NCBI RefSeq assembly: GCF_001644705.1 | Contig: NZ_CP015137.1 | Coordinates: 360,001-392,000 of the forward strand | Source: Dickeya solani IPO 2222 | GTDB taxonomy: Bacteria; Pseudomonadota; Gammaproteobacteria; Enterobacterales; Enterobacteriaceae | Length of the DNA: 32,000 nt | Reading direction: 5' to 3' | In this document: piece after piece, positions 1 to 32,000 of the stretch | How the letters are laid out: each line of letters begins with the position of its first letter | Numbering within the stretch: position 1 is the first letter of the stretch | Notes under the pieces: model-generated | Seen by the model: the letters and a program-made list of their open reading frames with translations, nothing else | Database searches by the model: none | What the model was told of the DNA's origin: nothing | Made by a program: the position numbers and the translations under genes

Positions 1-428
1 AGCCCCAACTCCGCGGGCGATAACGACTCCGTCGACAACGAGGAGCGCGCCAGAGACGCCACATCCAGTTCAAACGCAACGGTGCCGGTAGTGTCCAGTT
101 CCGCGGTCACTTCACGGCCGCGTTTATCGAGCAGCAGCAGCGTCGGCGCCGAATCTTGCAGAATGTAGGACAGGCGTTCCTGCGGGTAATCCGGGTCGAG
201 CGGCACGTAGGCCCCACCTGCTTTGATGATCCCCATCAGGCCCACCACCATCTCGATACTGCGATCCAGACAGATGGCAACGCGATCGTCCGGTTTAACC
301 CCCTGCTGGCGTAAATGGTGCGCCAGTTGGTTGGACAAGGCATTCAGCTCTGCGTAGCTCAGTTCACGATCGCCAAAGCGCAGCGCCGTTGCCGACGGCG
401 TCAGTTTAACCTGCGCTTCGAACATCTG
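1..428 (-). other. Adenylation domain (N-terminal part only, motifs A1-A2); specificity residues lie outside the window
   Basis: aa ~565-706 read MFEAQVKLTPSATALRFGDRELSYAELNALSNQLAHHLRQQGVKPDDRVAICLDRSIEMVVGLMGIIKAGGAYVPLDPDYPQERLSYILQDSAP. Confidence 0.85.
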
Positions 429-2120
429 ATGCGTATAGGCAACGTCAGGGTAAACCTTGGCGGTGTTATTCCATTCGTTCAACAGCAAATGACGTTCGGC
501 GGCTGGCAGAATAGCGATCTGCTGCATCGGCGTATTGGGCGCGTTATCCAGCGCGCCGGCGATATTTTCAAGCGCCTGCTGCGTATAGGCGAACAGCAGT
601 TCGGGGTCCAGCGAATCCACCACCTGAATATTCAGGCCCAGCGCGTTGCCGTAGTCGTCCACCGACAGCGTGATCGGGTAAGTGGTGCGTTCTTCAAAGC
701 CATCCCACTGATCGGCTTCCGGCACTACAAAATCCAGCGACTTGCTTTCTGATTCACGGTTATGGCGATAGTTAAACAGGGTGTTGAACAGCGGCGTAGA
801 ACCGCTAATACCGCTGCAGCGCAGTGCTAATGCCAATGACGCATGCTCATGGCTAAGCAGTTCCGCCAAACGTTTGTGGGTGGTGCGCACGCTTTCCTGA
901 ACGCTGGCGCCATGCATATCAAGGCGCAGCGGCAGCGTGTTAATGAATGGCCCCATGATCTGGTCGGCGCCGTCGCCGGCATGCATACGACCAAACAAAA
1001 TGGTGCCGAACACCACGGAATCCTGGCCGCTGATGCAGGCCAGAACCTGGCCCCACGCCAGATGGCAAATGCTGCCGAGGCTCACCCCCAGACGGCGCGC
1101 ATGCGCACGCAGGGCATCGTTCAAGCGCTGGGGAACCTTACGGGTCACTTCGATAATGTCGAAGTCATCCAGCATATTGACCAGGCCGTAAGGTGCGGTC
1201 GGCTCATCGATATCCGCCAGCGTAGCGCGGAAATAACGCTCATGCTCTTCCGGGCTTTTACCAAGGCGCACCTGCGCGATCAGACGACGGAACGGCTGCG
1301 CCGCCGGCAACGTGTGCCCGCGCCCGGCCAGGAAGGTATGAATCTCGGCGGAAAGAATAAGTACCGACGTAATATCATCGATCAGGTGATGCAGAACGCG
1401 GAACATCTCCCAGCGTTCGCTGCGCTTGTCATAAGCGACAAACGCGTGCAGTAACGGCGGCTTAGCCAGGTCAATGCTGTAATGCGACGGGTCGAAACGA
1501 TCGGACAGCTGTTTAGCGATAGGACCGTTCGCCGGGTCCAGATCCACCTCCAGCACGTGCAGTGTCGCCTGACGCTGAACCACCTGGCACGGGGTCGATA
1601 CGCCTTCCCAGTAGAAACCGGTACGCATGATATCGTGGCGGTCAATCACCTGCTGCACCGCGGCAAGATAGTTATCGACCTTTTCGCGGCTATCAAACGT
1701 CATCTGCCCCGTTTGCAGGTAGGGGTCGCCTTTGCTGGCCAGCATATGGTGGAACAGAATCCCTTCCTGAAGCGGCGCCAGCGAGTAGATATCCTGGATA
1801 TTGCTCACGCCGCCGGACACCTGTTCGACCACGTGATCGATATCTTTCTGAGTAAAGTCAATCAGCGGCAACAGCTCTGGCGTAATCGCCGTCGTCTCTG
1901 GGGTAATCTTGTTCGCAGGGACCACCACCTCAAACGCGTTTGACAGGCGTTTGCCATTACGCAGAGCGTGAACCATGGTCATTTTATGCTCGCGTAGCGC
2001 ACTTTTAATCTCACTGGTTAGCGCGCCTTTGGCTGAAGTAATAACCAAATCATCGTTATCCAGCGATATCGAGATTTTTGCCTCTTCCAACGTCAGCAGT
2101 AATTGTTCGAAATCGCTCAT
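1..2120 (-). CDS. Non-ribosomal peptide synthetase, N-terminal 706 aa (docking domain - C - start of A); 3' end lies beyond the window
   Basis: The minus-strand frame is open from ATG 2118-2120 (GGAGGA 6 nt upstream) to coordinate 1. I hand-translated it without stops (MSDFEQLLLTLEEAKISISL...VASLARSSLSTESLSPAELG). It contains the C motifs IQDIYSLAPLQEGILFHH and HHLIDDITS and the A-domain motifs LSYAELN and KAGGAYVPLDP. It is absent from the supplied ORF track because it has no stop codon in the window. Confidence 0.93.
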   Translation of the reverse strand, partial: MSDFEQLLLTLEEAKISISLDNDDLVITSAKGALTSEIKSALREHKMTMVHALRNGKRLSNAFEVVVPANKITPETTAITPELLPLIDFTQKDIDHVVEQVSGGVSNIQDIYSLAPLQEGILFHHMLASKGDPYLQTGQMTFDSREKVDNYLAAVQQVIDRHDIMRTGFYWEGVSTPCQVVQRQATLHVLEVDLDPANGPIAKQLSDRFDPSHYSIDLAKPPLLHAFVAYDKRSERWEMFRVLHHLIDDITSVLILSAEIHTFLAGRGHTLPAAQPFRRLIAQVRLGKSPEEHERYFRATLADIDEPTAPYGLVNMLDDFDIIEVTRKVPQRLNDALRAHARRLGVSLGSICHLAWGQVLACISGQDSVVFGTILFGRMHAGDGADQIMGPFINTLPLRLDMHGASVQESVRTTHKRLAELLSHEHASLALALRCSGISGSTPLFNTLFNYRHNRESESKSLDFVVPEADQWDGFEERTTYPITLSVDDYGNALGLNIQVVDSLDPELLFAYTQQALENIAGALDNAPNTPMQQIAILPAAERHLLLNEWNNTAKVYPDVAYTHQMFEAQVKLTPSATALRFGDRELSYAELNALSNQLAHHLRQQGVKPDDRVAICLDRSIEMVVGLMGIIKAGGAYVPLDPDYPQERLSYILQDSAPTLLLLDKRGREVTAELDTTGTVAFELDVASLARSSLSTESLSPAELG
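546..1889 (-). other. Condensation domain (full length, HHxxxD present)
   Basis: aa ~78-525 carry IQDIYSLAPLQEGILFHH, RHDIMRTGFYW, VLHHLIDDITS (His-His-x3-Asp), IMGPFINTLPLRLD and FEERTTYPITLSVDD. It is a close paralogue of the C domain at 5152-6495. Confidence 0.9.
1947..2120 (-). other. TubC-type (beta-hairpin) N-terminal NRPS docking domain
   Basis: aa 1-58 read MSDFEQLLLTLEEAKISISLDNDDLVITSAKGALTSEIKSALREHKMTMVHALRNGKR. This fits the pattern L..L...g..l..d.d.L.i.a.kGaLt.ei...l..hK..l...L seen in docking domains that precede a C domain at protein N-termini. Confidence 0.7.
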
Positions 2121-2223
2121 TCTTTATCCTCCGTGATAATAACTTTTATTCGATGGTGATTGACGTAATGCAATGCAACGAAACGGCCAGGGTCGTTTTG
2201 CAAGCGTGTTGGGAATGGCATCG

Positions 2224-5200
2224 TCACAGTCGAGTCTCCGCAAGCTCGATGGTTCTGGCCGCAAGGTCTGCCAGAATAGGCGTATCAAAAAGTGTGCGTA
2301 TCTCGATGCTGAGCCCTCTTCGGCGTAACTGTTCAATCAAACGCACGGCTAGCAGCGAATAGCCGCCGAGTTCAAAAAAGTGGTCCTGACGTCCGATCCG
2401 CTCGACACCCAGAAGTTCTTCCCAGATAGACGCCATGGTGATTTCCATACTGCCCTGTGGCGGAACATACGCGCGCCGGGCGAAGGACATCTCATCCGGC
2501 GGCACCAGAGCGTTGCGGTCTATCTTGCCATTCGGCGTCAGCGGTAAAGATTTGAGCGTCACGAAGGCGGCCGGGACCATATAATCCGGCAGCGCATCCT
2601 GAAGATGCTTACGTAATGCTTTACGGCTAAACAGGGTCTGTACCAGACCTTTGAGCGCCGCCGCGTGTTCCAGCGCCGGCAACGCATTCTCAGGCACGAT
2701 CCAATCGATCAAACAGGCGACCTCATTAACACCGGCTTCCTGTAACTTCTCCGCCACGGGCAGCGCGGATTCCGGCGTACCAATAAATGACAGCTCGCGG
2801 GTATAGCGCTTGAAAGCGAACTCCAGCATGCTGCGTTTATCCGCGCTGGGAAGCGTATCGAGGTGAATGTTCTGCTCTTTGAGCCAGCCGGAGAGTAAAC
2901 TGAGATGCCCTTCCAGATAATCAAGGAACGGCCCTTTCGCCTGTGCCAATACCTCGTTAAGGTTCTCCCCCAGGTAGGTATGAATCATCACCGTCACCGT
3001 GCCGGTACGGGGATCGAACCCCGCGTTTTCACGCGCCGTGCGGTATATTTCGATATTTTTAGCCAGCTTCTCGATATTCTGCGTGAGCATGTGGGTCAGC
3101 AAATTCGCCCCGCTGCGACCGGCATACTCAAAGGTTTCCGATGCACCGGCGGCGGTTACCCAAATCGGCAGTTGCTTTTGCACCGGAGCGGGGTAAATCC
3201 GTACTGAAATTTCATCCCCATGACTATCCCGGCGGGAAACGCTGCCGCCCTGCCACAGCGTTTTCAGTTCCTCAATGCCTTTATGCATCAATTCACGGCG
3301 CTCATCGTAATTCTGCGGCGCCAGGACAAAATCCTGCTTATTCCAGCCTGAAGCGACGCCGATGCCAACGCGGCCGTTCGACAGGTTGTCGAGTATCGAC
3401 CAGTCTTCCGCCACGCAGAGCGTATCGTGCAACGGCAACACCACGCTGCCGGGACGCAGCTGGATATGGCGTGTTCTGGCCAACAGCGAGGCGCTTAACA
3501 GCGCCGGATTGGCGAACAGCCCCCCGACGTGGTGGAAGTGACGTTCCGGCGTCCACACGGCGGTGAAACCGTGTTTATCGCCAAACTCCGCCACCTCTGC
3601 GTAATGGTTATAAGCCTGCACGGCATCGCTGCTGGCGCCGAAGAAGAACAGGCTAAAATCCAGGCTGTCACTGTCGGCCAATGCCTCTTCCACATACTCT
3701 TCGGTCACACCGGGAACCACATACGCCACCAGCCGCGTCTCCCCGGAGATATCCTCTCTGGCGACGACCACCGCTTCGCGCACCCAGGGATGGCTCAACA
3801 ACCGCGCTTCGATTTCGCCCAGTTCGATACGGTGCCCACGCAACTTCAGCTGATGGTCGGTACGCCCGAGGAAAATCAGGCGGCCATCGGCCATAAACTG
3901 CGCGAAATCCCCGGTACGATAGAGACGGGCCGCCGGATCGGTTGAGAACGGGTCGGGAATAAAACGCTCGGCGGTCAGCTCGGGACGCTGGTGATAACCA
4001 CGGGCAACCCCGTCACCACCGATATACAACTCCCCGATAGCGCCCATCGGCACCGGTTTGCCGTACCTGTCCAGCAGATAGACTTGCGTGTTGGCAATCG
4101 GGCGGCCAATCGACTGGTTGTATTGCGTGACGTCCTCTGCATTGACGCGATTACACGTTGACCACACCGTGGTTTCCGTCGGCCCGTAGAGGTTCCACAA
4201 TGACTCGCCGAAGGCATGCAGACGCACCGCCAAATCGCTGGGCAGCGCTTCACCGCCGCAAAGGATCTTCAGCTGCTTGTGCGGTGTGGCGTCGGTATCC
4301 ACCAGCAAGCGCCAGGTGGTTGGCGTGGCTTGCATGATGGTGATGTTCAGGGTGTGCAACAGGTTAAGCAGCGCGTGAGGATCCATCGCCTGACTGCGGC
4401 TCGCCAGCACAATCGACGCGCCCGTCATCAACGGCAGATACAGTTCAAGCCCGGCAATATCAAATGAGATGCTGGTGACCGAGAGCAAACAATCCTCAAC
4501 GCCGAGGTTGAATAGTGCCTGCATCCCCGTCAGAAAATTGACCACCTGACGATGCTCAACCATCACCCCTTTCGGCTTGCCGGTCGAGCCCGAAGTATAA
4601 ATCACATAAGCCAGGTGGCTGGCGTTGAGCGTCGCCACATCGGGGTTGCCGCCAGGCAGTGCTTCCCAACGTGCGCCATCACGCGCCAGATCGACCACCG
4701 TGATATCACTGCCGGCCGCAGCCCCAAAGACGTCGCGTCCACGCTGGTCAAGCACCAGTACCTTAGGCGTGGCATCCTCAAGAATATAGGCCAGCCGTGT
4801 GGCGGGATATTCAGGGTCGAGCGGCACGTAGGCCCCGCCGGCTTTGAGGGTCGCCAGCAAAGCGACCAGCATCGTTTCCGTGCGTTCCGTACACACCGCT
4901 ACGCGCGTATCCGGCCTCACCCCTTGGGCTATCAAATGGTGAGCAAGACGGTTGGCGCGCTGATTAAGCTCGGCATAACTGAGGCGAACGTTACCCATTT
5001 GCAGCGCCAGCGCCTGTGGTCGTTGTTCGACCTGCCGCTCAAACAGCTGGTGGATAGTCGCCGTCGCCGGGAACGGCACCGCGGTATCATTCCAGGTTTT
5101 CAGCAGGTGCCGGCGCTCTTCCGGCGGCAGAATATTGAGTTCATACAGCGGCATTGGCGCGGCTGCCGGAACCCTATCGGCTTCAAGCGCCGCCACCAGG

Positions 5201-8200
5201 CTACTGATACTCTGGTGGAAGTAGCCAAACAGGCGCGCACAAGAAAGCGATTCAATCGCCTGAACGCCAATATCAAACCCATCGCCGAAGTCATCGACAG
5301 AGACAGAGATCGGGTAGTTGGTGCGCTCTTCAAATCCGTGCCATACCACGCCATCAAATTCGATATCACCTAACACATCACTGTCGGTCGGGCGATTGCG
5401 GCGGTAGTTGAACACGGCGCTGAACATCGGCGTCGGCGCCACAATCCCACTACATTGTTGAGCCAGCGACAAGCTGGCATGTTCATGTTTTATCAGCGCG
5501 GTGAGGCGCTGATGCGTCTGGCGAACCGCATCGGCGGCATAACCCTCGCCGACATCAAGACGCAACGGCAGCGTATTGATGCAAGGCCCCATGATTTTAT
5601 CGCTGTTCTCACCGTGCATACGTCCGGACAGGACGGTACCGAACACCACCGTATCGCTGCCGCAGGCAGCGCTCAGGACCCGCGCCCAGCTCAAGTGGCA
5701 CAGACTACTCACGCTTACGCCAAGGCGGCGAGCCTGAGCGCGCAGCCGTTGAGCCAGCGGCGCTTCAAGCGGGCGCCGTGTTTCACTGATCCGCTGGCCT
5801 TTAAGGTGGCCGTTCTTGAGATTAAACGGCACCGACGGTTCGGTGATGTCCGCCAGCATGTCGGTAAAAAACGCCGATTGCTGTTGGGTATCGTGACGTT
5901 GCTGCAACCGCGCCACGTGATGACGAAACGGCAATGCCGCCGGCAAACGCGCGCCTTCGCCATTGAGGAATGCCTGAATGTCGGAGAGCAAAATCTGTAG
6001 TGAGGCAATGTCATCCACCAAATGATGGATATACATCAAGGCTTCCCAGCGGGCCTGTTCTTCATCATAGGCCACCACCATGTGTAGCAACGGCGGCTGC
6101 GTGAGGTCGATGCGGTTGACCTGAGGATCAACGCGCGCCTTCATCTGTTCAACGACCGGGCCATCCTGAGCATCAAAGGTGAGCTCTGCAACGTGCAAGC
6201 GCGCGTGGCGTAGCACGACCTGCACAGGCGTTTCTACCCCTTGCCAGATAAACGCGGTGCGCAAGATATCATGGCGCTCAACAACGTGTTGGATAGCCTC
6301 AAGATAGCGATCCAGGGTCTGCCGGTGCGTAAATGACAGATGACCACACTGAAGGTAAGGGTCGCCGGCTTCATCGAACAGATGGTGGAACAGAATGCCT
6401 TCCTGCAGCGGCGCCAGCGCATAGATATCCTGAATATTGGCGATGCCTCCAGGTATGCGGGTAACGATCTGGTCTATCTGCTGTTGAGAAAGCGACACTA
6501 ACGGGAAAAGCGCGGGATGAAGCGCGGTGGTCGCCGGCGTGACCACATTCTCCGGGATGACGAACGCCGGGGAGGCATCGTCCTCAAGCCTGATTTGCGC
6601 AGCAAGATCGGCCAAAACTGGATGAGCGAAGAGAGTGGGCACATCGGTATACAGTTTCTGCTCACGGAGCGCTGCCTGCAGTTGCATCGCCAGCAGTGAA
6701 TGCCCACCCAGTTCGAAGAAATTGTCCTGCCGCCCGACCTGATCAACGCCGAGCATTGTCCGCCACAGCTGCGCCAGAATAGATTCCGTACCGGCGTTCG
6801 GCGCTTCAAAGTCGCGCTGCACGTAAGCGCTATCGTCCGGTAGCGGCAAGGCCTTACGATCGATCTTGCCATTCGCCGTCAGCGGCAGCGATTCCATCAC
6901 CACAAACGCCGCCGGGATCATATAGTGGGGCAGTTGCGTGGCGAGCACCTCGCGCCATTGCGCAATCGCACCATTACCGCACGCCGCCTCTGGCACTACA
7001 TAAGCCACCAGACGGGCCTCGCCGCTATCCGGCGTAATGCCGATAACGGTAGCGTCTTTGATGTGCTCAAGCGCCGCAATACGCGACTCGATTTCACCAA
7101 GCTCAATGCGATACCCGCTCAGTTTGATTTGGTGATCGCGACGGCCAAGAAATTCAATACGACCATCGTCAAACCAGCGCCCGATATCACCGGTACGGTA
7201 GACTCTGGCTCCGGCAACCCAGGGATCGGCAATAAACTGCTGGGCCGTCAGTTCAGGGCGATTCATGTACCCCACCGCGACGCCCTCGCCGCCGATCCAG
7301 ATTTCACCCGCCATGCCCGGCGCGCAAAGCTGACCCAGATTATCGACCACGTACATACGGGTGTTGGCGATGGGCCGCCCAATACTCAGGCGAGTATCCT
7401 GGCTGTGCTCAAAACCACGCATCCATGCCGACGACATAATGGTGGTTTCCGTCGGGCCGTAACCATTGATGTAACGGCAGCGCTCGCTCCAGCGTTCAAT
7501 CAGCCCAGGCGTCGGCGCTGACCCCGCCGTCAGAATGGTCATGCCTTCAGGCACGCGTGCGGGATCTAAGTGCGTGAGATACGGCGGTGGGAAGGCCGAG
7601 AAACGAATGTCGTGTTCAACCATATACTCCGTCAACGCGGGCGGATTCTGAATCAACGCATTCGACAGCAGATGCAGTTCACAACCGCGCGTCAAGGTAC
7701 CGAAAATCTCGCCCGCTGAGGCATCAAAGGTATAAGGCGCGAACTGGGTGATCGGTTGCCCGGCGCTAAAAATCCCGATGTGTTCGCACCAGGCACAGAA
7801 ATTGATCAGGCTGCGATGCGCTATCTCTACGCCTTTCGGCGTGCCCGTGGTCCCAGAGGTATAGATGATATAAGCAATAGCGTGCGAATCGATGGCCTCA
7901 GAATGGCTATCCTCAGGCTGCTCAGCATCCGTTTGCGCCTGCTCCAGATAATCCTCAACCAACAGCAAGGTGCTGCTTTCGTCCTCGCTAAAACTCGACC
8001 GATCGGCCCGGCTGGTCAGCGTCCAGCGCACTCGCGCATCGTTAATAATGAACGCGCGACGCTCGCCCGGCGCATCCAGGCCGACAGGCACATAAGCAGC
8101 GCCCAGCTTGATGATACCCAGCATGGCCGCGATCAGGTTCGGCGTTTTATCCATACTCAGGACAATACGATCGCCCTGGGTCACGCCGACGCGGCGCAGC

Positions 8201-9126
8201 CCTGCCGCAATCCGTTCGGCGCGTTCGGCAAGCTGCCGATAGCTTAAACGCACATCGCCTGCCACCAGCGCGGTGGCCTCGTTTCTCGCCGCCACTTGCT
8301 CGGCAAACAGAGAATAGAGAGAGCGATCCAACGCCGCATCGAGTTCGGTCGCATTCCACTCATGCATAACGCGTTCGATTTCTGCGTTACTGAGCAGCGA
8401 CTGTTCACCCAGTGTGTGCTCACTGCGCTGTGCAAAGCTGGACAACAGCTGCTGCAGGCGATTGAGAATGTTATGCGCATCTGCCTCGGTCATCTCGCCT
8501 TGGCGGTAATGCAGCGCTAATGACAACGTGACCCCGGTCTGGACAATAAGATGCAGCGGTACGTGCAACCTGTGGCGTTCATTTTCCGAGCCATGCGCAT
8601 CATGCACACTGATCAGCGAGTCGAAAAGCGGTTGATTCGATGGAAAGCCCACACCGTGCGAAAGGACATCAGGCATCAGATCGACATGGCGCTGATGCTG
8701 CTCAAACACTGAGGCAATATCGTTAAACCAGTCGCGCAACGCGAGACCGGCATCAAGATGCATGCGTAACGGCAAGGCGCAGTCTTCACCCCCGTCACGG
8801 GCAGGGAACCGCTTGCCAAACAGGACTTCATCCTCACCGCTGTACTTGCTCAGCAACAGGCTCCATGCCGCCGTCATCAGCACGTCCCATGTGGTGGACT
8901 CACGCTGCACCAGCGCCAGCAGTTCGGTACTCAACGCCTGCTCAACGTGGGAAACGAGCACACGGACTTCCTGCGCAGAGGAGGAGGCGCTCTTGGTATC
9001 CTCGCTCTCAGTGGCATTAACAAGGCTGGCGTTTGCCGTTCTTTGCGCCCCGGTAAGGTATCGCTGCCAATAAGCCGCGGCAGTATCCTTACGCGACAAG
9101 AGCATATTCTCCTGCATGGTAGCCAT
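2224..9126 (-). CDS. Bimodular NRPS: truncated C - A - T - C - A(luciferase-like monooxygenase insert) - T
   Basis: The ORF is 6,903 nt (2,300 aa). ATG 9126 lies 3 nt after the stop of the AT gene, with GAGGGAG upstream. Domain motifs are listed in the sub-features. It ends ...ADLAARTIELAETRL with no TE or R domain. Confidence 0.97.
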   Translation of the reverse strand: MATMQENMLLSRKDTAAAYWQRYLTGAQRTANASLVNATESEDTKSASSSAQEVRVLVSHVEQALSTELLALVQRESTTWDVLMTAAWSLLLSKYSGEDEVLFGKRFPARDGGEDCALPLRMHLDAGLALRDWFNDIASVFEQHQRHVDLMPDVLSHGVGFPSNQPLFDSLISVHDAHGSENERHRLHVPLHLIVQTGVTLSLALHYRQGEMTEADAHNILNRLQQLLSSFAQRSEHTLGEQSLLSNAEIERVMHEWNATELDAALDRSLYSLFAEQVAARNEATALVAGDVRLSYRQLAERAERIAAGLRRVGVTQGDRIVLSMDKTPNLIAAMLGIIKLGAAYVPVGLDAPGERRAFIINDARVRWTLTSRADRSSFSEDESSTLLLVEDYLEQAQTDAEQPEDSHSEAIDSHAIAYIIYTSGTTGTPKGVEIAHRSLINFCAWCEHIGIFSAGQPITQFAPYTFDASAGEIFGTLTRGCELHLLSNALIQNPPALTEYMVEHDIRFSAFPPPYLTHLDPARVPEGMTILTAGSAPTPGLIERWSERCRYINGYGPTETTIMSSAWMRGFEHSQDTRLSIGRPIANTRMYVVDNLGQLCAPGMAGEIWIGGEGVAVGYMNRPELTAQQFIADPWVAGARVYRTGDIGRWFDDGRIEFLGRRDHQIKLSGYRIELGEIESRIAALEHIKDATVIGITPDSGEARLVAYVVPEAACGNGAIAQWREVLATQLPHYMIPAAFVVMESLPLTANGKIDRKALPLPDDSAYVQRDFEAPNAGTESILAQLWRTMLGVDQVGRQDNFFELGGHSLLAMQLQAALREQKLYTDVPTLFAHPVLADLAAQIRLEDDASPAFVIPENVVTPATTALHPALFPLVSLSQQQIDQIVTRIPGGIANIQDIYALAPLQEGILFHHLFDEAGDPYLQCGHLSFTHRQTLDRYLEAIQHVVERHDILRTAFIWQGVETPVQVVLRHARLHVAELTFDAQDGPVVEQMKARVDPQVNRIDLTQPPLLHMVVAYDEEQARWEALMYIHHLVDDIASLQILLSDIQAFLNGEGARLPAALPFRHHVARLQQRHDTQQQSAFFTDMLADITEPSVPFNLKNGHLKGQRISETRRPLEAPLAQRLRAQARRLGVSVSSLCHLSWARVLSAACGSDTVVFGTVLSGRMHGENSDKIMGPCINTLPLRLDVGEGYAADAVRQTHQRLTALIKHEHASLSLAQQCSGIVAPTPMFSAVFNYRRNRPTDSDVLGDIEFDGVVWHGFEERTNYPISVSVDDFGDGFDIGVQAIESLSCARLFGYFHQSISSLVAALEADRVPAAAPMPLYELNILPPEERRHLLKTWNDTAVPFPATATIHQLFERQVEQRPQALALQMGNVRLSYAELNQRANRLAHHLIAQGVRPDTRVAVCTERTETMLVALLATLKAGGAYVPLDPEYPATRLAYILEDATPKVLVLDQRGRDVFGAAAGSDITVVDLARDGARWEALPGGNPDVATLNASHLAYVIYTSGSTGKPKGVMVEHRQVVNFLTGMQALFNLGVEDCLLSVTSISFDIAGLELYLPLMTGASIVLASRSQAMDPHALLNLLHTLNITIMQATPTTWRLLVDTDATPHKQLKILCGGEALPSDLAVRLHAFGESLWNLYGPTETTVWSTCNRVNAEDVTQYNQSIGRPIANTQVYLLDRYGKPVPMGAIGELYIGGDGVARGYHQRPELTAERFIPDPFSTDPAARLYRTGDFAQFMADGRLIFLGRTDHQLKLRGHRIELGEIEARLLSHPWVREAVVVAREDISGETRLVAYVVPGVTEEYVEEALADSDSLDFSLFFFGASSDAVQAYNHYAEVAEFGDKHGFTAVWTPERHFHHVGGLFANPALLSASLLARTRHIQLRPGSVVLPLHDTLCVAEDWSILDNLSNGRVGIGVASGWNKQDFVLAPQNYDERRELMHKGIEELKTLWQGGSVSRRDSHGDEISVRIYPAPVQKQLPIWVTAAGASETFEYAGRSGANLLTHMLTQNIEKLAKNIEIYRTARENAGFDPRTGTVTVMIHTYLGENLNEVLAQAKGPFLDYLEGHLSLLSGWLKEQNIHLDTLPSADKRSMLEFAFKRYTRELSFIGTPESALPVAEKLQEAGVNEVACLIDWIVPENALPALEHAAALKGLVQTLFSRKALRKHLQDALPDYMVPAAFVTLKSLPLTPNGKIDRNALVPPDEMSFARRAYVPPQGSMEITMASIWEELLGVERIGRQDHFFELGGYSLLAVRLIEQLRRRGLSIEIRTLFDTPILADLAARTIELAETRL
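2251..2451 (-). other. Thiolation (PCP) domain T2
   Basis: HFFELGGYSLLAVRLIEQL; the Ser2257 codon is at 2356-2358, checked against the DNA. Confidence 0.9.
2506..5055 (-). other. Adenylation domain A2, predicted glycine-specific, interrupted between A8 and A9/A10 by a monooxygenase domain
   Basis: Motifs are LSYAELN, LKAGGAYVPLDP, AYVIYTSGSTGKPKG, FDIAGLE, NLYGPTETT, GELYIGGDGVARGY, YRTGD and GRTDHQLKLRGHRIELGEIE. About 340 foreign aa follow, then LPDYMVPAAFV and PLTPNGKIDR. The hand-derived Stachelhaus residues (GrsA numbering) are D235 I236 L239 Q278 L299 G301 L322 V330 W331 K517 = DILQLGLVWK. That is one conservative change from the canonical Gly code DILQLGLIWK. Confidence 0.85.
2647..3663 (-). 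other. Luciferase-like (FMN-dependent) monooxygenase (MOx) domain embedded in A2
   Basis: aa ~1822-2160 read LDFSLFFFGASSDAVQAYNHYAEVAEFGDKHGFTAVWTPERHFHHVGGLFANPALLSASLLARTRHIQLRPGSVVLPLHD...GRVGIGVASGW...IPIWVTAAG. This is the typical N-terminal signature of the natural-product LLM domain family found inside NRPS A domains. Confidence 0.85.
5152..6495 (-). other. Condensation domain C2 (full length)
   Basis: Motifs are IQDIYALAPLQEGILFHH, RHDILRTAFIW, MYIHHLVDDIAS (H1034-H1035-x3-D1039), IMGPCINTLPLRLD and FEERTNYPISVSVDD. Confidence 0.92.
6592..6795 (-). other. Thiolation (PCP) domain T1
   Basis: NFFELGGHSLLAMQLQAAL; the Ser810 codon is at 6697-6699, checked against the DNA. Confidence 0.92.
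6847..8319 (-). other. Adenylation domain A1, substrate not assignable
   Basis: Motifs are LSYRQLAERA, IKLGAAYVPV, AYIIYTSGTTGTPKG, FDASAGEIF, NGYGPTETT, GEIWIGGEGVAVGY, YRTGD, GRRDHQIKLSGYRIELGEIE and PLTANGKIDR. The hand-derived specificity residues are D A G A L A G I M K, a code I do not recognise. Confidence 0.88.
8362..9084 (-). other. Truncated condensation-like domain (C-terminal lobe only; no HHxxxDG)
   Basis: aa ~15-255 begin at the YW..L motif (AAYWQRYLTG) that normally follows the catalytic N-lobe. They continue with VLMTAAWSLLLSKYSGEDEVLFG, CALPLRMHL and QPLFDSLISV, then run straight into A1. The ORF starts only 14 aa earlier, so there is no room for an N-lobe. Confidence 0.7.
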
Positions 9127-9129
9127 TGG

Positions 9130-11016
9130 TTATGCTCCCTCTGTGACAACTTGCCTGGAATGGTTTTTTAAAACATTCAGTAAGTTGGATACGCTTTCGG
9201 CGTTCCTGCCGAATTGATTGATGATCGCGCCGTGCTGAAAACGCGCGGCAAATCCGTATTTGATGAAGATTGACAGGGTGCCGGTTGGGCTGAGATCAAC
9301 AAAAAACGCCTCGTTTTTCTCAGCCAACGCCTGCATTAAGCCGTAGAAATCGACGGGCTCGCGCAAGACTCGCCAGAAATACTCGCTATCCCATCGCTCA
9401 ACCGCGGTACTCAACATGGCGGAGTACACCGGCATTGCGGGGGTGTTTTTCGGCAAGGTGTCGACTAAGGCTCGGAAATCGTGCTCGATAGCCGCTATCC
9501 CGGACGAGTGGAAGGGTTGCTCAACCGGCAGCAGCATCGAGATAATCTCCAGTTGCGTCAGGCGTTCTTTGAGAGCCGACAGACTCGCCACATCACCACT
9601 GACCACAAAGTTATTCTGGAAGTTAATGCTGGCTAACTCGGCGCCCTGATAAAGCGCGGCATTCGCGTGGAAGTGCGCCACCGGCGCCAGCACGCTCATC
9701 ATCCCGCCGCCGGCGGTTTTCTTGTGCAGCAGGTGCGCCTGAGACACCACCAGTTTTATGGCGTCATCAAGCGTCAATACACCGGCCACGACAGCCGCGA
9801 TGCACTCGCCCAGGCTGTATCCCAGCACGGCGTCAGGTTCGATCCCTTCTGCTTTGAGCATACCGGTCAGGCTGACGCCAACACTCAGTAACGCCACATT
9901 GGACAGCGCCACATCAGAGAACGGCAGGTGATGGCGGGCGTCGTCATACAGCGCCTCCAGAAGACCGTGGCCGGTGTGTTGACGATACAGAGCGTCACAC
10001 CTGTCCATCTGGCTGCGAAAGGTACTATTACGTCGATACAGTTCACGGCCCATGCCGTAATACTGCGCACCCTGCCCCCCAAACATAAACACCACACGAG
10101 GGTTGGAGGATGGCGTTGTCGGGGCGTCGGCCACGTTTTTTACCGTTGGCTTACCCGGCAACGCCATCGGCTGTGCTTTTATTTTGTCAAACAGGCTGGT
10201 TAGTACCTGCCCTGGCCCGATTTCGTGCTGTTTAACCTCGCCGGACGCCAGCAGCCGCGAGATACTTTCGTACCAACGAACGGGGTGGCTTATCTGGCGC
10301 GTTAACAAGTCAAGATAATCGGTTTCTGGATAATCGAGCGCTGTGTAGTTGGAAATAACCCGCGCATTGAGCGGATTGAAAGTAAAGCGTTGCGCAAATT
10401 GTGCAAACTGCGCTTCGATATCTCGCATATAGCGAGAGTGAAAAGCCGCACTCACGTTTAGCCTGACGTAGCGTGCGCCGGCATCCGTAAACAACGTCTC
10501 GCAGGCAACGATGTCATCATAAAGACCCGAAATAACGATTTGCTGGGCACTGTTGATGTTGGCGATATCAATGCCGCTCAACGGCGACGCCGCGAGGAGC
10601 TCAACGATCTGATGCAGATCGATGCCCACGATGGCGGCCATCGCGCCGCGCGGCGCTTTCGACATCAGCATACCGCGCTCTCTGACCAGCGCGACGCCGG
10701 TTGCAAAATCAAACGCCCCCGCGGCAAACAGCGCGGCAAACTCCCCCAGACTATGACCCGCGTAGCAATCCGGCGCATCCAATCCGCTTTGTCGACTGGC
10801 GAGCACCCCGAGCGCTGAGACAACAAACAACGCTGGCTGGGTGAACATCGTCTCACCCAGCACACCCTGAGGATCGCTGAGGCATAGCTCACGAATGGAG
10901 AAACCGAGGATCTCATCGGCCTCGCTGACGAGCCTGGGGAAACGCTCAAACAGCTCATTCCCCATCCCTTTCTGCTGCGATCCCTGGCCAGGAAATACCC
11001 AAACTGAAGAAGACAT
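9130..11016 (-). CDS. Free-standing tandem acyltransferase (AT-AT) for the trans-AT PKS
   Basis: The track ORF is 9130-11049 and starts at GTG. I prefer ATG 11014-11016 (MSSSVWVFPGQGSQ), which has AGGAG at 11021-11025. It has two FabD-like halves with GHSLGE and GYSLGE nucleophile elbows. Confidence 0.93.
   Translation of the reverse strand: MSSSVWVFPGQGSQQKGMGNELFERFPRLVSEADEILGFSIRELCLSDPQGVLGETMFTQPALFVVSALGVLASRQSGLDAPDCYAGHSLGEFAALFAAGAFDFATGVALVRERGMLMSKAPRGAMAAIVGIDLHQIVELLAASPLSGIDIANINSAQQIVISGLYDDIVACETLFTDAGARYVRLNVSAAFHSRYMRDIEAQFAQFAQRFTFNPLNARVISNYTALDYPETDYLDLLTRQISHPVRWYESISRLLASGEVKQHEIGPGQVLTSLFDKIKAQPMALPGKPTVKNVADAPTTPSSNPRVVFMFGGQGAQYYGMGRELYRRNSTFRSQMDRCDALYRQHTGHGLLEALYDDARHHLPFSDVALSNVALLSVGVSLTGMLKAEGIEPDAVLGYSLGECIAAVVAGVLTLDDAIKLVVSQAHLLHKKTAGGGMMSVLAPVAHFHANAALYQGAELASINFQNNFVVSGDVASLSALKERLTQLEIISMLLPVEQPFHSSGIAAIEHDFRALVDTLPKNTPAMPVYSAMLSTAVERWDSEYFWRVLREPVDFYGLMQALAEKNEAFFVDLSPTGTLSIFIKYGFAARFQHGAIINQFGRNAESVSNLLNVLKNHSRQVVTEGA
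9250..10101 (-). other. AT2: divergent acyltransferase/acylhydrolase-like domain lacking the carboxylate-binding Arg
   Basis: VVFMFGGQGAQYYGMG, GYSLGE (Ser412 in track-ORF numbering), QPFHS. The residue 25 positions after the Ser, which is Arg117 in E. coli FabD, is Gln437 (KLVVSQAHLL). Confidence 0.75.
10150..11007 (-). other. AT1: malonyl-CoA:ACP transacylase-type domain
   Basis: VWVFPGQGSQQKGMG, GHSLGE (Ser100), Arg125 at the FabD Arg117 position (LVRERG), and an AAFHS (xAFH) malonyl-type motif. Confidence 0.85.
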
Positions 11017-11087
11017 AACTCTCCTATTACTGTTCCCGAGGACTGTCACTTAACGTTGCTTGTTTATCCCAACAGCGACTCGCTAGT

Positions 11088-11357
11088 TCAGGACTTGATC
11101 TCTTCAGCCGGTAGATGGGCTTCAATGGTGCCGACCAGATCCCCGAGCGTGTAAATACCGCGCTTGTCACCGTCGTTTACCTTGATGTGGAGCCGCTTCT
11201 CAATCTCGTACCAGGACTCAAGCATCTCGATCGAATCCACACCCAGCTCACCGCCGATAAATGAATCCAGGTCCACGACATCAGGGGTAAACCCGGTATT
11301 TTTGATGCCGTTAATAATGTCGAGAACAACGGAGAGAATGTCTTTCTGAGCGTCCAT
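11088..11357 (-). CDS. Discrete acyl carrier protein (89 aa)
   Basis: The phosphopantetheine site is GELGVDSIEMLE; the Ser42 codon at 11232-11234 was checked in the DNA. AAGGA lies 8 nt upstream of the ATG, and the gene starts 24 nt after the AOS stop. Confidence 0.9.
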   Translation of the reverse strand: MDAQKDILSVVLDIINGIKNTGFTPDVVDLDSFIGGELGVDSIEMLESWYEIEKRLHIKVNDGDKRGIYTLGDLVGTIEAHLPAEEIKS

Positions 11358-11381
11358 TTCTGATTTCCTTCAGCTAATCCA

Positions 11382-12626
11382 TTAGAGCGCGTCAAACTCG
11401 CGCGCAACCTCAGTGATAATGTCAACAACTTGATCGATCTCTTCCCGGGTATGGGAAGACATCACGGAGAGACGCAGACGTTCTTTATCAGGAGGGACCA
11501 TCGGGTATTCCATGATGTTGGCGAACACACCACGTTCAAAAAGACGGCGGTTTATATTGCCCACCACGGAGATTTTCCCGAAGAAGACGGGAATGATCCC
11601 GGACTCTCCGCGAAGAATGTTGAAGCCTTTCGATTCCAACTGGTCCTGCATGTAGCGCACGTTGTCATGCAGGCGCTCAATGCGTTCCGGCTCGCGTTCC
11701 ATCACGTCCAACGCCGCGGAAATAGCCGCAATCGTCGGCTGCGCTAAACCCGAGGTAAACAGATAAGGATAAGAGAAGTTTCGCAGCATAAAGATGTGTT
11801 CACGGCTGCCGGAGATGAAAGCGCCCTGAGCGCCCAGTGATTTGCTGCAGGTGGACATACGCAAATCAACCTGGCCCAGCAGGTCTAAATGCTCAAGCGT
11901 TCCCTTGCCGGTTCGCCCCAAGGTGCCCAAACCGTGAGCATCATCGAGAATGGTGATGATGTCGTGCGCCCGGCAGATATCGATGTAACGCTTGAGATCG
12001 ATGGTCGAGCCGTCCGTAGAACGCACGCCTTCCACAGTGGAAAATATTTGCGTATGAGGTTTCGAACGCGCCCGAATTTTAGGCAACATCGCCTCAAACT
12101 CATCCAGGCGCTCGGGATCGAAGGTAAAGAACGGCACGTTGGTCATTTTGACCGCGTTGATCACGCTGGCATGGCTGTTCTGGTCATAGATGATGATATC
12201 GTTACGATTCATCAGTCCATTCACCCAGCACAGGTTTGCCATATAACCGCTCGGCAGCAGCACCGCGTCTTCGTGGCCTGCTAACGCCGCCAGACGCGTC
12301 TCAAGATCCCGATGTTGCCTGGTGTAACCGGAAAATGCCGGCGACCCGCCGGTGCCAATACCGTATTTTTCTACCGCTTCGACCACTTTGCTTTTCACGT
12401 AAGGATGGTTAGCCAGACCGAGATAGCTGTTTGAACCAAACACCAATACATTTCTGAAGTCGTCGCTATGCAGGTCTTTGTACTGCATGCGCGCATCAAC
12501 CGGCCCCACGCCCTGGCGTCCGAACATGAAGCCTTTTTCCAGCTCTTTCAAATAGGTGTCATAGCGTAATTTCACGCGTTCCTTGAAAGGCTTACGTTCA
12601 AGTTCGATCAGATCATGAAAATCCAT
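11382..12626 (-). CDS. PLP-dependent alpha-oxoamine synthase (BioF / KBL / serine palmitoyltransferase family), 414 aa
   Basis: Family motifs are FGSNSYLGL (aa 63-71), NSHAS (His152), ILDDAHGLG (Asp228, His231) and MSTCSKSLGAQGAF with the Schiff-base Lys262 (codon 11841-11843 checked). AGGAGG lies 8 nt upstream of the ATG. Confidence 0.92.
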   Translation of the reverse strand: MDFHDLIELERKPFKERVKLRYDTYLKELEKGFMFGRQGVGPVDARMQYKDLHSDDFRNVLVFGSNSYLGLANHPYVKSKVVEAVEKYGIGTGGSPAFSGYTRQHRDLETRLAALAGHEDAVLLPSGYMANLCWVNGLMNRNDIIIYDQNSHASVINAVKMTNVPFFTFDPERLDEFEAMLPKIRARSKPHTQIFSTVEGVRSTDGSTIDLKRYIDICRAHDIITILDDAHGLGTLGRTGKGTLEHLDLLGQVDLRMSTCSKSLGAQGAFISGSREHIFMLRNFSYPYLFTSGLAQPTIAAISAALDVMEREPERIERLHDNVRYMQDQLESKGFNILRGESGIIPVFFGKISVVGNINRRLFERGVFANIMEYPMVPPDKERLRLSVMSSHTREEIDQVVDIITEVAREFDAL

Positions 12627-12651
12627 TATAAAAACCTCCTTGATTATTGAT

Positions 12652-12668
12652 TCTCTCTCAGAGAGAGA
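12652..12668 (-). other. Perfect (TC)n/(GA)n hairpin in the SDR-AOS intergenic spacer
   Basis: TCTCTCTCAGAGAGAGA forms a 7-8 bp perfect stem with a minimal loop. It lies between the SDR stop (12678-12680) and the AOS Shine-Dalgarno (12635-12640). No U tract follows it. Confidence 0.6.
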
Positions 12669-12677
12669 TTCCGATTG

Positions 12678-13667
12678 CTAAGGCGCAATAAAACCGTTGG
12701 CCCGATACCAGGAAACGCACTCCTCCACCATCTGGCTTAAGGAGGAAGGCTTATAGCCCAGCTCACGCTCTGCCTTGGCGCTGCTAAAGTAATAAACCCC
12801 ACCGAAGACACGCAGACGATAGGCATCCAGCACCGGTTCGCCGCGCACCAGCCAGGGCAACTTTTCCTGAAGCAGGGTTTTCAGATAGAAAGACGAATAA
12901 TGGGTCTTAGGCAGATCAACCTTGCACGGCACGACCGATTCAATGGTGTTGATAAGCTCGGTATAGCGAGCATTCGCCCCCGCAATCAGGTAGCGCTCGC
13001 CTGAGTTTCCTTTGGTTAAGGCGCTGACGTGCGCGTCACCGACATCACCCGCGCCGCAAAAACTGGCACCGCCCGGGGGCAGGAACGGCAACTGGTTATA
13101 GTTCACCGCCAGCACCATGCGCCCCCACTGCATTGAATAGTCGTAGGCACCCAGCACTTCCGTCGGGTTCAGAATGACGGCGGACAAGCCGCGATCGCAG
13201 GCGCGGTACACCAGCTCCTCAGCGAGCAATTTACTTTTGGCATAAGGGTTTTTCGCGCGAAAACCCGCCAGCGCGGTCTCTTCGGTCGCTTCGGCGGCGG
13301 GGTCGTTATGCGCCCCGATCGTCGAGCTGGTACTGGTATACACCAGACGCGACACCCCGCATGCCAGCGCCGCCTCAATCACCGAGCGCGTCCCTTCAAC
13401 ATTGACCGCTGCCAGCAGCGGCCAGTCACGGGCGTTGCTGCTGGTATTGCCTGCGGTATGAATCACCCCGTCGTGCCCGGCCATCGCCGCTCGCAGGCGC
13501 TGGTTATCATGCAATTCGCCGCGCACCAGCGTGACGCCGAACGATTCCAGAAAGCTCACGTTGGATGACGCTCGCACATACGCCGTGACCTGATGTTTGG
13601 CGGCGACCAAGGCTTTTATAACGTTGAGCCCAACAAATCCGTTTGCTCCGGTGATCAGTATTTTCAT
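12678..13667 (-). CDS. NAD(P)-dependent extended short-chain dehydrogenase/reductase (epimerase/dehydratase fold), 329 aa; candidate ketoreductase
   Basis: MKILITGANGFVG (TGxxGxxG), a Ser-rich TSTSS strand, and PYAKSK (Tyr142-x3-Lys146). Its ATG 13665-13667 overlaps the PKS TGA 13664-13666 (ATGA). Confidence 0.9.
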   Translation of the reverse strand: MKILITGANGFVGLNVIKALVAAKHQVTAYVRASSNVSFLESFGVTLVRGELHDNQRLRAAMAGHDGVIHTAGNTSSNARDWPLLAAVNVEGTRSVIEAALACGVSRLVYTSTSSTIGAHNDPAAEATEETALAGFRAKNPYAKSKLLAEELVYRACDRGLSAVILNPTEVLGAYDYSMQWGRMVLAVNYNQLPFLPPGGASFCGAGDVGDAHVSALTKGNSGERYLIAGANARYTELINTIESVVPCKVDLPKTHYSSFYLKTLLQEKLPWLVRGEPVLDAYRLRVFGGVYYFSSAKAERELGYKPSSLSQMVEECVSWYRANGFIAP

Positions 13668-16600
13668 GGTGTTTGGTCTTGCTGATTAAGTTTTTCAAGC
13701 GTTTTCAGGAAGGCCTTGCGCCCTTCCCCTTTGCTGCGCATAGGAAGCGCCGCCGGATTTTTATCCGGATGGTTGGCGATCCCTTCAAGCAGAATCACGA
13801 ACTGCTCAAGCAGTTGATCTAGCTGCGCTATCTGGGTGTCCATCCCCCGGCAGTCAAGACGTAAAAGCACACTGTGCGCCTCAACGCTGACCACCAGCGC
13901 CACATGCAGCCCAGGTTGAACGGCAAAGAGCGCGGAGATGGCCTCGCTCAAACCGGCCTCGTCGCCGTCAGTCAGCAGAGCAACCGCGCTATCAAACAGC
14001 GGCGCATCGCCAACCCAGCGCTCAATCCGCTCAAGCGTGGCCCCGGTATGGTCGAAACATTTTTCAAGCTGTGTTTCAACGCCTTTGAGCCAAAGCGCGG
14101 TCTTGTGGCGCCCAACCACCTGAATACGCGCGGGTATCATCTGAAGATGTTCATCATTAACATGCCGGATCAGGCCGAACTGGGAATACTTGCCCCGCGC
14201 ATGGCGATTGGTGAGAAGCGCCCAGCCAGCGGCCATCAGCGTCTCAACGGAGATCGCCTGACGTTGGGTACAGATTTGCAGGGCCGCCACCGTGTCCCGA
14301 TCGATTCGCCGCTCCACGGACAGCGTTTGCGGTGCGGAGGCTTCGGCATCCTGAACCTCTGCGCCGCCAAGCAGCACCGAAGCCATCAACGCGCCGACCT
14401 CGTCTTGGGCATGCGGTTCTTGGGCATGCAGTTGCTCAACCCAGAACGCCTGCAATTGCTCATCGTCTAGCGCGTCCACGTTGCGTTCATTCCGCGGGCC
14501 GGCAAACCATGCCTGCGGTACGGTAGGGGTAGGCGCGGCATCAGGAGCAGGTAGCGCAGCTAATTCGTTGTGGCGTGTTTGCCGCTGCGGTGCGTCAAGG
14601 CGCAGCGCGGCGTAAAGATCGCAGGGTTCTTTCGCAAAGGGGTAGCCGGGGAAAGCCACGCGACGACGTACTGCCTCGTGGTGTAACAGGCTCCAGTCAA
14701 TGTCGCAGCCACGACTCCACAGAGTGGCGACTTTGGCGAGCTGCTGCGTTTGCACCAATACATGAATAAAGTGCTTACCCGCCTCGCCGGCGATCAGCTG
14801 CGGGACATCTTTGGTTTCACGCACGTTGCCGCGATAAATATCCAGCTTGCTATGCTCAGAGGCAGGGTGAGCAATAAAGCACTCCAGTTTCGTCAGCAGA
14901 TCATCAATACTCGTCGCCACGATAGCCAACCGATGATCAAGCGTGACACGCCCAATCTGGCTGGTGTAGGCCAGGTCAGCGAGATGAAGCGCACTCCCCT
15001 GTTGCTTAATAAAGTCACGCATCTCGACGGCATACGCCGCCAAACGCTCCGCCCGATGCGCCGACAACACCACTATCTGCGGGCTGTTCTCCGCGTTATC
15101 CCTGGCGACAAGTGTTTGGTCACTATTTCGCATGAGCACGTCCTCGGGGGACTCAACCACCACAAATGCGGTAGAACCGCCCATGCCATAGGCGTTAATC
15201 CCTGCCAAACGCGTGCCTCTGGCATTGGTGCGCCATTCCTGCGCCTCGCGCGGGAACAGGAACGCAGACGTTTCATGCTCGAACGACGTGTTGACACGAT
15301 CAAGGTTGACACAAGGCGACAGACGGCCGTGCTGCATGCTCAGCAGCACCTTAATCAATGAACAGATGCCCGATGCCGCTTCCATGTGCCCAAGGTTGGC
15401 CTTGGTTCCCAACGCGCAAAAATGTTGCGCGTGAGTCTGGCGACGCAGCGCGTTGGACAGCGCCTTCAGTTCAATCGGATCGCCCAACTCGGTCGCCGCA
15501 CCGTGGCTTTCGATATACGTCAGCTCGTTAACGTCGATACGCGCCTCGTCCAGCGCCCGAACGGCGGTCTCCTCCATCACGGCCAGATTCGGCAAATATT
15601 GCCCCGCCCCCGTGCCCGCATGGCCGATGCTTGAACCGCGCAGCACGCCATAGATATGGTCGCCATCCGCCAGTGCGGTGCTCAGGCGTTTCAGTACCAC
15701 CATGCCGCTGCCTTCGCTTGGAATCAGGCCATTGGCGCGCTCATCGAAGGTGTGCTCCTTGCCGTCCGAAGAGAGCACGTTCATCTCCTGGAGCAGCATA
15801 TATTTGCTTGGGTGAAGGCTAAGATTAATGCCGCCGGCGAGCGCCATATCACACTCACCACCGAGAATGGCCTTACGTGCGATGTGCACGCTCGTCAGCG
15901 ATGACGCACAGGTGGTGGCAACGCAGAAACTGGGGCCGCGCAGATTCATCAGGAACGAAATGCGATTCGCCAGCTCACTGACGACAGAACCCGCCCCCGG
16001 ATATCGACCCGTGCGGGCATAAAGCTCGGCCATGACCCAGGTGAAATCTTCATTCATCGCGCCGACATACACGCCCACTTGCTGAGACGTGAGCGCTGAC
16101 GGGGTGTAACCGGCGTTCTCCAGGGCATGCCAGGCGGAGCGCAACAAAACACGCACCTGAGGATCGAGACGACTGGCTTCATCACTGCTCATACGGAACA
16201 TCTCTGGATCAAAGACATTCACGTTGTTGAGGAAACCACCGCGATTCACGTAACGCGGATTGCCGTTATCGTCCGGCGAAATAGCCCAACGCGCATTCGG
16301 GATCGTAGTCAGGCTCTCTTTGCCCGCCTGAATATCCGCCCAGAAATCCGCCAGATTCTCGGCGCCGGGGAACTCGCCCGCCACACCGATAATCGCCACG
16401 GCGTCACTGGCGGCATTCACACTGGTTGATAACGATGAGCGGGCAGCATGCGAACCCAAGGTATTCGTGGGCGCGTTAGGCATCGCCCGTTTAACATAAG
16501 GCGCGGCAGCGGCAGCGCCGGCGTGATGGCTATTCACCGTCGCTGCGGTACGACGCGGCGGCGTCTCTGCCGACACCTGCTGGCTCTCCTGCGTTGCGCC

Positions 16601-19600
16601 ATAACGCTCGCACAGATATCCGGCCAGTTTAGCCGTGGTATTAAACTCAAACGGCGCCGTTTTCGGCAGTCCGTCATACTCTTTCTCAAGCACGGCGCGT
16701 AACTCCATCAGCATGATGGAATCCATACCTAACTGCTCAAAGGTGGCATCCGCAGCGATATCGCCGGCAGGAAGCTTGGTGATGGTCGAAATACGCTCCC
16801 TCAGCGCGTTCTCGCTCTGCATGTAGGCGCTGTCGCTGGGCCGCGTCGGCTCAACGGCATGTTGCTTACTGGCCGCGACATTCACGCGCGCCGGCGGTGC
16901 AGAGCGCGCCACCTCATCGGCCTGAATACGCAGGGCACGGGCAATCTTGTTGCGGTCCCCAACCACAATCAGCAATTCAGGGCGTTGTTCGAGTAGCGCG
17001 CGTTCGAGGGCGATAAGGCCGGCCTCCTGGTCCAATGCCGCCATGCCGGAGAACGCAAACAGGGTGGCATCCTCTTGTTCGATGTTCATCTGACCACTGG
17101 CCCACAGCGGCCAGTTGATAGAGATAGTCTGACCGGCACGCCGCCCTTTTTTAACCAGGTTGCTGCGCCATACCGCATGGCTATCCATAAAGCGATTACC
17201 TGCGGCGTAAGCACCTGAACCCAAATCGCCGAGCACGGCTGAAACGGAAGAGAAGTTGACGAAAACGGAGAGCGGCTCCTGCGCCGTAGCGCGGTCAAGG
17301 GCCACCAGACCGTCTATCTTCGGTCCAATCAGCGCGTAAAATTCAGCATCTTGCAGTGCGGTCATCGGTGTTGCGCTAGCGACGCCCGCGCAATGCAACA
17401 CGCCATCCAATGCGCCGAATTCGGCTTTGGCTTGCGCAATCAACGCGTCAGCCTGCCCCTCTAGCGCTACATCCGCGGCGATATAGCGCACCTCGGCGCC
17501 TTGCTCGCGCATAGCAACCAGTTGCTGCTGCACGGCATCACCGGGCTGGGCCGAACGGCCGCTCAACACAATACGGGCCTGATAGCGGGATGCCAGATAG
17601 TTGGCCACCAGCAGCCCCAGCTTGCCGGCGCCGCCGGTAATCAAATAATGACCGTGACGGACGAAATTCAGGCGCTCATCACTCGTCGAGCCGTCTGTTT
17701 TGGGGGGCACAATTTCGCCAAGCTGACGCTGGTAGCGTTTTCCACTCCGGTAGGCCAACTCTAATCCGGCAATCGGGGCAGGACGCGGTACGAACTCCAG
17801 ATGAATATGGGAGGCAAGCGCCGCAGCGCTATCCGCATCGCTACGCAATGTGAACAGCTCGAAGCGATGGTTAATCGTCGACAACGAGCGTGCATATCCA
17901 CTTGCCGCATCGTGTTGCGGCTCGACCTGATCAGGCGGTGCGGTATAGACGTTAACGCAGCGTAGCGCTTGCCCCGGTGTTACCGTTTCCAGCGCCACAA
18001 ACAGGTTACGTAACGACTGCAATCCGGCATGCAATAACGGCGCGACACCAACGGCTGGGAAGTCATCAAAGTGCTTATCCGCGCCGATTGCATGCACGAT
18101 GTGGGTAGGCCACATCTGCTGTGCGGCCAACTGCTCACACAATGTCTGTACGCTGGCTTGAGATTGCATATCGGCGCTGAATCGGCAGGCATCGTGCTGG
18201 GCAAACGCGTTTGCCTGCGTAACGGCAATCACGCGTGCTGAATCACCGTAAAGCGCGCGTAACGCCTCAGCCAACGCGTCGTCATCGCTGAGCACCAACA
18301 CCTGTATCGCCGCGGAACTCACCGCTGTAACCGAGGTGGTTTCCGGCAGTGGCGATGCCTGCCACTCATAGGCATAGTACTGCACGTCTTGTGACGTCAT
18401 TGGCTGTGCCGTACTGGTATCACTCTCCAGCGTACGTGCGGCGAAGTCTTTCAGGCGCGCCAGCACCCGACCAGTAGTATCCACCAGCGTAATATCGTGC
18501 TTTTGAATCGGGCCGCCCAGACTCTGGCCCGACACACTCGATTGCGCTGGCGTCACATAGGCATAGCACTCTGTGCCGAGCGGATGGCGAAACTCCAGCT
18601 CACCGAGGAAGAACGGCACAATCGGCGTTGAATAGTCAGACGGCTCCAACCCTACCGCCAGACAGGTACGCAGCGCGCCGTCTAACAGCGATGGATGCAG
18701 ATAAAACGCATCAGCGGAACGTACCGCATCGGGCAGGCACAAATGACTTAGCGCAGAGTCAGCAAAGCGGTAACGCTCACGCGTCACCTGATAGCTCGGG
18801 CCATAGGCAAAACCCATTTTGGCAAAATCAGCATAGATAGCCGCCTGATCGCTTTCGTGTTTGCCGCGGTTACGCAGCGCGTCAAGATCGATCCATTCAT
18901 CGGCAATCTCGGTAGTTTTCGGGCGATAAACCAATTCCGCTTCTAGCGAGAGCACATCGGTATGGCGGTTACAGATCGCCACCTGCACGCTTTCGCCATC
19001 CGAGTGCGCCAGGTCGATTTCAACCTCCACCGGCTCGTCGTCCACCTCGATGGCGTTCATCCACATCAGGTTGCGAATAGCCCCCACGGCCCACTCGTTT
19101 CCAATCGCCAGTTGGCCCGCAGCGTGCATCATTTCGATATAGGCCGAGCCGGGTAAGATCACCCGCGCATCAGCGCTGCCAACCACATGGTCACGCAGAT
19201 AGGGCTCCTGCCCGGTCAGCTGTTTGATAAATTTCTGCTGCGACAGCGTGGAGGTGTTCTCGTCAATCAACGGGTGCAGCGATTTAACGCGGTGTGATTC
19301 GCCTGGTTCCGAAGGCAGAGCCAGCCAATGGCTGCGCATCATCAGCGGCAAAGAAGGGAATGAAACCCGACGCACCGCATGGTCTGCAAAGAGTAACGGC
19401 GCGACCTGTTGCCAGTTCACATCCAGCATCGTGGTCCACAAGCGGCCCAAACGCAGAAGCTGGCGTTCTTGTACCAAGCCGGTCACCAGCTCATCAAGCT
19501 GCCTGCCTTCAAGGATGGTATCCAGACGTTCGCTGCTGCCGGCGACACGCCCACGAAACAGCTGTTTCGCCGCGCCGTCCTGCCGGTATTGCTCAAGCTG

Positions 19601-22600
19601 GCTCAGTAAATCGCCCAAGCTGCTCGCCACCACCGCGAGGCGTTCTGCCATGGCGTCGCGCCCGACCAGTGAAGAAAATGCCAGAGAGTCAAAACCGGGC
19701 GCCGTCTGCGGTTCATGCACCGCCTGACTGAGGAAGTTCACCATCCGCGCTACATACAGCGATAAACGTTCTTCGCTATCCGCCGAGAGCACGAACAGAC
19801 GCGGTTCACCACGATGTGCGGCGGCCGATGCAAGTTTTGACGCGTCGTCTTGCGGCGCGTCTTCTATCAGCACATGGGCGTTTGAACCACCCGCACCGAA
19901 GGCGCTCAGGCCGGCACGACGGGGATGATCGGCAGCCGACTCCCACGCCTCAAGCGCCTGCACCACACGGAACGGCGAGGCAGTGAAGTTAATTTTCCCG
20001 TTCAGCGTCTGTGAGTGCAGTGACGGCACGATCTTACGATGACGCATCTGTAGCAGGATTTTGGTCAACCCGGCGATACCGGCGGCGGACTCAAGATGCC
20101 CGATATTGCTTTTCACTGAACCTATTCGGCAGTGACCCGGCTGTCGTTCGTCGTTGAGCCCCCGTTGTGCATTGATACGCGAAAAGGCTTTGGCAAGCCC
20201 GGAGATCTCAATCGGATCCCCCAGCATCGTGCCGGTGCCATGCGCTTCAATGTAATCCAGTGACGCGGGGCTCCAGCCAGCACGCTCAAGTGCCGTGCTG
20301 ATAACGTTGCTTTGTGCCGCCTGATTCGGCACCGTAAAACCGCTGGTTTTGCCGCCGTGGTTGATGGCTGTGGCCTTGATCACGCCATAAATTTGGTCGC
20401 CATCCGCTATCGCCTGCTGCAACGGTTTAAGCAGCACCGCGCCCACGCCTTCCCCTGGGACATACCCATCGCCGCCTTCGCCGAAGGCCCGGCAACGCCC
20501 ATCGCTTGAAAGGAATTGGTTTTGCCCCAGTTGGTAATATTTCATCGGGTGCACGATCAGGTTGACGCCACCGGCTATCGCCATTTTACAGTCGCCGCTT
20601 TGGATCGCCTGACAAGCCAGATGTAGCGCGGTGAGTGACGACGAGCACATGGTGTCCAGCGCTACGCTGGGGCCATTCAGATTGAAATAGAATGAAACCC
20701 GGTTGGCTACCGATGAGTGCAACGACATGGCCCAGCCGGATTCGTGCTGTTTTTCCGTCGTTTCAATGCATTGATACTGCCCCCACATCACCCCGACATA
20801 CACACCGACCTGCGATTTGCTCAGTGCGTGACGCGAGTAGCCGGCATCCGAAACACACTCCCACGCGGTTTGCAGAAACAACCGTTCCTGTGGATCCAAC
20901 AGCTCCGCTTCACGAGGCGATATGTTGAAATATTGGCTGTCGAACTGATCAATATCATCGATAAATCCGCCCCATTTGCTGTAGACCTTGTTCTTAGGCC
21001 CCCGCACTGGGGAATAATGTTGGTGATAGCCCCAACGTGACAGCGGTATTTCGGCGATGCTGTCTACGCCGCCAGTGAGGTTGGCCCAGAATTCATCCAC
21101 GTTTTTGGCGCCCGGATAGCGGCCGCTCAGCCCGATAACCGCAATGTCATCTTTTACGCCAACCACGCCAACCGGTTCAGTGTCGCGCGACGCATTACGT
21201 CTCAGGGCATCAATACGCGACGTGTTCAGCAGATTGGCCAGCGTCGGGCGCGAAGCCGGCATCGGCGACGCGGCGTTGTGTTGAAGCGCGGGCTGCTGCG
21301 CGGCCTGTATCGCCTCGGCCCATTCGGCCAGCATCTGATAACGGTAGACGGCGGTGGCACTAACGCCGGTAAAACGCGCATCCAGCTCATGCTGTAGGCG
21401 AATAAGATTGATGGTATCCAACGGCCACTGCCAGAGCGGTGTCAGTGCAGAGTGGTTTGTCGCTGCCGAACCGACCGCCGCCGTCAAACTGTCAAATACC
21501 CCATCGCCTGTCGCCGATACCGGGTTTGCCGAACGGTCCGGTTCAGCAGCGGGCTCCGCAGCATGACTGACGTTTTGCTGCAACAGCGCTACCGGCGCTG
21601 ACGTGACGCTCGCCGTCGCGGGCTGCAAGGTGGCAACCTGATCGGGATAGCTCTCACAGAGAAAATCTGCCAGGGAGTCGATGTCCTGATATTCGTAGAA
21701 CAGTGTTTGCGACACCTCACCAAAGCGGGCTGCAAGCTTCCCGTTCAAGGCCAAAATCATCATCGAATCAAGGCCATAATCCGACAATTGTGTAGCAGGT
21801 CGCACCTCGCCGGCATCTAACCTGGTGACCTCAACAATGCTGGCTATCAGATAATCCCGCACGCCGTCACGTACTGAGCGGGCGCTCACAGGCTGCGCCT
21901 CACTCAGTTGCGCCACATTCGGTTGCACCCCACTCAGTTGCGCCCTACCCGGCGCTGGCTCTGCGGACGTTACGTCAGCAGGCGGCACCACCTGTTCGGG
22001 ATAGTTTTCAATCAGATAATCAGCCAGTGAAGCGAGGTCTTCGTATTCATAGAAGAGTGTTTGAGGAAGGCCATCAAAGGTTGCCGAAAGCTTCTCGTTC
22101 AAGCCCAGAATCATCATCGAATCAAGACCATAATTCGATAACAGCCCCGAGGCGGTCACGTCGCCGGCATCCAGTTTGGTCACGCTAATGACATGAGCAA
22201 TCAGCGTATTAACGACAGCCTCGCGCGAAGGGGGCGCGCCAGACTGCTGACGCGGCGTAGCGGCAATAACCGACGCCGCCGCAACTGGCGCGCTGCCTGC
22301 GCTCATTGGCGCGGCGGGCTTCGCATTCTGCGCTGCTCGTAATGATCTCATGCCCAGATGCGGCACCGCTTGTGTCTGCAACTGGGTGAGTCTTATCACC
22401 ACATTGCCGATGCTATCGAGCAAATCAATATTGTAGCTTGCCGTCGTCGCCGTCGAGCCGTGTGCGTTATCCCGGCGGGCGTAGGCATAGCAAACCCCGT
22501 CAATCGGCTTAAATATCTGCAACCTTGTCAGGGCAACCGGAACATCAAGCGTATTGGTCGTTGCGCTAAAGCCACCGATACCCAGCGCGGTACGTAATGC

Positions 22601-25600
22601 GCCATCCAGCAGTGAAGGCGGCAGGATAAATGGCTGCACCACCGGCGTTATCTGCAAGCCGTCAGGGAACTTCAGCTCCGCCAGTGCCTCTTCTGCATTG
22701 GCATACAAACACTCCAACACCTGAAAAGCCGGGCCGAGCGTAAAACCACGCTGCTTGAAAGCCACGTCGATATCGTTGCGCTGATAAACCTGGCCGTTAG
22801 TCAGCAGCCTTTGCAAGTTAGCAGGCTCTGGCTGAGGCGATGTCTCCTCACACAAGCGACCACTGCCATAAACATGGCGTTTCTCGCCTTCCGCCCGGTA
22901 AATCTCAAAATCGAGCCCACCCTGCGAGGGTGCCAGCGAGATAGCGATCTCTATTGCATCACGCTCTATTGCATCACTGGCGACCATAATGGGCTGACGC
23001 CACTTAATATTCTGCACCTGAGAAAGGACGGGCCTGTCGCCCGAAAGCGGCAGCGCAAGGCCTTGCAACGCCAGCTCGCTGGCGCTCAATGCCATCTCGA
23101 TGTAGGCGGCGCCGGGCAGAATACGGTTATCGCCAAGGCGGTGGTCGTTCAGTAAAAATTCGTCTGCGCGCAGTCGCTTGCGGAATGCTTGCGAGGCCAG
23201 AGTAGAAATATTGGCATCAATCAGCGGGTGCAGCGCAGCGGCGTCCGACACCACAGAACCCAAAATCGTGGCAGGTAAGGTCGGCGCCCAGCAGTCCTGG
23301 CGCTGGAACGCATAACCGGGCAGAGAGACACGCCGACGGGAATGCGCCGCATGCAACTGGCTCCATTCCACCACATGTCCATTGGCCCAGGCCTCGCCCA
23401 GTGCGCCAAGGCGCCCCTGCTTTATCCACTCAGCCAACGGCGGCGTTGAGGTTGCCTGACGCGCATTGTCTCGATGGCCGGTGATCAATCCCGATAATTG
23501 CTGTTGGGCATAGGCGCGCAGCATGTTGACCGCATCCGCCGCGACTTCTACGACAAACGCCAGTCGATATTCGTGTGCAACGCGTCCAACCTGGAGCGTA
23601 TAGGCAACATCCTGTAGCGACAGCTCCGGATGCTGTTCAATATCAGAATATTGTTCAATAAAGGTCGCAAGCTGCCCGGCCATGATGCGCAGCGCCGTTT
23701 CACGACGAGCAGAAAGCACGATCAACGCAGGCTTACCCTTGTCAACGGCAGCAGGCGGCGGCGCAATATATTCTTCGACGATCAGATGCGCGTTACTTCC
23801 CCCCGCCCCGAACGAACTAATGCCTGCGATACGCGGGATTTCTTTTGCAACGCGCTGACCATTCTCTTGCGTCACGTCAAGCACAGGGCGCAGCCATGGC
23901 TCCAGCGATTGCTGAAGACGGAATGGTCCACTCTGAAAGTCGATAAACGGATTAATCGCTTTTGACTGAATCGACGGCACCAGCGTCTGGTGTTTCATCT
24001 GCAGCAGCACTTTGGTCAATGCCGACATACCGGCGGCAGCTTCCAGATGACCAATATTGGCCTTGACCGAGCCGATGGCGCAGTATTTGGCATTCTCTCC
24101 GGCGGTCGAAAAGGCCTTATTCAACCCGCTGATTTCAATCGGATCGCCAAGTTTGGTGCCCGTACCATGCGCTTCGACATAACTGATATGACGCGGATTA
24201 ACATTAGCCGTCTCCAGCGCATCAACGATCAACTCAGCCTGACGTTTCGCGTTAGGAACCGTAAAACCGGAGGTTTTACCGCCGTGGTTGACCGCCGTAC
24301 CACGAATGATGCCATAGATATGGTCACCGTCTTCCCGGGCCTGAGACAGCGGTTTAAGCACCACCGCCCCTACCCCTTCTCCCGGTACATACCCCGTGCC
24401 GCCCTCACCAAAACTGCGGCAGCGACCGTCCGAAGAGAGGAAGTGCATATTGGATAACAGATGATACTTATAAGGGTGCAGCGACAGGTTGACGCCGCCT
24501 GCAATGGCAACCGGGACATCGCCGCTGCGAATGGCATGGCAGGCAATATGGATAGCCGTCAATGACGATGAACAGGCCGTATCCAGCGCCATACTGGGGC
24601 CGGAGAAGTTAAAGAAGTGCGAAACACGGTTCGCTACCGACCAATAAGATGAATGAGAGGTCGTCCACTCGTCTACGGGACTGGTGATGGCATGAAGCTG
24701 GTAATCCCCCCACATCATGCCGACATAGACGCCGACGCGGTTTTCACGCCCTACTTGCAAGGGTGCGAGCTTGTCTGCCGTATATCCAGAATCTTCTATG
24801 GCATGAGTGACGGTTTCAAGGAACAGCCACTCATTCGGGTCCATGATTTCCGTTTCTTTCGGGGAAATATTGAAATAACGGAGATCGAAGCGTTCTACGT
24901 CAGAAAGGAATCCTCCCCAACGACTATAACTTTTCCCCGGCGTTGCGGCGCCTTCCTGAAACCAGCGTGCGTCCCAGCGTTCAGACGGAACATCGATAAT
25001 GCAGTCACGCCCTTGAGTCAGATTGCTCCAAAACTGATCGAGATTATCCGCCTGGGGGTAACGCCCGGCGATACCGATAATGGCAATATCGTCATCGTTT
25101 ACGACACGCTGCGATCCCTGCAACCGTTGCGCCGGCGAAACCGCACGAACCCCATCAGAAGCCGACAATGCGGCGGTGACAGCGGGCTTTACAACCGTGT
25201 TCGCCGACGCCGTACCCCGCAGGCCATGACAGGCCTCATGACAGTTCTCAAGCAGGAAGCGACTAAGCTCTTCCATGGTTTGATATTCAAAGAACAACGT
25301 CATCGGCAACCCGCTGCCGAATGTTGTTTTCAACGCATTGACCAGTTCAATAACCACGACCGAATCGAAGCCATAGTCACGAAAGAAACCATTACGCTCA
25401 AAGTACGGCGGGATTTGTAATTTTCTGGCAAACAAGTCGGACAAATACCGAATAACGACATCCTGTAGCGAGTGGCTGTCGTCAGCATCGGGGGCGCTCA
25501 ACACGTCATGCACAGGCGCAATATCGACAACGCCCAGAACCGCCTCAATACGCGCCGCCTCTCCAGGCATCACCACAATCTGAGAAGCCTGGCTTTGCAG

Positions 25601-28600
25601 GGCATAGTCAAAAATAGCGATACCGTCTTCGGTCAGCAGCGGAACAATCCCGAACTGGCTCTTCAGAAAGCCCTCTTCTTTATCAGTAAGGCGCATACCG
25701 CCGTCTTTCCAATAGGGCCAGTTCAGAGACAGCGTTTTACCGCTACGTTCACCCTGCTGTTGCAGTGCGTTACGCTGATAAGAGAAATAATCCTCGAAGG
25801 CATTACCAAAGGCATAGTCGCATTGACCCATATTGCCTAAGACGCCGGTGACGGAAGAAAAGAGCGCAAAGAAGTCGAGCGGCTGATCGCGTGTGGCGTC
25901 ATCAAGCAGCCAGGTGCCGATTGCCTTCGGGGTGATGACCCGCCCAAAGGCCTCGCTGCTTTTACGCAGAATAAAGTTATCTTCGATGACGCCGGCAGAA
26001 TGGATGATACCGTTCAGCGTGCGGTCCGATGCGCGGATCGCGGCGATCAAACCCTGAACACTATCAGGATCGCTAATGTCACACGCCAGATAAATGGCCT
26101 TGCCACCCCGTTCATTAAGCTCATCAAGTTGCTGTTGCCGCTTTTCATCCAGCGCGGAGCGCCCGCTCAGATAGACGGTGGCGTCATAGCATGAGCACAG
26201 GAAACGGGCAAAAATCAGCCCTAAAGCGCCTAACCCACCGGTAATCAGGTAGGTTCCCTGCTGGCGCAGAGAAGCCGGGGCGGATACCGATAGGTTCACT
26301 GAATCAGCCACCTTCGCGCTCAACGCTGAACGAGCATGCGCGGATAACTGAGCATCCGTGACAAAGCGGCGCACCAGACGAGTCCCCTGCACATAACGCA
26401 CGTCGGCATCTTTGGATACGTCGCTGAATTCGGTTTTGAGCAACGTCAGGATCGCAGTGCCCGTCTCTTTTTCGCCATCAATAACCGGGTCGCAATGAAC
26501 AACATGGCCAATATAGGCCGGTTTTTCGACACGTAAAGTACGGTAGAAACCACTGATAGCGGAGATATCCGGCACGCTCTCGCTGGCGAGATAGAAATGG
26601 ACAAACCGAACCTTTTTGACCTTACGCATCAGCGCCTTAGTCAGCGCGAAGAGGCTATGGGGGCCACGACTCAGGCGATCAACAAAATCATCGCCGGCCT
26701 GTTGCGTATTGACCCACAGCACCTGCTCAAACGTTGCTCCCCGCGACAACAGCGCATCCACCGCTGCAATGAAGTCATCGCTATTGCCCGGACGAACCAA
26801 CGCGCGATCCGGCTCGCGATCCACATCCGGCGTGGATGCAAACTGGATTCGTTGCACTTGAGGCGGATTTTCCGACTGCGCGATGAGGTTTGCGAACCAG
26901 TCGACATCCTGCTCACTGCCCACCAGCACAACCTGCTTCATGGGCACATCGGCCTCTAACACATTTTTCTCAATCCAGTATGGCTGATAGAGGTGTACGG
27001 TTTCAGACAGCGTAAGCGGTGAATGTTCGGCTTTCGCCTGATCGGCTACAGCAAGGCTGTCATCGAGAACGCGCAAGCTTAAGCCGCGGAATATCAGCGC
27101 GACGAGTTCAGGGTTGCTGGCATCGCTGACGTGAATATCAACCTTGAATACACCATCGCGGATAGGCTTCTCGCCTGACAGGGTGATCGTTGACGTCATG
27201 GCTGAACTGCAAGGATGTAATAGCTCCAATCCCTCCAGAGAGAATGGAATGACCATCGCCCCCGGCTCATTCTCCGGCCGCAATGCGCGCAGCATTTCGG
27301 TCGCCCAGACAACCGCGGCCTGCAAGGCGCCATCCGCCAAAGACGGATGAATGACAAAGTCCGCGCTATGCGCATCAGGCAGTACCAGATCTGCGACACA
27401 GGCATGTTCATCGAACATGATCTGGCTGATAGACCTCAGGCCTACGCCGTAGCACATCTGCAAACTATCAAGCAGTTGATAGCAGGCAACCGCATCGCGC
27501 GCGTGAGCATCGTCGGCCAATACCGCTGCCGGCATAGCAGGAAGTGCATCCCCGGAAAACCCTATAGTCCCCCGGCAGTAAAGCGTTTGATCGTTACCAA
27601 GAACCTGAAATAACCATGATTTGCCGGGCTCATGCGGATCAAGCTGAATGTCTATATCCGAAGCCGCGTCGTGAAACTCCAGCGGCCTTAACCAGGCCAC
27701 CTGGGAGAAACGTAATGTATCGCCATCTTTTAAATCAATAGCATCAGTGAAGGCGGCACGGACTAGTTCCAGATATGCCACCCCCGGCAGTATTGTCTGC
27801 CCGCCGATCCGATGACCGGCAATAAAAAACTCATCGCCCTGAAGCAGGGCCTTATAATGAGAACTCCCAATGTTCATGACACGGTGACGCTGGGCACGCA
27901 AGACGGCACGCTGCGAACCGGCCTTATCGTTTTGGCTAATCCAAAAATGATTGTGGATAAATGGGTAACCAGGAAGCGCAATACGTTGCGGACGAGCCCC
28001 CGCAAATAGCCGGGACCAATCCAATGGCACACCATGCTCATAATATTCACGCAGTTGTTGCAAAGACCGTTTCACCGCCGCGGCATCGGCTTGATTAATA
28101 GCATCAAGTAGGGCGGCGCCTTCAACACGGGCTTTTTCCACTTCATCCGCGGCATGCTCTTTCAAATCCAACGGGCCTTGCTCAACCGCCTTTTCTAACG
28201 CCTGAATAATCTTCTGAACATCACGCCCCACACAGCCATAGCGATAAGCAAAGTGATCGCGGCGAGTCAATAATGTCGCACTCACATCACGCAGTGATAC
28301 GTCTGGATGCTCACTCAACCACTGGATCAAATCTTTTTGGCGTTGCAACAGTGCCGCCGGGCTTTTTGCAGAAAGCGCAATGAGATACTCATTACGTTTC
28401 GCAGACTTGCCAGTCGCTTGCTGACCGCCCACAGACTCAGGGGCTTCTTCTAATACTATGTGGGCATTAGTCCCCCCGAATCCGAACGAACTCACCCCCG
28501 CACGACGCGGTGTATTAGCGTCAATACGCTGCCAGTCAACGGCTTCATCAACGAAGAAGAAAGGCGTCGAGGTCACGTCAATTTTAGGATTGAGAGCAGA

Positions 28601-29740
28601 GAAATTGCGTAACGGAGGCAGTTTACGGTGTTTAAACGCTTGTAATACTTTGATGACACCCGCCACACCGGCAGCCGCTTCGAGGTGACCAATATTGCTC
28701 TTGATGGACGTCACGCCGCAGAAAGCCTCATCCAGCGCGATTCCCTGTTGTTGAGCGAGCGTGCTAAACGCTTTGGTAAGCCCGTCGAACTCAATCGGAT
28801 CACCCTTCGGCGTCCCTGTTCCATGCGCCTCAACCAAACCAATAGAACGAACAGGTACACCGGCGTGCGTATTCGCGGCAATAATCACATCAGCCTGCGC
28901 TTCGGCACTTGGGTAGGTGAGCGTGTAGGTGGTGCCACAATGGTTAATGGCACTGCCTTTGATGACTCCGTGAATAACGTCACCGTCAGCCAGCGCGTTA
29001 TCTAATGGCTTAAGTAATAAGACGCCTGCCCCTTCTCCACGGACATAACCATCAGCGCTGCTATCAAAAGAGTGGCAGGCACCAGTAGGCGATAACATTC
29101 CCATTTTGGCAAAAGACTGATGCCGGGTGGACGTTAAAATAAGATTAACACCACCGCTAATAGCAACTTCACAGTCTCCATTCGTGATTGCCTGAATAGC
29201 GCTGTGAATAGCGTTTAATGAACTTGAGCAGGCGGTATCAATGGCAACACTGGGGCCATGAAAGCCAAAGAAATGTGAAATACGGTTAGCGATAATAGAG
29301 GTTGCAGTACCGGTGGAATGATGTGCTTCTATTGGCGCATTGGCATTTTCCTGTAGTTCTTTATAATCGTTATTGAAAACACCAATAATAACGCCTACTT
29401 TACTCCCCCGCAGCGTTGACGGAGGTATCCCCGCATCTTCCAAACAGGACCAGGTAAGCTCCAACATGATCCTCTGTTGTGGATCCATGGTTTCTGCAAC
29501 TTTAGGAATAACACCAAAGAATTGGTTATCAAAACAATCAACGTTATTAACAAAGGCGGCCCATCGTGTTTCGCTGGCATCAGGCCACTGTAAAGACTTT
29601 CGGCTATATGACACCGCATCGTTGTGAGCGTCAGAAATTTTAGAGACCGAATTACGGCGATGAATAATATTATCCCAAAAATCATTATAGTTGTTCGCAT
29701 CAGGGAAACGGCAAGAAATCCCTATAATTGCAATATCCAT
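13664..29740 (-). CDS. Trans-AT type I polyketide synthase, 5,358 aa, four KS-containing modules
   Basis: A single 16,077-nt ORF. It has four KS Cys motifs, three HxxxG...P DH motifs, two TGGxGxLG KR cores and five carrier-like domains. The KS-to-DH spacers are only ~180-190 aa with no GHSxG, so there is no cis AT. The protein starts directly with a KS (MDIAIIGISCRFP). Confidence 0.97.
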   Translation of the reverse strand: MDIAIIGISCRFPDANNYNDFWDNIIHRRNSVSKISDAHNDAVSYSRKSLQWPDASETRWAAFVNNVDCFDNQFFGVIPKVAETMDPQQRIMLELTWSCLEDAGIPPSTLRGSKVGVIIGVFNNDYKELQENANAPIEAHHSTGTATSIIANRISHFFGFHGPSVAIDTACSSSLNAIHSAIQAITNGDCEVAISGGVNLILTSTRHQSFAKMGMLSPTGACHSFDSSADGYVRGEGAGVLLLKPLDNALADGDVIHGVIKGSAINHCGTTYTLTYPSAEAQADVIIAANTHAGVPVRSIGLVEAHGTGTPKGDPIEFDGLTKAFSTLAQQQGIALDEAFCGVTSIKSNIGHLEAAAGVAGVIKVLQAFKHRKLPPLRNFSALNPKIDVTSTPFFFVDEAVDWQRIDANTPRRAGVSSFGFGGTNAHIVLEEAPESVGGQQATGKSAKRNEYLIALSAKSPAALLQRQKDLIQWLSEHPDVSLRDVSATLLTRRDHFAYRYGCVGRDVQKIIQALEKAVEQGPLDLKEHAADEVEKARVEGAALLDAINQADAAAVKRSLQQLREYYEHGVPLDWSRLFAGARPQRIALPGYPFIHNHFWISQNDKAGSQRAVLRAQRHRVMNIGSSHYKALLQGDEFFIAGHRIGGQTILPGVAYLELVRAAFTDAIDLKDGDTLRFSQVAWLRPLEFHDAASDIDIQLDPHEPGKSWLFQVLGNDQTLYCRGTIGFSGDALPAMPAAVLADDAHARDAVACYQLLDSLQMCYGVGLRSISQIMFDEHACVADLVLPDAHSADFVIHPSLADGALQAAVVWATEMLRALRPENEPGAMVIPFSLEGLELLHPCSSAMTSTITLSGEKPIRDGVFKVDIHVSDASNPELVALIFRGLSLRVLDDSLAVADQAKAEHSPLTLSETVHLYQPYWIEKNVLEADVPMKQVVLVGSEQDVDWFANLIAQSENPPQVQRIQFASTPDVDREPDRALVRPGNSDDFIAAVDALLSRGATFEQVLWVNTQQAGDDFVDRLSRGPHSLFALTKALMRKVKKVRFVHFYLASESVPDISAISGFYRTLRVEKPAYIGHVVHCDPVIDGEKETGTAILTLLKTEFSDVSKDADVRYVQGTRLVRRFVTDAQLSAHARSALSAKVADSVNLSVSAPASLRQQGTYLITGGLGALGLIFARFLCSCYDATVYLSGRSALDEKRQQQLDELNERGGKAIYLACDISDPDSVQGLIAAIRASDRTLNGIIHSAGVIEDNFILRKSSEAFGRVITPKAIGTWLLDDATRDQPLDFFALFSSVTGVLGNMGQCDYAFGNAFEDYFSYQRNALQQQGERSGKTLSLNWPYWKDGGMRLTDKEEGFLKSQFGIVPLLTEDGIAIFDYALQSQASQIVVMPGEAARIEAVLGVVDIAPVHDVLSAPDADDSHSLQDVVIRYLSDLFARKLQIPPYFERNGFFRDYGFDSVVVIELVNALKTTFGSGLPMTLFFEYQTMEELSRFLLENCHEACHGLRGTASANTVVKPAVTAALSASDGVRAVSPAQRLQGSQRVVNDDDIAIIGIAGRYPQADNLDQFWSNLTQGRDCIIDVPSERWDARWFQEGAATPGKSYSRWGGFLSDVERFDLRYFNISPKETEIMDPNEWLFLETVTHAIEDSGYTADKLAPLQVGRENRVGVYVGMMWGDYQLHAITSPVDEWTTSHSSYWSVANRVSHFFNFSGPSMALDTACSSSLTAIHIACHAIRSGDVPVAIAGGVNLSLHPYKYHLLSNMHFLSSDGRCRSFGEGGTGYVPGEGVGAVVLKPLSQAREDGDHIYGIIRGTAVNHGGKTSGFTVPNAKRQAELIVDALETANVNPRHISYVEAHGTGTKLGDPIEISGLNKAFSTAGENAKYCAIGSVKANIGHLEAAAGMSALTKVLLQMKHQTLVPSIQSKAINPFIDFQSGPFRLQQSLEPWLRPVLDVTQENGQRVAKEIPRIAGISSFGAGGSNAHLIVEEYIAPPPAAVDKGKPALIVLSARRETALRIMAGQLATFIEQYSDIEQHPELSLQDVAYTLQVGRVAHEYRLAFVVEVAADAVNMLRAYAQQQLSGLITGHRDNARQATSTPPLAEWIKQGRLGALGEAWANGHVVEWSQLHAAHSRRRVSLPGYAFQRQDCWAPTLPATILGSVVSDAAALHPLIDANISTLASQAFRKRLRADEFLLNDHRLGDNRILPGAAYIEMALSASELALQGLALPLSGDRPVLSQVQNIKWRQPIMVASDAIERDAIEIAISLAPSQGGLDFEIYRAEGEKRHVYGSGRLCEETSPQPEPANLQRLLTNGQVYQRNDIDVAFKQRGFTLGPAFQVLECLYANAEEALAELKFPDGLQITPVVQPFILPPSLLDGALRTALGIGGFSATTNTLDVPVALTRLQIFKPIDGVCYAYARRDNAHGSTATTASYNIDLLDSIGNVVIRLTQLQTQAVPHLGMRSLRAAQNAKPAAPMSAGSAPVAAASVIAATPRQQSGAPPSREAVVNTLIAHVISVTKLDAGDVTASGLLSNYGLDSMMILGLNEKLSATFDGLPQTLFYEYEDLASLADYLIENYPEQVVPPADVTSAEPAPGRAQLSGVQPNVAQLSEAQPVSARSVRDGVRDYLIASIVEVTRLDAGEVRPATQLSDYGLDSMMILALNGKLAARFGEVSQTLFYEYQDIDSLADFLCESYPDQVATLQPATASVTSAPVALLQQNVSHAAEPAAEPDRSANPVSATGDGVFDSLTAAVGSAATNHSALTPLWQWPLDTINLIRLQHELDARFTGVSATAVYRYQMLAEWAEAIQAAQQPALQHNAASPMPASRPTLANLLNTSRIDALRRNASRDTEPVGVVGVKDDIAVIGLSGRYPGAKNVDEFWANLTGGVDSIAEIPLSRWGYHQHYSPVRGPKNKVYSKWGGFIDDIDQFDSQYFNISPREAELLDPQERLFLQTAWECVSDAGYSRHALSKSQVGVYVGVMWGQYQCIETTEKQHESGWAMSLHSSVANRVSFYFNLNGPSVALDTMCSSSLTALHLACQAIQSGDCKMAIAGGVNLIVHPMKYYQLGQNQFLSSDGRCRAFGEGGDGYVPGEGVGAVLLKPLQQAIADGDQIYGVIKATAINHGGKTSGFTVPNQAAQSNVISTALERAGWSPASLDYIEAHGTGTMLGDPIEISGLAKAFSRINAQRGLNDERQPGHCRIGSVKSNIGHLESAAGIAGLTKILLQMRHRKIVPSLHSQTLNGKINFTASPFRVVQALEAWESAADHPRRAGLSAFGAGGSNAHVLIEDAPQDDASKLASAAAHRGEPRLFVLSADSEERLSLYVARMVNFLSQAVHEPQTAPGFDSLAFSSLVGRDAMAERLAVVASSLGDLLSQLEQYRQDGAAKQLFRGRVAGSSERLDTILEGRQLDELVTGLVQERQLLRLGRLWTTMLDVNWQQVAPLLFADHAVRRVSFPSLPLMMRSHWLALPSEPGESHRVKSLHPLIDENTSTLSQQKFIKQLTGQEPYLRDHVVGSADARVILPGSAYIEMMHAAGQLAIGNEWAVGAIRNLMWMNAIEVDDEPVEVEIDLAHSDGESVQVAICNRHTDVLSLEAELVYRPKTTEIADEWIDLDALRNRGKHESDQAAIYADFAKMGFAYGPSYQVTRERYRFADSALSHLCLPDAVRSADAFYLHPSLLDGALRTCLAVGLEPSDYSTPIVPFFLGELEFRHPLGTECYAYVTPAQSSVSGQSLGGPIQKHDITLVDTTGRVLARLKDFAARTLESDTSTAQPMTSQDVQYYAYEWQASPLPETTSVTAVSSAAIQVLVLSDDDALAEALRALYGDSARVIAVTQANAFAQHDACRFSADMQSQASVQTLCEQLAAQQMWPTHIVHAIGADKHFDDFPAVGVAPLLHAGLQSLRNLFVALETVTPGQALRCVNVYTAPPDQVEPQHDAASGYARSLSTINHRFELFTLRSDADSAAALASHIHLEFVPRPAPIAGLELAYRSGKRYQRQLGEIVPPKTDGSTSDERLNFVRHGHYLITGGAGKLGLLVANYLASRYQARIVLSGRSAQPGDAVQQQLVAMREQGAEVRYIAADVALEGQADALIAQAKAEFGALDGVLHCAGVASATPMTALQDAEFYALIGPKIDGLVALDRATAQEPLSVFVNFSSVSAVLGDLGSGAYAAGNRFMDSHAVWRSNLVKKGRRAGQTISINWPLWASGQMNIEQEDATLFAFSGMAALDQEAGLIALERALLEQRPELLIVVGDRNKIARALRIQADEVARSAPPARVNVAASKQHAVEPTRPSDSAYMQSENALRERISTITKLPAGDIAADATFEQLGMDSIMLMELRAVLEKEYDGLPKTAPFEFNTTAKLAGYLCERYGATQESQQVSAETPPRRTAATVNSHHAGAAAAAPYVKRAMPNAPTNTLGSHAARSSLSTSVNAASDAVAIIGVAGEFPGAENLADFWADIQAGKESLTTIPNARWAISPDDNGNPRYVNRGGFLNNVNVFDPEMFRMSSDEASRLDPQVRVLLRSAWHALENAGYTPSALTSQQVGVYVGAMNEDFTWVMAELYARTGRYPGAGSVVSELANRISFLMNLRGPSFCVATTCASSLTSVHIARKAILGGECDMALAGGINLSLHPSKYMLLQEMNVLSSDGKEHTFDERANGLIPSEGSGMVVLKRLSTALADGDHIYGVLRGSSIGHAGTGAGQYLPNLAVMEETAVRALDEARIDVNELTYIESHGAATELGDPIELKALSNALRRQTHAQHFCALGTKANLGHMEAASGICSLIKVLLSMQHGRLSPCVNLDRVNTSFEHETSAFLFPREAQEWRTNARGTRLAGINAYGMGGSTAFVVVESPEDVLMRNSDQTLVARDNAENSPQIVVLSAHRAERLAAYAVEMRDFIKQQGSALHLADLAYTSQIGRVTLDHRLAIVATSIDDLLTKLECFIAHPASEHSKLDIYRGNVRETKDVPQLIAGEAGKHFIHVLVQTQQLAKVATLWSRGCDIDWSLLHHEAVRRRVAFPGYPFAKEPCDLYAALRLDAPQRQTRHNELAALPAPDAAPTPTVPQAWFAGPRNERNVDALDDEQLQAFWVEQLHAQEPHAQDEVGALMASVLLGGAEVQDAEASAPQTLSVERRIDRDTVAALQICTQRQAISVETLMAAGWALLTNRHARGKYSQFGLIRHVNDEHLQMIPARIQVVGRHKTALWLKGVETQLEKCFDHTGATLERIERWVGDAPLFDSAVALLTDGDEAGLSEAISALFAVQPGLHVALVVSVEAHSVLLRLDCRGMDTQIAQLDQLLEQFVILLEGIANHPDKNPAALPMRSKGEGRKAFLKTLEKLNQQDQTP
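13766..14473 (-). other. Truncated condensation-like domain at the PKS C-terminus (C-terminal lobe only, no HHxxxDG)
   Basis: aa ~5090-5325 read LQAFWVEQLH..., TLMAAGWALLTNRH, QFGLIRH, MIPARIQV, APLFDSAVALL, LHVALVVSVEAHSVLLRLDCRG and QLDQLLEQFVILLEGIANHP. This is the same layout, motif for motif, as the N-terminus of the NRPS at 8362-9084. Confidence 0.65.
15146..16405 (-). other. KS4: divergent ketosynthase with the Cys-His-His triad retained
   Basis: VATTCASSL (Cys4611 codon 15908-15910), IESHGAATELGDP, KANLGHMEAASG. The usual C-terminal SFGxGGxNAH is replaced by AYGMGGSTAF, and SSDGRCRxFGEGGxGYVPGEG by SSDGKEHTFDERANGLIPSEG. Confidence 0.85.
16595..16819 (-). other. ACP3
   Basis: FEQLGMDSIMLMELRAVLEKEY; the Ser4341 codon is at 16718-16720, checked against the DNA. 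Confidence 0.9.
17096..17656 (-). other. KR3 catalytic subdomain
   Basis: YLITGGAGKLGLLVA, NFSSVSAVLGDLGSGAYAAGNRF (catalytic Tyr). The stereo-determinant position reads HCAGVASATP, with no LDD Asp. A putative structural subdomain lies upstream, at about aa 3810-4025. Confidence 0.85.
18431..19282 (-). other. DH3
   Basis: LHPLIDENTS..., RDHVVGSADARVILPG (His3518 codon 19187-19189, with four extra residues between Gly and Pro relative to HxxxGxxxxP), and HPSLLDGALR (Asp3687). Confidence 0.8.
19853..21151 (-). other. KS3 (trans-AT type, intact triad)
   Basis: DDIAVIGLSGRYPGA, ALDTMCSSSL (Cys3032 codon 20645-20647), EAHGTGTMLGDP, KSNIGHLESAAG, FGAGGSNAH. Confidence 0.93.
21296..21517 (-). other. 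ACP-like domain 2c with Thr in place of the phosphopantetheinylated Ser (probably inactive)
   Basis: WQWPLDTINLIRLQHELDARFTGVSATAVYRYQMLAEWAEAI; the Thr2776 codon ACC is at 21413-21415. It sits 117 aa after Ser2659, matching the 118-aa spacing between ACP2a and ACP2b. Confidence 0.65.
21641..21877 (-). other. ACP2b
   Basis: QLSDYGLDSMMILALNGKLAARFGEVSQTLFYEYQDIDSLADFL; the Ser2659 codon is at 21764-21766. Confidence 0.9.
21995..22225 (-). other. ACP2a
   Basis: LLSNYGLDSMMILGLNEKLSATFDGLPQTLFYEYEDLASLADYL; the Ser2541 codon is at 22118-22120. Confidence 0.9.
22370..23233 (-). other. DH2 (in a module that has no KR)
   Basis: LHPLIDANIS..., NDHRLGDNRILPGAAYIE (His2200 codon 23141-23143), PPSLLDGALR (Asp2379). 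Confidence 0.8.
23768..25096 (-). other. KS2 (trans-AT type, intact triad)
   Basis: DDDIAIIGIAGRYPQA, ALDTACSSSL (Cys1723 codon 24572-24574), EAHGTGTKLGDP, KANIGHLEAAAG, FGAGGSNAH. Confidence 0.93.
25241..25471 (-). other. ACP1
   Basis: FFRDYGFDSVVVIELVNALKTTF; the Ser1460 codon is at 25361-25363, checked against the DNA. Confidence 0.9.
25691..26263 (-). other. KR1 catalytic subdomain (B-type signature)
   Basis: YLITGGLGALGLIFA, HSAGVIEDNF (Asp1254 at the LDD position), FSSVTGVLGNMGQCDYAFGNAF (catalytic Tyr). A putative structural subdomain spans about aa 900-1160. Confidence 0.85.
27062..27892 (-). other. DH1
   Basis: FFIAGHRIGGQTILPGVAYLE (canonical HxxxGxxxxP; His643 codon 27812-27814), HPSLADGALQ (Asp803). 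Confidence 0.88.
28445..29740 (-). other. KS1, located at the extreme N-terminus with no loading domain, of a different sequence type from KS2 and KS3
   Basis: MDIAIIGISCRFPDA starts at residue 1. AIDTACSSSL (Cys171 codon 29228-29230), EAHGTGTPKGDP, KSNIGHLEAAAG, FGFGGTNAH. It has CHSFDSSADGYVRGEGAG where KS2 and KS3 have CR(S/A)FGEGG(T/D)GYVPGEGVG. Confidence 0.92.
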
Positions 29741-30315
29741 TATTCACATCCATATGTTTATTATTTATCGCAATAACTGATGTCATTTGAGCGTCCGAAT
29801 AGCCTTTTGAATGGCTGGCTCATTAGCAGGTCAACAAATTTGATATTCCATTACCATTAAATAAACAGCTTTAATGGATATTGCATCAAAATCATTCGCA
29901 CATCTAATACAATTCGATTCTTTTTTTTGTCAGGATGTTACTCACCCCTCCAATAGATCAGCATAAAACAAACAAACTTAATATCAATTATTTGATTTAT
30001 ATGATTTTTTAAATGAAACAAAAAAACACAATTTACGATATAACCAGAATGAAAAATCATAAATAATAAATTTCACTAATGAAATCACGGAGTGCAAATA
30101 TTATTTAAAATATTATCTGTCGATTCTTAATTAAACACCTTGCCATTCTTGAAAGCATATCCGCGCCAAACAATTCGTCATATAAAATTCATTAAATAGT
30201 CATTTAAATGTCATAAAAAATAACAATCAGCATTACTTAGCCAACGAAGATTACATTGTCACCTGACTTCATAAACATTAATTCCGTACTTTGAATTTAA
30301 TTTAAAAATATAGTT
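29741..30315 (-). promoter_or_regulatory. AT-rich (about 20-30% GC) upstream region of the PKS operon; probable promoter and regulatory (silencing) region; no specific -35/-10 called
   Basis: Hand counts of 60-nt lines give 28% GC at 29941-30000 and 20% at 30001-30060, against 53-62% inside the operon. It contains A/T tracts, the 10-bp palindrome CATTTAAATG (30201-30210) and AATATTAT-TTAA-AATATTAT (about 30098-30117). The only -35/-10 candidates I found are weak. Confidence 0.55.
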
Positions 30316-30541
30316 TATATCCTAAATAATTCGAGTTGCAGGACAACATGTCCGCGCTTTGAATAACGCAACGCGTTAGCCCTTCAGGACAAGGCTCGTC
30401 ATGGGCCTTACGTAGCGAATCCCCACAGGGCCACCAGAAGTCGATTTGAACGCAGTTTGTTGTGGTCCCGGAGGGGGGAGACCTATGGATGGGTCGAGGA
30501 ATAAAGCCAACACACCCACAACCTGGGGTATGACGAGTATA
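30316..30541. repeat. ERIC/IRU-like enterobacterial intergenic repeat, enlarged by internal insertions
   Basis: The ends and core match the ERIC consensus as I recall it. The left end is TATATCCTAAATAATTCGAGTTGCAGGA (consensus TATACTCTAAATAATTCGAGTTGCAGGAAGG). The core is GAATCCCCACAGGGCC (GAATCCCCAGGAGCTT). The right end is AAAGCCAACACACCCACAACCTGGGGTATGACGAGTATA (CAGCCAACGCAGCACATGCAACTTGAAGTATGACGGGTATA). About 100 nt of extra sequence lies between the matching blocks. Confidence 0.6.
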
Positions 30542-30803
30542 TTCGAAAAACGTTCATTCATTGCGACATCACCCGTTCTTTGACCGCGCATCATACCCGG
30601 TGGGCATAGACACAGGTTCTACCGCTCGGTAACAGCGCTGCACAAGAATCTTATTTATTCGATAAAACTGGGTTGAGGGTGGAATAATTTTATTTGTTCA
30701 GCCAACGCCAGTCAGCTACCATAAAAATGGCTGCCATTATTAGTGGTGGCAAATCGTTATTAATTTTCACTTCTGATGAAAGCATATTTAAAATGGAGTC
30801 ATT

Positions 30804-31307
30804 ATGTTAGAAATTGTGACAGGGATGCCAGCATGGGTAATTGTACTTTTGGTTTCAACCACATTCTATTGTATAAGTTTTTGCTTTGAAAAAGAGGTTA
30901 GCATTAAGCTTTTGCTACTTATTCCAGGCTGTTTTATGATTTTTTCGATTATCTCTATACTGCAGCAAGGTAACATCCTGGTTTCAGGTCTGGTATGGTT
31001 ATTAGGCTGTATATTAGGCGGGATCGTAGCAAAGAGAATTTTTTCACCTCAAGCCTACAGTCTAGGCCGTAAGGAAGGCACAGTTACTGTGCCGGGGACA
31101 TATTCTATTATTACAATTTTTTTACTCTACTTTCCTCTTCGTTATTATATCGGTTATCGTCAGGCAATCGCGATTGATCATACCCTCAGCGCTCCAATGA
31201 TTTTACTGTTAGCCATATCGTCAGGAGGGATTGTCGGTTTTTTCACCCTTCGCTCATACGTTATCTTTTGGCGCTATAAGAAATTGAATATTAAAAGAAT
31301 AGCTTAA
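30804..31307 (+). CDS. Hypothetical small integral membrane protein (167 aa, about 5 predicted TM helices)
   Basis: The ATG is preceded by GGAG at 7 nt. Hydrophobic segments are PAWVIVLLVSTTFYCISFCF, LLLLIPGCFMIFSIISIL, LVSGLVWLLGCILGGIVA, YSIITIFLLYFPLRYYIGY and MILLLAISSGGIVGFFTL. GC is low (30% in the sampled line 30841-30900). I recognised no catalytic motif. Confidence 0.7.
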   Translation: MLEIVTGMPAWVIVLLVSTTFYCISFCFEKEVSIKLLLLIPGCFMIFSIISILQQGNILVSGLVWLLGCILGGIVAKRIFSPQAYSLGRKEGTVTVPGTYSIITIFLLYFPLRYYIGYRQAIAIDHTLSAPMILLLAISSGGIVGFFTLRSYVIFWRYKKLNIKRIA

Positions 31308-31470
31308 TCTGCTAGAGCATCCAGTGTCCTGGCGGGGTCAAATTAGTAGAGCACCGGCTTTTCAAGGTAGCCAGACGCAGTTCTCCGGTATGAACGCCTG
31401 TTAACAGCAACAGGCAGATACCTGGTTGGGTTGTAAGCGCCCCGCCATAACGACGAAGCCGCTGCAACCA

Positions 31471-31520
31471 TACGGCGCTACACGGCACTACACGGCACTA
31501 CACTATACGGTACTACATAC
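31471..31520. repeat. 10-bp tandem repeat (CACGGCACTA unit), two perfect and about three degenerate copies
   Basis: The sequence reads TACGGCGCTA CACGGCACTA CACGGCACTA CACTATACGG TACTACATAC directly from the window. Confidence 0.8.
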
Positions 31521-31580
31521 GTTTTTCATGGACTAAACAGTCCGGGATGCAGGTGGAGCACTGTGGGATTTGCTGGAACG

Positions 31581-31607
31581 AAAAAAGGGCCTTTCGGCCC
31601 TTTTTTT
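31581..31607. terminator. Bidirectional rho-independent terminator downstream of tRNA-Gly (it also faces the plus-strand membrane-protein gene)
   Basis: AAAAAAGGGCCTTTCGGCCCTTTTTTT has a 5-bp GC stem (GGGCC/GGCCC) and a TTTC loop. An A6 run lies on one side and a T7 run on the other. Confidence 0.85.
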
Positions 31608-31648
31608 CAACGATCCACAGACTCCGATGGAACTCTGCAGATCAAATT

Positions 31649-31724
<76 letters not shown>

Positions 31725-31787
31725 ATTCTACAGAACATCTTGTTTATCAAACATTTTCAATAAACAGTGTCGCTGTCGATGCGGTGC

Positions 31788-31815
31788 ATTCTACTGACCT
31801 GACACAGTGAGTCAA
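31788..31815 (-). promoter_or_regulatory. Candidate sigma70 promoter for glyW
   Basis: On the minus strand: TTGACT (31815-31810), a 16-nt spacer, TAGAAT (31793-31788), then the GC-rich discriminator GCACCGC. An A/T-rich stretch lies upstream. It would give a ~57-nt leader before the mature tRNA 5' end. Confidence 0.5.
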
Positions 31816-31865
31816 TAAAATTATCGCCCTATCTGAATCGTTTGCTGTTTTTTAAGGCGAGGCGA

Positions 31866-32000
31866 TCAATGTTCAAGCAGATCGCGCCAGGCGGCACTCA
31901 GGTACTGGAACATCGACCAAAACGTCAGCACAGCAGCCACATACAACGCCGCCACGCCAGCGGCCTCCACCATACGTTCAGGCCGCCACAACAAACCGAC
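31866..32000 (-). CDS. pgsA: CDP-diacylglycerol--glycerol-3-phosphate 3-phosphatidyltransferase, C-terminal 44 aa (5' part outside the window)
   Basis: The hand translation ...[42 protein letters not shown] aligns with the E. coli PgsA C-terminus (...[42 protein letters not shown]). The stop TGA is at 31866-31868. The pgsA-glyW arrangement is the same as in E. coli. Confidence 0.85.

Follow-up and report, generated by a model that had tools for sequence, protein, structure and literature searches.

Gene organization of the locus

The window analysed here, a complete stretch of 32,000 nucleotides from Dickeya solani IPO 2222 (NZ_CP015137.1, positions 360,001 to 392,000), carries seven co-directional genes on the minus strand, which according to the ORF calls run from 29740 to past coordinate 1. 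The first gene, solA (13664..29740), encodes a trans-AT polyketide synthase (PKS) of 5358 aa, as identified from the ORF, Pfam matches and motifs. It is followed by solB (12678..13667) for an extended SDR of 329 aa (NAD-dependent epimerase/dehydratase family), solC (11382..12626) for a PLP enzyme of 414 aa from the alpha-oxoamine synthase (AOS) family, described as an aminotransferase in the literature, and solD (11088..11357) for a free-standing acyl carrier protein of 89 aa. The gene solE (9130..11016) encodes a free-standing AT-AT protein, which, read from the ATG at 11016, has 628 aa, as published and as called in D. solani assemblies; an in-frame GTG upstream at 11049 would give 639 aa. 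A nonribosomal peptide synthetase (NRPS) of 2300 aa with the order half-C, A1, T, C, A2 (into which a luciferase-like monooxygenase is inserted) and T is encoded by solF (2224..9126), and the window edge cuts solG, leaving its 5' part (1..2120) with 706 of 1163 codons.

The gene calls exactly confirmed both the arrangement and the junctions given in a preliminary description of this DNA, namely −4 nt (ATGA, 13664-13667), 51, 24, 71 (with the ATG at 11016), 3 and 103 nt. As it had also reported for hairpin-plus-U-tract structures, no terminator-like site on the minus strand was found in any junction; all minus-strand sites were intragenic, and the region contained 17 terminator-like sites compared to 14.1 ± 3.3 in shuffled sequences. 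RT-PCR products have been published across every sol intergenic region (PMC9765074), which, together with the terminator-free junctions, upholds the proposed single operon. The cluster had been judged incomplete in the window, in agreement with the published cluster (PMC9765074), from which solH-solL are expected beyond coordinate 1; they encode an NRPS with TE, the P450 SolI, a hydrolase and a hydratase as well as a MATE exporter. The D. solani loci compared here reached 10 kb past solC.

Identity with the solanimycin cluster

The locus is already known and not new: it is the published solanimycin antifungal cluster (sol) of the potato pathogen D. solani, a cluster of 12 genes and 40.3 kb described for strain MK10 (Matilla et al., 2022, PMC9765074; Murphy et al., 2023, PMC10204066). 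The window almost certainly represents the 5' three quarters of this operon (solA-solF and part of solG) within a horizontally acquired island adjoining pgsA-glyW. Gene order from solA to solG is as published, the six complete proteins (5358, 329, 414, 89, 628 and 2300 aa) agree with Table 1 of PMC9765074 to within one residue (SolC has 414 aa here and 415 in that table), and the SolA domain string obtained by Pfam comparison equals the tabulated one. At the DNA level, window positions 1382-22626 (21,245 bp) showed 100.000% nucleotide identity to GCA_016404945.1, the assembly of D. solani CH9635-1 (strain name from PMC8226965), and 99.986% over the same length to CM001839.1 / GCA_000365285.1, the assembly of MK10, the producer strain used to define sol (PMC10204066). 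No observation spoke against this identity of the locus. Both loci also share the pgsA-glyW island context, whereas the window carries only solA-solF and codons 1-706 of solG. The MK10 assembly has three additional G bases at window position ~8784-8793, so that automatic gene calling breaks up solF; unlike there, solF is an intact frame of 2300 aa in the window.

An exact-protein look-up located SolC on contigs in 58 index blocks, and all four places shown were D. solani assemblies. A contig scan with SolC as query, covering a collection with one genome per species, returned no identical copy; the relatives it gave shared 28-90% identity with the query, and 36 of these fell between 56 and 90%. 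A megablast search of solB-solE against a plasmid collection gave no match, which is uninformative as the locus is chromosomal.

With near-identical DNA in D. solani genomes including MK10 and a published table that agrees gene by gene, a new, uncharacterised hybrid cluster is virtually inconceivable. The novelty implied in the preliminary description is thus lost: by its own account, a colinear, high-identity match to a cluster whose product has been assigned would make the locus known, and such a match, essentially identical, was found with the characterised 'solanimycin-type' Dickeya cluster that it had itself suggested checking. Gene requirement (deletion of each of the 12 genes), operon structure by RT-PCR, shunt products and a partial product structure have been shown by others, and regulation (ExpIR, Vfm, RsmA, ArcZ-SlyA) and distribution have likewise been in the literature since 2022-2023.

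The region 5' of solA (29741..31648) is AT-rich (39-47% GC) and includes the solA promoter region; it contains 17 promoter-like sites, with 6.7 expected, and binding of SlyA to the solA promoter has been published. ORF calls revealed an orphan membrane-protein ORF of 167 aa (30804-31307, plus strand) and a short integrase-like remnant (31312-31488, minus strand), neither with an NCBIfam match; integrase remnants at the sol borders have been described. A tRNA-Gly(GCC) gene, glyW, was detected at 31649..31724 on the minus strand (ARAGORN; Rfam tRNA, 69.1 bits), downstream of the 3' end of pgsA, and the E. coli annotation under the match also reads pgsA followed by tRNA-Gly. As glyW, cysT and leuZ are published to flank sol, glyW marks the chromosomal border of the island. 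An Rfam scan of this upstream region gave only the tRNA and a sub-threshold STnc420 match, which overlaps a stem-loop and T-run after the tRNA.

Domain architecture of the encoded proteins

SolA has the domain order KS1-DH-KR-ACP-KS2-DH-ACP-ACP-(pseudo-ACP)-KS3-DH-KR-ACP-KS4-half-C. All four KS domains carry the Cys/His/His triad (TTCASS, SHGAAT and NLGHME in KS4), and three DH, two KR and four ACP domains were detectable with Pfam, which found no KR in module 2. Acyl_transf_1 was not matched in either half of SolA and the separately encoded SolE supplies a free-standing AT, so the assignment as a trans-AT PKS stands. The inventory in the preliminary description (4 KS, 3 DH, 2 KR and so on) was nearly reproduced, with corrections to the AT count, the fifth carrier domain and one of the truncated C domains.

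Of the five cis carrier-like domains that had been counted, four are the ACPs found by Pfam; the fifth is a degenerate third carrier-like domain in module 2 (aa ~2745-2815; 21296..21508, minus strand), in which LDT replaces the LDS phosphopantetheine site. Its local alignment to ACP2b scored 71 compared to 23.4 ± 3.9 in shuffles (z = 12), but it cannot bear the phosphopantetheine arm. It gave no match to Pfam PP-binding and is conserved in 18 related loci with Thr, Ala or Pro at the serine position and never Ser, and we therefore rejected it as a functional ACP. The published SolA domain string does not include this pseudo-ACP.

The second point concerns the two truncated C domains, both spanning profile positions ~191-453 only. 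While the one at the SolF N-terminus is clear (Pfam, E 1.4e-12), the SolA C-terminal region (13760..14461, minus strand) resembles the C-terminal half of an NRPS condensation domain with an E-value of 0.0089 and 15.2 bits, below the Pfam cut-off (Condensation, profile positions 192-439 of 456). This region has been described as a domain of unknown function commoner in NRPSs (PMC10204066).

SolE shows two Acyl_transf_1 stretches in Pfam and a fabD match of 6e-113. Domain 1 (GHSLG/AAFHS) is a malonyl-type AT and domain 2 (GYSLG) probably an acyl hydrolase, as which it is read in the literature. The two free ATs that had been proposed are hence two AT-fold domains of one protein. SolD gave no Pfam match; NCBIfam ACP models matched at 8.6e-09, below cut-off, and the motif GVDSIE (DSI) is present. 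Deletion of solD is published to abolish the antifungal activity. SolB matched Pfam Epimerase at 1.1e-35 and contains GxxGxxG and Y142xxxK146; its nearest NCBIfam models, all below cut-off, were HpnA, SdmB and OleD (2-alkyl-3-oxoalkanoate reductase), and it also weakly resembled cinnamoyl-CoA reductases as well as thioester reductase domains.

The NRPS part of the window comprises three A domains, of which the third is incomplete because the window ends there, two T domains and two complete C domains (HHxxxD). The core motifs HHxxxD, A3, A4, A5, A10 and GGxS are intact, in agreement with the NRPS line that had been proposed. A-domain codes were read by hand from the motif positions without a dedicated predictor. 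For SolF A1 the code is DAGALAGIMK, which is Phe-like with smaller pocket residues and keeps Asp235 and Lys517, hallmarks of alpha-amino-acid substrates, and for A2 it is DILQLGLVWK, which is glycine-like. The code DA[GA]A[LM]A[GA][IV][LM]K was found directly 3' of a PKS-SDR-AOS-ACP-AT cassette in Lysobacter, Xanthomonas, Collimonas, Paraherbaspirillum, Thermomonas, Cellvibrio and others. The A1 domains sharing it are only 33-46% identical, and the codes of later A domains vary between loci.

SolF, published as A-P-C-A-ox-P (PMC9765074), carries its luciferase-like flavin monooxygenase within A2 (aa 1825-2133; 2728..3654, minus strand; Pfam Bac_luciferase 6.6e-43), and this domain has been assigned to the alpha-hydroxylation of the glycyl residue that leads to solanimycin B (PMC10204066). 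MtaG/MelG-type modules of myxothiazol and melithiazol biosynthesis likewise combine a glycine-activating A domain with an inserted flavin monooxygenase hydroxylating the glycyl alpha-carbon. Their insertion lies between motifs A4 and A5, whereas that of SolF lies between A8 and A9 (PMC10204066), and hydroxylation there triggers chain cleavage to the amide, while the hydroxyglycine stays in solanimycin B. The SolG part contains a TubC_N docking domain (3.9e-08), a Condensation domain (5.5e-44) and positions 1-104 of 384 of AMP-binding (Pfam). The full gene encodes 1163 aa in D. solani assemblies, as published, and SolG is described as a serine module proposed to act iteratively (PMC10204066).

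Product and proposed pathway

Solanimycin A and B (m/z 963.48 and 979.47) have been published for MK10. The partial structure starts with an N-terminal 2-amino-3-hydroxy-hexadecahexaenoyl unit, continues with Gly or hydroxy-Gly and then five dehydroalanines, and has a valine/polyketide tail; the carboxyl is kept in the product as an amide. This vicinal amino-alcohol polyketide unit joined to a peptide bears out the polyketide amino-alcohol/peptide hybrid predicted in the preliminary description. Our literature search for newer structural work on solanimycin gave only the 2023 paper.

Based on these data, SolA with malonyl units supplied by SolE would form a tetradeca-hexaenoyl thioester, and SolA would have to act partly iteratively because it has too few modules for its product. 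The PLP enzyme SolC, the NAD(P)H reductase SolB and SolD would then turn this thioester into the 2-amino-3-hydroxy-hexadecahexaenoyl unit ('Ths'). SolF is expected to accept Ths and to add glycine, part of which would be hydroxylated by the embedded flavin monooxygenase, and repeated addition of serine by SolG would account for the five dehydroalanines. SolH-SolL, encoded outside the window, would be responsible for the valine/polyketide tail, tailoring and export.

SolC belongs to the alpha-oxoamine synthase family

SolC is annotated as a transaminase in the literature. All 50 PDB sequence matches at E ≤ 1e-10 were AOS-family proteins, with BioF/KBL at 4e-64, SPT at 3.9e-63 and E. coli KBL at 1e-60, and with ALAS, CqsA and SphA also present; no transaminase was among these 50 matches. 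The alignments to BioF/KBL, SPT, ALAS and CqsA span residues ~47-413 (E 4e-64 to 1e-36). The NCBIfam models bioF, KBL and SPT scored 280-289 bits, all under their equivalog cut-offs, and weak secondary matches at 32-33 bits were found for threonine aldolase and GntG aldolase. The stacking His152 (NSHAS, 150-154), the Asp228/His231 pair (DDAH, 228-231), the PLP lysine Lys262 (STCSK, 258-262) and the carboxylate-binding Arg (ERLR, 382-385) are all kept. Judged from its sequence, SolC is thus a full-length AOS with every catalytic residue, as the preliminary description had assigned it, and the transaminase function looks misassigned. To our knowledge, the characterised members of the AOS clade catalyse the formation or cleavage of C-C bonds. 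Combining solanimycin with 'oxoamine' in a literature search gave no result.

The preliminary description had further called the cassette sphingoid-base-type, which holds as a mechanistic analogy only: the NCBIfam SPT models gave 282, 257 and 176 bits, far from the cut-offs of 640, 500 and 670, and solanimycin does not lose its carboxylate. These scores, together with the PKS/NRPS surroundings and the carboxylate retained in the published product, also led us to reject a genuine sphingolipid locus of SPT, ACP and reductase.

Origin of the amino-alcohol unit

The AOS-type SolC and the cassette-linked, amino-acid-type A1 code suggest a KBL-like, C-C bond-forming route to Ths. SolC would condense the hexaenoyl-ACP thioester with a glycine equivalent to a free 2-amino-3-oxo acid instead of acting as a transaminase, SolB would reduce this acid to free Ths in the manner of OleD or threonine dehydrogenase, and SolF-A1 would adenylate and load it, a proposal that we regard as evenly poised. 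Slightly more tentative is its full form, in which SolC forms the C2-C3 bond of Ths with an equivalent other than free glycine, SolB reduces the free acid, A1 loads it, and PKS-SDR-AOS-ACP-AT-A1 represents a portable starter cassette for polyenyl beta-hydroxy-alpha-amino acids common to orphan NRPS lines in Lysobacter, Xanthomonas, Collimonas, Cellvibrio and other genera. Besides the exclusively AOS-type PDB matches and conserved catalytic residues of SolC, this route draws on the published solB deletion mutant, which accumulates a C15 aminomethyl ketone with m/z 230.154 (C15H19NO + H), the exact product of spontaneous decarboxylation of the unreduced 2-amino-3-oxo acid. OleD, a reductase of free 2-alkyl-3-oxo acids, is among the nearest named models of SolB, the essential free ACP gene solD directly adjoins solC, and the A1 code travels with the cassette across distant genera. 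Alanine and serine were rejected as AOS donors, as the mass of 230.154 fits only a one-carbon aminomethyl addition after decarboxylation.

Two known systems follow comparable logic. One is the pair of KBL, a glycine C-acetyltransferase, and the NAD-dependent reductase threonine dehydrogenase, along with the logic of OleA/OleD: as with SolC and SolB, an AOS-family enzyme is placed beside an extended SDR, and an unstable 2-amino-3-oxo acid, unless reduced, loses its carboxylate to become an aminoketone. However, SolC and SolB score below every equivalog cut-off, the substrate of SolC would be a C14 polyenoyl-ACP instead of acetyl-CoA with the reaction running in the biosynthetic direction, and the published labelling data do not show glycine as donor for solanimycin. 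SPT with 3-ketosphinganine reductase, or SphA of sphingofungin biosynthesis, likewise combine an AOS with a ketoreductase and an adjacent ACP towards a long-chain vicinal amino alcohol. SphA keeps the carboxylate, as solanimycin does. This fungal AOS uses aminomalonate, to which sphingofungin biosynthesis has been linked in the sphingofungin literature. SolC matched SphA at 1e-22 only and the SPT equivalog with 282 bits against a cut-off of 640, and solanimycin contains an NRPS-loaded amino acid with a trans-AT PKS acyl chain, whereas the sphingoid product is a membrane lipid.

Three published observations count against the AOS route. Feeding of 2H- or 13C-labelled glycine led to labelled Gly and Dha residues but not to a labelled N-terminal acyl group (PMC10204066), from which the authors reject glycine as the source of C1, C2 and N. 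Deletion of solI resulted in loss of activity and an orange pigment, a phenotype that fits a role of the P450 in making the acyl unit. Finally, the solF deletion mutant accumulates tetradecahexaenal and not free Ths, so that a route via the free acid must invoke retro-aldol cleavage or reduction of a stalled thioester.

The missing glycine label and the essential solI are in turn in line with the route proposed by the group that made the mutants, in which a malonate unit added by module 2 of SolA lengthens the C14 hexaenoyl chain to a C16 beta-keto thioester, C-2 is oxidised by SolI to a ketone on which SolC acts as a transaminase, and SolB reduces the beta-keto group before the thioester is passed to SolF directly or via SolD (PMC10204066). 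The absence of a KR from module 2 agrees with this sequence of steps, and the aminomethyl ketone of the solB mutant can also be explained by hydrolysis and decarboxylation of a 2-amino-3-keto thioester. Nevertheless, SolC falls into the AOS clade and matched no transaminase family, SolF-A1 would be left without a role despite an amino-acid-type code conserved with the cassette across genera, and the essential SolD is given no specific role. XCMS metabolomics of the solC and solI knockouts revealed nothing accumulating in isolable amounts, and thus no intermediate of the P450 or transaminase step. We consider this route possible, though not probable.

Quite improbable is a third route with tetradecahexaenal as a true pathway intermediate, which SolB would produce from the hexaenoyl thioester by reduction and to which SolC, behaving like a threonine aldolase or transaldolase, would add the glycine unit to give Ths directly. 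It would explain the aldehyde of the solF mutant, for which the authors presume SolB to be the maker, and is consistent with the weak reductase similarities of SolB given above and with the weak secondary aldolase matches of SolC; a transaldolase with threonine as donor would also evade glycine labelling. The solB mutant argues strongly against it, as it still yields the aminomethyl ketone and SolC would consequently act on the thioester and not on a SolB-made aldehyde, and SolC scores ~250 bits better with AOS than with aldolase models.

As a discovery the locus has no weight, since the cluster had already been published. Nevertheless, solanimycin is a potent antifungal. The AOS assignment of SolC, the OleD-like SolB and an amino-acid-type A1 code shared with the cassette across classes of Proteobacteria suggest a testable revision of the origin of its N-terminal amino alcohol, and they likewise indicate a family of related orphan clusters, which probably begin with a lipo-amino acid of this kind.

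Identity of the locus

Gene calling in the window gave seven co-directional genes, all on the minus strand: solA (13664-29740, 5358 aa), solB (12678-13667, 329 aa), solC (11382-12626, 414 aa), solD (11088-11357, 89 aa), solE (9130-11016, 628 aa from an ATG start), solF (2224-9126, 2300 aa) and the 5' part of solG (<1-2120, 706 aa, continuing past the window edge). They match the published sol table gene for gene, which lists SolA (5,358 aa, KS-DH-KR-T-KS-DH-T-T-KS-DH-KR-T-KS), SolB (329 aa), SolC (415 aa, compared with 414 aa here), SolD (89 aa), SolE (628 aa, AT-AH), SolF (2,300 aa, A-P-C-A-ox-P) and SolG (1,163 aa) (PMC9765074). An exact-sequence look-up of SolC led to D. solani assemblies, and BLASTN of window 1382-22626 showed 100.000% identity over 21,245 bp to GCA_016404945.1 from D. 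solani CH9635-1 (PMC8226965) and 99.986% identity to CM001839.1/GCA_000365285.1 from MK10 (PMC10204066), the strain that defined the sol cluster. From this gene table match and BLASTN identity, the window covers the 5' portion of the sol operon, which has 12 genes in 40.3 kb, and the locus, a trans-AT PKS/NRPS hybrid, belongs to the sol cluster family, being in fact the sol locus itself. The preliminary description had the architecture and the product class right, but the novelty it implied is refuted by its own test, a colinear, near-identical match to a characterised cluster.

The junctions measure -4, 51, 24, 71, 3 and 103 nt, in exact agreement with the earlier gene reading. A consensus scan of window 1-14000 found 17 terminator-like sites compared with 14.1 +/- 3.3 in shuffles and no coding-strand site in any junction, as first claimed. 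Published RT-PCR gave amplicons across all sol intergenic regions (PMC9765074), so that the cluster is a single operon, as had been proposed. Its apparent incompleteness in the window was also borne out: solH (NRPS), solI (P450), solJ (metallo-hydrolase), solK (hydratase) and solL (MATE exporter) are positioned beyond coordinate 1 (PMC9765074), which explains why no release domain or exporter was seen.

The ATG start of solE is the one called in D. solani assemblies and yields the length reported in the literature; an in-frame GTG at 11049, 33 nt 5' of the ATG at 11016, would give 639 aa. In the MK10 reference assembly, three extra G (GG and G, in short runs) at window 8784-8793 break the 5' region of solF into gene calls of 113 and 2183 aa; the frame is intact (2300 aa, as published) in the window and in CH9635-1. 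Similar splits of solA, solB and solE in two other D. solani assemblies (L042, L043) may be assembly indels.

SolC and the amino-alcohol unit

Solanimycin A (m/z 963.480) and B (m/z 979.474) carry an N-terminal 2-amino-3-hydroxy-hexadecahexaenoyl group (Ths), followed by Gly or alpha-hydroxy-Gly and a run of five dehydroalanines; the C-terminal group contains valine and acetate-derived carbons. This is close to the amino-alcohol/peptide hybrid of reduced polyketide and amino-acid units predicted at first. SolG, the lone serine module, is proposed to act five times in succession (PMC10204066). In-frame deletion of solA, solB, solC, solD, solF, solG, solH or solI abolished antifungal activity, and solE, solJ and solL were dispensable (PMC9765074).

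SolC was annotated as an aminotransferase in 2022 (PMC9765074). All 50 of its 50 PDB sequence matches at E <= 1e-10 are alpha-oxoamine synthase (AOS) family proteins, led by Thermus BioF/KBL (4e-64), Sphingobacterium serine palmitoyltransferase (SPT; 3.9e-63) and E. coli glycine C-acetyltransferase (KBL; 1e-60) and also including ALAS, CqsA and SphA; the best matches align over residues ~47-413. The NCBIfam models bioF, KBL and SPT are equidistant at 280-289 bits, all under their equivalog cut-offs, and no transaminase model matched. With His152, Asp228/His231, Lys262 and the carboxylate-binding Arg present, SolC is by sequence an AOS, contrary to the published assignment. The label 'sphingoid-base-type' holds as analogy, not as membership, because SolC has AOS-family sequence features but scores too low for the SPT equivalog models, and because the carboxylate is kept in the product. 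SolB is an extended SDR, whose closest named NCBIfam models are HpnA, SdmB and OleD, the last a reductase of free 2-alkyl-3-oxo acids.

These assignments suggest a simpler route than the published one, to which we give an even or slightly lower chance. SolC would join a glycine equivalent to the hexaenoyl thioester on the ACP, yielding a free 2-amino-3-oxo acid, SolB would reduce this to Ths, and SolF-A1 would adenylate and load it. This is the logic of KBL/threonine dehydrogenase in the synthetic direction, and equivalently that of OleA/OleD. Both the free ACP SolD, which is essential, and SolF-A1, otherwise unexplained, would have a role in it, and the shunt product of the delta-solB strain, a C15 aminomethyl ketone of m/z 230.154, would follow from decarboxylation of the unreduced 2-amino-3-oxo acid. 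A literature search for solanimycin together with 'oxoamine' found no paper.

Three published observations stand against the AOS route. Label from 2H- and 13C-glycine appeared in the Gly and Dha residues and not in the N-terminal group (PMC10204066); if this is true, the donor is not free glycine and could instead be aminomalonate, as for the sphingofungins, or a unit derived from threonine. The solI deletion was inactive and pigmented (PMC9765074), and the delta-solF strain accumulates tetradecahexaenal instead of Ths, which a free-acid route has to account for by retro-aldol cleavage of Ths or reduction of a stalled thioester. The four-step proposal of 2023, in which SolA module 2 extends the chain with malonate, SolI oxidizes C-2, SolC transaminates and SolB reduces the beta-keto group (PMC10204066), appears somewhat less probable, as SolC is an AOS by sequence with no transaminase model match and a thioester hand-off does not predict an amino-acid-type A domain travelling with the cassette, which a free-amino-acid route does. 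An aldolase route is very improbable.

Domain organization

Pfam and motif reading gave KS-DH-KR-ACP-KS-DH-ACP-ACP-KS-DH-KR-ACP-KS for SolA, in which no AT domain was found. A fifth cis carrier had been claimed; the homologous stretch is real (21296-21508, SolA aa ~2745-2815, after the tandem ACPs of module 2; z = 12 in alignment to the preceding ACP), but Pfam did not detect it and Thr replaces the phosphopantetheine Ser. This degenerate domain, missing from the published domain string, is kept in 18 related loci, in all of which T, A or P and never Ser occupies the Ser site; its role is probably structural or in docking. By the same methods, SolE has two AT domains (GHSLG/AAFHS and GYSLG), SolF consists of half-C, A, T, C, A and T, with a luciferase-like monooxygenase inserted in the second A, and the part of SolG in the window comprises a TubC_N docking domain, C and the beginning of an A domain.

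Of the two truncated C domains described initially, that at the SolF N-terminus (window 8374-9090) is significant in Pfam (E 1.4e-12, profile positions 191-453 only) and that at the SolA C-terminus (window 13760-14461) is weak (E 0.009). In both, the match is confined to the C-terminal half of the condensation profile (~191-453) and the HHxxxDG half is lacking; they might form a docking pair joining PKS and NRPS.

Upstream region

The stretch 5' of solA is AT-rich (39-47% GC), with 17 promoter-like sites compared with 6.7 expected and a short integrase-like remnant; SlyA is reported to bind the solA promoter directly (2026 preprint). An orphan ORF (30804-31307, plus strand, between glyW and solA) encodes a predicted multi-pass membrane protein of 167 aa with no NCBIfam match, which may be island cargo. 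Past the remnant lie tRNA-Gly(GCC) (31649-31724) and the pgsA 3' end. Published work describes sol as an island gained by horizontal transfer, located at glyW/cysT/leuZ and carrying integrase remnants, and these glyW-pgsA surroundings and the remnant agree with it. At window 31470-31612 (minus), after the tRNA-Gly, a GC-rich stem-loop flanked by runs of A and T, aaaaaaagggccgaaaggccctttttt, overlaps a sub-threshold Rfam STnc420 match, and short tandem copies of gtgtagtgccgt follow it immediately before the remnant. Neither cysT nor leuZ was found within this window; in E. coli both come after glyW.

A shared, putative starter-unit cassette

A representative-genome scan with the 414-aa SolC as query revealed PKS-SDR-AOS-ACP-AT-NRPS synteny common to many taxa, with AOS identities of 83-90% in a Serratia MAG, Rouxiella, Candidatus Pantoea multigeneris and Erwinia and of 66-77% in Lysobacter, Xanthomonas, Collimonas, Paraherbaspirillum, Thermomonas, Cellvibrio, Gynuella and others. 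Specificity codes were read by hand from motif positions. SolF-A1 has DAGALAGIMK, with Asp235 and Lys517 kept and a Phe-like pocket with smaller lining residues, and the second A domain of SolF is glycine-like (DILQLGLVWK). The first A domain after the cassette follows DA[GA]A[LM]A[GA][IV][LM]K in clusters from Lysobacter, Xanthomonas, Collimonas, Paraherbaspirillum, Thermomonas, Cellvibrio, Nevskiaceae and Alcanivoracaceae, at just 33-46% overall identity to SolF-A1; later A domains in the same loci have very different codes (DVWHFSLIDK, DAWTVAAVCK, DVFWLIGSFK and others). In five loci (L031-L035; Burkholderiales MAG, Chitiniphilus, Lautropia), SolC homologues of 56-64% identity adjoin NRPS genes with no PKS, SDR, ACP or AT homologue found within 10 kb, and the AOS may act in another setting there.

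Across the comparison loci L006-L036 (Lysobacter, Xanthomonas, Collimonas, Cellvibrio and others), the PKS-SDR-AOS-ACP-AT cassette and coded A domain, at about 14.0-16.1 kb in most loci, are conserved in Gammaproteobacteria and Betaproteobacteria, and the downstream NRPS modules vary (Ser-, Phe- and Gly-like codes and unknown ones). The pattern suggests a family of orphan lipopeptides with a common polyenyl amino-acid starter. The sol cluster itself is already known, and what the analysis adds is a revision, open to testing, of a single biosynthetic step and a starter-unit cassette seen across many taxa.

Follow-up and report, generated by a model that had tools for sequence, protein, structure and literature searches.

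The glycine module of SolF in the Dickeya solani solanimycin cluster: an A domain interrupted by a luciferase-like monooxygenase and its relatives in other assembly lines

The window analysed here is a stretch of 32,000 nucleotides from Dickeya solani IPO 2222 (NZ_CP015137.1, positions 360,001 to 392,000), and according to the ORF list its long open reading frames lie without exception on the minus strand. The encoded proteins have 5358, 329, 414, 89, 639 (628 from the annotated start) and 2300 aa, and both these sizes and the order of the genes match solA to solF in Table 1 of PMC9765074, with a match to the SolG model coming next. KS, KR and PP domains were detected in the last 1358 aa of SolA. 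The 2300-aa protein has the size given for SolF in the same published table and is identical in sequence to D. solani NRPS entries including ANE74135.1 and AUH10453.1, the exact match being found on 41 contigs; the adjoining AT-AT and SDR proteins are also present in the D. solani genomes with this match. Beyond solF, the fragment whose ORF starts at position 2120 contains, according to Pfam, a TubC_N domain (aa 5-50, E 3.9e-8) and a condensation domain (aa 109-546), and its residues 1-706 align with positions 1-706 of the 1163 positions of the NCBIfam SolG model NF041803 at 1579 bits. Taken together, the gene sizes, their order, the exact identity of SolF and the match to the SolG model indicate that the window represents the stretch from solA to solG in the D. 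solani solanimycin cluster. The feature under study is module 4 of SolF, and the coordinates of the genes and of the parts of this module are collected in the table below.

Table. Genes of the window and features of the SolF glycine module (nt positions in the window; aa positions in SolF)
Feature	Position	Strand	Description
solA	13664-29740	-	5358-aa trans-AT PKS; size equal to that of SolA in PMC9765074
solB (SDR)	12678-13667	-	size per Table 1 of PMC9765074
solC (PLP enzyme)	11382-12626	-	size per Table 1 of PMC9765074
solD (89-aa ACP)	11088-11357	-	size per Table 1 of PMC9765074
solE (AT-AT)	9130-11049	-	size per Table 1 of PMC9765074
solF	2224-9126	-	ORF, 2300-aa NRPS; Pfam and NCBIfam domains
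solG, 5' part	3-2120	-	TubC_N docking 1971-2108, C domain 483-1796, start of A domain; runs off the window
Condensation domain, glycine module	5092-6444	-	aa ~895-1345; Pfam Condensation aa 899-1286; active-site motif HHLVDDI
A-domain core of module 4, motifs A1-A8	3757-5055	-	aa 1358-1790; Pfam AMP-binding aa 1362-1712
A3 LAYVIYTSGSTGKPKG	aa 1505-1520		motif search
A4 FDIA	aa 1555		motif search
A5 NLYGPTE	aa 1645		motif search
A6	aa 1698		motif search
A7	aa 1736		motif search
A8 GRTDHQLKLRGHRIELGEIE	3808-3867	-	aa 1754-1773; upstream border of the insertion; motif search
Inserted luciferase-like monooxygenase	2632-3693	-	aa 1812-2165; TIGR04020 core aa 1824-2152, nt 2671-3657
A-domain remainder past the insert	2491-2631	-	contains A9 and A10; motif search
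A9 LPDYMVP	2572-2592	-	aa 2179-2185
A10 NGKIDR	2515-2532	-	aa 2199-2204
T (PCP) domain of module 4	2239-2463	-	Pfam PP-binding in two stretches; protein end at 2224
Phosphopantetheine serine in GGYSL	2353-2367	-	aa 2254-2258

The glycine A domain split by a monooxygenase is real, yet it has already been published for exactly this protein (PMC9765074, PMC10204066). SolF of the window and SolF of D. solani MK10 described in these papers have the same length, the same neighbours with the same sizes and the same A-ox-P ending, and no protein-level difference is detectable between them, the comparison having been made with the D. solani protein entries. The domain string is nevertheless longer here by one element, since a half C domain corresponding to the C-terminal lobe (aa 13-251) stands at the N-terminus of SolF and is absent from the published A-P-C-A-ox-P (PMC9765074). 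The complete architecture thus reads half C domain, first A domain, T, C, A(Gly) interrupted by a luciferase-like monooxygenase (LLM), and T.

The segment 2506-5055, singled out in the preliminary description, corresponds to aa 1358-2207 and covers the entire second A domain. Motif positions, Pfam and TIGR04020 all bear out the claim that an LLM lies between A8 and A9/A10: motifs A1 to A8 are complete upstream of the insert and A9 and A10 follow downstream, an interrupted A domain of the a8-a9 type. A8 and A9 are 405 aa apart in this domain, compared with 51 aa in the other A domain of SolF, which sets the size of the insert at about 354 aa. By alignment, the nine positions of the specificity code read DILQLGLVW, and with the lysine of A10 we obtain the same glycine code, DILQLGLVWK, as had been read before; Gly is also the published prediction for this A domain of SolF (PMC9765074, PMC10204066). 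SolF stops after its T domain; the protein that follows begins with TubC_N and continues with C and A domains, in agreement with the earlier account of a protein end followed by a docking domain and a complete C domain. No TE follows the module within the window, where T and the stop give way to TubC_N, C and the start of an A domain up to the edge.

The affiliation of the insert leaves little room for discussion. Pfam Bac_luciferase (PF00296) covers SolF aa 1825-2133 with an E-value of 6.6e-43, and NCBIfam TIGR04020 covers aa 1824-2152, corresponding to positions 1-334 of the 341 in the model, with an E-value of 6e-127 and a score of 423.5 bits, well over the cut-off of 244.45; the excised insert scores 429.2 bits with this model. 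Given these E-values, the insert is a luciferase-like monooxygenase beyond chance. Among solved structures, the PuwE monooxygenase comes closest (PDB 6KET, E 2e-93 over 326 aa), and on the strength of this match the fold of the insert is taken as fixed. PuwE, OnnC, CalD, MndB and the LLM of palmerolide module 9 belong to the same subfamily as the SolF insert but are free-standing or PKS-embedded, whereas the latter is lodged inside an A domain; furthermore, the substrates of PuwE and of the PKS domains are acyl chains, as opposed to the N-acyl-glycyl group that SolF would present. In other assembly lines, the TIGR04020 subfamily is credited with the alpha-hydroxylation of carrier-bound thioesters (PMC8739492). 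A homologue search with the excised LLM returned, among the matches listed, short LLM proteins only, mostly free-standing and at about 50% identity or below, with neither the Dickeya cluster of SolF itself nor long NRPSs among them, and no named MtaG, MelG or CtaG.

Scrutiny of the insert argues for a maintained, functional domain. Indeed, 76 of the 84 columns that are conserved at 93% or more in 119 homologues are kept in the SolF LLM, including PERHF (aa 1860-1864), and the changes in the 8 altered columns are conservative. Across ten Dickeya orthologues, identity reaches 96.0% in the LLM, a value equal to those of the flanking catalytic domains (96.7% in the A core and 95.6% in the C domain). 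A decayed LLM was rejected on both of these grounds. Separately, protein P0015 (1823 aa) and other short members of its cluster had been considered as natural variants devoid of the monooxygenase and turned out to be the same protein annotated with a shortened N-terminus.

The preliminary description regarded the module as the device of MtaG and MelG, from the myxothiazol and melithiazol pathways, placed in the middle of a line. These two proteins share with SolF a Gly-coded A domain into which an LLM of the TIGR04020 type is inserted, as well as the alpha-hydroxylation of an N-acyl-glycyl thioester (PMC10204066), and to this extent the comparison of anatomy and chemistry stands. It fails for the site of insertion and for the lineage of the LLM. 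According to the same paper, the monooxygenase lies between a4 and a5 in MtaG/MelG and between a8 and a9 in SolF; the latter site is also what we observe, and the former is seen in the MtaG-like C-A(LLM)-T-TE modules of Pyxidicoccus fallax (L036) and Cylindrospermum (L047). Moreover, a TE directly follows the T domain in MtaG/MelG, whereas a docking domain and a C domain follow it in the SolF line.

To situate the module among its relatives, one genome per species was scanned with an alignment of a8-LLM-a9-T sequences, and the best 80 of at least 597 related loci were kept for domain mapping with SolF-derived queries. Among these 80, the mapping separates two types of fusion, with the LLM at a8/a9 (type I) or at a4/a5 (type II). 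Type I accounts for 6 loci of the best 80, from Cellvibrionaceae (two MAGs), Alteromonadaceae, Rheinheimera soli, Rhizobacter and a Pseudomonadota MAG. The same set holds 46 type II modules and 3 probable ones, in which the LLM lies some 20 aa past A4 and which are distributed over Acidobacteriota, Bacteroidota, Chloroflexota, actinomycetes, cyanobacteria, Gemmatimonadota and Myxococcota. Codes of the form DILQ[LMVF]G[LM][IV]W occur in nearly all type I and type II modules of the best 80, with conservative variants at the third position (DIMQ, DIVQ); only L001 and L005, both of type I, depart clearly from this pattern, with codes that begin with VD. In a representative search with the A(LLM)-T sequence, where summed scores favour giant multi-module NRPSs, an LLM was present in 2 of 150 matches: P0212, a type I module followed by a C domain, and P0310, whose insert lies just before A5.

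A neighbour-joining tree of 85 LLM domains groups the 8 type I inserts, that of SolF among them, in one clade outside the type II group, with a moderate bootstrap value (75/100); in this tree MtaG-like modules act as proxies, the named MtaG, MelG and CtaG sequences not being included. Together with the insertion site, the separate type I clade supports two fusion events, SolF-type and MtaG-type, rather than one device occupying two positions.

The survey also bears on the position of the module in its line, which had been taken as exceptional. We recorded which domain comes after T, looking in the remainder of its ORF and in the following ORF of that strand, bearing in mind that adjacency of domains does not prove order of action. 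In the best 80 of at least 597 loci, type I modules are followed by C in 5 cases and by KS in 1, none by TE and none without a call, while type II modules are followed by C in 14 cases, KS in 14 and TE in 3, with 11 left without a call. Over the 48 modules with a T domain in this set, C or KS thus comes next in 34 and TE in 3 (no call for 11), which makes the mid-line position the common case and the MtaG-like terminal position the rare one among these best 80; the implied singularity of SolF does not hold. The three TE-followed type II modules (TE by Pfam PF00975) are the two MtaG-like ones named above and one from an Actinomycetota MAG (L078), while loci of Micromonospora (L055) and Chitinophaga solisilvae (L065) offer examples of mid-line type II modules. 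In two type I cases, the protein ends with T and the next one opens with TubC_N and C, as for SolF and SolG.

Regarding the product, we rely on the work of Murphy et al. 2023 (PMC10204066). Solanimycin B (m/z 979.474) is solanimycin A (m/z 963.480) plus one oxygen, which MS/MS places on the alpha-carbon of glycine; label from 13C-glycine ends in the Gly residue of solanimycin, and five dehydroalanines come after the Gly or HO-Gly residue. The hydroxyl was located by MS/MS on an unstable compound that was only semi-pure, and too little solanimycin B was obtained for labelled fragmentation (PMC10204066). Solanimycins A and B occur in a ratio of about 60:40, which becomes about 85:15 upon serine feeding, and the authors attribute the hydroxylation to the flavin monooxygenase domain of SolF module 4, a step skipped for solanimycin A (PMC10204066). 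Unlike those of myxothiazol and melithiazol, the carbinolamide of solanimycin stays uncleaved: according to that paper, the MtaG/MelG carbinolamide is cleaved to a terminal amide and that of solanimycin B is retained. A retained alpha-hydroxyglycine, one of the options raised for this module from its sequence, is accordingly the published answer for solanimycin B, supported by MS/MS and 13C-glycine labelling. Skyllamycin, as cited in the same paper, similarly keeps an alpha-hydroxyglycine made by a flavin monooxygenase; that enzyme is however stand-alone and belongs to a macrocyclic peptide pathway, whereas the SolF domain is inside an A domain. Finally, Matilla et al. 2022 (PMC9765074) describe two Dickeya strains whose SolF is shorter by about 500 aa including the monooxygenase. 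The assignment of the hydroxylation to the embedded domain is tempered by the published knockouts being whole-gene removals, by the P450 SolI that the sol cluster also encodes outside the window, and by the eight altered, though conservatively substituted, columns of the LLM.

On these grounds, SolF module 4 probably makes the retained alpha-hydroxyglycine of solanimycin B by means of its embedded LLM, along a four-step scheme. The trans-AT PKS SolA would supply the acyl group destined for glycine. The A domain would load glycine onto T, and the upstream C domain would then join the polyketide-derived C16 amino-acyl group to Gly-S-T. The LLM, carried by the loop between a8 and a9 in the small A subdomain, would next hydroxylate the alpha-carbon of the T-bound N-acyl-glycyl thioester with reduced FMN and O2, the cofactor being suggested by family membership. 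A docking contact of the TubC type would finally let the C domain of SolG take over the unfragmented carbinolamide, which SolG would extend with serine, later Dha. We infer that the embedded domain is the glycine hydroxylase. That acylation precedes hydroxylation is suggested on chemical grounds, as an alpha-hydroxyglycyl group with a free amine would break down into glyoxylate and ammonia. In this scheme, the C domain of SolG would take hydroxylated and non-hydroxylated chains alike and hydroxylation would be incomplete, skipped chains giving solanimycin A and hydroxylated ones solanimycin B. A competition of the LLM with chain transfer to SolG would account both for partial hydroxylation and for the shift towards solanimycin A when serine is abundant. 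The natural SolF variants lacking about 500 aa (PMC9765074) fit a monooxygenase acting as an optional tailoring step. We also count in favour of the scheme that C or KS comes next in all six other a8/a9-type genome modules from the best 80 of at least 597 loci.

Other fates of the chain and other roles of the domain have to be weighed against this scheme. The chemistry shared with the terminal modules of MtaG and MelG, the lability of carbinolamides and the reported instability of solanimycin (PMC10204066) would be compatible with an on-line cleavage as the main fate, in which the upstream chain would leave as a primary amide and SolG would receive a glyoxylyl thioester, as had also been suggested from the sequence. 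This outcome is contradicted by the structure of solanimycin, as MS/MS of both A and B finds the N-terminal acyl part still linked via Gly or HO-Gly to the five Dha, and it is ruled out by the authors' own statement (PMC10204066); no TE comes after the SolF module either. We consider it extremely improbable as the main route, and a cleavage of this kind could at most occur as a minor shunt in the solanimycin pathway. Likewise, a relic that is inactive or dispensable, with the oxygen of solanimycin B introduced non-enzymatically or in trans, would be in line with the unhydroxylated solanimycin A being the major product (PMC10204066), with the lack of the domain in some Dickeya strains (PMC9765074) and with the eight substituted columns. 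The conservation of the other 76, PERHF included, the 96% identity among Dickeya orthologues, on a par with the flanking catalytic domains, a TIGR04020 score far over the cut-off and an oxygen located exactly on the residue that this module loads (PMC10204066) make such a relic highly unlikely.

The embedded LLM might instead act elsewhere in the line, for instance at C-2 of a beta-ketoacyl thioester on SolA or SolD, en route to the alpha-amino group, while another enzyme would hydroxylate glycine. In PKS lines, the alpha position of thioesters is indeed the usual target of hydroxylation by TIGR04020 domains (PMC8739492), and the pathway requires an oxidation at C-2 that is given to the P450 SolI by proposal only (PMC10204066). 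We nonetheless hold this role to be improbable. The domain is built into the A domain for glycine, and the Gly code in nearly all A(LLM) fusions among the best 80 of at least 597 loci argues for a glycine-linked role. Furthermore, SolF variants without the domain occur in otherwise complete sol clusters (PMC9765074), and solanimycin A, for which the step is skipped, retains the amino group (PMC10204066).

As the feature has already been described for exactly SolF, the window itself is of little significance, and leads of some novelty come only from the survey, with the wide occurrence of mid-line Gly-LLM modules, and from the odd type I relatives. New here are the separate a8/a9 LLM clade, the prevalence of the Gly code and the mid-line placement as the rule. 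To our knowledge, SolF is at present the only mid-line Gly-monooxygenase module with a linked product, nearly all others being uncharacterised. A joint reading, in which the a8/a9 fusion is independent of the a4/a5 one, Gly-A(LLM) modules are mostly mid-line and their chemistry and substrates are broader than those of MtaG and MelG, has in our view slightly less than an even chance. If it is true, forming terminal amides, as textbooks have it, would be a minority use of Gly-A(LLM) modules, and many uncharacterised pathways of Acidobacteriota, Bacteroidota, Chloroflexota, actinomycetes and cyanobacteria would retain alpha-hydroxyglycine or employ some new on-line chemistry. Non-glycine substrates would then also fall within the range of the a8/a9 clade, as suggested by beta-Ala-like codes, and this clade would include one A domain with a second insert, a PLP-decarboxylase.

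Examination of the junction between the trans-AT PKS SolA and the NRPS SolF shows that the SolF N-terminus carries a condensation domain represented by its C-terminal lobe only, while the last ~400 residues of SolA give a weak, below cut-off match to the C-terminal half of the same Pfam family (E 0.0087). This SolF half domain, which differs from the published domain string of the protein (A-P-C-A-ox-P) where it does not figure, may have a bearing on the handover of the polyketide from SolA to SolF. Furthermore, the C domains of SolG, the next protein, and of SolF module 4 both display an HH[LM]xxxxGD motif near their N-termini (HHMLASKGD and HHLFDEAGD, respectively). At this position, the motif is characteristic of C domains of the dual E/C or dehydrating kind, and it may be related to Dha formation by SolG; the C domains following the other a8/a9 A(LLM)-T modules, i.e. 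those with the luciferase-like monooxygenase (LLM) inserted as in SolF, were scored as ordinary LCL type.

Features of the sol region and of related A(LLM)-T modules (L, loci of the genome survey; P0310, representative NRPS)
Feature	Position	Strand	Remark
C domain of SolG	window 483-1796	-	
C domain of SolF module 4	window 5092-6444	-	
C-terminal lobe of condensation domain, SolF start	window 8374-9090	-	aa 13-251 vs Pfam Condensation 191-453, E 1.4e-12
solE longest ORF	window 9130-11049	-	639 aa, GTG start
SolA C-terminal stretch	window 13664-14860	-	weak match, same Condensation half
tRNA-Gly(GCC) gene	window 31649-31724	-	within low-GC region upstream of solA
SolF-type A(LLM) domain, Cellvibrionaceae MAG	L001:5582-11704		second insert at L001:8087-9781
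a8/a9 A(LLM)-T module, Rhizobacter MAG	L005:7319-11743		
Two consecutive proteins, Ignavibacteria MAG	L049:3010-7752 and L049:7898-12247		one Gly-coded a4/a5 A(LLM)-T module each
LLM-bearing region of P0310	aa 3380-3860		

Among the relatives, the Rhizobacter module has the specificity code VDTVVSFGD, which resembles beta-alanine codes, and the predicted unit would be alpha-hydroxy-beta-alanine (isoserine); the protein that follows starts with TubC_N, then C and A domains. The A(LLM) domain from Cellvibrionaceae, whose code is VDATISLLW and lacks Asp235, is interrupted a second time, between A5 and A6, by a 565-aa PLP-dependent decarboxylase (PF00282, E 2e-47). We know of no described A domain hosting a decarboxylase, and misassembly of the MAG is a possible origin of this doubly interrupted domain.

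As for the a4/a5 type, the tandem from Ignavibacteria would constitute two adjacent hydroxyglycine-type modules in a single line. In P0310, which terminates directly behind its T domain, the LLM lies immediately before A5, behind the LCGGEALP strand, whereas it lies ~20 aa past A4 in other a4/a5 modules; this site may represent a third insertion point.

Within window 28000-32000, the GC content drops from ~0.57 to 0.43-0.47 upstream of solA, and this low GC and the tRNA gene located there possibly mark the edge of an acquired island bearing the sol cluster. Lastly, SolE is 628 aa long in most database entries and in the paper vs 639 aa in one D. solani entry (WP_230477931.1), a difference that is solely a matter of start-codon choice.

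Follow-up and report, generated by a model that had tools for sequence, protein, structure and literature searches.

The sol locus

The window, by which we mean the whole stretch of 32,000 nucleotides of Dickeya solani IPO 2222 analysed here (GCF_001644705.1, NZ_CP015137.1:360001-392000), carries the sol cluster in the order solA (PKS), solB (SDR), solC (alpha-oxoamine synthase, AOS), solD (ACP), solE (AT-AH), solF (NRPS) and solG, of which only the 5' portion is included because the gene extends past the window start. The features on which the analysis draws are as follows.

13664..29740, minus strand: solA, 5358-aa trans-AT PKS (domains from Pfam searches of 10 overlapping pieces)
15302..16405, minus strand: KS4, terminal ketosynthase without an ACP of its own; TTCASS (Cys), HGAAT (His), NLGH (His)
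13760..14461, minus strand: SolA C-terminal tail; Pfam Condensation E 0.0089, below cut-off
12678..13667, minus strand: solB, open reading frame for an extended SDR of 329 aa; TGxxGxxG, Y142xxxK146
11382..12626, minus strand: solC, alpha-oxoamine synthase of 414 aa; His152, Asp229, His231, Lys262, Arg of RLRLS
11088..11357, minus strand: solD, putative stand-alone acyl carrier protein (89 aa); Ser42 in GVDSIEM
9130..11016, minus strand: solE, trans-acting AT-AH didomain; AGGAG precedes the ATG; 628 aa in Table 1 of PMC9765074
8374..9090, minus strand: SolF N-terminus, half condensation domain; Pfam Condensation 1.4e-12, profile positions 191-453 only
6865..8307, minus strand: SolF A1; code DAGALAGIMK, Asp235 and Lys517 present
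6595..6777, minus strand: SolF PCP1, carrier for the first residue; Pfam PP-binding
2224..6432, minus strand: SolF module 2, C-A(Gly)-PCP; A code DILQLGLVWK
1..2120, minus strand: solG 5' part (Ser module); HHLIDD in the C domain; the ATG at 2120 opens a frame of 706 codons

The protein sizes (5358, 329, 414, 89, 628 and 2300 aa for SolA to SolF), domain strings and gene order equal those of Table 1 in PMC9765074, where the sizes and order of the sol genes and the architecture of SolA agree with the window, and the SolB, SolC and SolD sequences have verbatim matches in D. solani genomes and proteins. The locus is thus the already published cluster of the antifungal solanimycin, and the three genes to which a sequence-only reading of this DNA had drawn attention are solB, solC and solD, present as minus-strand open reading frames exactly where that reading placed them. 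For solE, translation probably begins with the ATG at 11016, which gives the 628 aa product, and not with the GTG at 11049.

As the same reading had described, the reductase start overlaps the PKS stop: the solA stop codon TGA lies in ...caccATGAaaa..., where the solB ATG begins at 13667. Within the operon, solB alone lacks a purine run of Shine-Dalgarno type in the 30 nt before its start, such runs being found ahead of solC (AAGGAGG), solD (GAAGGAA), solE (AGGAG), solF (GAGGGAG) and solG (GGAGGA); the missing run is consistent with translational coupling of solB to solA.

The block comprising KS4, the C-terminal region of SolA, SDR, AOS, ACP, AT-AT and NRPS is syntenic in about 30 fetched genomes from at least six genera, two of these loci (L029 and L030) having the AT-AT gene upstream of the SDR instead, and this arrangement, together with its motifs, is far beyond chance. 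SolC appears as the most conserved protein of the block, since its identity to the Lysobacter counterpart (L006) is 77%, against 59% for the SDR, 56% for the ACP, 57% for the AT and 63% for KS4. In-frame deletion of solB, of solC or of solD abolishes antifungal activity, so that the outcome named beforehand as refuting, an AOS or SDR deletion without effect on the metabolite, was not seen; the P450 gene solI is essential, and SolH carries an extra terminal C domain (PMC9765074).

Family assignment of SolC

The motifs on which the sequence-only reading had based its assignment (SNSYLGL, His152, DDAHGLG and Lys262 in STCSKSLG) were all located as quoted, with SNSYLGL at 65, His152 in NSHAS, DDAHGLG at 228 and, in addition, RLRLSV at 383. 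SolC covers almost the whole of the NCBIfam profiles for bioF (E 3.3e-86), KBL (8e-86), SPT (4.8e-84), ALAS (1.8e-60) and CqsA (5.7e-54), matches the BioF/Kbl family model at 2.7e-85, and can be aligned through its residues 55-411 with AOS enzymes of known structure (7poa/8s1y, 3a2b and 1fc4, at 209-220 bits), its catalytic residues Lys262, His152, Asp229 and His231 and the SNSYLGL and RLRLS motifs coinciding with their counterparts in 7poa, 3a2b and 1fc4. The papers on the sol cluster name SolC an 'aminotransferase' or 'transaminase', a label that goes back to the umbrella Pfam family PF00155, which includes AOS enzymes. Among the 14 NCBIfam matches of SolC the strong ones are confined to the BioF, KBL, SPT, ALAS and CqsA models and none is a transaminase model, and we rejected its assignment as a true class I/II aminotransferase on that ground. 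Judged by its sequence, SolC is a full alpha-oxoamine synthase that has been mislabelled as a transaminase.

Some databases call SolC orthologues 'glycine C-acetyltransferase' or '8-amino-7-oxononanoate synthase', so that the possibility of a housekeeping enzyme (BioF or KBL) or of a serine palmitoyltransferase (SPT) for sphingolipids, adjoining the PKS by chance, had to be considered. We regard this as scarcely credible. SolC scores under every curated NCBIfam cut-off, both for the housekeeping enzymes (bioF, 289 vs 426; KBL PRK06939, 288 vs 460; TIGR01822, 249 vs 493) and for the three SPT models (SPT-CFB, 282 vs 640; SPT-beta, 257 vs 500; SPT-alpha, 176 vs 670), and an SPT identity was rejected accordingly. 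Its identity to E. coli Kbl is 31% and that to BioF 26%, it forms a clade of its own in a neighbour-joining tree, it always lies inside a PKS/NRPS block in the loci examined, and its deletion abolishes the antibiotic. The SolC clade is 67-96% identical across genera, and 862 homologues of this proteobacterial type were found at E<=1e-30 among the candidates scored. By profiles and tree, this is a distinct and highly conserved clade which is not BioF, KBL or SPT. A faint similarity of SolC to threonine aldolases (E about 1e-7 to 1e-8) was also observed.

SolB, SolD and the end of the PKS

SolB carries TGANGFVG at residue 6 and Y142AKSK146 (Y142-x3-K146), and its Pfam matches to Epimerase (1.1e-35) and 3Beta_HSD (1e-28) place it among the extended SDRs; its top NCBIfam matches, HpnA, SdmB and OleD, are each under cut-off. 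Membership of the 3-ketodihydrosphingosine reductase type, comprising the classical SDRs KDSR, Fum13 and SphF, was rejected, since SolB matched extended-SDR families only and gave no adh_short match. From these profiles SolB is best described as a functional analogue of KDSR, Fum13 and SphF and not as a family member, and it is likely to act as the 3-ketoreductase of a 2-amino-3-oxo intermediate. The amino-ketone shunt product that had been suggested as a thing to look for in an SDR mutant is already on record: the solB mutant builds up the aminomethyl ketone of tetradecahexaenoate (PMC10204066).

SolA has the order KS-DH-KR-ACP-KS-DH-ACP-ACP-KS-DH-KR-ACP-KS4 followed by a truncated C-like tail, and Pfam searches of the 10 overlapping pieces found no AT, loading module or TE in it. 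KS4 of the window has kept the Cys/His/His triad, as have its terminal-ketosynthase orthologues (30 of 30). The likeness of the tail to NRPS condensation domains is confined to their C-terminal half (profile positions 192-439), a motif scan found no HHxxxDG anywhere in SolA, tail included, and in related loci the tail is conserved yet fast-evolving. A C14 hexaene requires more extension cycles than SolA has modules.

SolD, in which the GVDSIEM motif noticed previously is present with Ser42, scores 8.6e-9 against NCBIfam ACP models (under cut-off), only 0.018 against Pfam PP-binding, and about 7e-6 over residues 3-79 against FAS and AcpM ACPs in the PDB. It is annotated as an ACP in D. solani and accompanies the AOS in every PKS-type locus examined. 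These weak profile matches make it a candidate divergent, type II-like ACP, which likely brings the polyenoyl thioester to SolC, works with KS4, or does both. That a free ACP serves the ACP-less terminal KS4 is plausible given the intact triad of KS4 and its orthologues and the essentiality of solD.

The first module of SolF

The N-terminal half C domain of SolF lacks the catalytic HHxxxDG motif and, because only a C-terminal half without that motif is present, module 1 is read as a starter module. The pocket of its A domain, A1, is deep and lined by Gly and Ala. The A1 code is unusual, and its code family DA[GA]A[LM]A[GA][IV][LM]K was found in 23 cassette-bearing loci and is kept outside Enterobacterales, even though A1-type domains there are only 35-49% identical. 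The adjoining A domain in these loci varies, with Gly, Ser, Phe and Val codes, and the canonical codes returned for these domains validate our code mapping. The A domain of SolF module 2 contains an inserted luciferase-like monooxygenase, and the module agrees with the published Gly/hydroxy-Gly residue.

Origin of the first residue of solanimycin

The published partial structure of solanimycin is Ths-Gly-Dha5-NH-R2, in which Ths, or beta-(tridecahexaenyl)serine, is an N-terminal 2-amino-3-hydroxy C16 polyenoic acid that keeps its C1 carbonyl and is joined to Gly by an amide through C1; the published MS/MS y ion is H3N+-CH2-CO-Dha5-R2. Since the carboxyl of Ths is linked to Gly, it must have been retained, and it is as a donor of an acyl or aminoacyl group that the unit must reach the NRPS. 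The ketone of the solB mutant, R-CO-CH2-NH2 with R-CO being tetradecahexaenoyl, equals exactly the acyl group plus a glycyl unit minus CO2, which is the product expected of an AOS Claisen condensation and fits SolC as an AOS. The earlier suggestion that the AOS works on the PKS thioester and that the SDR reduces the resulting amino-ketone gains support from this ketone and from the class of SolC. No new product accumulates in the solC mutant, and the solF mutant yields the C14 aldehyde tetradecahexaenal, free Ths not being among the products reported for it.

We propose, with a probability of roughly 0.6, that solB, solC and solD build Ths, SolC making a 2-amino-3-oxo acid, SolB reducing it and SolF-A1 re-activating the free acid. 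SolA, the AT SolE and a carrier, probably SolD served by KS4, would deliver a tetradecahexaenoyl thioester. A PLP carbanion formed by SolC from a two-carbon amino-acid unit would then attack this thioester in a Claisen condensation, freeing the carrier and yielding 2-amino-3-oxo-hexadecahexaenoic acid with its carboxyl kept. Two routes could keep the carboxyl, namely decarboxylative condensation with aminomalonate, as in the fungal SphA and MyrA, or KBL-like non-decarboxylative condensation with glycine. SolB would reduce the 3-ketone to the 3-alcohol; without it, the beta-keto acid would decarboxylate spontaneously to the observed aminomethyl ketone. Because the AOS reaction consumes the thioester, the product would be a free amino acid, for which SolF-A1, with its conserved code in a starter module without a functional C domain, is the proposed activator, and the NRPS would then be colinear with Ths-Gly-(Ser to Dha)x5-Val. 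Tetradecahexaenal in the solF mutant would most simply arise by retro-aldol cleavage of accumulated Ths into glycine and the C14 aldehyde. The essential P450 SolI has no role in this proposed route.

The main counter-evidence to a condensation by SolC is the published feeding study, in which glycine left the N-terminal unit unlabelled and acetate labelled it, with the conclusion that C1, C2 and N of this unit do not come from glycine. Serine was labelled equally, via glycine, and the two observations together argue against free Gly or Ser as the substrate of SolC. Genes for the formation of aminomalonate are not apparent in that portion of the cluster which lies within the window. Against the proposed route stand also the absence of free Ths among the products reported for the solF mutant, the essential SolI that it leaves without a role, and the C14 chain that calls for more extension cycles than SolA has modules.

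The labelling pattern speaks for the model of Murphy et al. 2023, according to which a KR-less module adds one malonate to give a C16 beta-keto thioester, SolI oxidises C-2 to a ketone, SolC acts on this ketone as a genuine PLP/PMP transaminase, SolB reduces C-3 and the ACP-bound acyl passes straight to SolF. The model also accounts for the essentiality of solI (PMC9765074), and a KS without KR and DH, such as KS4 with its intact Cys/His/His triad, acting with a free ACP could indeed give the beta-keto thioester. Nevertheless, it asks for a transaminase where all sequence criteria indicate an AOS and no transaminase model is matched. We know of no case in which a P450 takes a beta-keto thioester through a four-electron oxidation and an enzyme of AOS fold then transaminates the product. 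In addition, the model leaves SolF-A1 without a task despite an alpha-amino-acid-type code strongly conserved with the cassette, and the absent half of the SolF C domain goes unexplained. Because SolI and SolC would act consecutively, their mutants should be alike, yet only the solI mutant is reported as orange, a weak point given that the pigment lists may be incomplete. On balance we consider this model unlikely.

Two further schemes were weighed. SolB might act first, as a thioester reductase producing tetradecahexaenal, to which SolC would add a PLP-bound glycyl carbanion, drawn for instance from threonine, in the manner of a threonine transaldolase, so that Ths is formed directly; when SolB is missing, SolC would attack the thioester instead, giving the aminomethyl ketone. 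The aldehyde is a real metabolite, SolB is weakly similar to thioester-reductase and 'male sterility' domains (TIGR01746, 3e-21; PF07993, 1.5e-17), the failure of glycine to label the unit would follow if threonine were the donor, and the faint threonine-aldolase similarity of SolC points the same way. The scheme is nonetheless very improbable, because SolC is a full AOS (E 1e-86) outside the SHMT/aldolase family, AOS enzymes use thioesters, and the aldehyde build-up it predicts for the solC mutant is not reported there. The sequence-only reading had instead envisaged decarboxylative release by SolC as an alpha-amino ketone, reduction by SolB to a 2-amino-3-ol and N-acylation of this amine by the NRPS product. 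The AOS, SDR and ACP identities and the ketone of the solB mutant accord with it, and the extra terminal C domain of SolH could in principle acylate an amine. It is contradicted, however, by MS/MS, which puts the C16 amino-hydroxy unit at the N-terminus with its own carbonyl on the Gly nitrogen, and by the C-terminal amine, whose carbon count is that of Val plus five acetates and whose valine retains all eight deuteriums when an AOS would strip the alpha-deuteron; little chance can be given to it.

Relation to known chain-release systems

The route proposed here, condensation by SolC followed by reduction and re-activation, is by analogy a variation on known AOS chain-release logic. In the fungal sphingofungin and myriocin pathways (SphB/MyrB with SphA/MyrA and SphF/MyrF), an AOS likewise off-loads the PKS without a thioesterase, condensation with aminomalonate keeps the carboxyl to give a 2-amino-3-oxo acid, and a 3-ketoreductase yields the 2-amino-3-hydroxy acid; SphA, too, is called an 'aminotransferase' in the literature. 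The fungal PKS is, however, iterative and highly reducing whereas the sol PKS is bacterial and trans-AT, reduction in the fungi falls to a classical SDR of the KDSR type whereas SolB is extended and epimerase-like, and the fungal product forms the backbone of the end product without NRPS re-loading. The kinship between SphA and SolC is distant (83 bits against PDB 9pep). Among bacteria, Pseudomonas fluorescens MYb115 employs SgaA (iterative type I PKS), SgaB (AOS) and SgaC (SDR), with release by a stand-alone AOS and reduction of the 3-ketone by a cluster SDR as in the sol scheme. In contrast, SgaB is SPT-like and decarboxylative with serine, giving sphinganines (amines), and SgaA is cis-AT and monomodular, with no NRPS, whereas the solanimycin unit keeps its carboxyl and becomes a peptide residue.

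The likeness drawn earlier to the bacterial SPT, ACP and reductase route is apt as an analogy, in that proteobacterial sphingolipid entry (SPT with AcpR and an acyl-ACP synthetase, and CerR) also combines an AOS, an adjoining dedicated small ACP and a reductase, but it does not extend to SPT membership, SolC falling short of all three NCBIfam models; the acyl donor, moreover, comes from a PKS and not from an acyl-ACP synthetase, and what results is an amino acid of secondary metabolism in place of a lipid base for membranes. KBL is formally the same in joining an acyl thioester and glycine into a 2-amino-3-oxo acid without decarboxylation, on the way to a beta-hydroxy-alpha-amino acid, and an unreduced keto acid of this kind decarboxylates spontaneously to an aminomethyl ketone, as with aminoacetone. 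In the PDB, structures of KBL rank with the closest matches of SolC (209 bits), but SolC lies under the KBL cut-offs at the low identity given above, no similarity between SolB and E. coli Tdh was detectable, and the published glycine feeding speaks against a glycine donor in solanimycin.

Fum8, SxtA and PigH/RedN also off-load an acyl chain from its carrier by PLP-dependent Claisen chemistry, in reactions that are decarboxylative and give amino-ketones; they share with the proposed role of SolC the position of an AOS at the end of an assembly line. To our knowledge no AOS of this kind is known in a trans-AT PKS, and a full-text literature search joining trans-AT, oxoamine synthase and polyketide found no paper. 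AOS-type domains in NRPS and PKS systems have been catalogued (PMC3870968).

Implications

We suggest tentatively, as a generalization that is somewhat less probable than its converse, a relay from PKS to AOS to SDR to A domain, in which SolC-type AOSs end trans-AT PKS lines as free 2-amino-3-oxo acids. PKS-linked products of SolC-type enzymes would then be long-chain or polyenyl, with the carboxyl kept, possibly from aminomalonate, whose use as donor would be the first by an AOS in bacteria. The acid reduced by SolB would return to the NRPS via a dedicated A domain with the signature described above for A1, and the relay would be the hallmark of a lipopeptide family whose N-terminal residue is a beta-hydroxy amino acid. 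If true, the published P450/transaminase route to the first residue of solanimycin would be overturned.

Organization of the locus and identity of the cluster

All genuine genes in the window are encoded on the minus strand, in a single operon-like array composed of the following features:

13664-29740, minus strand, trans-AT PKS (SolA), 5358 aa
12678-13667, minus strand, SDR (SolB), 329 aa
11382-12626, minus strand, PLP enzyme (SolC), 414 aa
11088-11357, minus strand, free ACP (SolD), 89 aa
9130-11049, minus strand, tandem AT protein, AT-AH (SolE), mechanical ORF from a GTG at 11049, 639 aa
2224-9126, minus strand, NRPS (SolF), 2300 aa
1-2120, minus strand, further NRPS gene (solG), ATG at 2120, leaving the window at its start

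Gene order, sizes and domain strings correspond to Table 1 of the solanimycin paper (PMC9765074), in which SolA is listed with 5358 aa and the architecture KS-DH-KR-T-KS-DH-T-T-KS-DH-KR-T-KS, SolB with 329 aa, SolD with 89 aa, SolE with 628 aa and SolF with 2300 aa (A-P-C-A-ox-P). Pfam dissection of SolA and SolF recovered the published architecture, and the SolB, SolC and SolD sequences occur verbatim in Dickeya solani genomes; the three genes belong to this already published cluster. Read from the ATG at 11016, which is preceded by AGGAG, SolE has the published length of 628 aa. Its second AT-like half carries GYSLG in place of GHSxG, which fits an acyl hydrolase. As the sequence-only reading had stated, the PKS stop and the SDR start share an ATGA; a Shine-Dalgarno-like sequence is missing only at solB among the genes, which fits translational coupling.

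Plus-strand ORFs at 315-1943 (145, 203 and 153 aa) were considered as genes in the place of solG and rejected as antisense shadows of it; their apparent homologues in other loci are antisense to NRPS C domains. Just upstream of solA (29741-32000), GC content drops from about 0.53-0.60 to 0.375-0.41, and this stretch, in which the ORFs 30804-31307 and 31547-31810 gave no Pfam match, is likely an island boundary or the promoter region of a cluster gained by horizontal transfer. Within SolA, a third ACP-like repeat follows the tandem ACPs of module 2 (about residues 2745-2830, window 21242-21511). Its phosphopantetheinyl serine is replaced (LDTINL vs LDSMMIL), suggesting a degenerate carrier domain, which the published domain strings omit.

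The cluster is expressed as a single transcript, and in-frame deletion of solB, solC or solD abolishes antifungal activity in each case (PMC9765074), which bears out the importance that the sequence-only reading had given to the free ACP. Solanimycin A has been described as Ths-Gly-Dha5-NH-R2, where Ths, the N-terminal unit, is beta-(tridecahexaenyl)serine, a 2-amino-3-hydroxy C16 hexaenoic acid, and the amine R2NH2 (C15H29NO5) contains valine plus acetate-derived carbons. The aminomethyl ketone tetradecahexaenoyl-CH2NH2 accumulates in the solB mutant (PMC10204066) and tetradecahexaenal in the solF mutant, while nothing identifiable accumulates in the solC mutant. In the route proposed by the authors, malonate extension comes first, after which a P450 would oxidise C-2, SolC would transaminate and SolB would act as the ketoreductase.

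SolC as a dedicated alpha-oxoamine synthase

SolC gave full-profile matches to the NCBIfam models of BioF, KBL, the BioF/Kbl subfamily, three serine palmitoyltransferases (SPT), ALAS and CqsA (E 1e-86 to 1e-52), and no transaminase model was matched in this profile search. Residues 55-411 align with the Thermus alpha-oxoamine synthase (AOS) 7poa, the Sphingobacterium SPT 3a2b and the E. coli KBL 1fc4, with all catalytic residues in register. The motifs given in the sequence-only reading were found at the residues indicated (SNSYLGL at 65, His152, DDAHGLG at 228 and Lys262 in SolC; Ser42 within GVDSIEM in the ACP). Its assignments as SDR and AOS were right, as was probably that as ACP. The 'aminotransferase' label of SolC traces to the umbrella Pfam family PF00155, of which AOS enzymes are members; some databases already name its orthologues 'PLP-dependent acyltransferase' or 'glycine C-acetyltransferase'.

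A housekeeping role as BioF, KBL or SPT was ruled out by the curated cut-offs and the tree. SolC scores below every curated NCBIfam equivalog cut-off, its identity amounts to 31% with E. coli Kbl, 26% with BioF and 33-34% with the Thermus AOS and SPT, and neighbour-joining placed it in a clade of its own. On the strength of its profile scores and phylogenetic position, we assign SolC as a dedicated AOS.

A putative AOS route to Ths

The AOS reaction consumes the thioester, so that its product leaves the carrier. A free product, a carboxyl group retained in the final residue and, at the start of the NRPS, a conserved adenylation domain suited to a large alpha-amino acid together suggest a route in five steps. 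SolA, SolE and SolD would deliver a tetradecahexaenoyl thioester, which SolC would join to a two-carbon amino unit, forming 2-amino-3-oxo-hexadecahexaenoic acid. SolB would then reduce C-3, the resulting free amino acid Ths would be adenylated by SolF's first adenylation domain (A1) and loaded onto PCP1, and a colinear NRPS would incorporate Ths, Gly, iterated Ser converted to Dha, and then Val. Extension by the terminal ketosynthase of SolA (KS4) onto SolD, as put forward in the sequence-only reading, is plausible. In the published structure Ths is the N-terminal aminoacyl residue itself, and not, as the sequence-only reading had supposed, an amine later acylated by the NRPS product.

Such a route would account for both published shunt metabolites. 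In a solB mutant, the beta-keto acid would decarboxylate to the aminomethyl ketone, as 2-amino-3-ketobutyrate does to aminoacetone; the sequence-only reading had tied the SDR to an amino-ketone, and the shunt product that it predicted for an SDR mutant was already published. In a solF mutant, we infer that unused Ths would undergo retro-aldol cleavage to glycine and the exact C14 aldehyde isolated, an origin that fits the lack of such a pigment in the solC mutant.

There are precedents for this logic. In fungi, SphA/MyrA is documented as an AOS that off-loads a TE-less PKS with aminomalonate, giving a carboxylated 2-amino-3-oxo acid by the same head-group logic, and SphF or MyrF then reduces this acid, as proposed here for SolB. 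A bacterial route combining a PKS, an AOS and an SDR operates in P. fluorescens, where the products are sphinganines, and proteobacterial SPTs use a dedicated ACP.

The SolF starter module and the A1 specificity code

SolF starts with a condensation domain of which just the C-terminal half is present (profile 191-453), with no HHxxxDG motif, so that the first SolF module is a starter module. A weaker copy of this half domain forms the tail of SolA. The two copies (13760-14461 at the end of SolA and 8374-9090 at the start of SolF, neither with HHxxxDG) may be docking or scaffold elements between PKS and NRPS; in one Xanthomonas locus the SolA-type and SolF-type copies match each other weakly (28% identity).

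A1, listed without a predictable substrate in the published work, has the specificity code DAGALAGIMK, with Asp235 and Lys517, the residues binding the alpha-amino and carboxylate groups, both present; the Gly and Ala at the pocket positions imply a deep hydrophobic pocket. The code family DA[GA]A[LM]A[GA][IV][LM]K occurs in 23 cassette-carrying loci, even where overall A-domain identity is 35-37%. The neighbouring A domain varies, with canonical Gly, Ser, Phe and Val codes, and the recovery of these by the same position mapping validates it. In one related locus (L012) the DAxAxA-type A domain takes the second position instead of the first, and none was found within the 10-kb flank in the cassette loci L018, L019, L024, L029 and L030. 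Universality aside, the co-occurrence of cassette and code is strong.

The amino donor and alternative readings

The AOS route meets a real conflict with labelling data. The authors fed [2H2]- and [1,2-13C2]glycine and found heavy label in Gly and, via serine, in the five Dha residues, while the end groups were by their account almost unlabelled; they concluded in a statement on MS/MS that C1-C2-N of Ths are not glycine-derived. This disfavours free glycine and serine as donors for SolC and points to another amino donor. By analogy with the fungal enzymes, aminomalonate is a possible donor, as is a glycyl unit from another precursor such as threonine; the part of the cluster in the window holds no evident source of aminomalonate, and none is evident for a threonine-type glycyl unit. 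Serine and alanine were both rejected as SolC donors: serine is heavily labelled from glycine, and either one would give C16 amino-ketones instead of the C15 shunt product.

Formation of the C-terminal amine by an AOS using valine was also considered and rejected; such an enzyme would strip the alpha-deuteron, but d8-valine is fully retained, and the carbon count equals Val plus five acetates. SolB was rejected as the missing KR of a PKS module, as the full hexaenoyl chain is still formed when solB is mutated. With SolC as an AOS, one well-precedented C-C bond-forming step would replace an awkward P450 double oxidation plus transamination. The scheme leaves the essential P450 SolI without a role, and accounts neither for a C14 hexaene from three and a half PKS modules nor for the builder of the acetate-derived C-terminal part.

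Distribution of the cassette across bacteria

Species-representative genomes were scanned for the block, and no Dickeya locus was among the loci returned. The arrangement terminal KS, C-like tail, SDR, AOS, ACP, AT-AT and NRPS is present in many taxa, with AT-AT upstream of the SDR in L029 and L030. AOS identity is 83-90% in Serratia, Rouxiella, Pantoea and Erwinia, and 66-77% in Lysobacter, Xanthomonas, Collimonas, Paraherbaspirillum, Thermomonas, Cellvibrio, Gynuella and others; among the scored candidates of a protein search, 862 were SolC homologues at E<=1e-30. The AOS shows by far the strongest conservation in the block (against L. enzymogenes, AOS 77%, KS4 63%, SDR 59%, AT 57%, ACP 56% and tail 37%). 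GC content in the solC-solD stretch (11001-13000) is 0.516-0.517, against 0.56-0.59 in the flanking PKS and AT genes, and this, together with the much stronger conservation of SolC than of the proteins encoded around it, may indicate that the AOS has had a separate history or been under tighter constraint.

The terminal KS always lacks an ACP of its own, with a free ACP encoded nearby, and its Cys/His/His triad is kept in 30/30 orthologues, suggesting that it is probably catalytically active. In the first catalytic-His motif of KS4 (15302-16405), HGAAT is confined to the enterobacterial clusters (Dickeya, Rouxiella, Pantoea, Erwinia; L002-L005), and the other genera (L006-L036) have mostly the canonical HGTGT, with HGTAT in L025 and L026 and HGAGT in L034; the His is present in every case. 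The Rouxiella badensis DSM 100043 cluster assembly (L003, CP114060.1) carries frameshifts, owing to pseudogenisation or sequencing errors, its KS4, ACP, AT-AT and SolF-A1 matches each being split across frames (about 6200-15800).

Some loci differ in their gene content. MMPL/RND and LolA-like genes follow AT-AT in a Cellvibrio locus that also holds the AOS (L028, 13497-17046) and, with DUF1302, follow the ACP in a Burkholderiaceae MAG (L029, 11588-16615); in Chitiniphilus (L033, 6588-9878) an ABC ATPase, an FtsX permease and a LolA-like gene lie ahead of the AOS. This suggests that the products of these variants are lipidic and outer-membrane-targeted. The most divergent SolC-clade members (56-64% identity; L031-L033 and L035, from a Burkholderiales MAG, Chitiniphilus and Lautropia) lack a neighbouring PKS, SDR or ACP, as well as any A domain of the DAxAxA code type. 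Their AOS lies downstream of a pair of A-T-C NRPS modules and, in L033, the single such locus examined in detail, adjoins an acyl-CoA-dehydrogenase-like gene, probably reflecting a different use of a SolC-type AOS. For the homologues in Lysobacter and Collimonas, the literature search returned nothing relevant on a characterised product; lysohexaenetide is reportedly made by an iterative PKS, and thus by a different cluster.

Significance

The sol cluster, the genetic need for solB, solC and solD, and AOS off-loading followed by ketoreduction as a logic are already known. Apparently new are the occurrence of AOS off-loading within a hybrid of trans-AT PKS and NRPS, the reading of SolC as an AOS, the suggested hand-over of a free amino acid to an A domain dedicated to it, and the wide spread of the cassette-plus-code combination. 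The word 'oxoamine' is absent from both solanimycin papers (PMC9765074, PMC10204066), and a full-text literature search found no paper linking trans-AT polyketide synthesis with an oxoamine synthase.

Solanimycin acts potently against a broad spectrum of fungi, and its structure and biosynthesis are only partly solved. An AOS function for SolC would supply a substrate for the orphan A1 domain and render the NRPS colinear with the known peptide, and the A-domain code could serve as a marker when searching for related clusters in Lysobacter, Xanthomonas, Collimonas, Cellvibrio and others. More generally, it would extend AOS-mediated chain release to trans-AT PKS/NRPS hybrids.

Follow-up and report, generated by a model that had tools for sequence, protein, structure and literature searches.

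The carrier-less last ketosynthase of the solanimycin polyketide synthase may hand its chain to a free-standing carrier protein and an alpha-oxoamine synthase

What does a ketosynthase (KS) do at the end of a polyketide synthase (PKS) when no carrier domain follows it? The question is raised by the last KS of SolA, encoded in a window of 32,000 nucleotides (the whole stretch of DNA analyzed here) that is the published Dickeya solani gene cluster (sol) for the antifungal solanimycin (Matilla et al. 2022, PMC9765074; Murphy et al. 2023, PMC10204066). SolB, SolC, and SolD are exact matches to D. solani proteins by sequence comparison. SolA (5358 aa), SolB (329 aa), SolD (89 aa), and SolF (2300 aa) have the sizes given in the published Table 1, and the remaining two are nearly identical: SolC has 414 aa here and 415 in the table, and SolE has 639 aa from a GTG start, where the table lists 628 aa. 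Solanimycin is a potent broad-spectrum antifungal with a partly solved structure, which starts with a hexaenyl beta-hydroxy amino acid of unestablished origin.

The carrier-less last KS is real and already in print. The published SolA domain string stops at a lone KS, a terminal SolA domain "more often found in NRPSs" is mentioned, and the authors suspected a contact between this terminus and SolF (PMC9765074, PMC10204066). The novelty implied by an earlier reading of this DNA, made from the sequence only, thus does not hold, as cluster, lone KS, and odd terminal domain were all in the literature. The published pathway credits the last C2 unit to module 2, a P450, and transamination, and gives no firm roles to module 3, KS4, its tail, SolD, or the first adenylation domain (A1) of SolF. 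New here are a reading that is centered on an alpha-oxoamine synthase (AOS) and conservation data across the whole family of related clusters.

The gene solA (13664-29740; all features given here lie on the minus strand) encodes a trans-AT PKS, as judged from its open reading frame, translation, Pfam domains, and published size. Pfam places its domains in the order KS1-DH-KR-ACP / KS2-DH-ACP-ACP-(degenerate ACP) / KS3-DH-KR-ACP / KS4-flanking subdomain-half condensation (C) domain, without a loading module, KS1 beginning at residue 1. SolA has no Acyl_transf_1 match and does have RhiE-like_linker and CurL-like_PKS_C matches, while a separate tandem AT-like protein (a trans-AT plus a putative acyl hydrolase) is encoded by solE (9130-11049; Acyl_transf_1 in two stretches, E 3e-75; published as AT-AH, PMC9765074, PMC10204066), which is the trans-AT pattern. 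The last carrier in SolA is ACP3 (aa 4312-4376, 16613-16807; PP-binding E 4.5e-12, LGMDS at aa 4337), which lies upstream of KS4 and would be its donor. The KS4 core (aa 4446-4865, 15146-16405; Pfam ketoacyl-synt N-terminal part E 4.8e-72, C-terminal part E 1.3e-27) is followed by the KS flanking subdomain, or post-KS linker (aa 4866-5037, 14630-15145; RhiE-like_linker E 7e-19, CurL-like_PKS_C E 9e-15, KAsynt_C_assoc), whose last residues are AFPGYPF. A Pfam scan of SolA found no PP-binding domain downstream of KS4, so that the cognate ACP typical of an elongating KS is missing; downstream of solA come genes for a short-chain dehydrogenase/reductase (SDR), for an AOS, and, third, for a free ACP of 89 aa.

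The catalytic residues of an elongating KS are all in place in KS4: the active-site Cys4611 (codon 15908-15910; TTCASS from aa 4609), the HGTGT histidine His4746 (codon 15503-15505; ESHGAAT from aa 4744), and Lys4780 together with the second catalytic histidine, His4785 (KANLGH, then ME, 15386-15403; NLGHME at aa 4782). With GGSTAF at aa 4854 and the loop SDGKEHTFDERANGLIPSEG at aa 4658, every KS4 motif quoted in the sequence-only reading was located. Its description of KS4 as highly divergent was too strong, however. Identity to KS1-3 is 36-41%, against 44-58% among KS1-3 themselves, so that by sequence KS4 is the odd one out in SolA, yet only at an ordinary between-clade distance; the closest solved structures in a PDB sequence search (~380 bits) are generic trans-AT KSs with no clear nearest. 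The loop that was said to replace a conserved element is indeed present, but its xFD...A(N/D)G form is common among other KS matches, where TFD occurs 39 times and SFG 19 times.

KS4 was compared with about 22 relatives that share the half-C tail, at 32-50% identity. The cysteine (22 of 22 aligned members) and both histidines are invariant, and the lysine is kept, with arginine in two. Classical KS0 domains lack the HGTGT histidine, and as this loss is absent from all ~22 relatives, KS4 is not a classical KS0. The residues after HG do vary across the family (HGTGT, HGTAT, HGAAT, HGSGT), HGAAT being restricted to Enterobacterales members and the other relatives having mostly canonical HGTGT and in a few cases HGTAT or HGSGT. 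HGTGT is found in 7 of 14 family members, compared with 100 of 111 other KS domains, a relaxation that fits an altered second half-reaction. GHME is specific to the family (12 of 14 members, none of ~70 other KS domains), and ESHG, GHME, and GGSNAF are absent or nearly so in ~106 other KS-containing matches; the ESHG and GHME changes adjoin both catalytic histidines, and GGSNAF is the C-terminal motif. These comparisons suggest that the KS4 family is a clade of its own, and, as far as its residues tell, the last ketosynthase in SolA is catalytically intact.

The tail of SolA starts with a Pro/Ala-rich spacer (aa 5038-5090, 14471-14629), which AlphaFold models at pLDDT ~43-57 as one isolated helix with no compact fold. 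The remainder (aa ~5091-5358, 13667-14470) corresponds, by Pfam Condensation and Foldseek, to an NRPS condensation domain of which the C-terminal lobe alone is present, plus a terminal helix. It covers just positions 192-439 of the 456-position Pfam Condensation model (E 0.0085), and the tails of 7 relatives likewise begin to match near model position 190 (~190-453), at E 2e-18 to 7e-18. The N-terminal lobe is absent, and a motif scan detected no HHxxxD motif anywhere in SolA. Modeled with AlphaFold (pLDDT 74, above 85 over most of the lobe), the tail aligns with NRPS C domains over ~270-280 columns (Foldseek E 4e-13 to 1e-9), with a TM score of ~0.45 of the full C domain. As modeled, the tail is a condensation-domain fold reduced to its C-terminal lobe. 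The half-model match, the missing HHxxxD, and the structural match show that the label "truncated C" was correct, and the order KS4, flanking linker, truncated C, with no ACP, proposed earlier for the end of the PKS is confirmed by Pfam, motif scan, and AlphaFold/Foldseek.

Two other interpretations of the tail were discarded. A hidden ACP was considered, but the helices at tail residues 21-62 fall in the KS flanking subdomain, with its terminal AFPGYPF. A split C domain completed by the N-terminus of SolF was considered as well, but SolF likewise starts with a C-terminal lobe only (aa 13-251, 8374-9090; Pfam Condensation positions 191-453, E 2e-12), which is 20% identical to the SolA tail (E 1e-4).

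That the C domain is truncated and catalytically dead, and that HGTGT is degraded to HGAAT in Dickeya, could be taken to mean that KS4 and the half-C are remnants of a broken PKS-NRPS junction without a catalytic role. This is very improbable, as a remnant would have drifted, whereas the Cys-His-His set and the lysine (arginine in two) have been retained over 22 sequences at 32-50% identity, and the KS-halfC architecture is kept in every related cluster.

The gene directly after solA is solB (12678-13667), whose ATG overlaps the solA stop codon (ATGA). It encodes an extended SDR (Pfam Epimerase E 1e-35) with NCBIfam matches to HpnA-like proteins, to the 2-alkyl-3-oxoalkanoate reductase OleD (E 2e-37), an enzyme that reduces free 3-oxo acids, and to a thioester-reductase domain (E 3e-21). 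Next, solC (11382-12626) encodes a PLP enzyme of the AOS family. Its best PDB matches are AONS/KBL, SPT, and KBL (E 4e-64 to 1e-60), and its NCBIfam matches are bioF, glycine C-acetyltransferase (KBL), and SPT (E ~1e-84 to 1e-86), all below their equivalog cut-offs, which leaves the AOS subtype undefined. In an alignment with E. coli KBL, the PLP lysine (SKS), DDAHG, SHAS, SNSYLGL, and RLRLS coincide, and the carboxylate-binding arginine is kept. SolC is thus an AOS by family and probably not a transaminase; the sequence-only reading was right to call the 414-aa protein an AOS, which improves on the published name, aminotransferase (PMC9765074, PMC10204066), which is probably wrong. The last of the three, solD (11088-11357), encodes the probable free-standing ACP, with a GVDS serine motif (GVDSIEMLE). 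SolD matches a D. solani "acyl carrier protein" exactly and NCBIfam ACP models at E 9e-9, under their cut-offs, with no Pfam match; D. solani genome annotations and the published work both list it as an ACP (PMC9765074, PMC10204066).

Published mutants tie these genes to the product. Activity is lost upon deletion of solB, solC, or solD, with ΔsolD losing all activity, and the P450 SolI is essential (PMC9765074, PMC10204066). The free ACP is thus indispensable, a point on which the sequence-only reading had made its account depend. The other finding that would have refuted that account, a KS4 belonging to a well-characterized KS0 clade, did not show in the residue comparisons either.

The same set of genes recurs in every full-length related locus, including those of relatives at 32-36% identity, in the order [ACP-KS-halfC] - SDR - AOS - ACP, then an NRPS starting A-T. 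This order spans Enterobacterales, Burkholderiales, Xanthomonadales, Gynuella, and metagenome contigs, and in most loci a tandem AT gene comes after the ACP. No KS-halfC architecture was found outside sol-like clusters, every example being part of one, so that this context demonstrates conservation and not a second, independent association. Between solA and solF, Pfam detected no stand-alone C-domain gene; the AOS gene solC is found there instead, beside the ACP. More than 120 SolC homologs at 67% identity or higher occur in genomes and metagenomes, and none of 120 is fused to an ACP or a KS tail, all being stand-alone proteins of 376-423 aa, which counts against the hand-over proposed below. 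An apparent KS-C-SDR fusion in one relative (P0019) was rejected, as its SDR-type Pfam matches come from the KR domain at its N-terminus and a gene of its own encodes the SDR. Our literature search returned no paper that brings a trans-AT PKS and an oxoamine synthase together.

On balance, and with modest confidence, we favor a role for KS4 in which it controls chain length and passes the C14 hexaenoyl chain in trans to SolD for use by SolC. KS4 would take the finished tetradeca-hexaenoyl (C14) chain from ACP3, thereby deciding how long the chain grows on the upstream KS-DH-KR-ACP module or modules, where iteration is required, and, having no ACP of its own, would deliver the chain to free-standing SolD. 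SolC, an AOS by family, would then condense acyl-SolD with a small amino acid, freeing an alpha-amino-beta-keto product from the carrier. SolB could reduce the ketone to give the free beta-hydroxy amino acid Ths, which the first A-T module of SolF may reload as the NRPS starter. More speculatively, the dead half-C on KS4 might give SolD, or the half-C at the SolF N-terminus, a place to dock. The Claisen condensation predicted for SolC, between an acyl thioester and an amino acid, fits the shunt product of the ΔsolB strain, which accumulates hexaenoyl-CH2NH2 (PMC9765074, PMC10204066), since this is the expected AOS product or the decarboxylated form of an AOS beta-keto acid. The C14 hexaenal that builds up in the ΔsolF strain (PMC9765074, PMC10204066) also counts in favor of this role.

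The gating part of this proposal has a precedent. In the gladiolin/etnangien trans-AT PKS, the KS that is fused behind an iterating KS-DH-KR-ACP module vies with it for the chain and so determines how many rounds take place. That module shares its domain order with SolA modules 1 and 3; the downstream KS is attached to its C-terminus, and the acyl preference of this KS decides when the polyene exits, as may be the case for KS4. The gatekeeper KS of that system, however, has its own ACPs and elongates.

For the delivery to SolD, a non-elongating, KS0-like thiol-to-thiol transfer is slightly favored. KS0 domains move chains from one carrier to another, in enacyloxin biosynthesis to a PCP that stands alone. 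In enacyloxin release, reportedly (Masschelein et al. 2019), a non-elongating terminal KS0 loads the chain onto this PCP, Bamb_5917, from which the C-domain protein Bamb_5915 then releases it; this KS0 is said to lack the HGTGT histidine as well. Both systems have a terminal KS without a following carrier, a discrete carrier encoded nearby, and a separate releasing enzyme, and the sol cluster combines a carrier-less terminal KS with a stand-alone carrier that is required for production. They differ in that KS4 keeps both histidines and bears a fused half-C, and in that the releasing enzyme in sol would be a PLP-dependent AOS and not a C domain. Transfer-only KSs normally lose the HGTGT histidine, and the invariance of both histidines argues for the other possible mode, a final decarboxylative condensation onto malonyl-SolD. 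The framework of the sequence-only reading, in which KS4 either elongates on the discrete ACP in trans or is a gatekeeper or transfer KS, is partly supported, and gains from the essential free ACP, the conserved gene order, and the absence of the KS0 histidine loss.

Isotope labeling bears on this choice. Both [2H2]- and [13C2]-glycine label Gly and Dha and, according to the authors, not the N-terminal group, which is labeled by acetate (PMC9765074, PMC10204066). The missing label speaks against an AOS that uses glycine or, likewise, serine, and favors a malonate-derived C1-C2, i.e., one further elongation. Glycine, or serine followed by oxidation, was accordingly dropped as a SolC substrate: the masses fit, but both conflict with the published 13C-glycine labeling. 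Aspartate would give C17, and aminomalonyl-SolD as the partner of SolC would also take up label from serine.

One further elongation is what a rival account proposes, in which KS4 and SolD form a split module. With SolE charging SolD with malonyl, KS4 would extend the C14 hexaenoyl chain to an unreduced C16 beta-keto thioester, which would be aminated at C2 on the carrier by the P450 SolI and by SolC acting as a transaminase, and reduced at C3 by SolB. The invariant Cys-His-His set of the KS4 family, the tandem AT gene beside solD in most loci, the acetate labeling, the essential P450, the stalling of the ΔsolF strain at the C14 stage, and the precedent of the prodigiosin KS PigJ, which extends onto an ACP of the AOS protein PigH, all agree with it. 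We nevertheless consider it rather unlikely. SolC belongs to a Claisen-condensing AOS family and has its carboxylate-binding arginine and other catalytic motifs intact, and we know of no dedicated transaminase within that family. Given a C16 beta-ketoacyl chain, a canonical AOS would make a product too large for the C16H22NO2 N-terminal group, and the conserved half-C - A1 - T1 of SolF, with its amino-acid-type code, would be left without a substrate. In content, this account is the first option of the sequence-only reading joined to the published chemistry.

The invariant histidines and a canonical AOS with a C14 thioester as its substrate could be reconciled if KS4 instead carried out the sixth and last polyene extension. 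A C12 pentaenoyl chain would then be condensed with malonyl-SolD and processed by the KR and DH of module 3 in trans, giving hexaenoyl-SolD as the AOS substrate. Domain sharing is needed in any case, as there are six reductive extensions, with a KR in two modules and none in module 2, and an iterating KS-DH-KR-ACP module serviced an excised ACP in trans in vitro in the gladiolin/etnangien work. Action of KR3 and DH3 on SolD is an assumption, however, the scheme needs more assumptions than a simple transfer, and it leaves the relaxed HGTGT motif unexplained; we regard it as improbable.

Slightly more improbable still is that SolD is no partner of KS4 at all. With SolA starting at KS1 without a loading module, SolD could be the carrier of the starter for KS1, or it could serve SolC only; KS4 would pass its chain directly to another acceptor, and the half-C would dock SolA on SolF. 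The homologous half-C lobes at the end of SolA and the start of SolF could pair, in line with the contact suspected by the authors (PMC9765074, PMC10204066). Yet solD adjoins the AOS gene in every full-length locus, far from the start of solA, and SolF has no domain to accept a chain from a KS cysteine, its N-terminal C domain being incomplete and its T1 lying after an amino-acid-type A domain.

Returning to delivery via SolD and SolC, the NRPS offers a plausible next station. SolF (solF, 2224-9126) has the Pfam domain order half C-A1-T1-C-A2 (with an inserted luciferase-like monooxygenase)-T2. The specificity-code positions of its A1-T1 loading module (6595-8319), read against a PheA reference, are DAGALAGIMK: the equivalents of Asp235 and Lys517 are kept and the pocket residues are small, which is an alpha-amino-acid-type code, conserved in the sol-like clusters of Enterobacterales and Burkholderiales. 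In solanimycin, the N-terminal residue Ths is followed by Gly (PMC9765074, PMC10204066), an order collinear with A1-T1 and then C-A2-T2. A possible, still tentative generalization is that the sol family uses an undescribed "release and reload" PKS-NRPS junction and that the published P450/transaminase route is wrong. An iteratively built hexaenoyl chain would pass from KS4, intact in Cys-His-His and fused to a dead half-C docking lobe, to the free ACP, SolC would cut it off by forming a C-C bond with a small amino acid, ketoreduction of the SolB type would yield Ths, and A1 would re-activate it. The missing glycine label would be explained if the AOS used alanine and SolI oxidized the resulting methyl group to a carboxylate, or alternatively if the AOS used a threonine-derived glycyl unit. 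Counting against release of Ths as a free acid, the ΔsolF strain should then accumulate it, whereas a C14 hexaenal is the sole product reported (PMC9765074, PMC10204066). If the relay from KS4 to SolD and SolC exists, the published pathway needs correcting, with SolC as a C-C bond-forming enzyme; KS4, the half-C tail, SolD, and SolF A1, four elements without a current role, would gain one; and many related clusters could be read in the same way. It would also add a case of a KS with a full catalytic set that serves a free carrier, which bears on the rules for predicting trans-AT PKS products.

A split after a KS onto discrete proteins that include an AOS had not been recognized in the sequence-only reading, but precedents exist in the PigJ/PigH pair, in KS transfer in enacyloxin, and in the ACP of bacterial serine palmitoyltransferase (SPT). 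In the MBC branch of prodigiosin biosynthesis, the KS PigJ elongates with malonyl-ACP, and PigH has the architecture ACP-ACP-AOS. A KS without its own ACP thus serves an ACP owned by an AOS, which then off-loads the chain with an amino acid. The ACPs of PigH are fused to its AOS, whereas the sol cluster encodes ACP, AOS, and reductase as three proteins; its KS lies at the terminus of a trans-AT megasynthase, and elongation by this KS is putative. In proteobacteria, SPT, an AOS, co-occurs with and uses a dedicated ACP, and in the sphingolipid pathway ketoreduction comes after the AOS condensation. The bacterial sphingolipid cassette therefore resembles the sol genes in pairing an AOS with a specialized small ACP that is loaded by a dedicated enzyme; it differs in that the loader is an acyl-CoA/ACP synthetase and not a PKS ketosynthase, and in that its product is a decarboxylated sphingoid base, whereas solanimycin keeps the carboxyl group.

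All long open reading frames of the window lie on the minus strand. They comprise solA (13664-29740; 5358 aa), a trans-AT PKS gene by its Pfam domains, followed by solB (12678-13667; 329 aa, extended SDR), solC (11382-12626; 414 aa, PLP enzyme), solD (11088-11357; 89 aa, a short protein bearing a GVDS motif), solE (9130-11049; 639 aa, tandem AT-like) and the NRPS gene solF (2224-9126; 2300 aa). Sizes and order agree with Table 1 of Matilla et al. 2022 (PMC9765074: SolA 5358, SolB 329, SolC 415, SolD 89, and SolF 2300 aa), where SolA reads KS-DH-KR-T-KS-DH-T-T-KS-DH-KR-T-KS, and the exact SolB, SolC, and SolD sequences were found in 41-50 D. solani contigs. The window thus holds solA to solF and the start of solG of the published, genetically dissected solanimycin (sol) cluster. 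The stop codon of solA and the ATG of solB overlap in an ATGA (13664-13667), suggesting that translation of the SDR is coupled to the end of the PKS gene. Upstream of solA (29741-31000), GC content is 37-41%, against 52-60% within the cluster, and promoter-like sites are enriched (17 found, 6.5 expected), which fits the horizontal acquisition and complex regulation reported for the cluster.

KS4, the last ketosynthase of SolA (15146-16405, minus strand; residues 4446-4865), is a complete KS domain (Pfam E 4.8e-72 and 1.3e-27), and all motifs quoted for it in a sequence-only reading, including Cys4611, lie where that reading placed them. No carrier domain follows; the last ACP of SolA (aa 4312-4376) is upstream of KS4. 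Directly past KS4 comes a normal trans-AT KS flanking subdomain, ending at AFPGYPF (about aa 5036), then a Pro/Ala-rich spacer and a tail of about 270 residues that matches only the second half of the Pfam Condensation model (positions 192-439 of 456). In seven relatives, too, the match is to this half, for some far over the Pfam threshold (E 2e-18 to 7e-18), and no HHxxxD motif occurs in the entire SolA. An AlphaFold model of the tail, built on an alignment of 15 sequences, has a pLDDT of 74, above 85 over most of the lobe, and matches NRPS condensation domains over 270-280 columns (Foldseek E down to 4e-13). The proposed order of KS4, flanking linker, and truncated C domain with no ACP is therefore correct.

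A second such lobe opens SolF (aa 13-251; 8374-9090, minus strand), covering model positions 191-453 only (E 2e-12), with a remote resemblance to the SolA tail (20% identity, E 1e-4). SolA thus ends and SolF begins with homologous half-C lobes. As a condensation domain consists of two lobes of similar fold, the two might pair as a docking interface.

A search with KS4 and its tail gave about 20 proteins and 12 genomic loci in which the whole query was covered, from Dickeya, Rouxiella, Erwinia, Pantoea, Serratia, Collimonas, Paraherbaspirillum, Lysobacter, Thermomonas, Gynuella, and metagenome contigs, at identities from 75% down to 32%. All of these carry the half-C tail and none a whole C domain; in Gynuella and one MAG, ACP-KS-halfC forms a separate protein of about 1030-1070 aa. 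Every full-length locus encodes, 3' of KS-halfC, an SDR (~330-395 aa), an AOS-type (alpha-oxoamine synthase) enzyme (~415 aa), and an ACP (~90-105 aa), with an NRPS further downstream that begins A-T wherever its domains were read. Most place a tandem AT between ACP and NRPS. In a Thermomonas MAG (15291-22782 of that locus), the NRPS directly follows the ACP, so that adjacency of ACP and AT is not universal. In Rouxiella badensis DSM 100043 (CP114060.1; locus positions 1-12734), the solA homologue falls into four successive ORFs (1123, 1332, 1136, and 779 aa), and none is listed for the SDR, indicating a pseudogenised cluster or sequencing frameshifts.

KS4 had been called highly divergent; it is indeed an outlier, but at an ordinary inter-clade distance (36-41% identity to KS1-3, which share 44-58% among themselves). 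Its loop is no anomaly, as TFD...ANG is a common KS form (TFD 39 times and SFG 19 times among other KS hits), and HGAAT in place of HGTGT holds for Enterobacterales members only, most other KS4 relatives having HGTGT. The Cys and both His are invariant across 22 family sequences, and the KxNxGH Lys is present in 20 (Arg in the other two). In counts that ignore kinship, ESHG and GHME each occur in 12/14 family members and in none of the other KS hits, the C-terminal GGSNAF motif ends in F in 14/14 (usually His elsewhere, F in only 2), and exact HGTGT occurs in 7/14 against 100/111. Judged by this conservation, KS4 is predicted not to be a classical KS0 but to belong to a small clade of its own, bound to the cassette, with the surroundings of both catalytic histidines remodelled. 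That KS4 is a mere remnant, in a family with an invariant Cys and two invariant His, is scarcely credible.

Among proteins of solved structure, SolC is closest to a Thermus AONS/KBL, Sphingobacterium SPT, and E. coli KBL (E 4e-64 to 1e-60), and it scores nearly equally as bioF, glycine C-acetyltransferase, and SPT in NCBIfam. The PLP lysine, DDAHG, SHAS, SNSYLGL, and the carboxylate-binding arginine line up with KBL, which marks SolC as a member of the alpha-oxoamine synthase family; some databases already label its orthologues glycine C-acetyltransferase. The more than 120 close homologues found are stand-alone proteins throughout. Conservation of SolC is unusual: its identity between Dickeya and Lysobacter, Collimonas, Gynuella, or Teredinibacter is 67-77%, against only 32-50% for KS4 and its tail. 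SolB resembles HpnA-type SDRs, thioester-reductase domains, and OleD (E 2e-37), a reductase of free 2-alkyl-3-oxo acids.

According to the sol papers (PMC9765074; Murphy et al. 2023, PMC10204066), the N-terminal residue of solanimycin is Ths (a 2-amino-3-hydroxy C16 hexaenoic acid); after it come Gly, five dehydroalanines, and a tail of unsolved structure. Deletion of solF leads to accumulation of tetradeca-hexaenal (C14), and deletion of solB to that of hexaenoyl-CH2NH2 (C15H19NO). Labelled glycine and serine entered the Gly and Dha residues and not, per the authors, the N-terminal group, which acetate does label. In their route, module 2 contributes a final C2 unit that stays unreduced, the P450 SolI oxidises C2, SolC transaminates, and SolB reduces C3, leaving module 3, KS4, SolD, and the first A domain of SolF without clear roles. 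In-frame deletion of solD, solC, solB, or solI each abolishes antifungal activity (PMC9765074); the free ACP is thus not dispensable; had it been, the sequence-only reading would have been refuted.

A C14 chain needs six reductive extensions, yet KR domains occur in modules 1 and 3 alone, making iteration unavoidable, as the authors also concluded. In the gladiolin and etnangien PKSs, an intrinsically iterative KS-DH-KR-ACP module makes a polyene, and the KS that follows, fused at its C-terminus, competes for the chain on the ACP and thereby determines how many rounds take place. SolA modules 1 and 3 have the same domain order and KS4 occupies exactly the position of that KS, so by analogy KS4 may first act as a chain-length gate, taking the hexaenoyl chain off ACP3. 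The acceptor would be SolD, since it is the sole carrier otherwise unaccounted for, is essential, and its gene adjoins the AOS gene in every full-length locus; with this evidence, it is improbable that SolD is not the partner of KS4. Proteobacterial SPT-type AOS enzymes are found alongside a dedicated ACP, which they use and which has its own loading enzyme. SolC, as a canonical AOS, would act on hexaenoyl-SolD, which would directly explain the delta-solB shunt product, release the chain without a thioesterase, and supply a free 3-oxo amino acid to the OleD-like SolB. The resulting free Ths could then be the substrate of SolF A1-T1 (6595-8319, minus strand), collinear with Ths-Gly. A1 has retained the counterparts of Asp235 and Lys517, which bind alpha-amino acids, and small residues line its pocket; this suggests that its substrate is a large hydrophobic alpha-amino acid, for instance free Ths. 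Its code, provisionally read against PheA as DAGALAGIMK, is conserved among the Enterobacterales and almost identical in the Burkholderiales sol-like loci.

KS4 would add no carbon past C14 in this hand-over. Delivery could be a KS0-like plain transfer, against which the invariant histidines count, as they argue for decarboxylation, or it could be the sixth extension, made on malonyl-SolD while KR3 and DH3 work in trans, a variant we hold distinctly doubtful. Labelling with glycine is further counter-evidence, as it argues for a malonate origin of C1-C2 of Ths; it fits the first option of the sequence-only reading, a split module in which KS4 and malonyl-SolD give a C16 beta-keto thioester, followed by the authors' amination chemistry. 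As this would require AOS-family SolC to be a transaminase and leave SolF A1-T1 idle, we regard it as possible but unlikely. On balance, KS4 somewhat more probably than not serves as a gate that hands the chain to SolD to feed the AOS, with transfer slightly favoured. As a speculation, SolC might use alanine for the condensation and SolI might oxidise the methyl to a carboxylate; if true, this would keep a canonical AOS, respect the labelling, and give the essential P450 a role, and the C15 ketone observed in delta-solB would arise by decarboxylation of the beta-keto acid.

Enacyloxin release shares a terminal KS, a free carrier, and a separate releasing enzyme with sol, but KS4 keeps its histidines and the releasing enzyme would be an AOS. 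PigJ/PigH likewise has a KS feeding the ACP of an AOS, although the sol parts are all discrete proteins and elongation by KS4 is only putative. Bacterial SPT-ACP cassettes also pair a dedicated ACP with an AOS, but there the ACP is loaded by an enzyme other than a PKS ketosynthase. Already in print are the locus, the lone KS, and the unusual terminal domain of SolA. The two sol papers do not report that SolC is an AOS, that the end of SolA and the start of SolF are half-C lobes, that the catalytic residues of KS4 are invariant throughout its family, or that the cassette is conserved. Together these points provide a specific, testable alternative pathway, a useful correction for a niche system rather than a new kind of machinery.

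Past the tandem ACPs of module 2, SolA contains a degenerate third ACP-like segment (aa ~2745-2835; 21236-21508, minus strand), 34% identical to ACP2b (E 4e-8), with threonine in place of the phosphopantetheine serine (LDSM to LDTI). The start of solG (1-2240, minus strand), a gene that extends past the window start, encodes the N-terminus MSDFEQLLLTLEEAKISISLDNDDLVITSAKGALTSEIKSALREHKMTMVHAL, which by eye looks like a TubC/EpoB-type beta-hairpin docking domain and could have a bearing on the proposal that the single SolG module is used iteratively.

Follow-up and report, generated by a model that had tools for sequence, protein, structure and literature searches.

The 32,000-nucleotide stretch of Dickeya solani IPO 2222 DNA analyzed in this work (the window) carries the solanimycin (sol) cluster: its gene order (PKS-SDR-PLP-ACP-ATAT-NRPS) and protein sizes (5358, 329, 414, 89, and 2300 aa, the ATAT protein not being among these figures) agree with the published solA-solF sizes of 5,358, 329, 415, 89, and 2,300 (Table 1 of PMC9765074). 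The feature under study forms the C-terminal end of SolA, a trans-AT PKS whose 5358-aa ORF runs along the minus strand (29740..13664); the other parts given with coordinates below are located on this strand too. The last ketosynthase of SolA, KS4 (15302..16405, residues ~4446-4813; Pfam ketoacyl-synt and Ketoacyl-synt_C), contains the Cys (TTCASS), His (ESHGAAT), and His (NLGHME) motifs and is without a carrier protein of its own. It is followed by a flanking (linker) subdomain of the trans-AT PKS type (14636..15247; Pfam KAsynt_C_assoc, RhiE-like_linker, and CurL-like_PKS_C), which ends in the motif VAFPGYPF (residues 5028-5035), and then by a low-complexity linker of 61 residues (14453..14635) that is predicted to be disordered (pLDDT 46-54 across the first 20 residues of the model described below). 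The rest of the protein, termed the tail here, comprises the C-terminal lobe (C-lobe) of a condensation (C) domain (13769..14452, residues 5097-5324), which extends from the YWxxxL-type motif QAFWVEQL to the helix LLEQFVILLEG, and a conserved terminal peptide, HPDKNPAALPMRSKGEGRKAFLKTLEKLNQQDQTP (13667..13768, residues 5325-5358).

Four genes lie between solA and the NRPS gene solF. The solB gene (12678..13667), whose start codon overlaps the solA stop by 4 bp in the window, encodes an NAD(P)-dependent SDR of 329 aa (Pfam Epimerase and 3Beta_HSD; NCBIfam HpnA and OleD-like). SolC (11382..12626, 414 aa), published under the name 'aminotransferase', is a PLP enzyme of the alpha-oxoamine synthase (AOS) family (BioF/Kbl/SPT type), with NCBIfam scores of 289 bits for bioF, 288 bits for glycine C-acetyltransferase, and 282 bits for serine palmitoyltransferase. 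The solD gene (11088..11357) encodes a free-standing acyl carrier protein (ACP) of 89 aa (NCBIfam ACP models), and solE (9130..11049) encodes a tandem AT-like protein, i.e., a trans-AT plus an acyl hydrolase (AT-AH), in which Pfam Acyl_transf_1 matches two stretches (PMC10204066).

A condensation-domain C-lobe behind KS4

The last ~260 residues of SolA are homologous to the C-lobe of NRPS condensation domains together with the first helix of the C-A linker. The earlier note on this DNA, made from the sequence without database searches, had assigned only a C-lobe to this region, and both the profile searches and the structure prediction bear this out. The single-sequence match to Pfam Condensation (PF00668) is weak (E 0.0073, 15.5 bits, under the gathering score of 30.6 bits), and the alignment covers only the second half of the profile (positions 192-439 of 456). 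With the tail alone, phmmer against PDB sequences gave 0 matches, NCBIfam gave none, a word-indexed search of a 5.8-billion-protein set returned one match only, and no relative turned up when contigs were scanned with peptide patterns taken from the tail. Membership in the superfamily is seen through family profiles: a two-sequence tail profile searched in HMMER against 1.84 billion proteins gave 1402 matches at E<=1e-3 (156 at E<=1e-10), nearly all of them NRPS C domains aligned over their second halves only, and a 15-sequence tail-family profile matched the solved C domains of McyB (residues 203-456, E 2e-30) and SrfA-C (192-441, E 9e-15) and also that of TycB (193-457).

An AlphaFold2 model of the tail built from the 15-sequence family alignment (pLDDT 81, pTM 0.82) has the predicted CAT-like C-lobe fold, and the top 50 Foldseek matches to this model are C, Cy, or X-domain structures only (E 1e-12 to 2e-9), with no unrelated fold among them. 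The TM-score is ~0.65 on the query and ~0.42-0.45 on isolated C domains of ~430 residues, so the tail corresponds to approximately half a C domain. The 15-sequence model supersedes a first AlphaFold model from two sequences, which was poor (pLDDT 45.8) and whose Foldseek matches were still C-type domains only.

All the motifs named in the earlier note are present, i.e., QAFWVEQL (residues 5097-5104, 14429-14452), LMAAGWALL (14213-14239), APLFDS (13988-14005), and LLEQFVILLEG (13781-13813), but its boundaries needed revision. The YW motif does stand at the lobe start as claimed, but a conserved W(F/Y) motif, PQAWFAG (14498-14518), is found within the linker ~22 residues further upstream in the family alignment. 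The end had been placed at 13766; the feature reaches the stop codon, and the 34 residues omitted in this way (13667-13768) are the most conserved ones.

The catalytic half of the domain is missing, as had also been claimed. A motif search found no HHxxxD(G) in SolA residues 4300-5358, and an N-lobe (~180 residues) does not fit because only 61 residues separate the end of the KS flank from the YW motif. HHxxxD is absent from the last 520 residues of all 13 tail-family members, and the flank-to-YW spacing is ~65-90 residues in the nine of these 13 where both motifs were found; in ordinary NRPS matches, HHxxxD is located <=230 residues upstream of the matched lobe (120 of 133). As judged from its sequence, the tail is without the residues known to be necessary for amide-bond formation, and it could not form the two-lobed active-site tunnel of a competent C domain because the N-lobe and HHxxxDG are both missing. 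Among the conserved tail positions in the family alignment, hydrophobic or aromatic residues predominate (W, F, L, and Q); the invariant residues are Q, W, F, WL, and the R of NRxTK, and no His, Ser, Cys, or Asp is conserved. We also considered whether the window could provide an N-lobe in trans and rejected this, since HHxxxD occurs there only in the internal C domain of SolF and in that of SolG, both of which are complete. Nor is the tail a copy of a neighboring C domain: the internal full C domain of SolF, a dual E/C type with HHLVDD, is only marginally similar (hhalign E 0.008).

The tail family and its gene cassette

The tail belongs to a family, described here for the first time, that shares one architecture: a KS flank, a linker of ~65-90 residues, a YW-started C-lobe, and a terminal peptide NPAALxMRTxxExRxxFWKTLE (family consensus PxKNPAALxMRTKxExRExFWKTLE), followed by SDR, AOS, ACP, and AT genes. 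Compared by eye, the terminal peptide lines up with the beginning of the C-A linker (LLTxxERxQLLxEWN), and the alignment of the family profile with McyB extends through PDknpaaLsmrtkkesRe as far as McyB residue 456. The peptide is predicted to be helical (helix 268-286 of the model), and the SolA stop falls where an A domain would start.

The SolA tail is under purifying selection. In the comparison of SolA with its counterpart at locus L003, the dN/dS values are 0.24 (lobe), 0.12 (terminal peptide), 0.075 (KS4), and 0.31 (linker); they are approximate because dS in the compared genomes (~1.1-1.4) is near saturation. The lobe is under weaker constraint than KS4 and evolves about three times faster, and loops that vary in length take the place of its C5-type motif region. 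The tail boundaries and the terminal peptide are kept at 24-35% identity across Gamma- and Betaproteobacteria; this conservation and the low dN/dS of lobe and peptide agree with the earlier note in making pure decay unlikely. At locus L001, an in-frame TAG within the KS4 flank splits the tail from the PKS and the frame stays open downstream of the stop; the covalent PKS-tail link could be dispensable, or the cluster could be inactive there.

The tail is followed by SolB (SDR), SolC (AOS type), SolD (free ACP), and SolE (AT-AH) in 10 of 10 loci, downstream DNA behind the tail-bearing PKS being visible in the window and in L001, L002, L003, L004/5, L006, L007, and L008. When the search was started in reverse from distant SolC homologues (Gynuella and Teredinibacter), the upstream PKS again ended in the tail. 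An 86-89-aa ORF is found at the solD position in every locus, and the solA stop and solB start overlap in the window, L001, L003, L010, and L011. A search for SolC homologues gave 411 proteins at least 67% identical, spread over many genera (Dickeya, Rouxiella, Pantoea, Erwinia, Lysobacter, Xanthomonas, and Collimonas), and Gynuella, Teredinibacter, and several metagenomes were confirmed to have the complete cassette.

The half-domain at the SolF N-terminus

A second C-lobe is located at the N-terminus of SolF (8386..9093, residues ~12-247), where Pfam Condensation matches with 46.8 bits (profile positions 191-453) and the region aligns to McyB 199-478. It is followed by a C-A linker helix, SLLSNAEIERVMHEWNAT (8347-8400), and then by the first A domain (AMP-binding from residue 274), so that SolF begins with a half-C of the C_Asub type (C-lobe, C-A linker, and A domain); SolA, in contrast, stops 34 residues past its lobe and is not of this type. 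The SolF half-C aligns with the tail family over 228 collinear columns (hhalign probability 98.3%, E 2e-14), and the tail-family profile scores the NRPS N-termini of SolF, L003, and L001 at 69, 54, and 40 bits, respectively. Ordinary NRPS C-lobes (90-110 bits) resemble the SolF half-C more than the tails do (17-56 bits). The NRPSs of L002, L004, L006, and L011 carry a different N-terminal domain of ~215-230 residues instead of the half-C, and the Gynuella NRPS has no N-terminal extension and begins directly with an adenylating domain. For the N-terminal domains of the distant NRPSs, Pfam detected no C-lobe homology, a PDB profile search gave 0 matches, the tail profile gave no match at E<=10, and hhalign gave collinear but non-significant alignments (E 0.26 and 0.066), results that lean against cryptic C-lobes in these domains. 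The earlier note had used this second half-C as an argument against decay; the half-domain is real and collinear with the tail, but it is not specifically related to the tail and is not kept in distant clusters. A simpler explanation for it is that the C-A interface of its own A domain has been kept; the C-terminal subdomain holds all the residues that form this interface (bioRxiv 10.1101/2021.08.23.457306).

Proposed role of the tail and comparison with known systems

We propose, at about even odds, that the last PKS module, which is split, uses the tail as a binding or scaffold domain without catalytic activity. The tail is derived from an NRPS condensation domain, of which the C-lobe and the first C-A linker helix are fused behind the KS4 flank, and we infer that it serves as a protein-binding platform at the PKS end, where the lobe and terminal helix would hold one or more of SolB, SolC, SolD, and SolE at KS4. 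Gene adjacency by itself does not single out a physical partner. The free ACP SolD, which would be loaded by the AT/AH pair SolE, is the most plausible candidate because complete C domains are contacted by their donor carrier protein mainly at the C-lobe; one passage in a review counts against this argument, as it puts the donor PCP on the N-lobe instead. With partners held in this way, the last module would no longer be split and the amino/hydroxy tailoring would be finished before the chain passes to SolF. A bolder version, which we regard as distinctly unlikely, takes both half-C domains as carrier-protein docking sites and lets the PLP enzyme replace the missing catalytic half in the hand-over: the SolA lobe would hold SolD during its loading at KS4, SolD would next dock on the C-lobe of SolF, SolC would link the alpha-carbon of an amino acid carried by SolF-T1 to the polyenoyl chain through a C-C bond rather than an amide, and SolB would then reduce the ketone. 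If true, PKS and NRPS would be joined here by a novel type of junction, and half a C domain would have given rise to a new class of docking domains.

Complete C domains are built as pseudo-dimers from two CAT-like lobes, an arrangement that would suit a matched docking pair in which the SolA tail and the SolF lobe bind via their N-lobe-facing surfaces and the resulting pseudo-C domain joins PKS to NRPS. Both half-domains do occur in one pathway with equal boundaries and 228 collinear columns, the tail-family profile recognizes the N-termini of SolF, L003, and L001, and a SolA-SolF interaction has been suggested (PMC10204066). We nevertheless consider this pairing unlikely, since L002, L004, L006, and L011 keep the tail with an NRPS N-terminal domain that has no significant C-lobe similarity, the Gynuella NRPS opens with an adenylating domain, and the SolF N-terminal family is nearer to ordinary C-lobes than to tails and is explained more simply by the C-A interface. 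Rather improbable as well is a dimerization element or structural cap that needs no trans partner, the two tails of the KS4 homodimer pairing with each other or packing on the KS flank. Dimerization elements are common at the C-termini of modular PKSs, lobes of the CAT fold pair naturally, and the selection acting on a tail without catalytic residues is compatible with such a role. FmoA3 in fact dimerizes through its C-lobe and C-A linker (PMC10510592). A cap would, however, leave unexplained both the strict link to the SolB-SolE cassette and the highly conserved helix at the end of the protein.

A tolerated, functionless remnant of an ancestral PKS-NRPS fusion, or of recombination at the hinge between N-lobe and C-lobe, would account for the weak single-sequence Pfam match, the variable loops in the C5-type region, the faster evolution of the lobe relative to KS4, and the L001 stop codon upstream of the tail. 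We find this origin without function quite improbable, because the dN/dS values of lobe and terminal peptide are far under 1, the boundaries and peptide are kept in two proteobacterial classes at low identity, and the L001 frame remains open past the stop. It is very improbable that the lobe takes part in catalysis, either by sharing an active site with a trans N-lobe or with SolC or by an activity of its own. The transfer from PKS/SolD to SolF, whose first module has no complete C domain, is unexplained (PMC10204066), and the SolC family condenses acyl thioesters with amino acids, both of which would suit a catalytic role; against it, the window encodes no lone N-lobe, the tail family is without a conserved His, Ser, Cys, or Asp, and glycine feeding gave no label in the two extra carbons (PMC10204066).

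In the proposed scaffold reading as in the others, the protein concerned has been seen before: the tail is the 'Unk' domain drawn for SolA of Dickeya solani MK10 (PMC9765074, PMC10204066), and its identification as a C-lobe is a refinement of that domain and no first sighting. Those papers give no C-lobe identity, terminal peptide, family, or SolB-SolE link for 'Unk', and both half-domains were left out of the 2022 domain string of the published cluster. How SolA passes the polyene chain on to SolF is an acknowledged gap in the account of solanimycin biosynthesis (PMC10204066); the half-C identity, the purifying selection, and the constant company of an ACP, an AOS-type enzyme, and a reductase make 'Unk' a defined target, and an answer would cover a whole family of hybrid pathways, as the cassette is present in many unexplored clusters. 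If the lobe is a portable docking element, it might find use in the engineering of PKS/NRPS junctions.

With canonical C domains (PF00668; SrfA-C 2VSQ and McyB 8HLK) the tail shares the C-lobe and the start of the C-A linker, but it is without the N-lobe, HHxxxDG, a recognizable C5 motif, and a following A domain, and it sits behind a ketosynthase. The half-C 'C_Asub' of XUC engineering units and McyB constructs, of which the SolF N-terminus is an example, is the same half and shares its hinge boundary; in SolA there is no A domain for the tail to support, and the tail ends after the first linker helix. Two other systems appear among the Foldseek matches. The glycopeptide NRPS X-domain (4TX2/4TX3) is a catalysis-less condensation type that recruits trans tailoring enzymes, but it keeps the two-lobed C fold with a degenerate active site, follows a PCP, and recruits P450s, whereas the tail has one lobe only and its recruiting role would be by analogy. 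The CON domain of lovastatin-type PKSs (LovB/MokA, 6AD3; PMC6260248) is also a condensation-like remnant at a PKS C-terminus without normal peptide-bond chemistry, but it belongs to fungal iterative PKSs, has two full lobes, and is without an AOS/SDR/ACP cassette. In the literature on truncated C domains in trans-AT PKSs we found only a palmerolide N-lobe piece and complete terminal C domains (lasonolide), and the literature on AOS combined with trans-AT yielded nothing relevant. The terminal C domain of the palmerolide PKS (PMC8739492) is shortened as in SolA, but the piece is the opposite half (133 residues), keeps most of HHxxDDG, and was proposed to be a release catalyst. Docking domains (the TubC-type beta-hairpin and the four-helix bundle of split trans-AT modules) have the same proposed purpose of joining assembly-line proteins, but they are short (~50 residues or less) and of unrelated folds. 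SolG in the window begins with a TubC_N domain.

Position and boundaries of the SolA tail

All large genes of the window lie on the minus strand and encode a trans-AT PKS of 5358 aa (29740..13664, KS-DH-KR-ACP-KS-DH-ACP-ACP-KS-DH-KR-ACP-KS), an SDR (329 aa, 13667..12678), a PLP enzyme (414 aa, 12626..11382), an ACP (89 aa, 11357..11088), a tandem AT protein (11049..9130) and an NRPS (2300 aa, 9126..2224). The sizes of these proteins and the arrangement of their genes agree with those given for SolA-SolF in the solanimycin cluster of Dickeya solani MK10 (Table 1, PMC9765074), so the feature under study is the C-terminus of SolA, which is already flagged as "Unk" in the literature (PMC10204066), its nature as a C-lobe not being stated there. 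Within the cluster the GC content is ~57%; it falls to 43-47% at the upstream boundary (28001-32000), next to which lies a tRNA-Gly (GCC) gene (31649-31724, minus strand). This would fit the horizontal acquisition put forward in PMC9765074.

The last ketosynthase, KS4, occupies SolA residues ~4446-4813, its flanking subdomain ends at VAFPGYPF (residues 5028-5035), and the YW-type motif starts at residue 5097. The 61-residue low-complexity linker between flank and motif leaves no room for an N-lobe of ~180 residues, and no HHxxxD was found in SolA residues 4300-5358, as the earlier note had claimed for the interval between KS4 and the half C domain. The motifs it quoted were found where it had placed them, but its boundaries were too narrow. 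The feature reaches the stop codon, and the 34 C-terminal residues (13667-13768), which are the best conserved part of the tail, fell outside, as did a conserved W(F/Y) motif, PQAWFAG (14498-14518), which precedes the YW motif by ~22 residues. The spacing of these two motifs resembles, by eye, the C4-to-YW spacing of complete C domains. KS4 keeps the catalytic Cys and both His, and from its sequence it therefore looks condensation-competent rather than KS0. It reads ESHGAAT (15491-15511, minus strand) versus ESHGTGT in relatives.

Evidence for a condensation-domain C-lobe

Used as a single sequence, the SolA tail matched the Pfam Condensation profile over positions 192-439 of 456 only (E 0.0073), with a score of 15.5 bits, below the gathering score of 30.6 bits, and searches of PDB and NCBIfam gave no match; alone, this evidence for a C-lobe would be marginal. 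A two-sequence profile, made from the tail and its sole close relative (P0001, from locus L001, GCA_977068475.1), was run with full HMMER against 1.84 billion representatives and gave 1402 matches at E<=1e-3, 156 of them at E<=1e-10. Most were NRPSs aligned only across the second half of a C domain (typically ~230-450 of an N-terminal one), and 120 of 133 such matches carry HHxxxD <=230 residues upstream of the matched lobe and are thus complete C domains. Among solved structures, a 15-sequence tail-family profile matched McyB 203-456 (E 2e-30), SrfA-C 192-441 (E 9e-15), TycB 193-457, PvdL and BacC, the matched region being the C-terminal lobe and the beginning of the C-A linker. When an AlphaFold2 model built on the family alignment (pLDDT 81, pTM 0.82) was compared with PDB by Foldseek, the best 50 matches were all condensation, cyclisation or X domains, with TM ~0.65 by query length and ~0.42-0.45 by the isolated ~430-residue C domains, the latter as expected when the query is half a domain. 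The profiles settle the C-lobe identity, and the HMM searches and the predicted structure both agree with the assignment made in the earlier note.

The tail family, its conservation and its gene neighborhood

Among the best 150 representatives, 17 carry the match at the extreme C-terminus, after a trans-AT KS and flank. Of 13 family members examined, from the window, ten representatives and two further genomes reached by an independent route, none has HHxxxD among its 520 C-terminal residues. Counted from the C-terminus, the KS-flank end motif stands at 307-353 residues in the 10 members where it was found, and the YW motif at 234-283 residues in 11. Identity to the window tail goes down to 24-35%, and the blocks kept are YWxxxL, LQxFTQxxxIxxETLxxAAWAxLxNRxTKAxxSQFG, PxRxxTVGRxKIxxWL, IxxWxGxxxLFDS and LLEQFxVLLEG, together with a peptide 0-10 residues from the C-terminus (PxKNPAALxMRTKxExRExFWKTLE). 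By eye this peptide appears collinear with the first C-A linker helix of NRPSs (LLTxxERxQLLxEWN), and the HMMER alignment of the family to McyB passes through it; SolA thus stops where an A domain would begin. In L001 the SolA orthologue has an in-frame TAG (~9971-9973) within its KS4 flanking subdomain, which causes the tail to be called as a separate 397-aa protein (P0001); the downstream frame is open and conserved. Possible explanations are an error in sequencing, recent inactivation, or a tail that is detached naturally. In Gynuella sunshinyii (L010, CP007142) a protein of its own, 1028 aa long (5875-8961), comprises the last ACP-KS-tail unit.

Codon alignment of SolA with its orthologue in L003 (CP049603.1, 75% protein identity) gave Nei-Gojobori dN/dS values of 0.075 for KS4, 0.15 for its flank, 0.31 for the linker, 0.24 for the C-lobe and 0.12 for the terminal peptide, ratios that are approximate because dS (~1.1-1.4) is near saturation. 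They are nevertheless clearly far from neutrality.

In every locus with downstream DNA (the window, L001, L002, L003, L004/L005, L006, L007 and L008) the tail-bearing PKS is followed by a SolB-like SDR, a SolC-like PLP enzyme (411-414 residues wherever called intact), an ACP (86-89 residues) and a tandem AT. SolC homologues, at least 67% identical among the best 120 listed of 411 clusters at E<=1e-60, occur in Dickeya, Rouxiella, Pantoea, Erwinia, Lysobacter, Xanthomonas, Collimonas, Gynuella and Teredinibacter. In the converse test from SolC, which covered two distant genomes, the upstream PKS ends in the same tail in both Gynuella sunshinyii and Teredinibacter haidensis (L011), and the association of tail and SolB-SolE-type cassette holds in 10/10 loci. 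The solA stop and solB start overlap by 4 bp (13664-13667; also in L001, L003, L010 and L011), which suggests translational coupling of the tail-encoding end of solA with the reductase gene. In Gynuella the AT gene is separated from the NRPS by a 67-aa ORF and an alpha/beta-hydrolase (13505-15066).

In published work SolC is an aminotransferase, with transamination of a 2,3-diketo thioester as its reaction. In NCBIfam the top-scoring models for SolC are without exception alpha-oxoamine synthases (BioF 289 bits, glycine C-acetyltransferase 288, serine palmitoyltransferase 282). Together with SolB, the reductase encoded next to it, SolC is reminiscent of a Kbl/Tdh pair, and if a 2-amino-3-keto acid decarboxylated spontaneously, this would be in keeping with the keto-amine seen in the solB mutant. 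However, according to the solanimycin paper, labelled glycine leaves the two extra carbons unlabelled (PMC10204066).

Possible roles of the tail and of the SolF half-C

KS4, with the tail at its end, is without its own carrier protein, and the terminal helix of the tail is conserved. The tail is always found together with a free ACP, the AT/AH serving that ACP, an AOS-type enzyme and a reductase. C-lobes carry most of the donor carrier-protein interface, and with the C-A linker they form the A-domain interface and, in FmoA3, an inter-protomer interface (PMC10510592). There is about an even chance that the tail is a binding platform which keeps at least one trans-acting partner at KS4, SolD, the free ACP, being the most plausible one. 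Such a platform would complete the split last module and the alpha-amino/beta-hydroxy tailoring that precedes transfer to SolF. In function the tail is probably most like the X-domain found in glycopeptide NRPSs, a C-type domain that is catalytically dead and serves recruitment, and the CON remnant of LovB-type PKSs is comparable; unlike both, the SolA tail keeps one lobe only. The palmerolide terminal C fragment, with its HHxxDDG piece, is the mirror image of the tail. A non-catalytic binding role is the guess that convention suggests. The new and testable points are that the tail has been identified and its family defined, that selection acts on it, and that it is tightly coupled to the AOS/SDR/ACP cassette.

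It is unlikely that the tail forms a heterodimeric docking pair with the half-C that opens SolF. That half-C does exist, as the earlier note had observed, and its sequence identifies it as a genuine C-lobe (Pfam Condensation 46.8 bits, profile 191-453; aligned to McyB 199-478; hhalign to the tail family 98.3%, E 2e-14, 228 columns, collinear from YW motif to linker), but it is neither conserved with the tail nor specifically related to it. Its family scores 90-110 bits on ordinary NRPS C-lobes versus 17-56 bits on tails, and the NRPSs of four distant sol-like clusters open instead with a different, conserved domain of ~215-230 residues (L002 31070-31780, L004 34836-35540, L006 33103-33810, L011 17093-17780; motif AAWHGVLHWLRYxDEPV), with no Pfam or PDB sequence match and collinear but non-significant hhalign hits to the SolF-type half-C (E 0.26 and 0.066). 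The Gynuella NRPS begins directly with a fatty-acyl-AMP-ligase-like adenylating domain. Since the C-terminal subdomain of C domains holds all C-A interface residues (bioRxiv 10.1101/2021.08.23.457306), the SolF half-C is most simply explained as the C-A interface that the first A domain of SolF has retained.

That the tail serves dimerisation or stability has a similarly low probability. That the tail is a functionless relic, the evolutionary scar considered in the earlier note, is improbable in view of the purifying selection on lobe and peptide and the deeply conserved architecture. A cryptic catalytic contribution is very improbable; conservation in the family alignment falls mostly on W, F, L, Q, R and E, and no His, Ser or Cys is conserved there.

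SolG starts with a TubC_N beta-hairpin docking domain (~1701-2120, minus strand; Pfam 36.5 bits, gathering score 26), whose fold has no relation to that of the tail and which is followed by a complete C domain (HHLIDD). In contrast to the step from SolA to SolF, the SolF-to-SolG junction therefore relies on a docking domain of the classical kind. A luciferase-like monooxygenase is inserted in the second A domain of SolF (residues 1825-2133). The SolF orthologue of L001 (15871 onward, 1952 aa) has no Bac_luciferase match; the monooxygenase is apparently missing, which suggests that this cluster makes only the non-hydroxylated congener.
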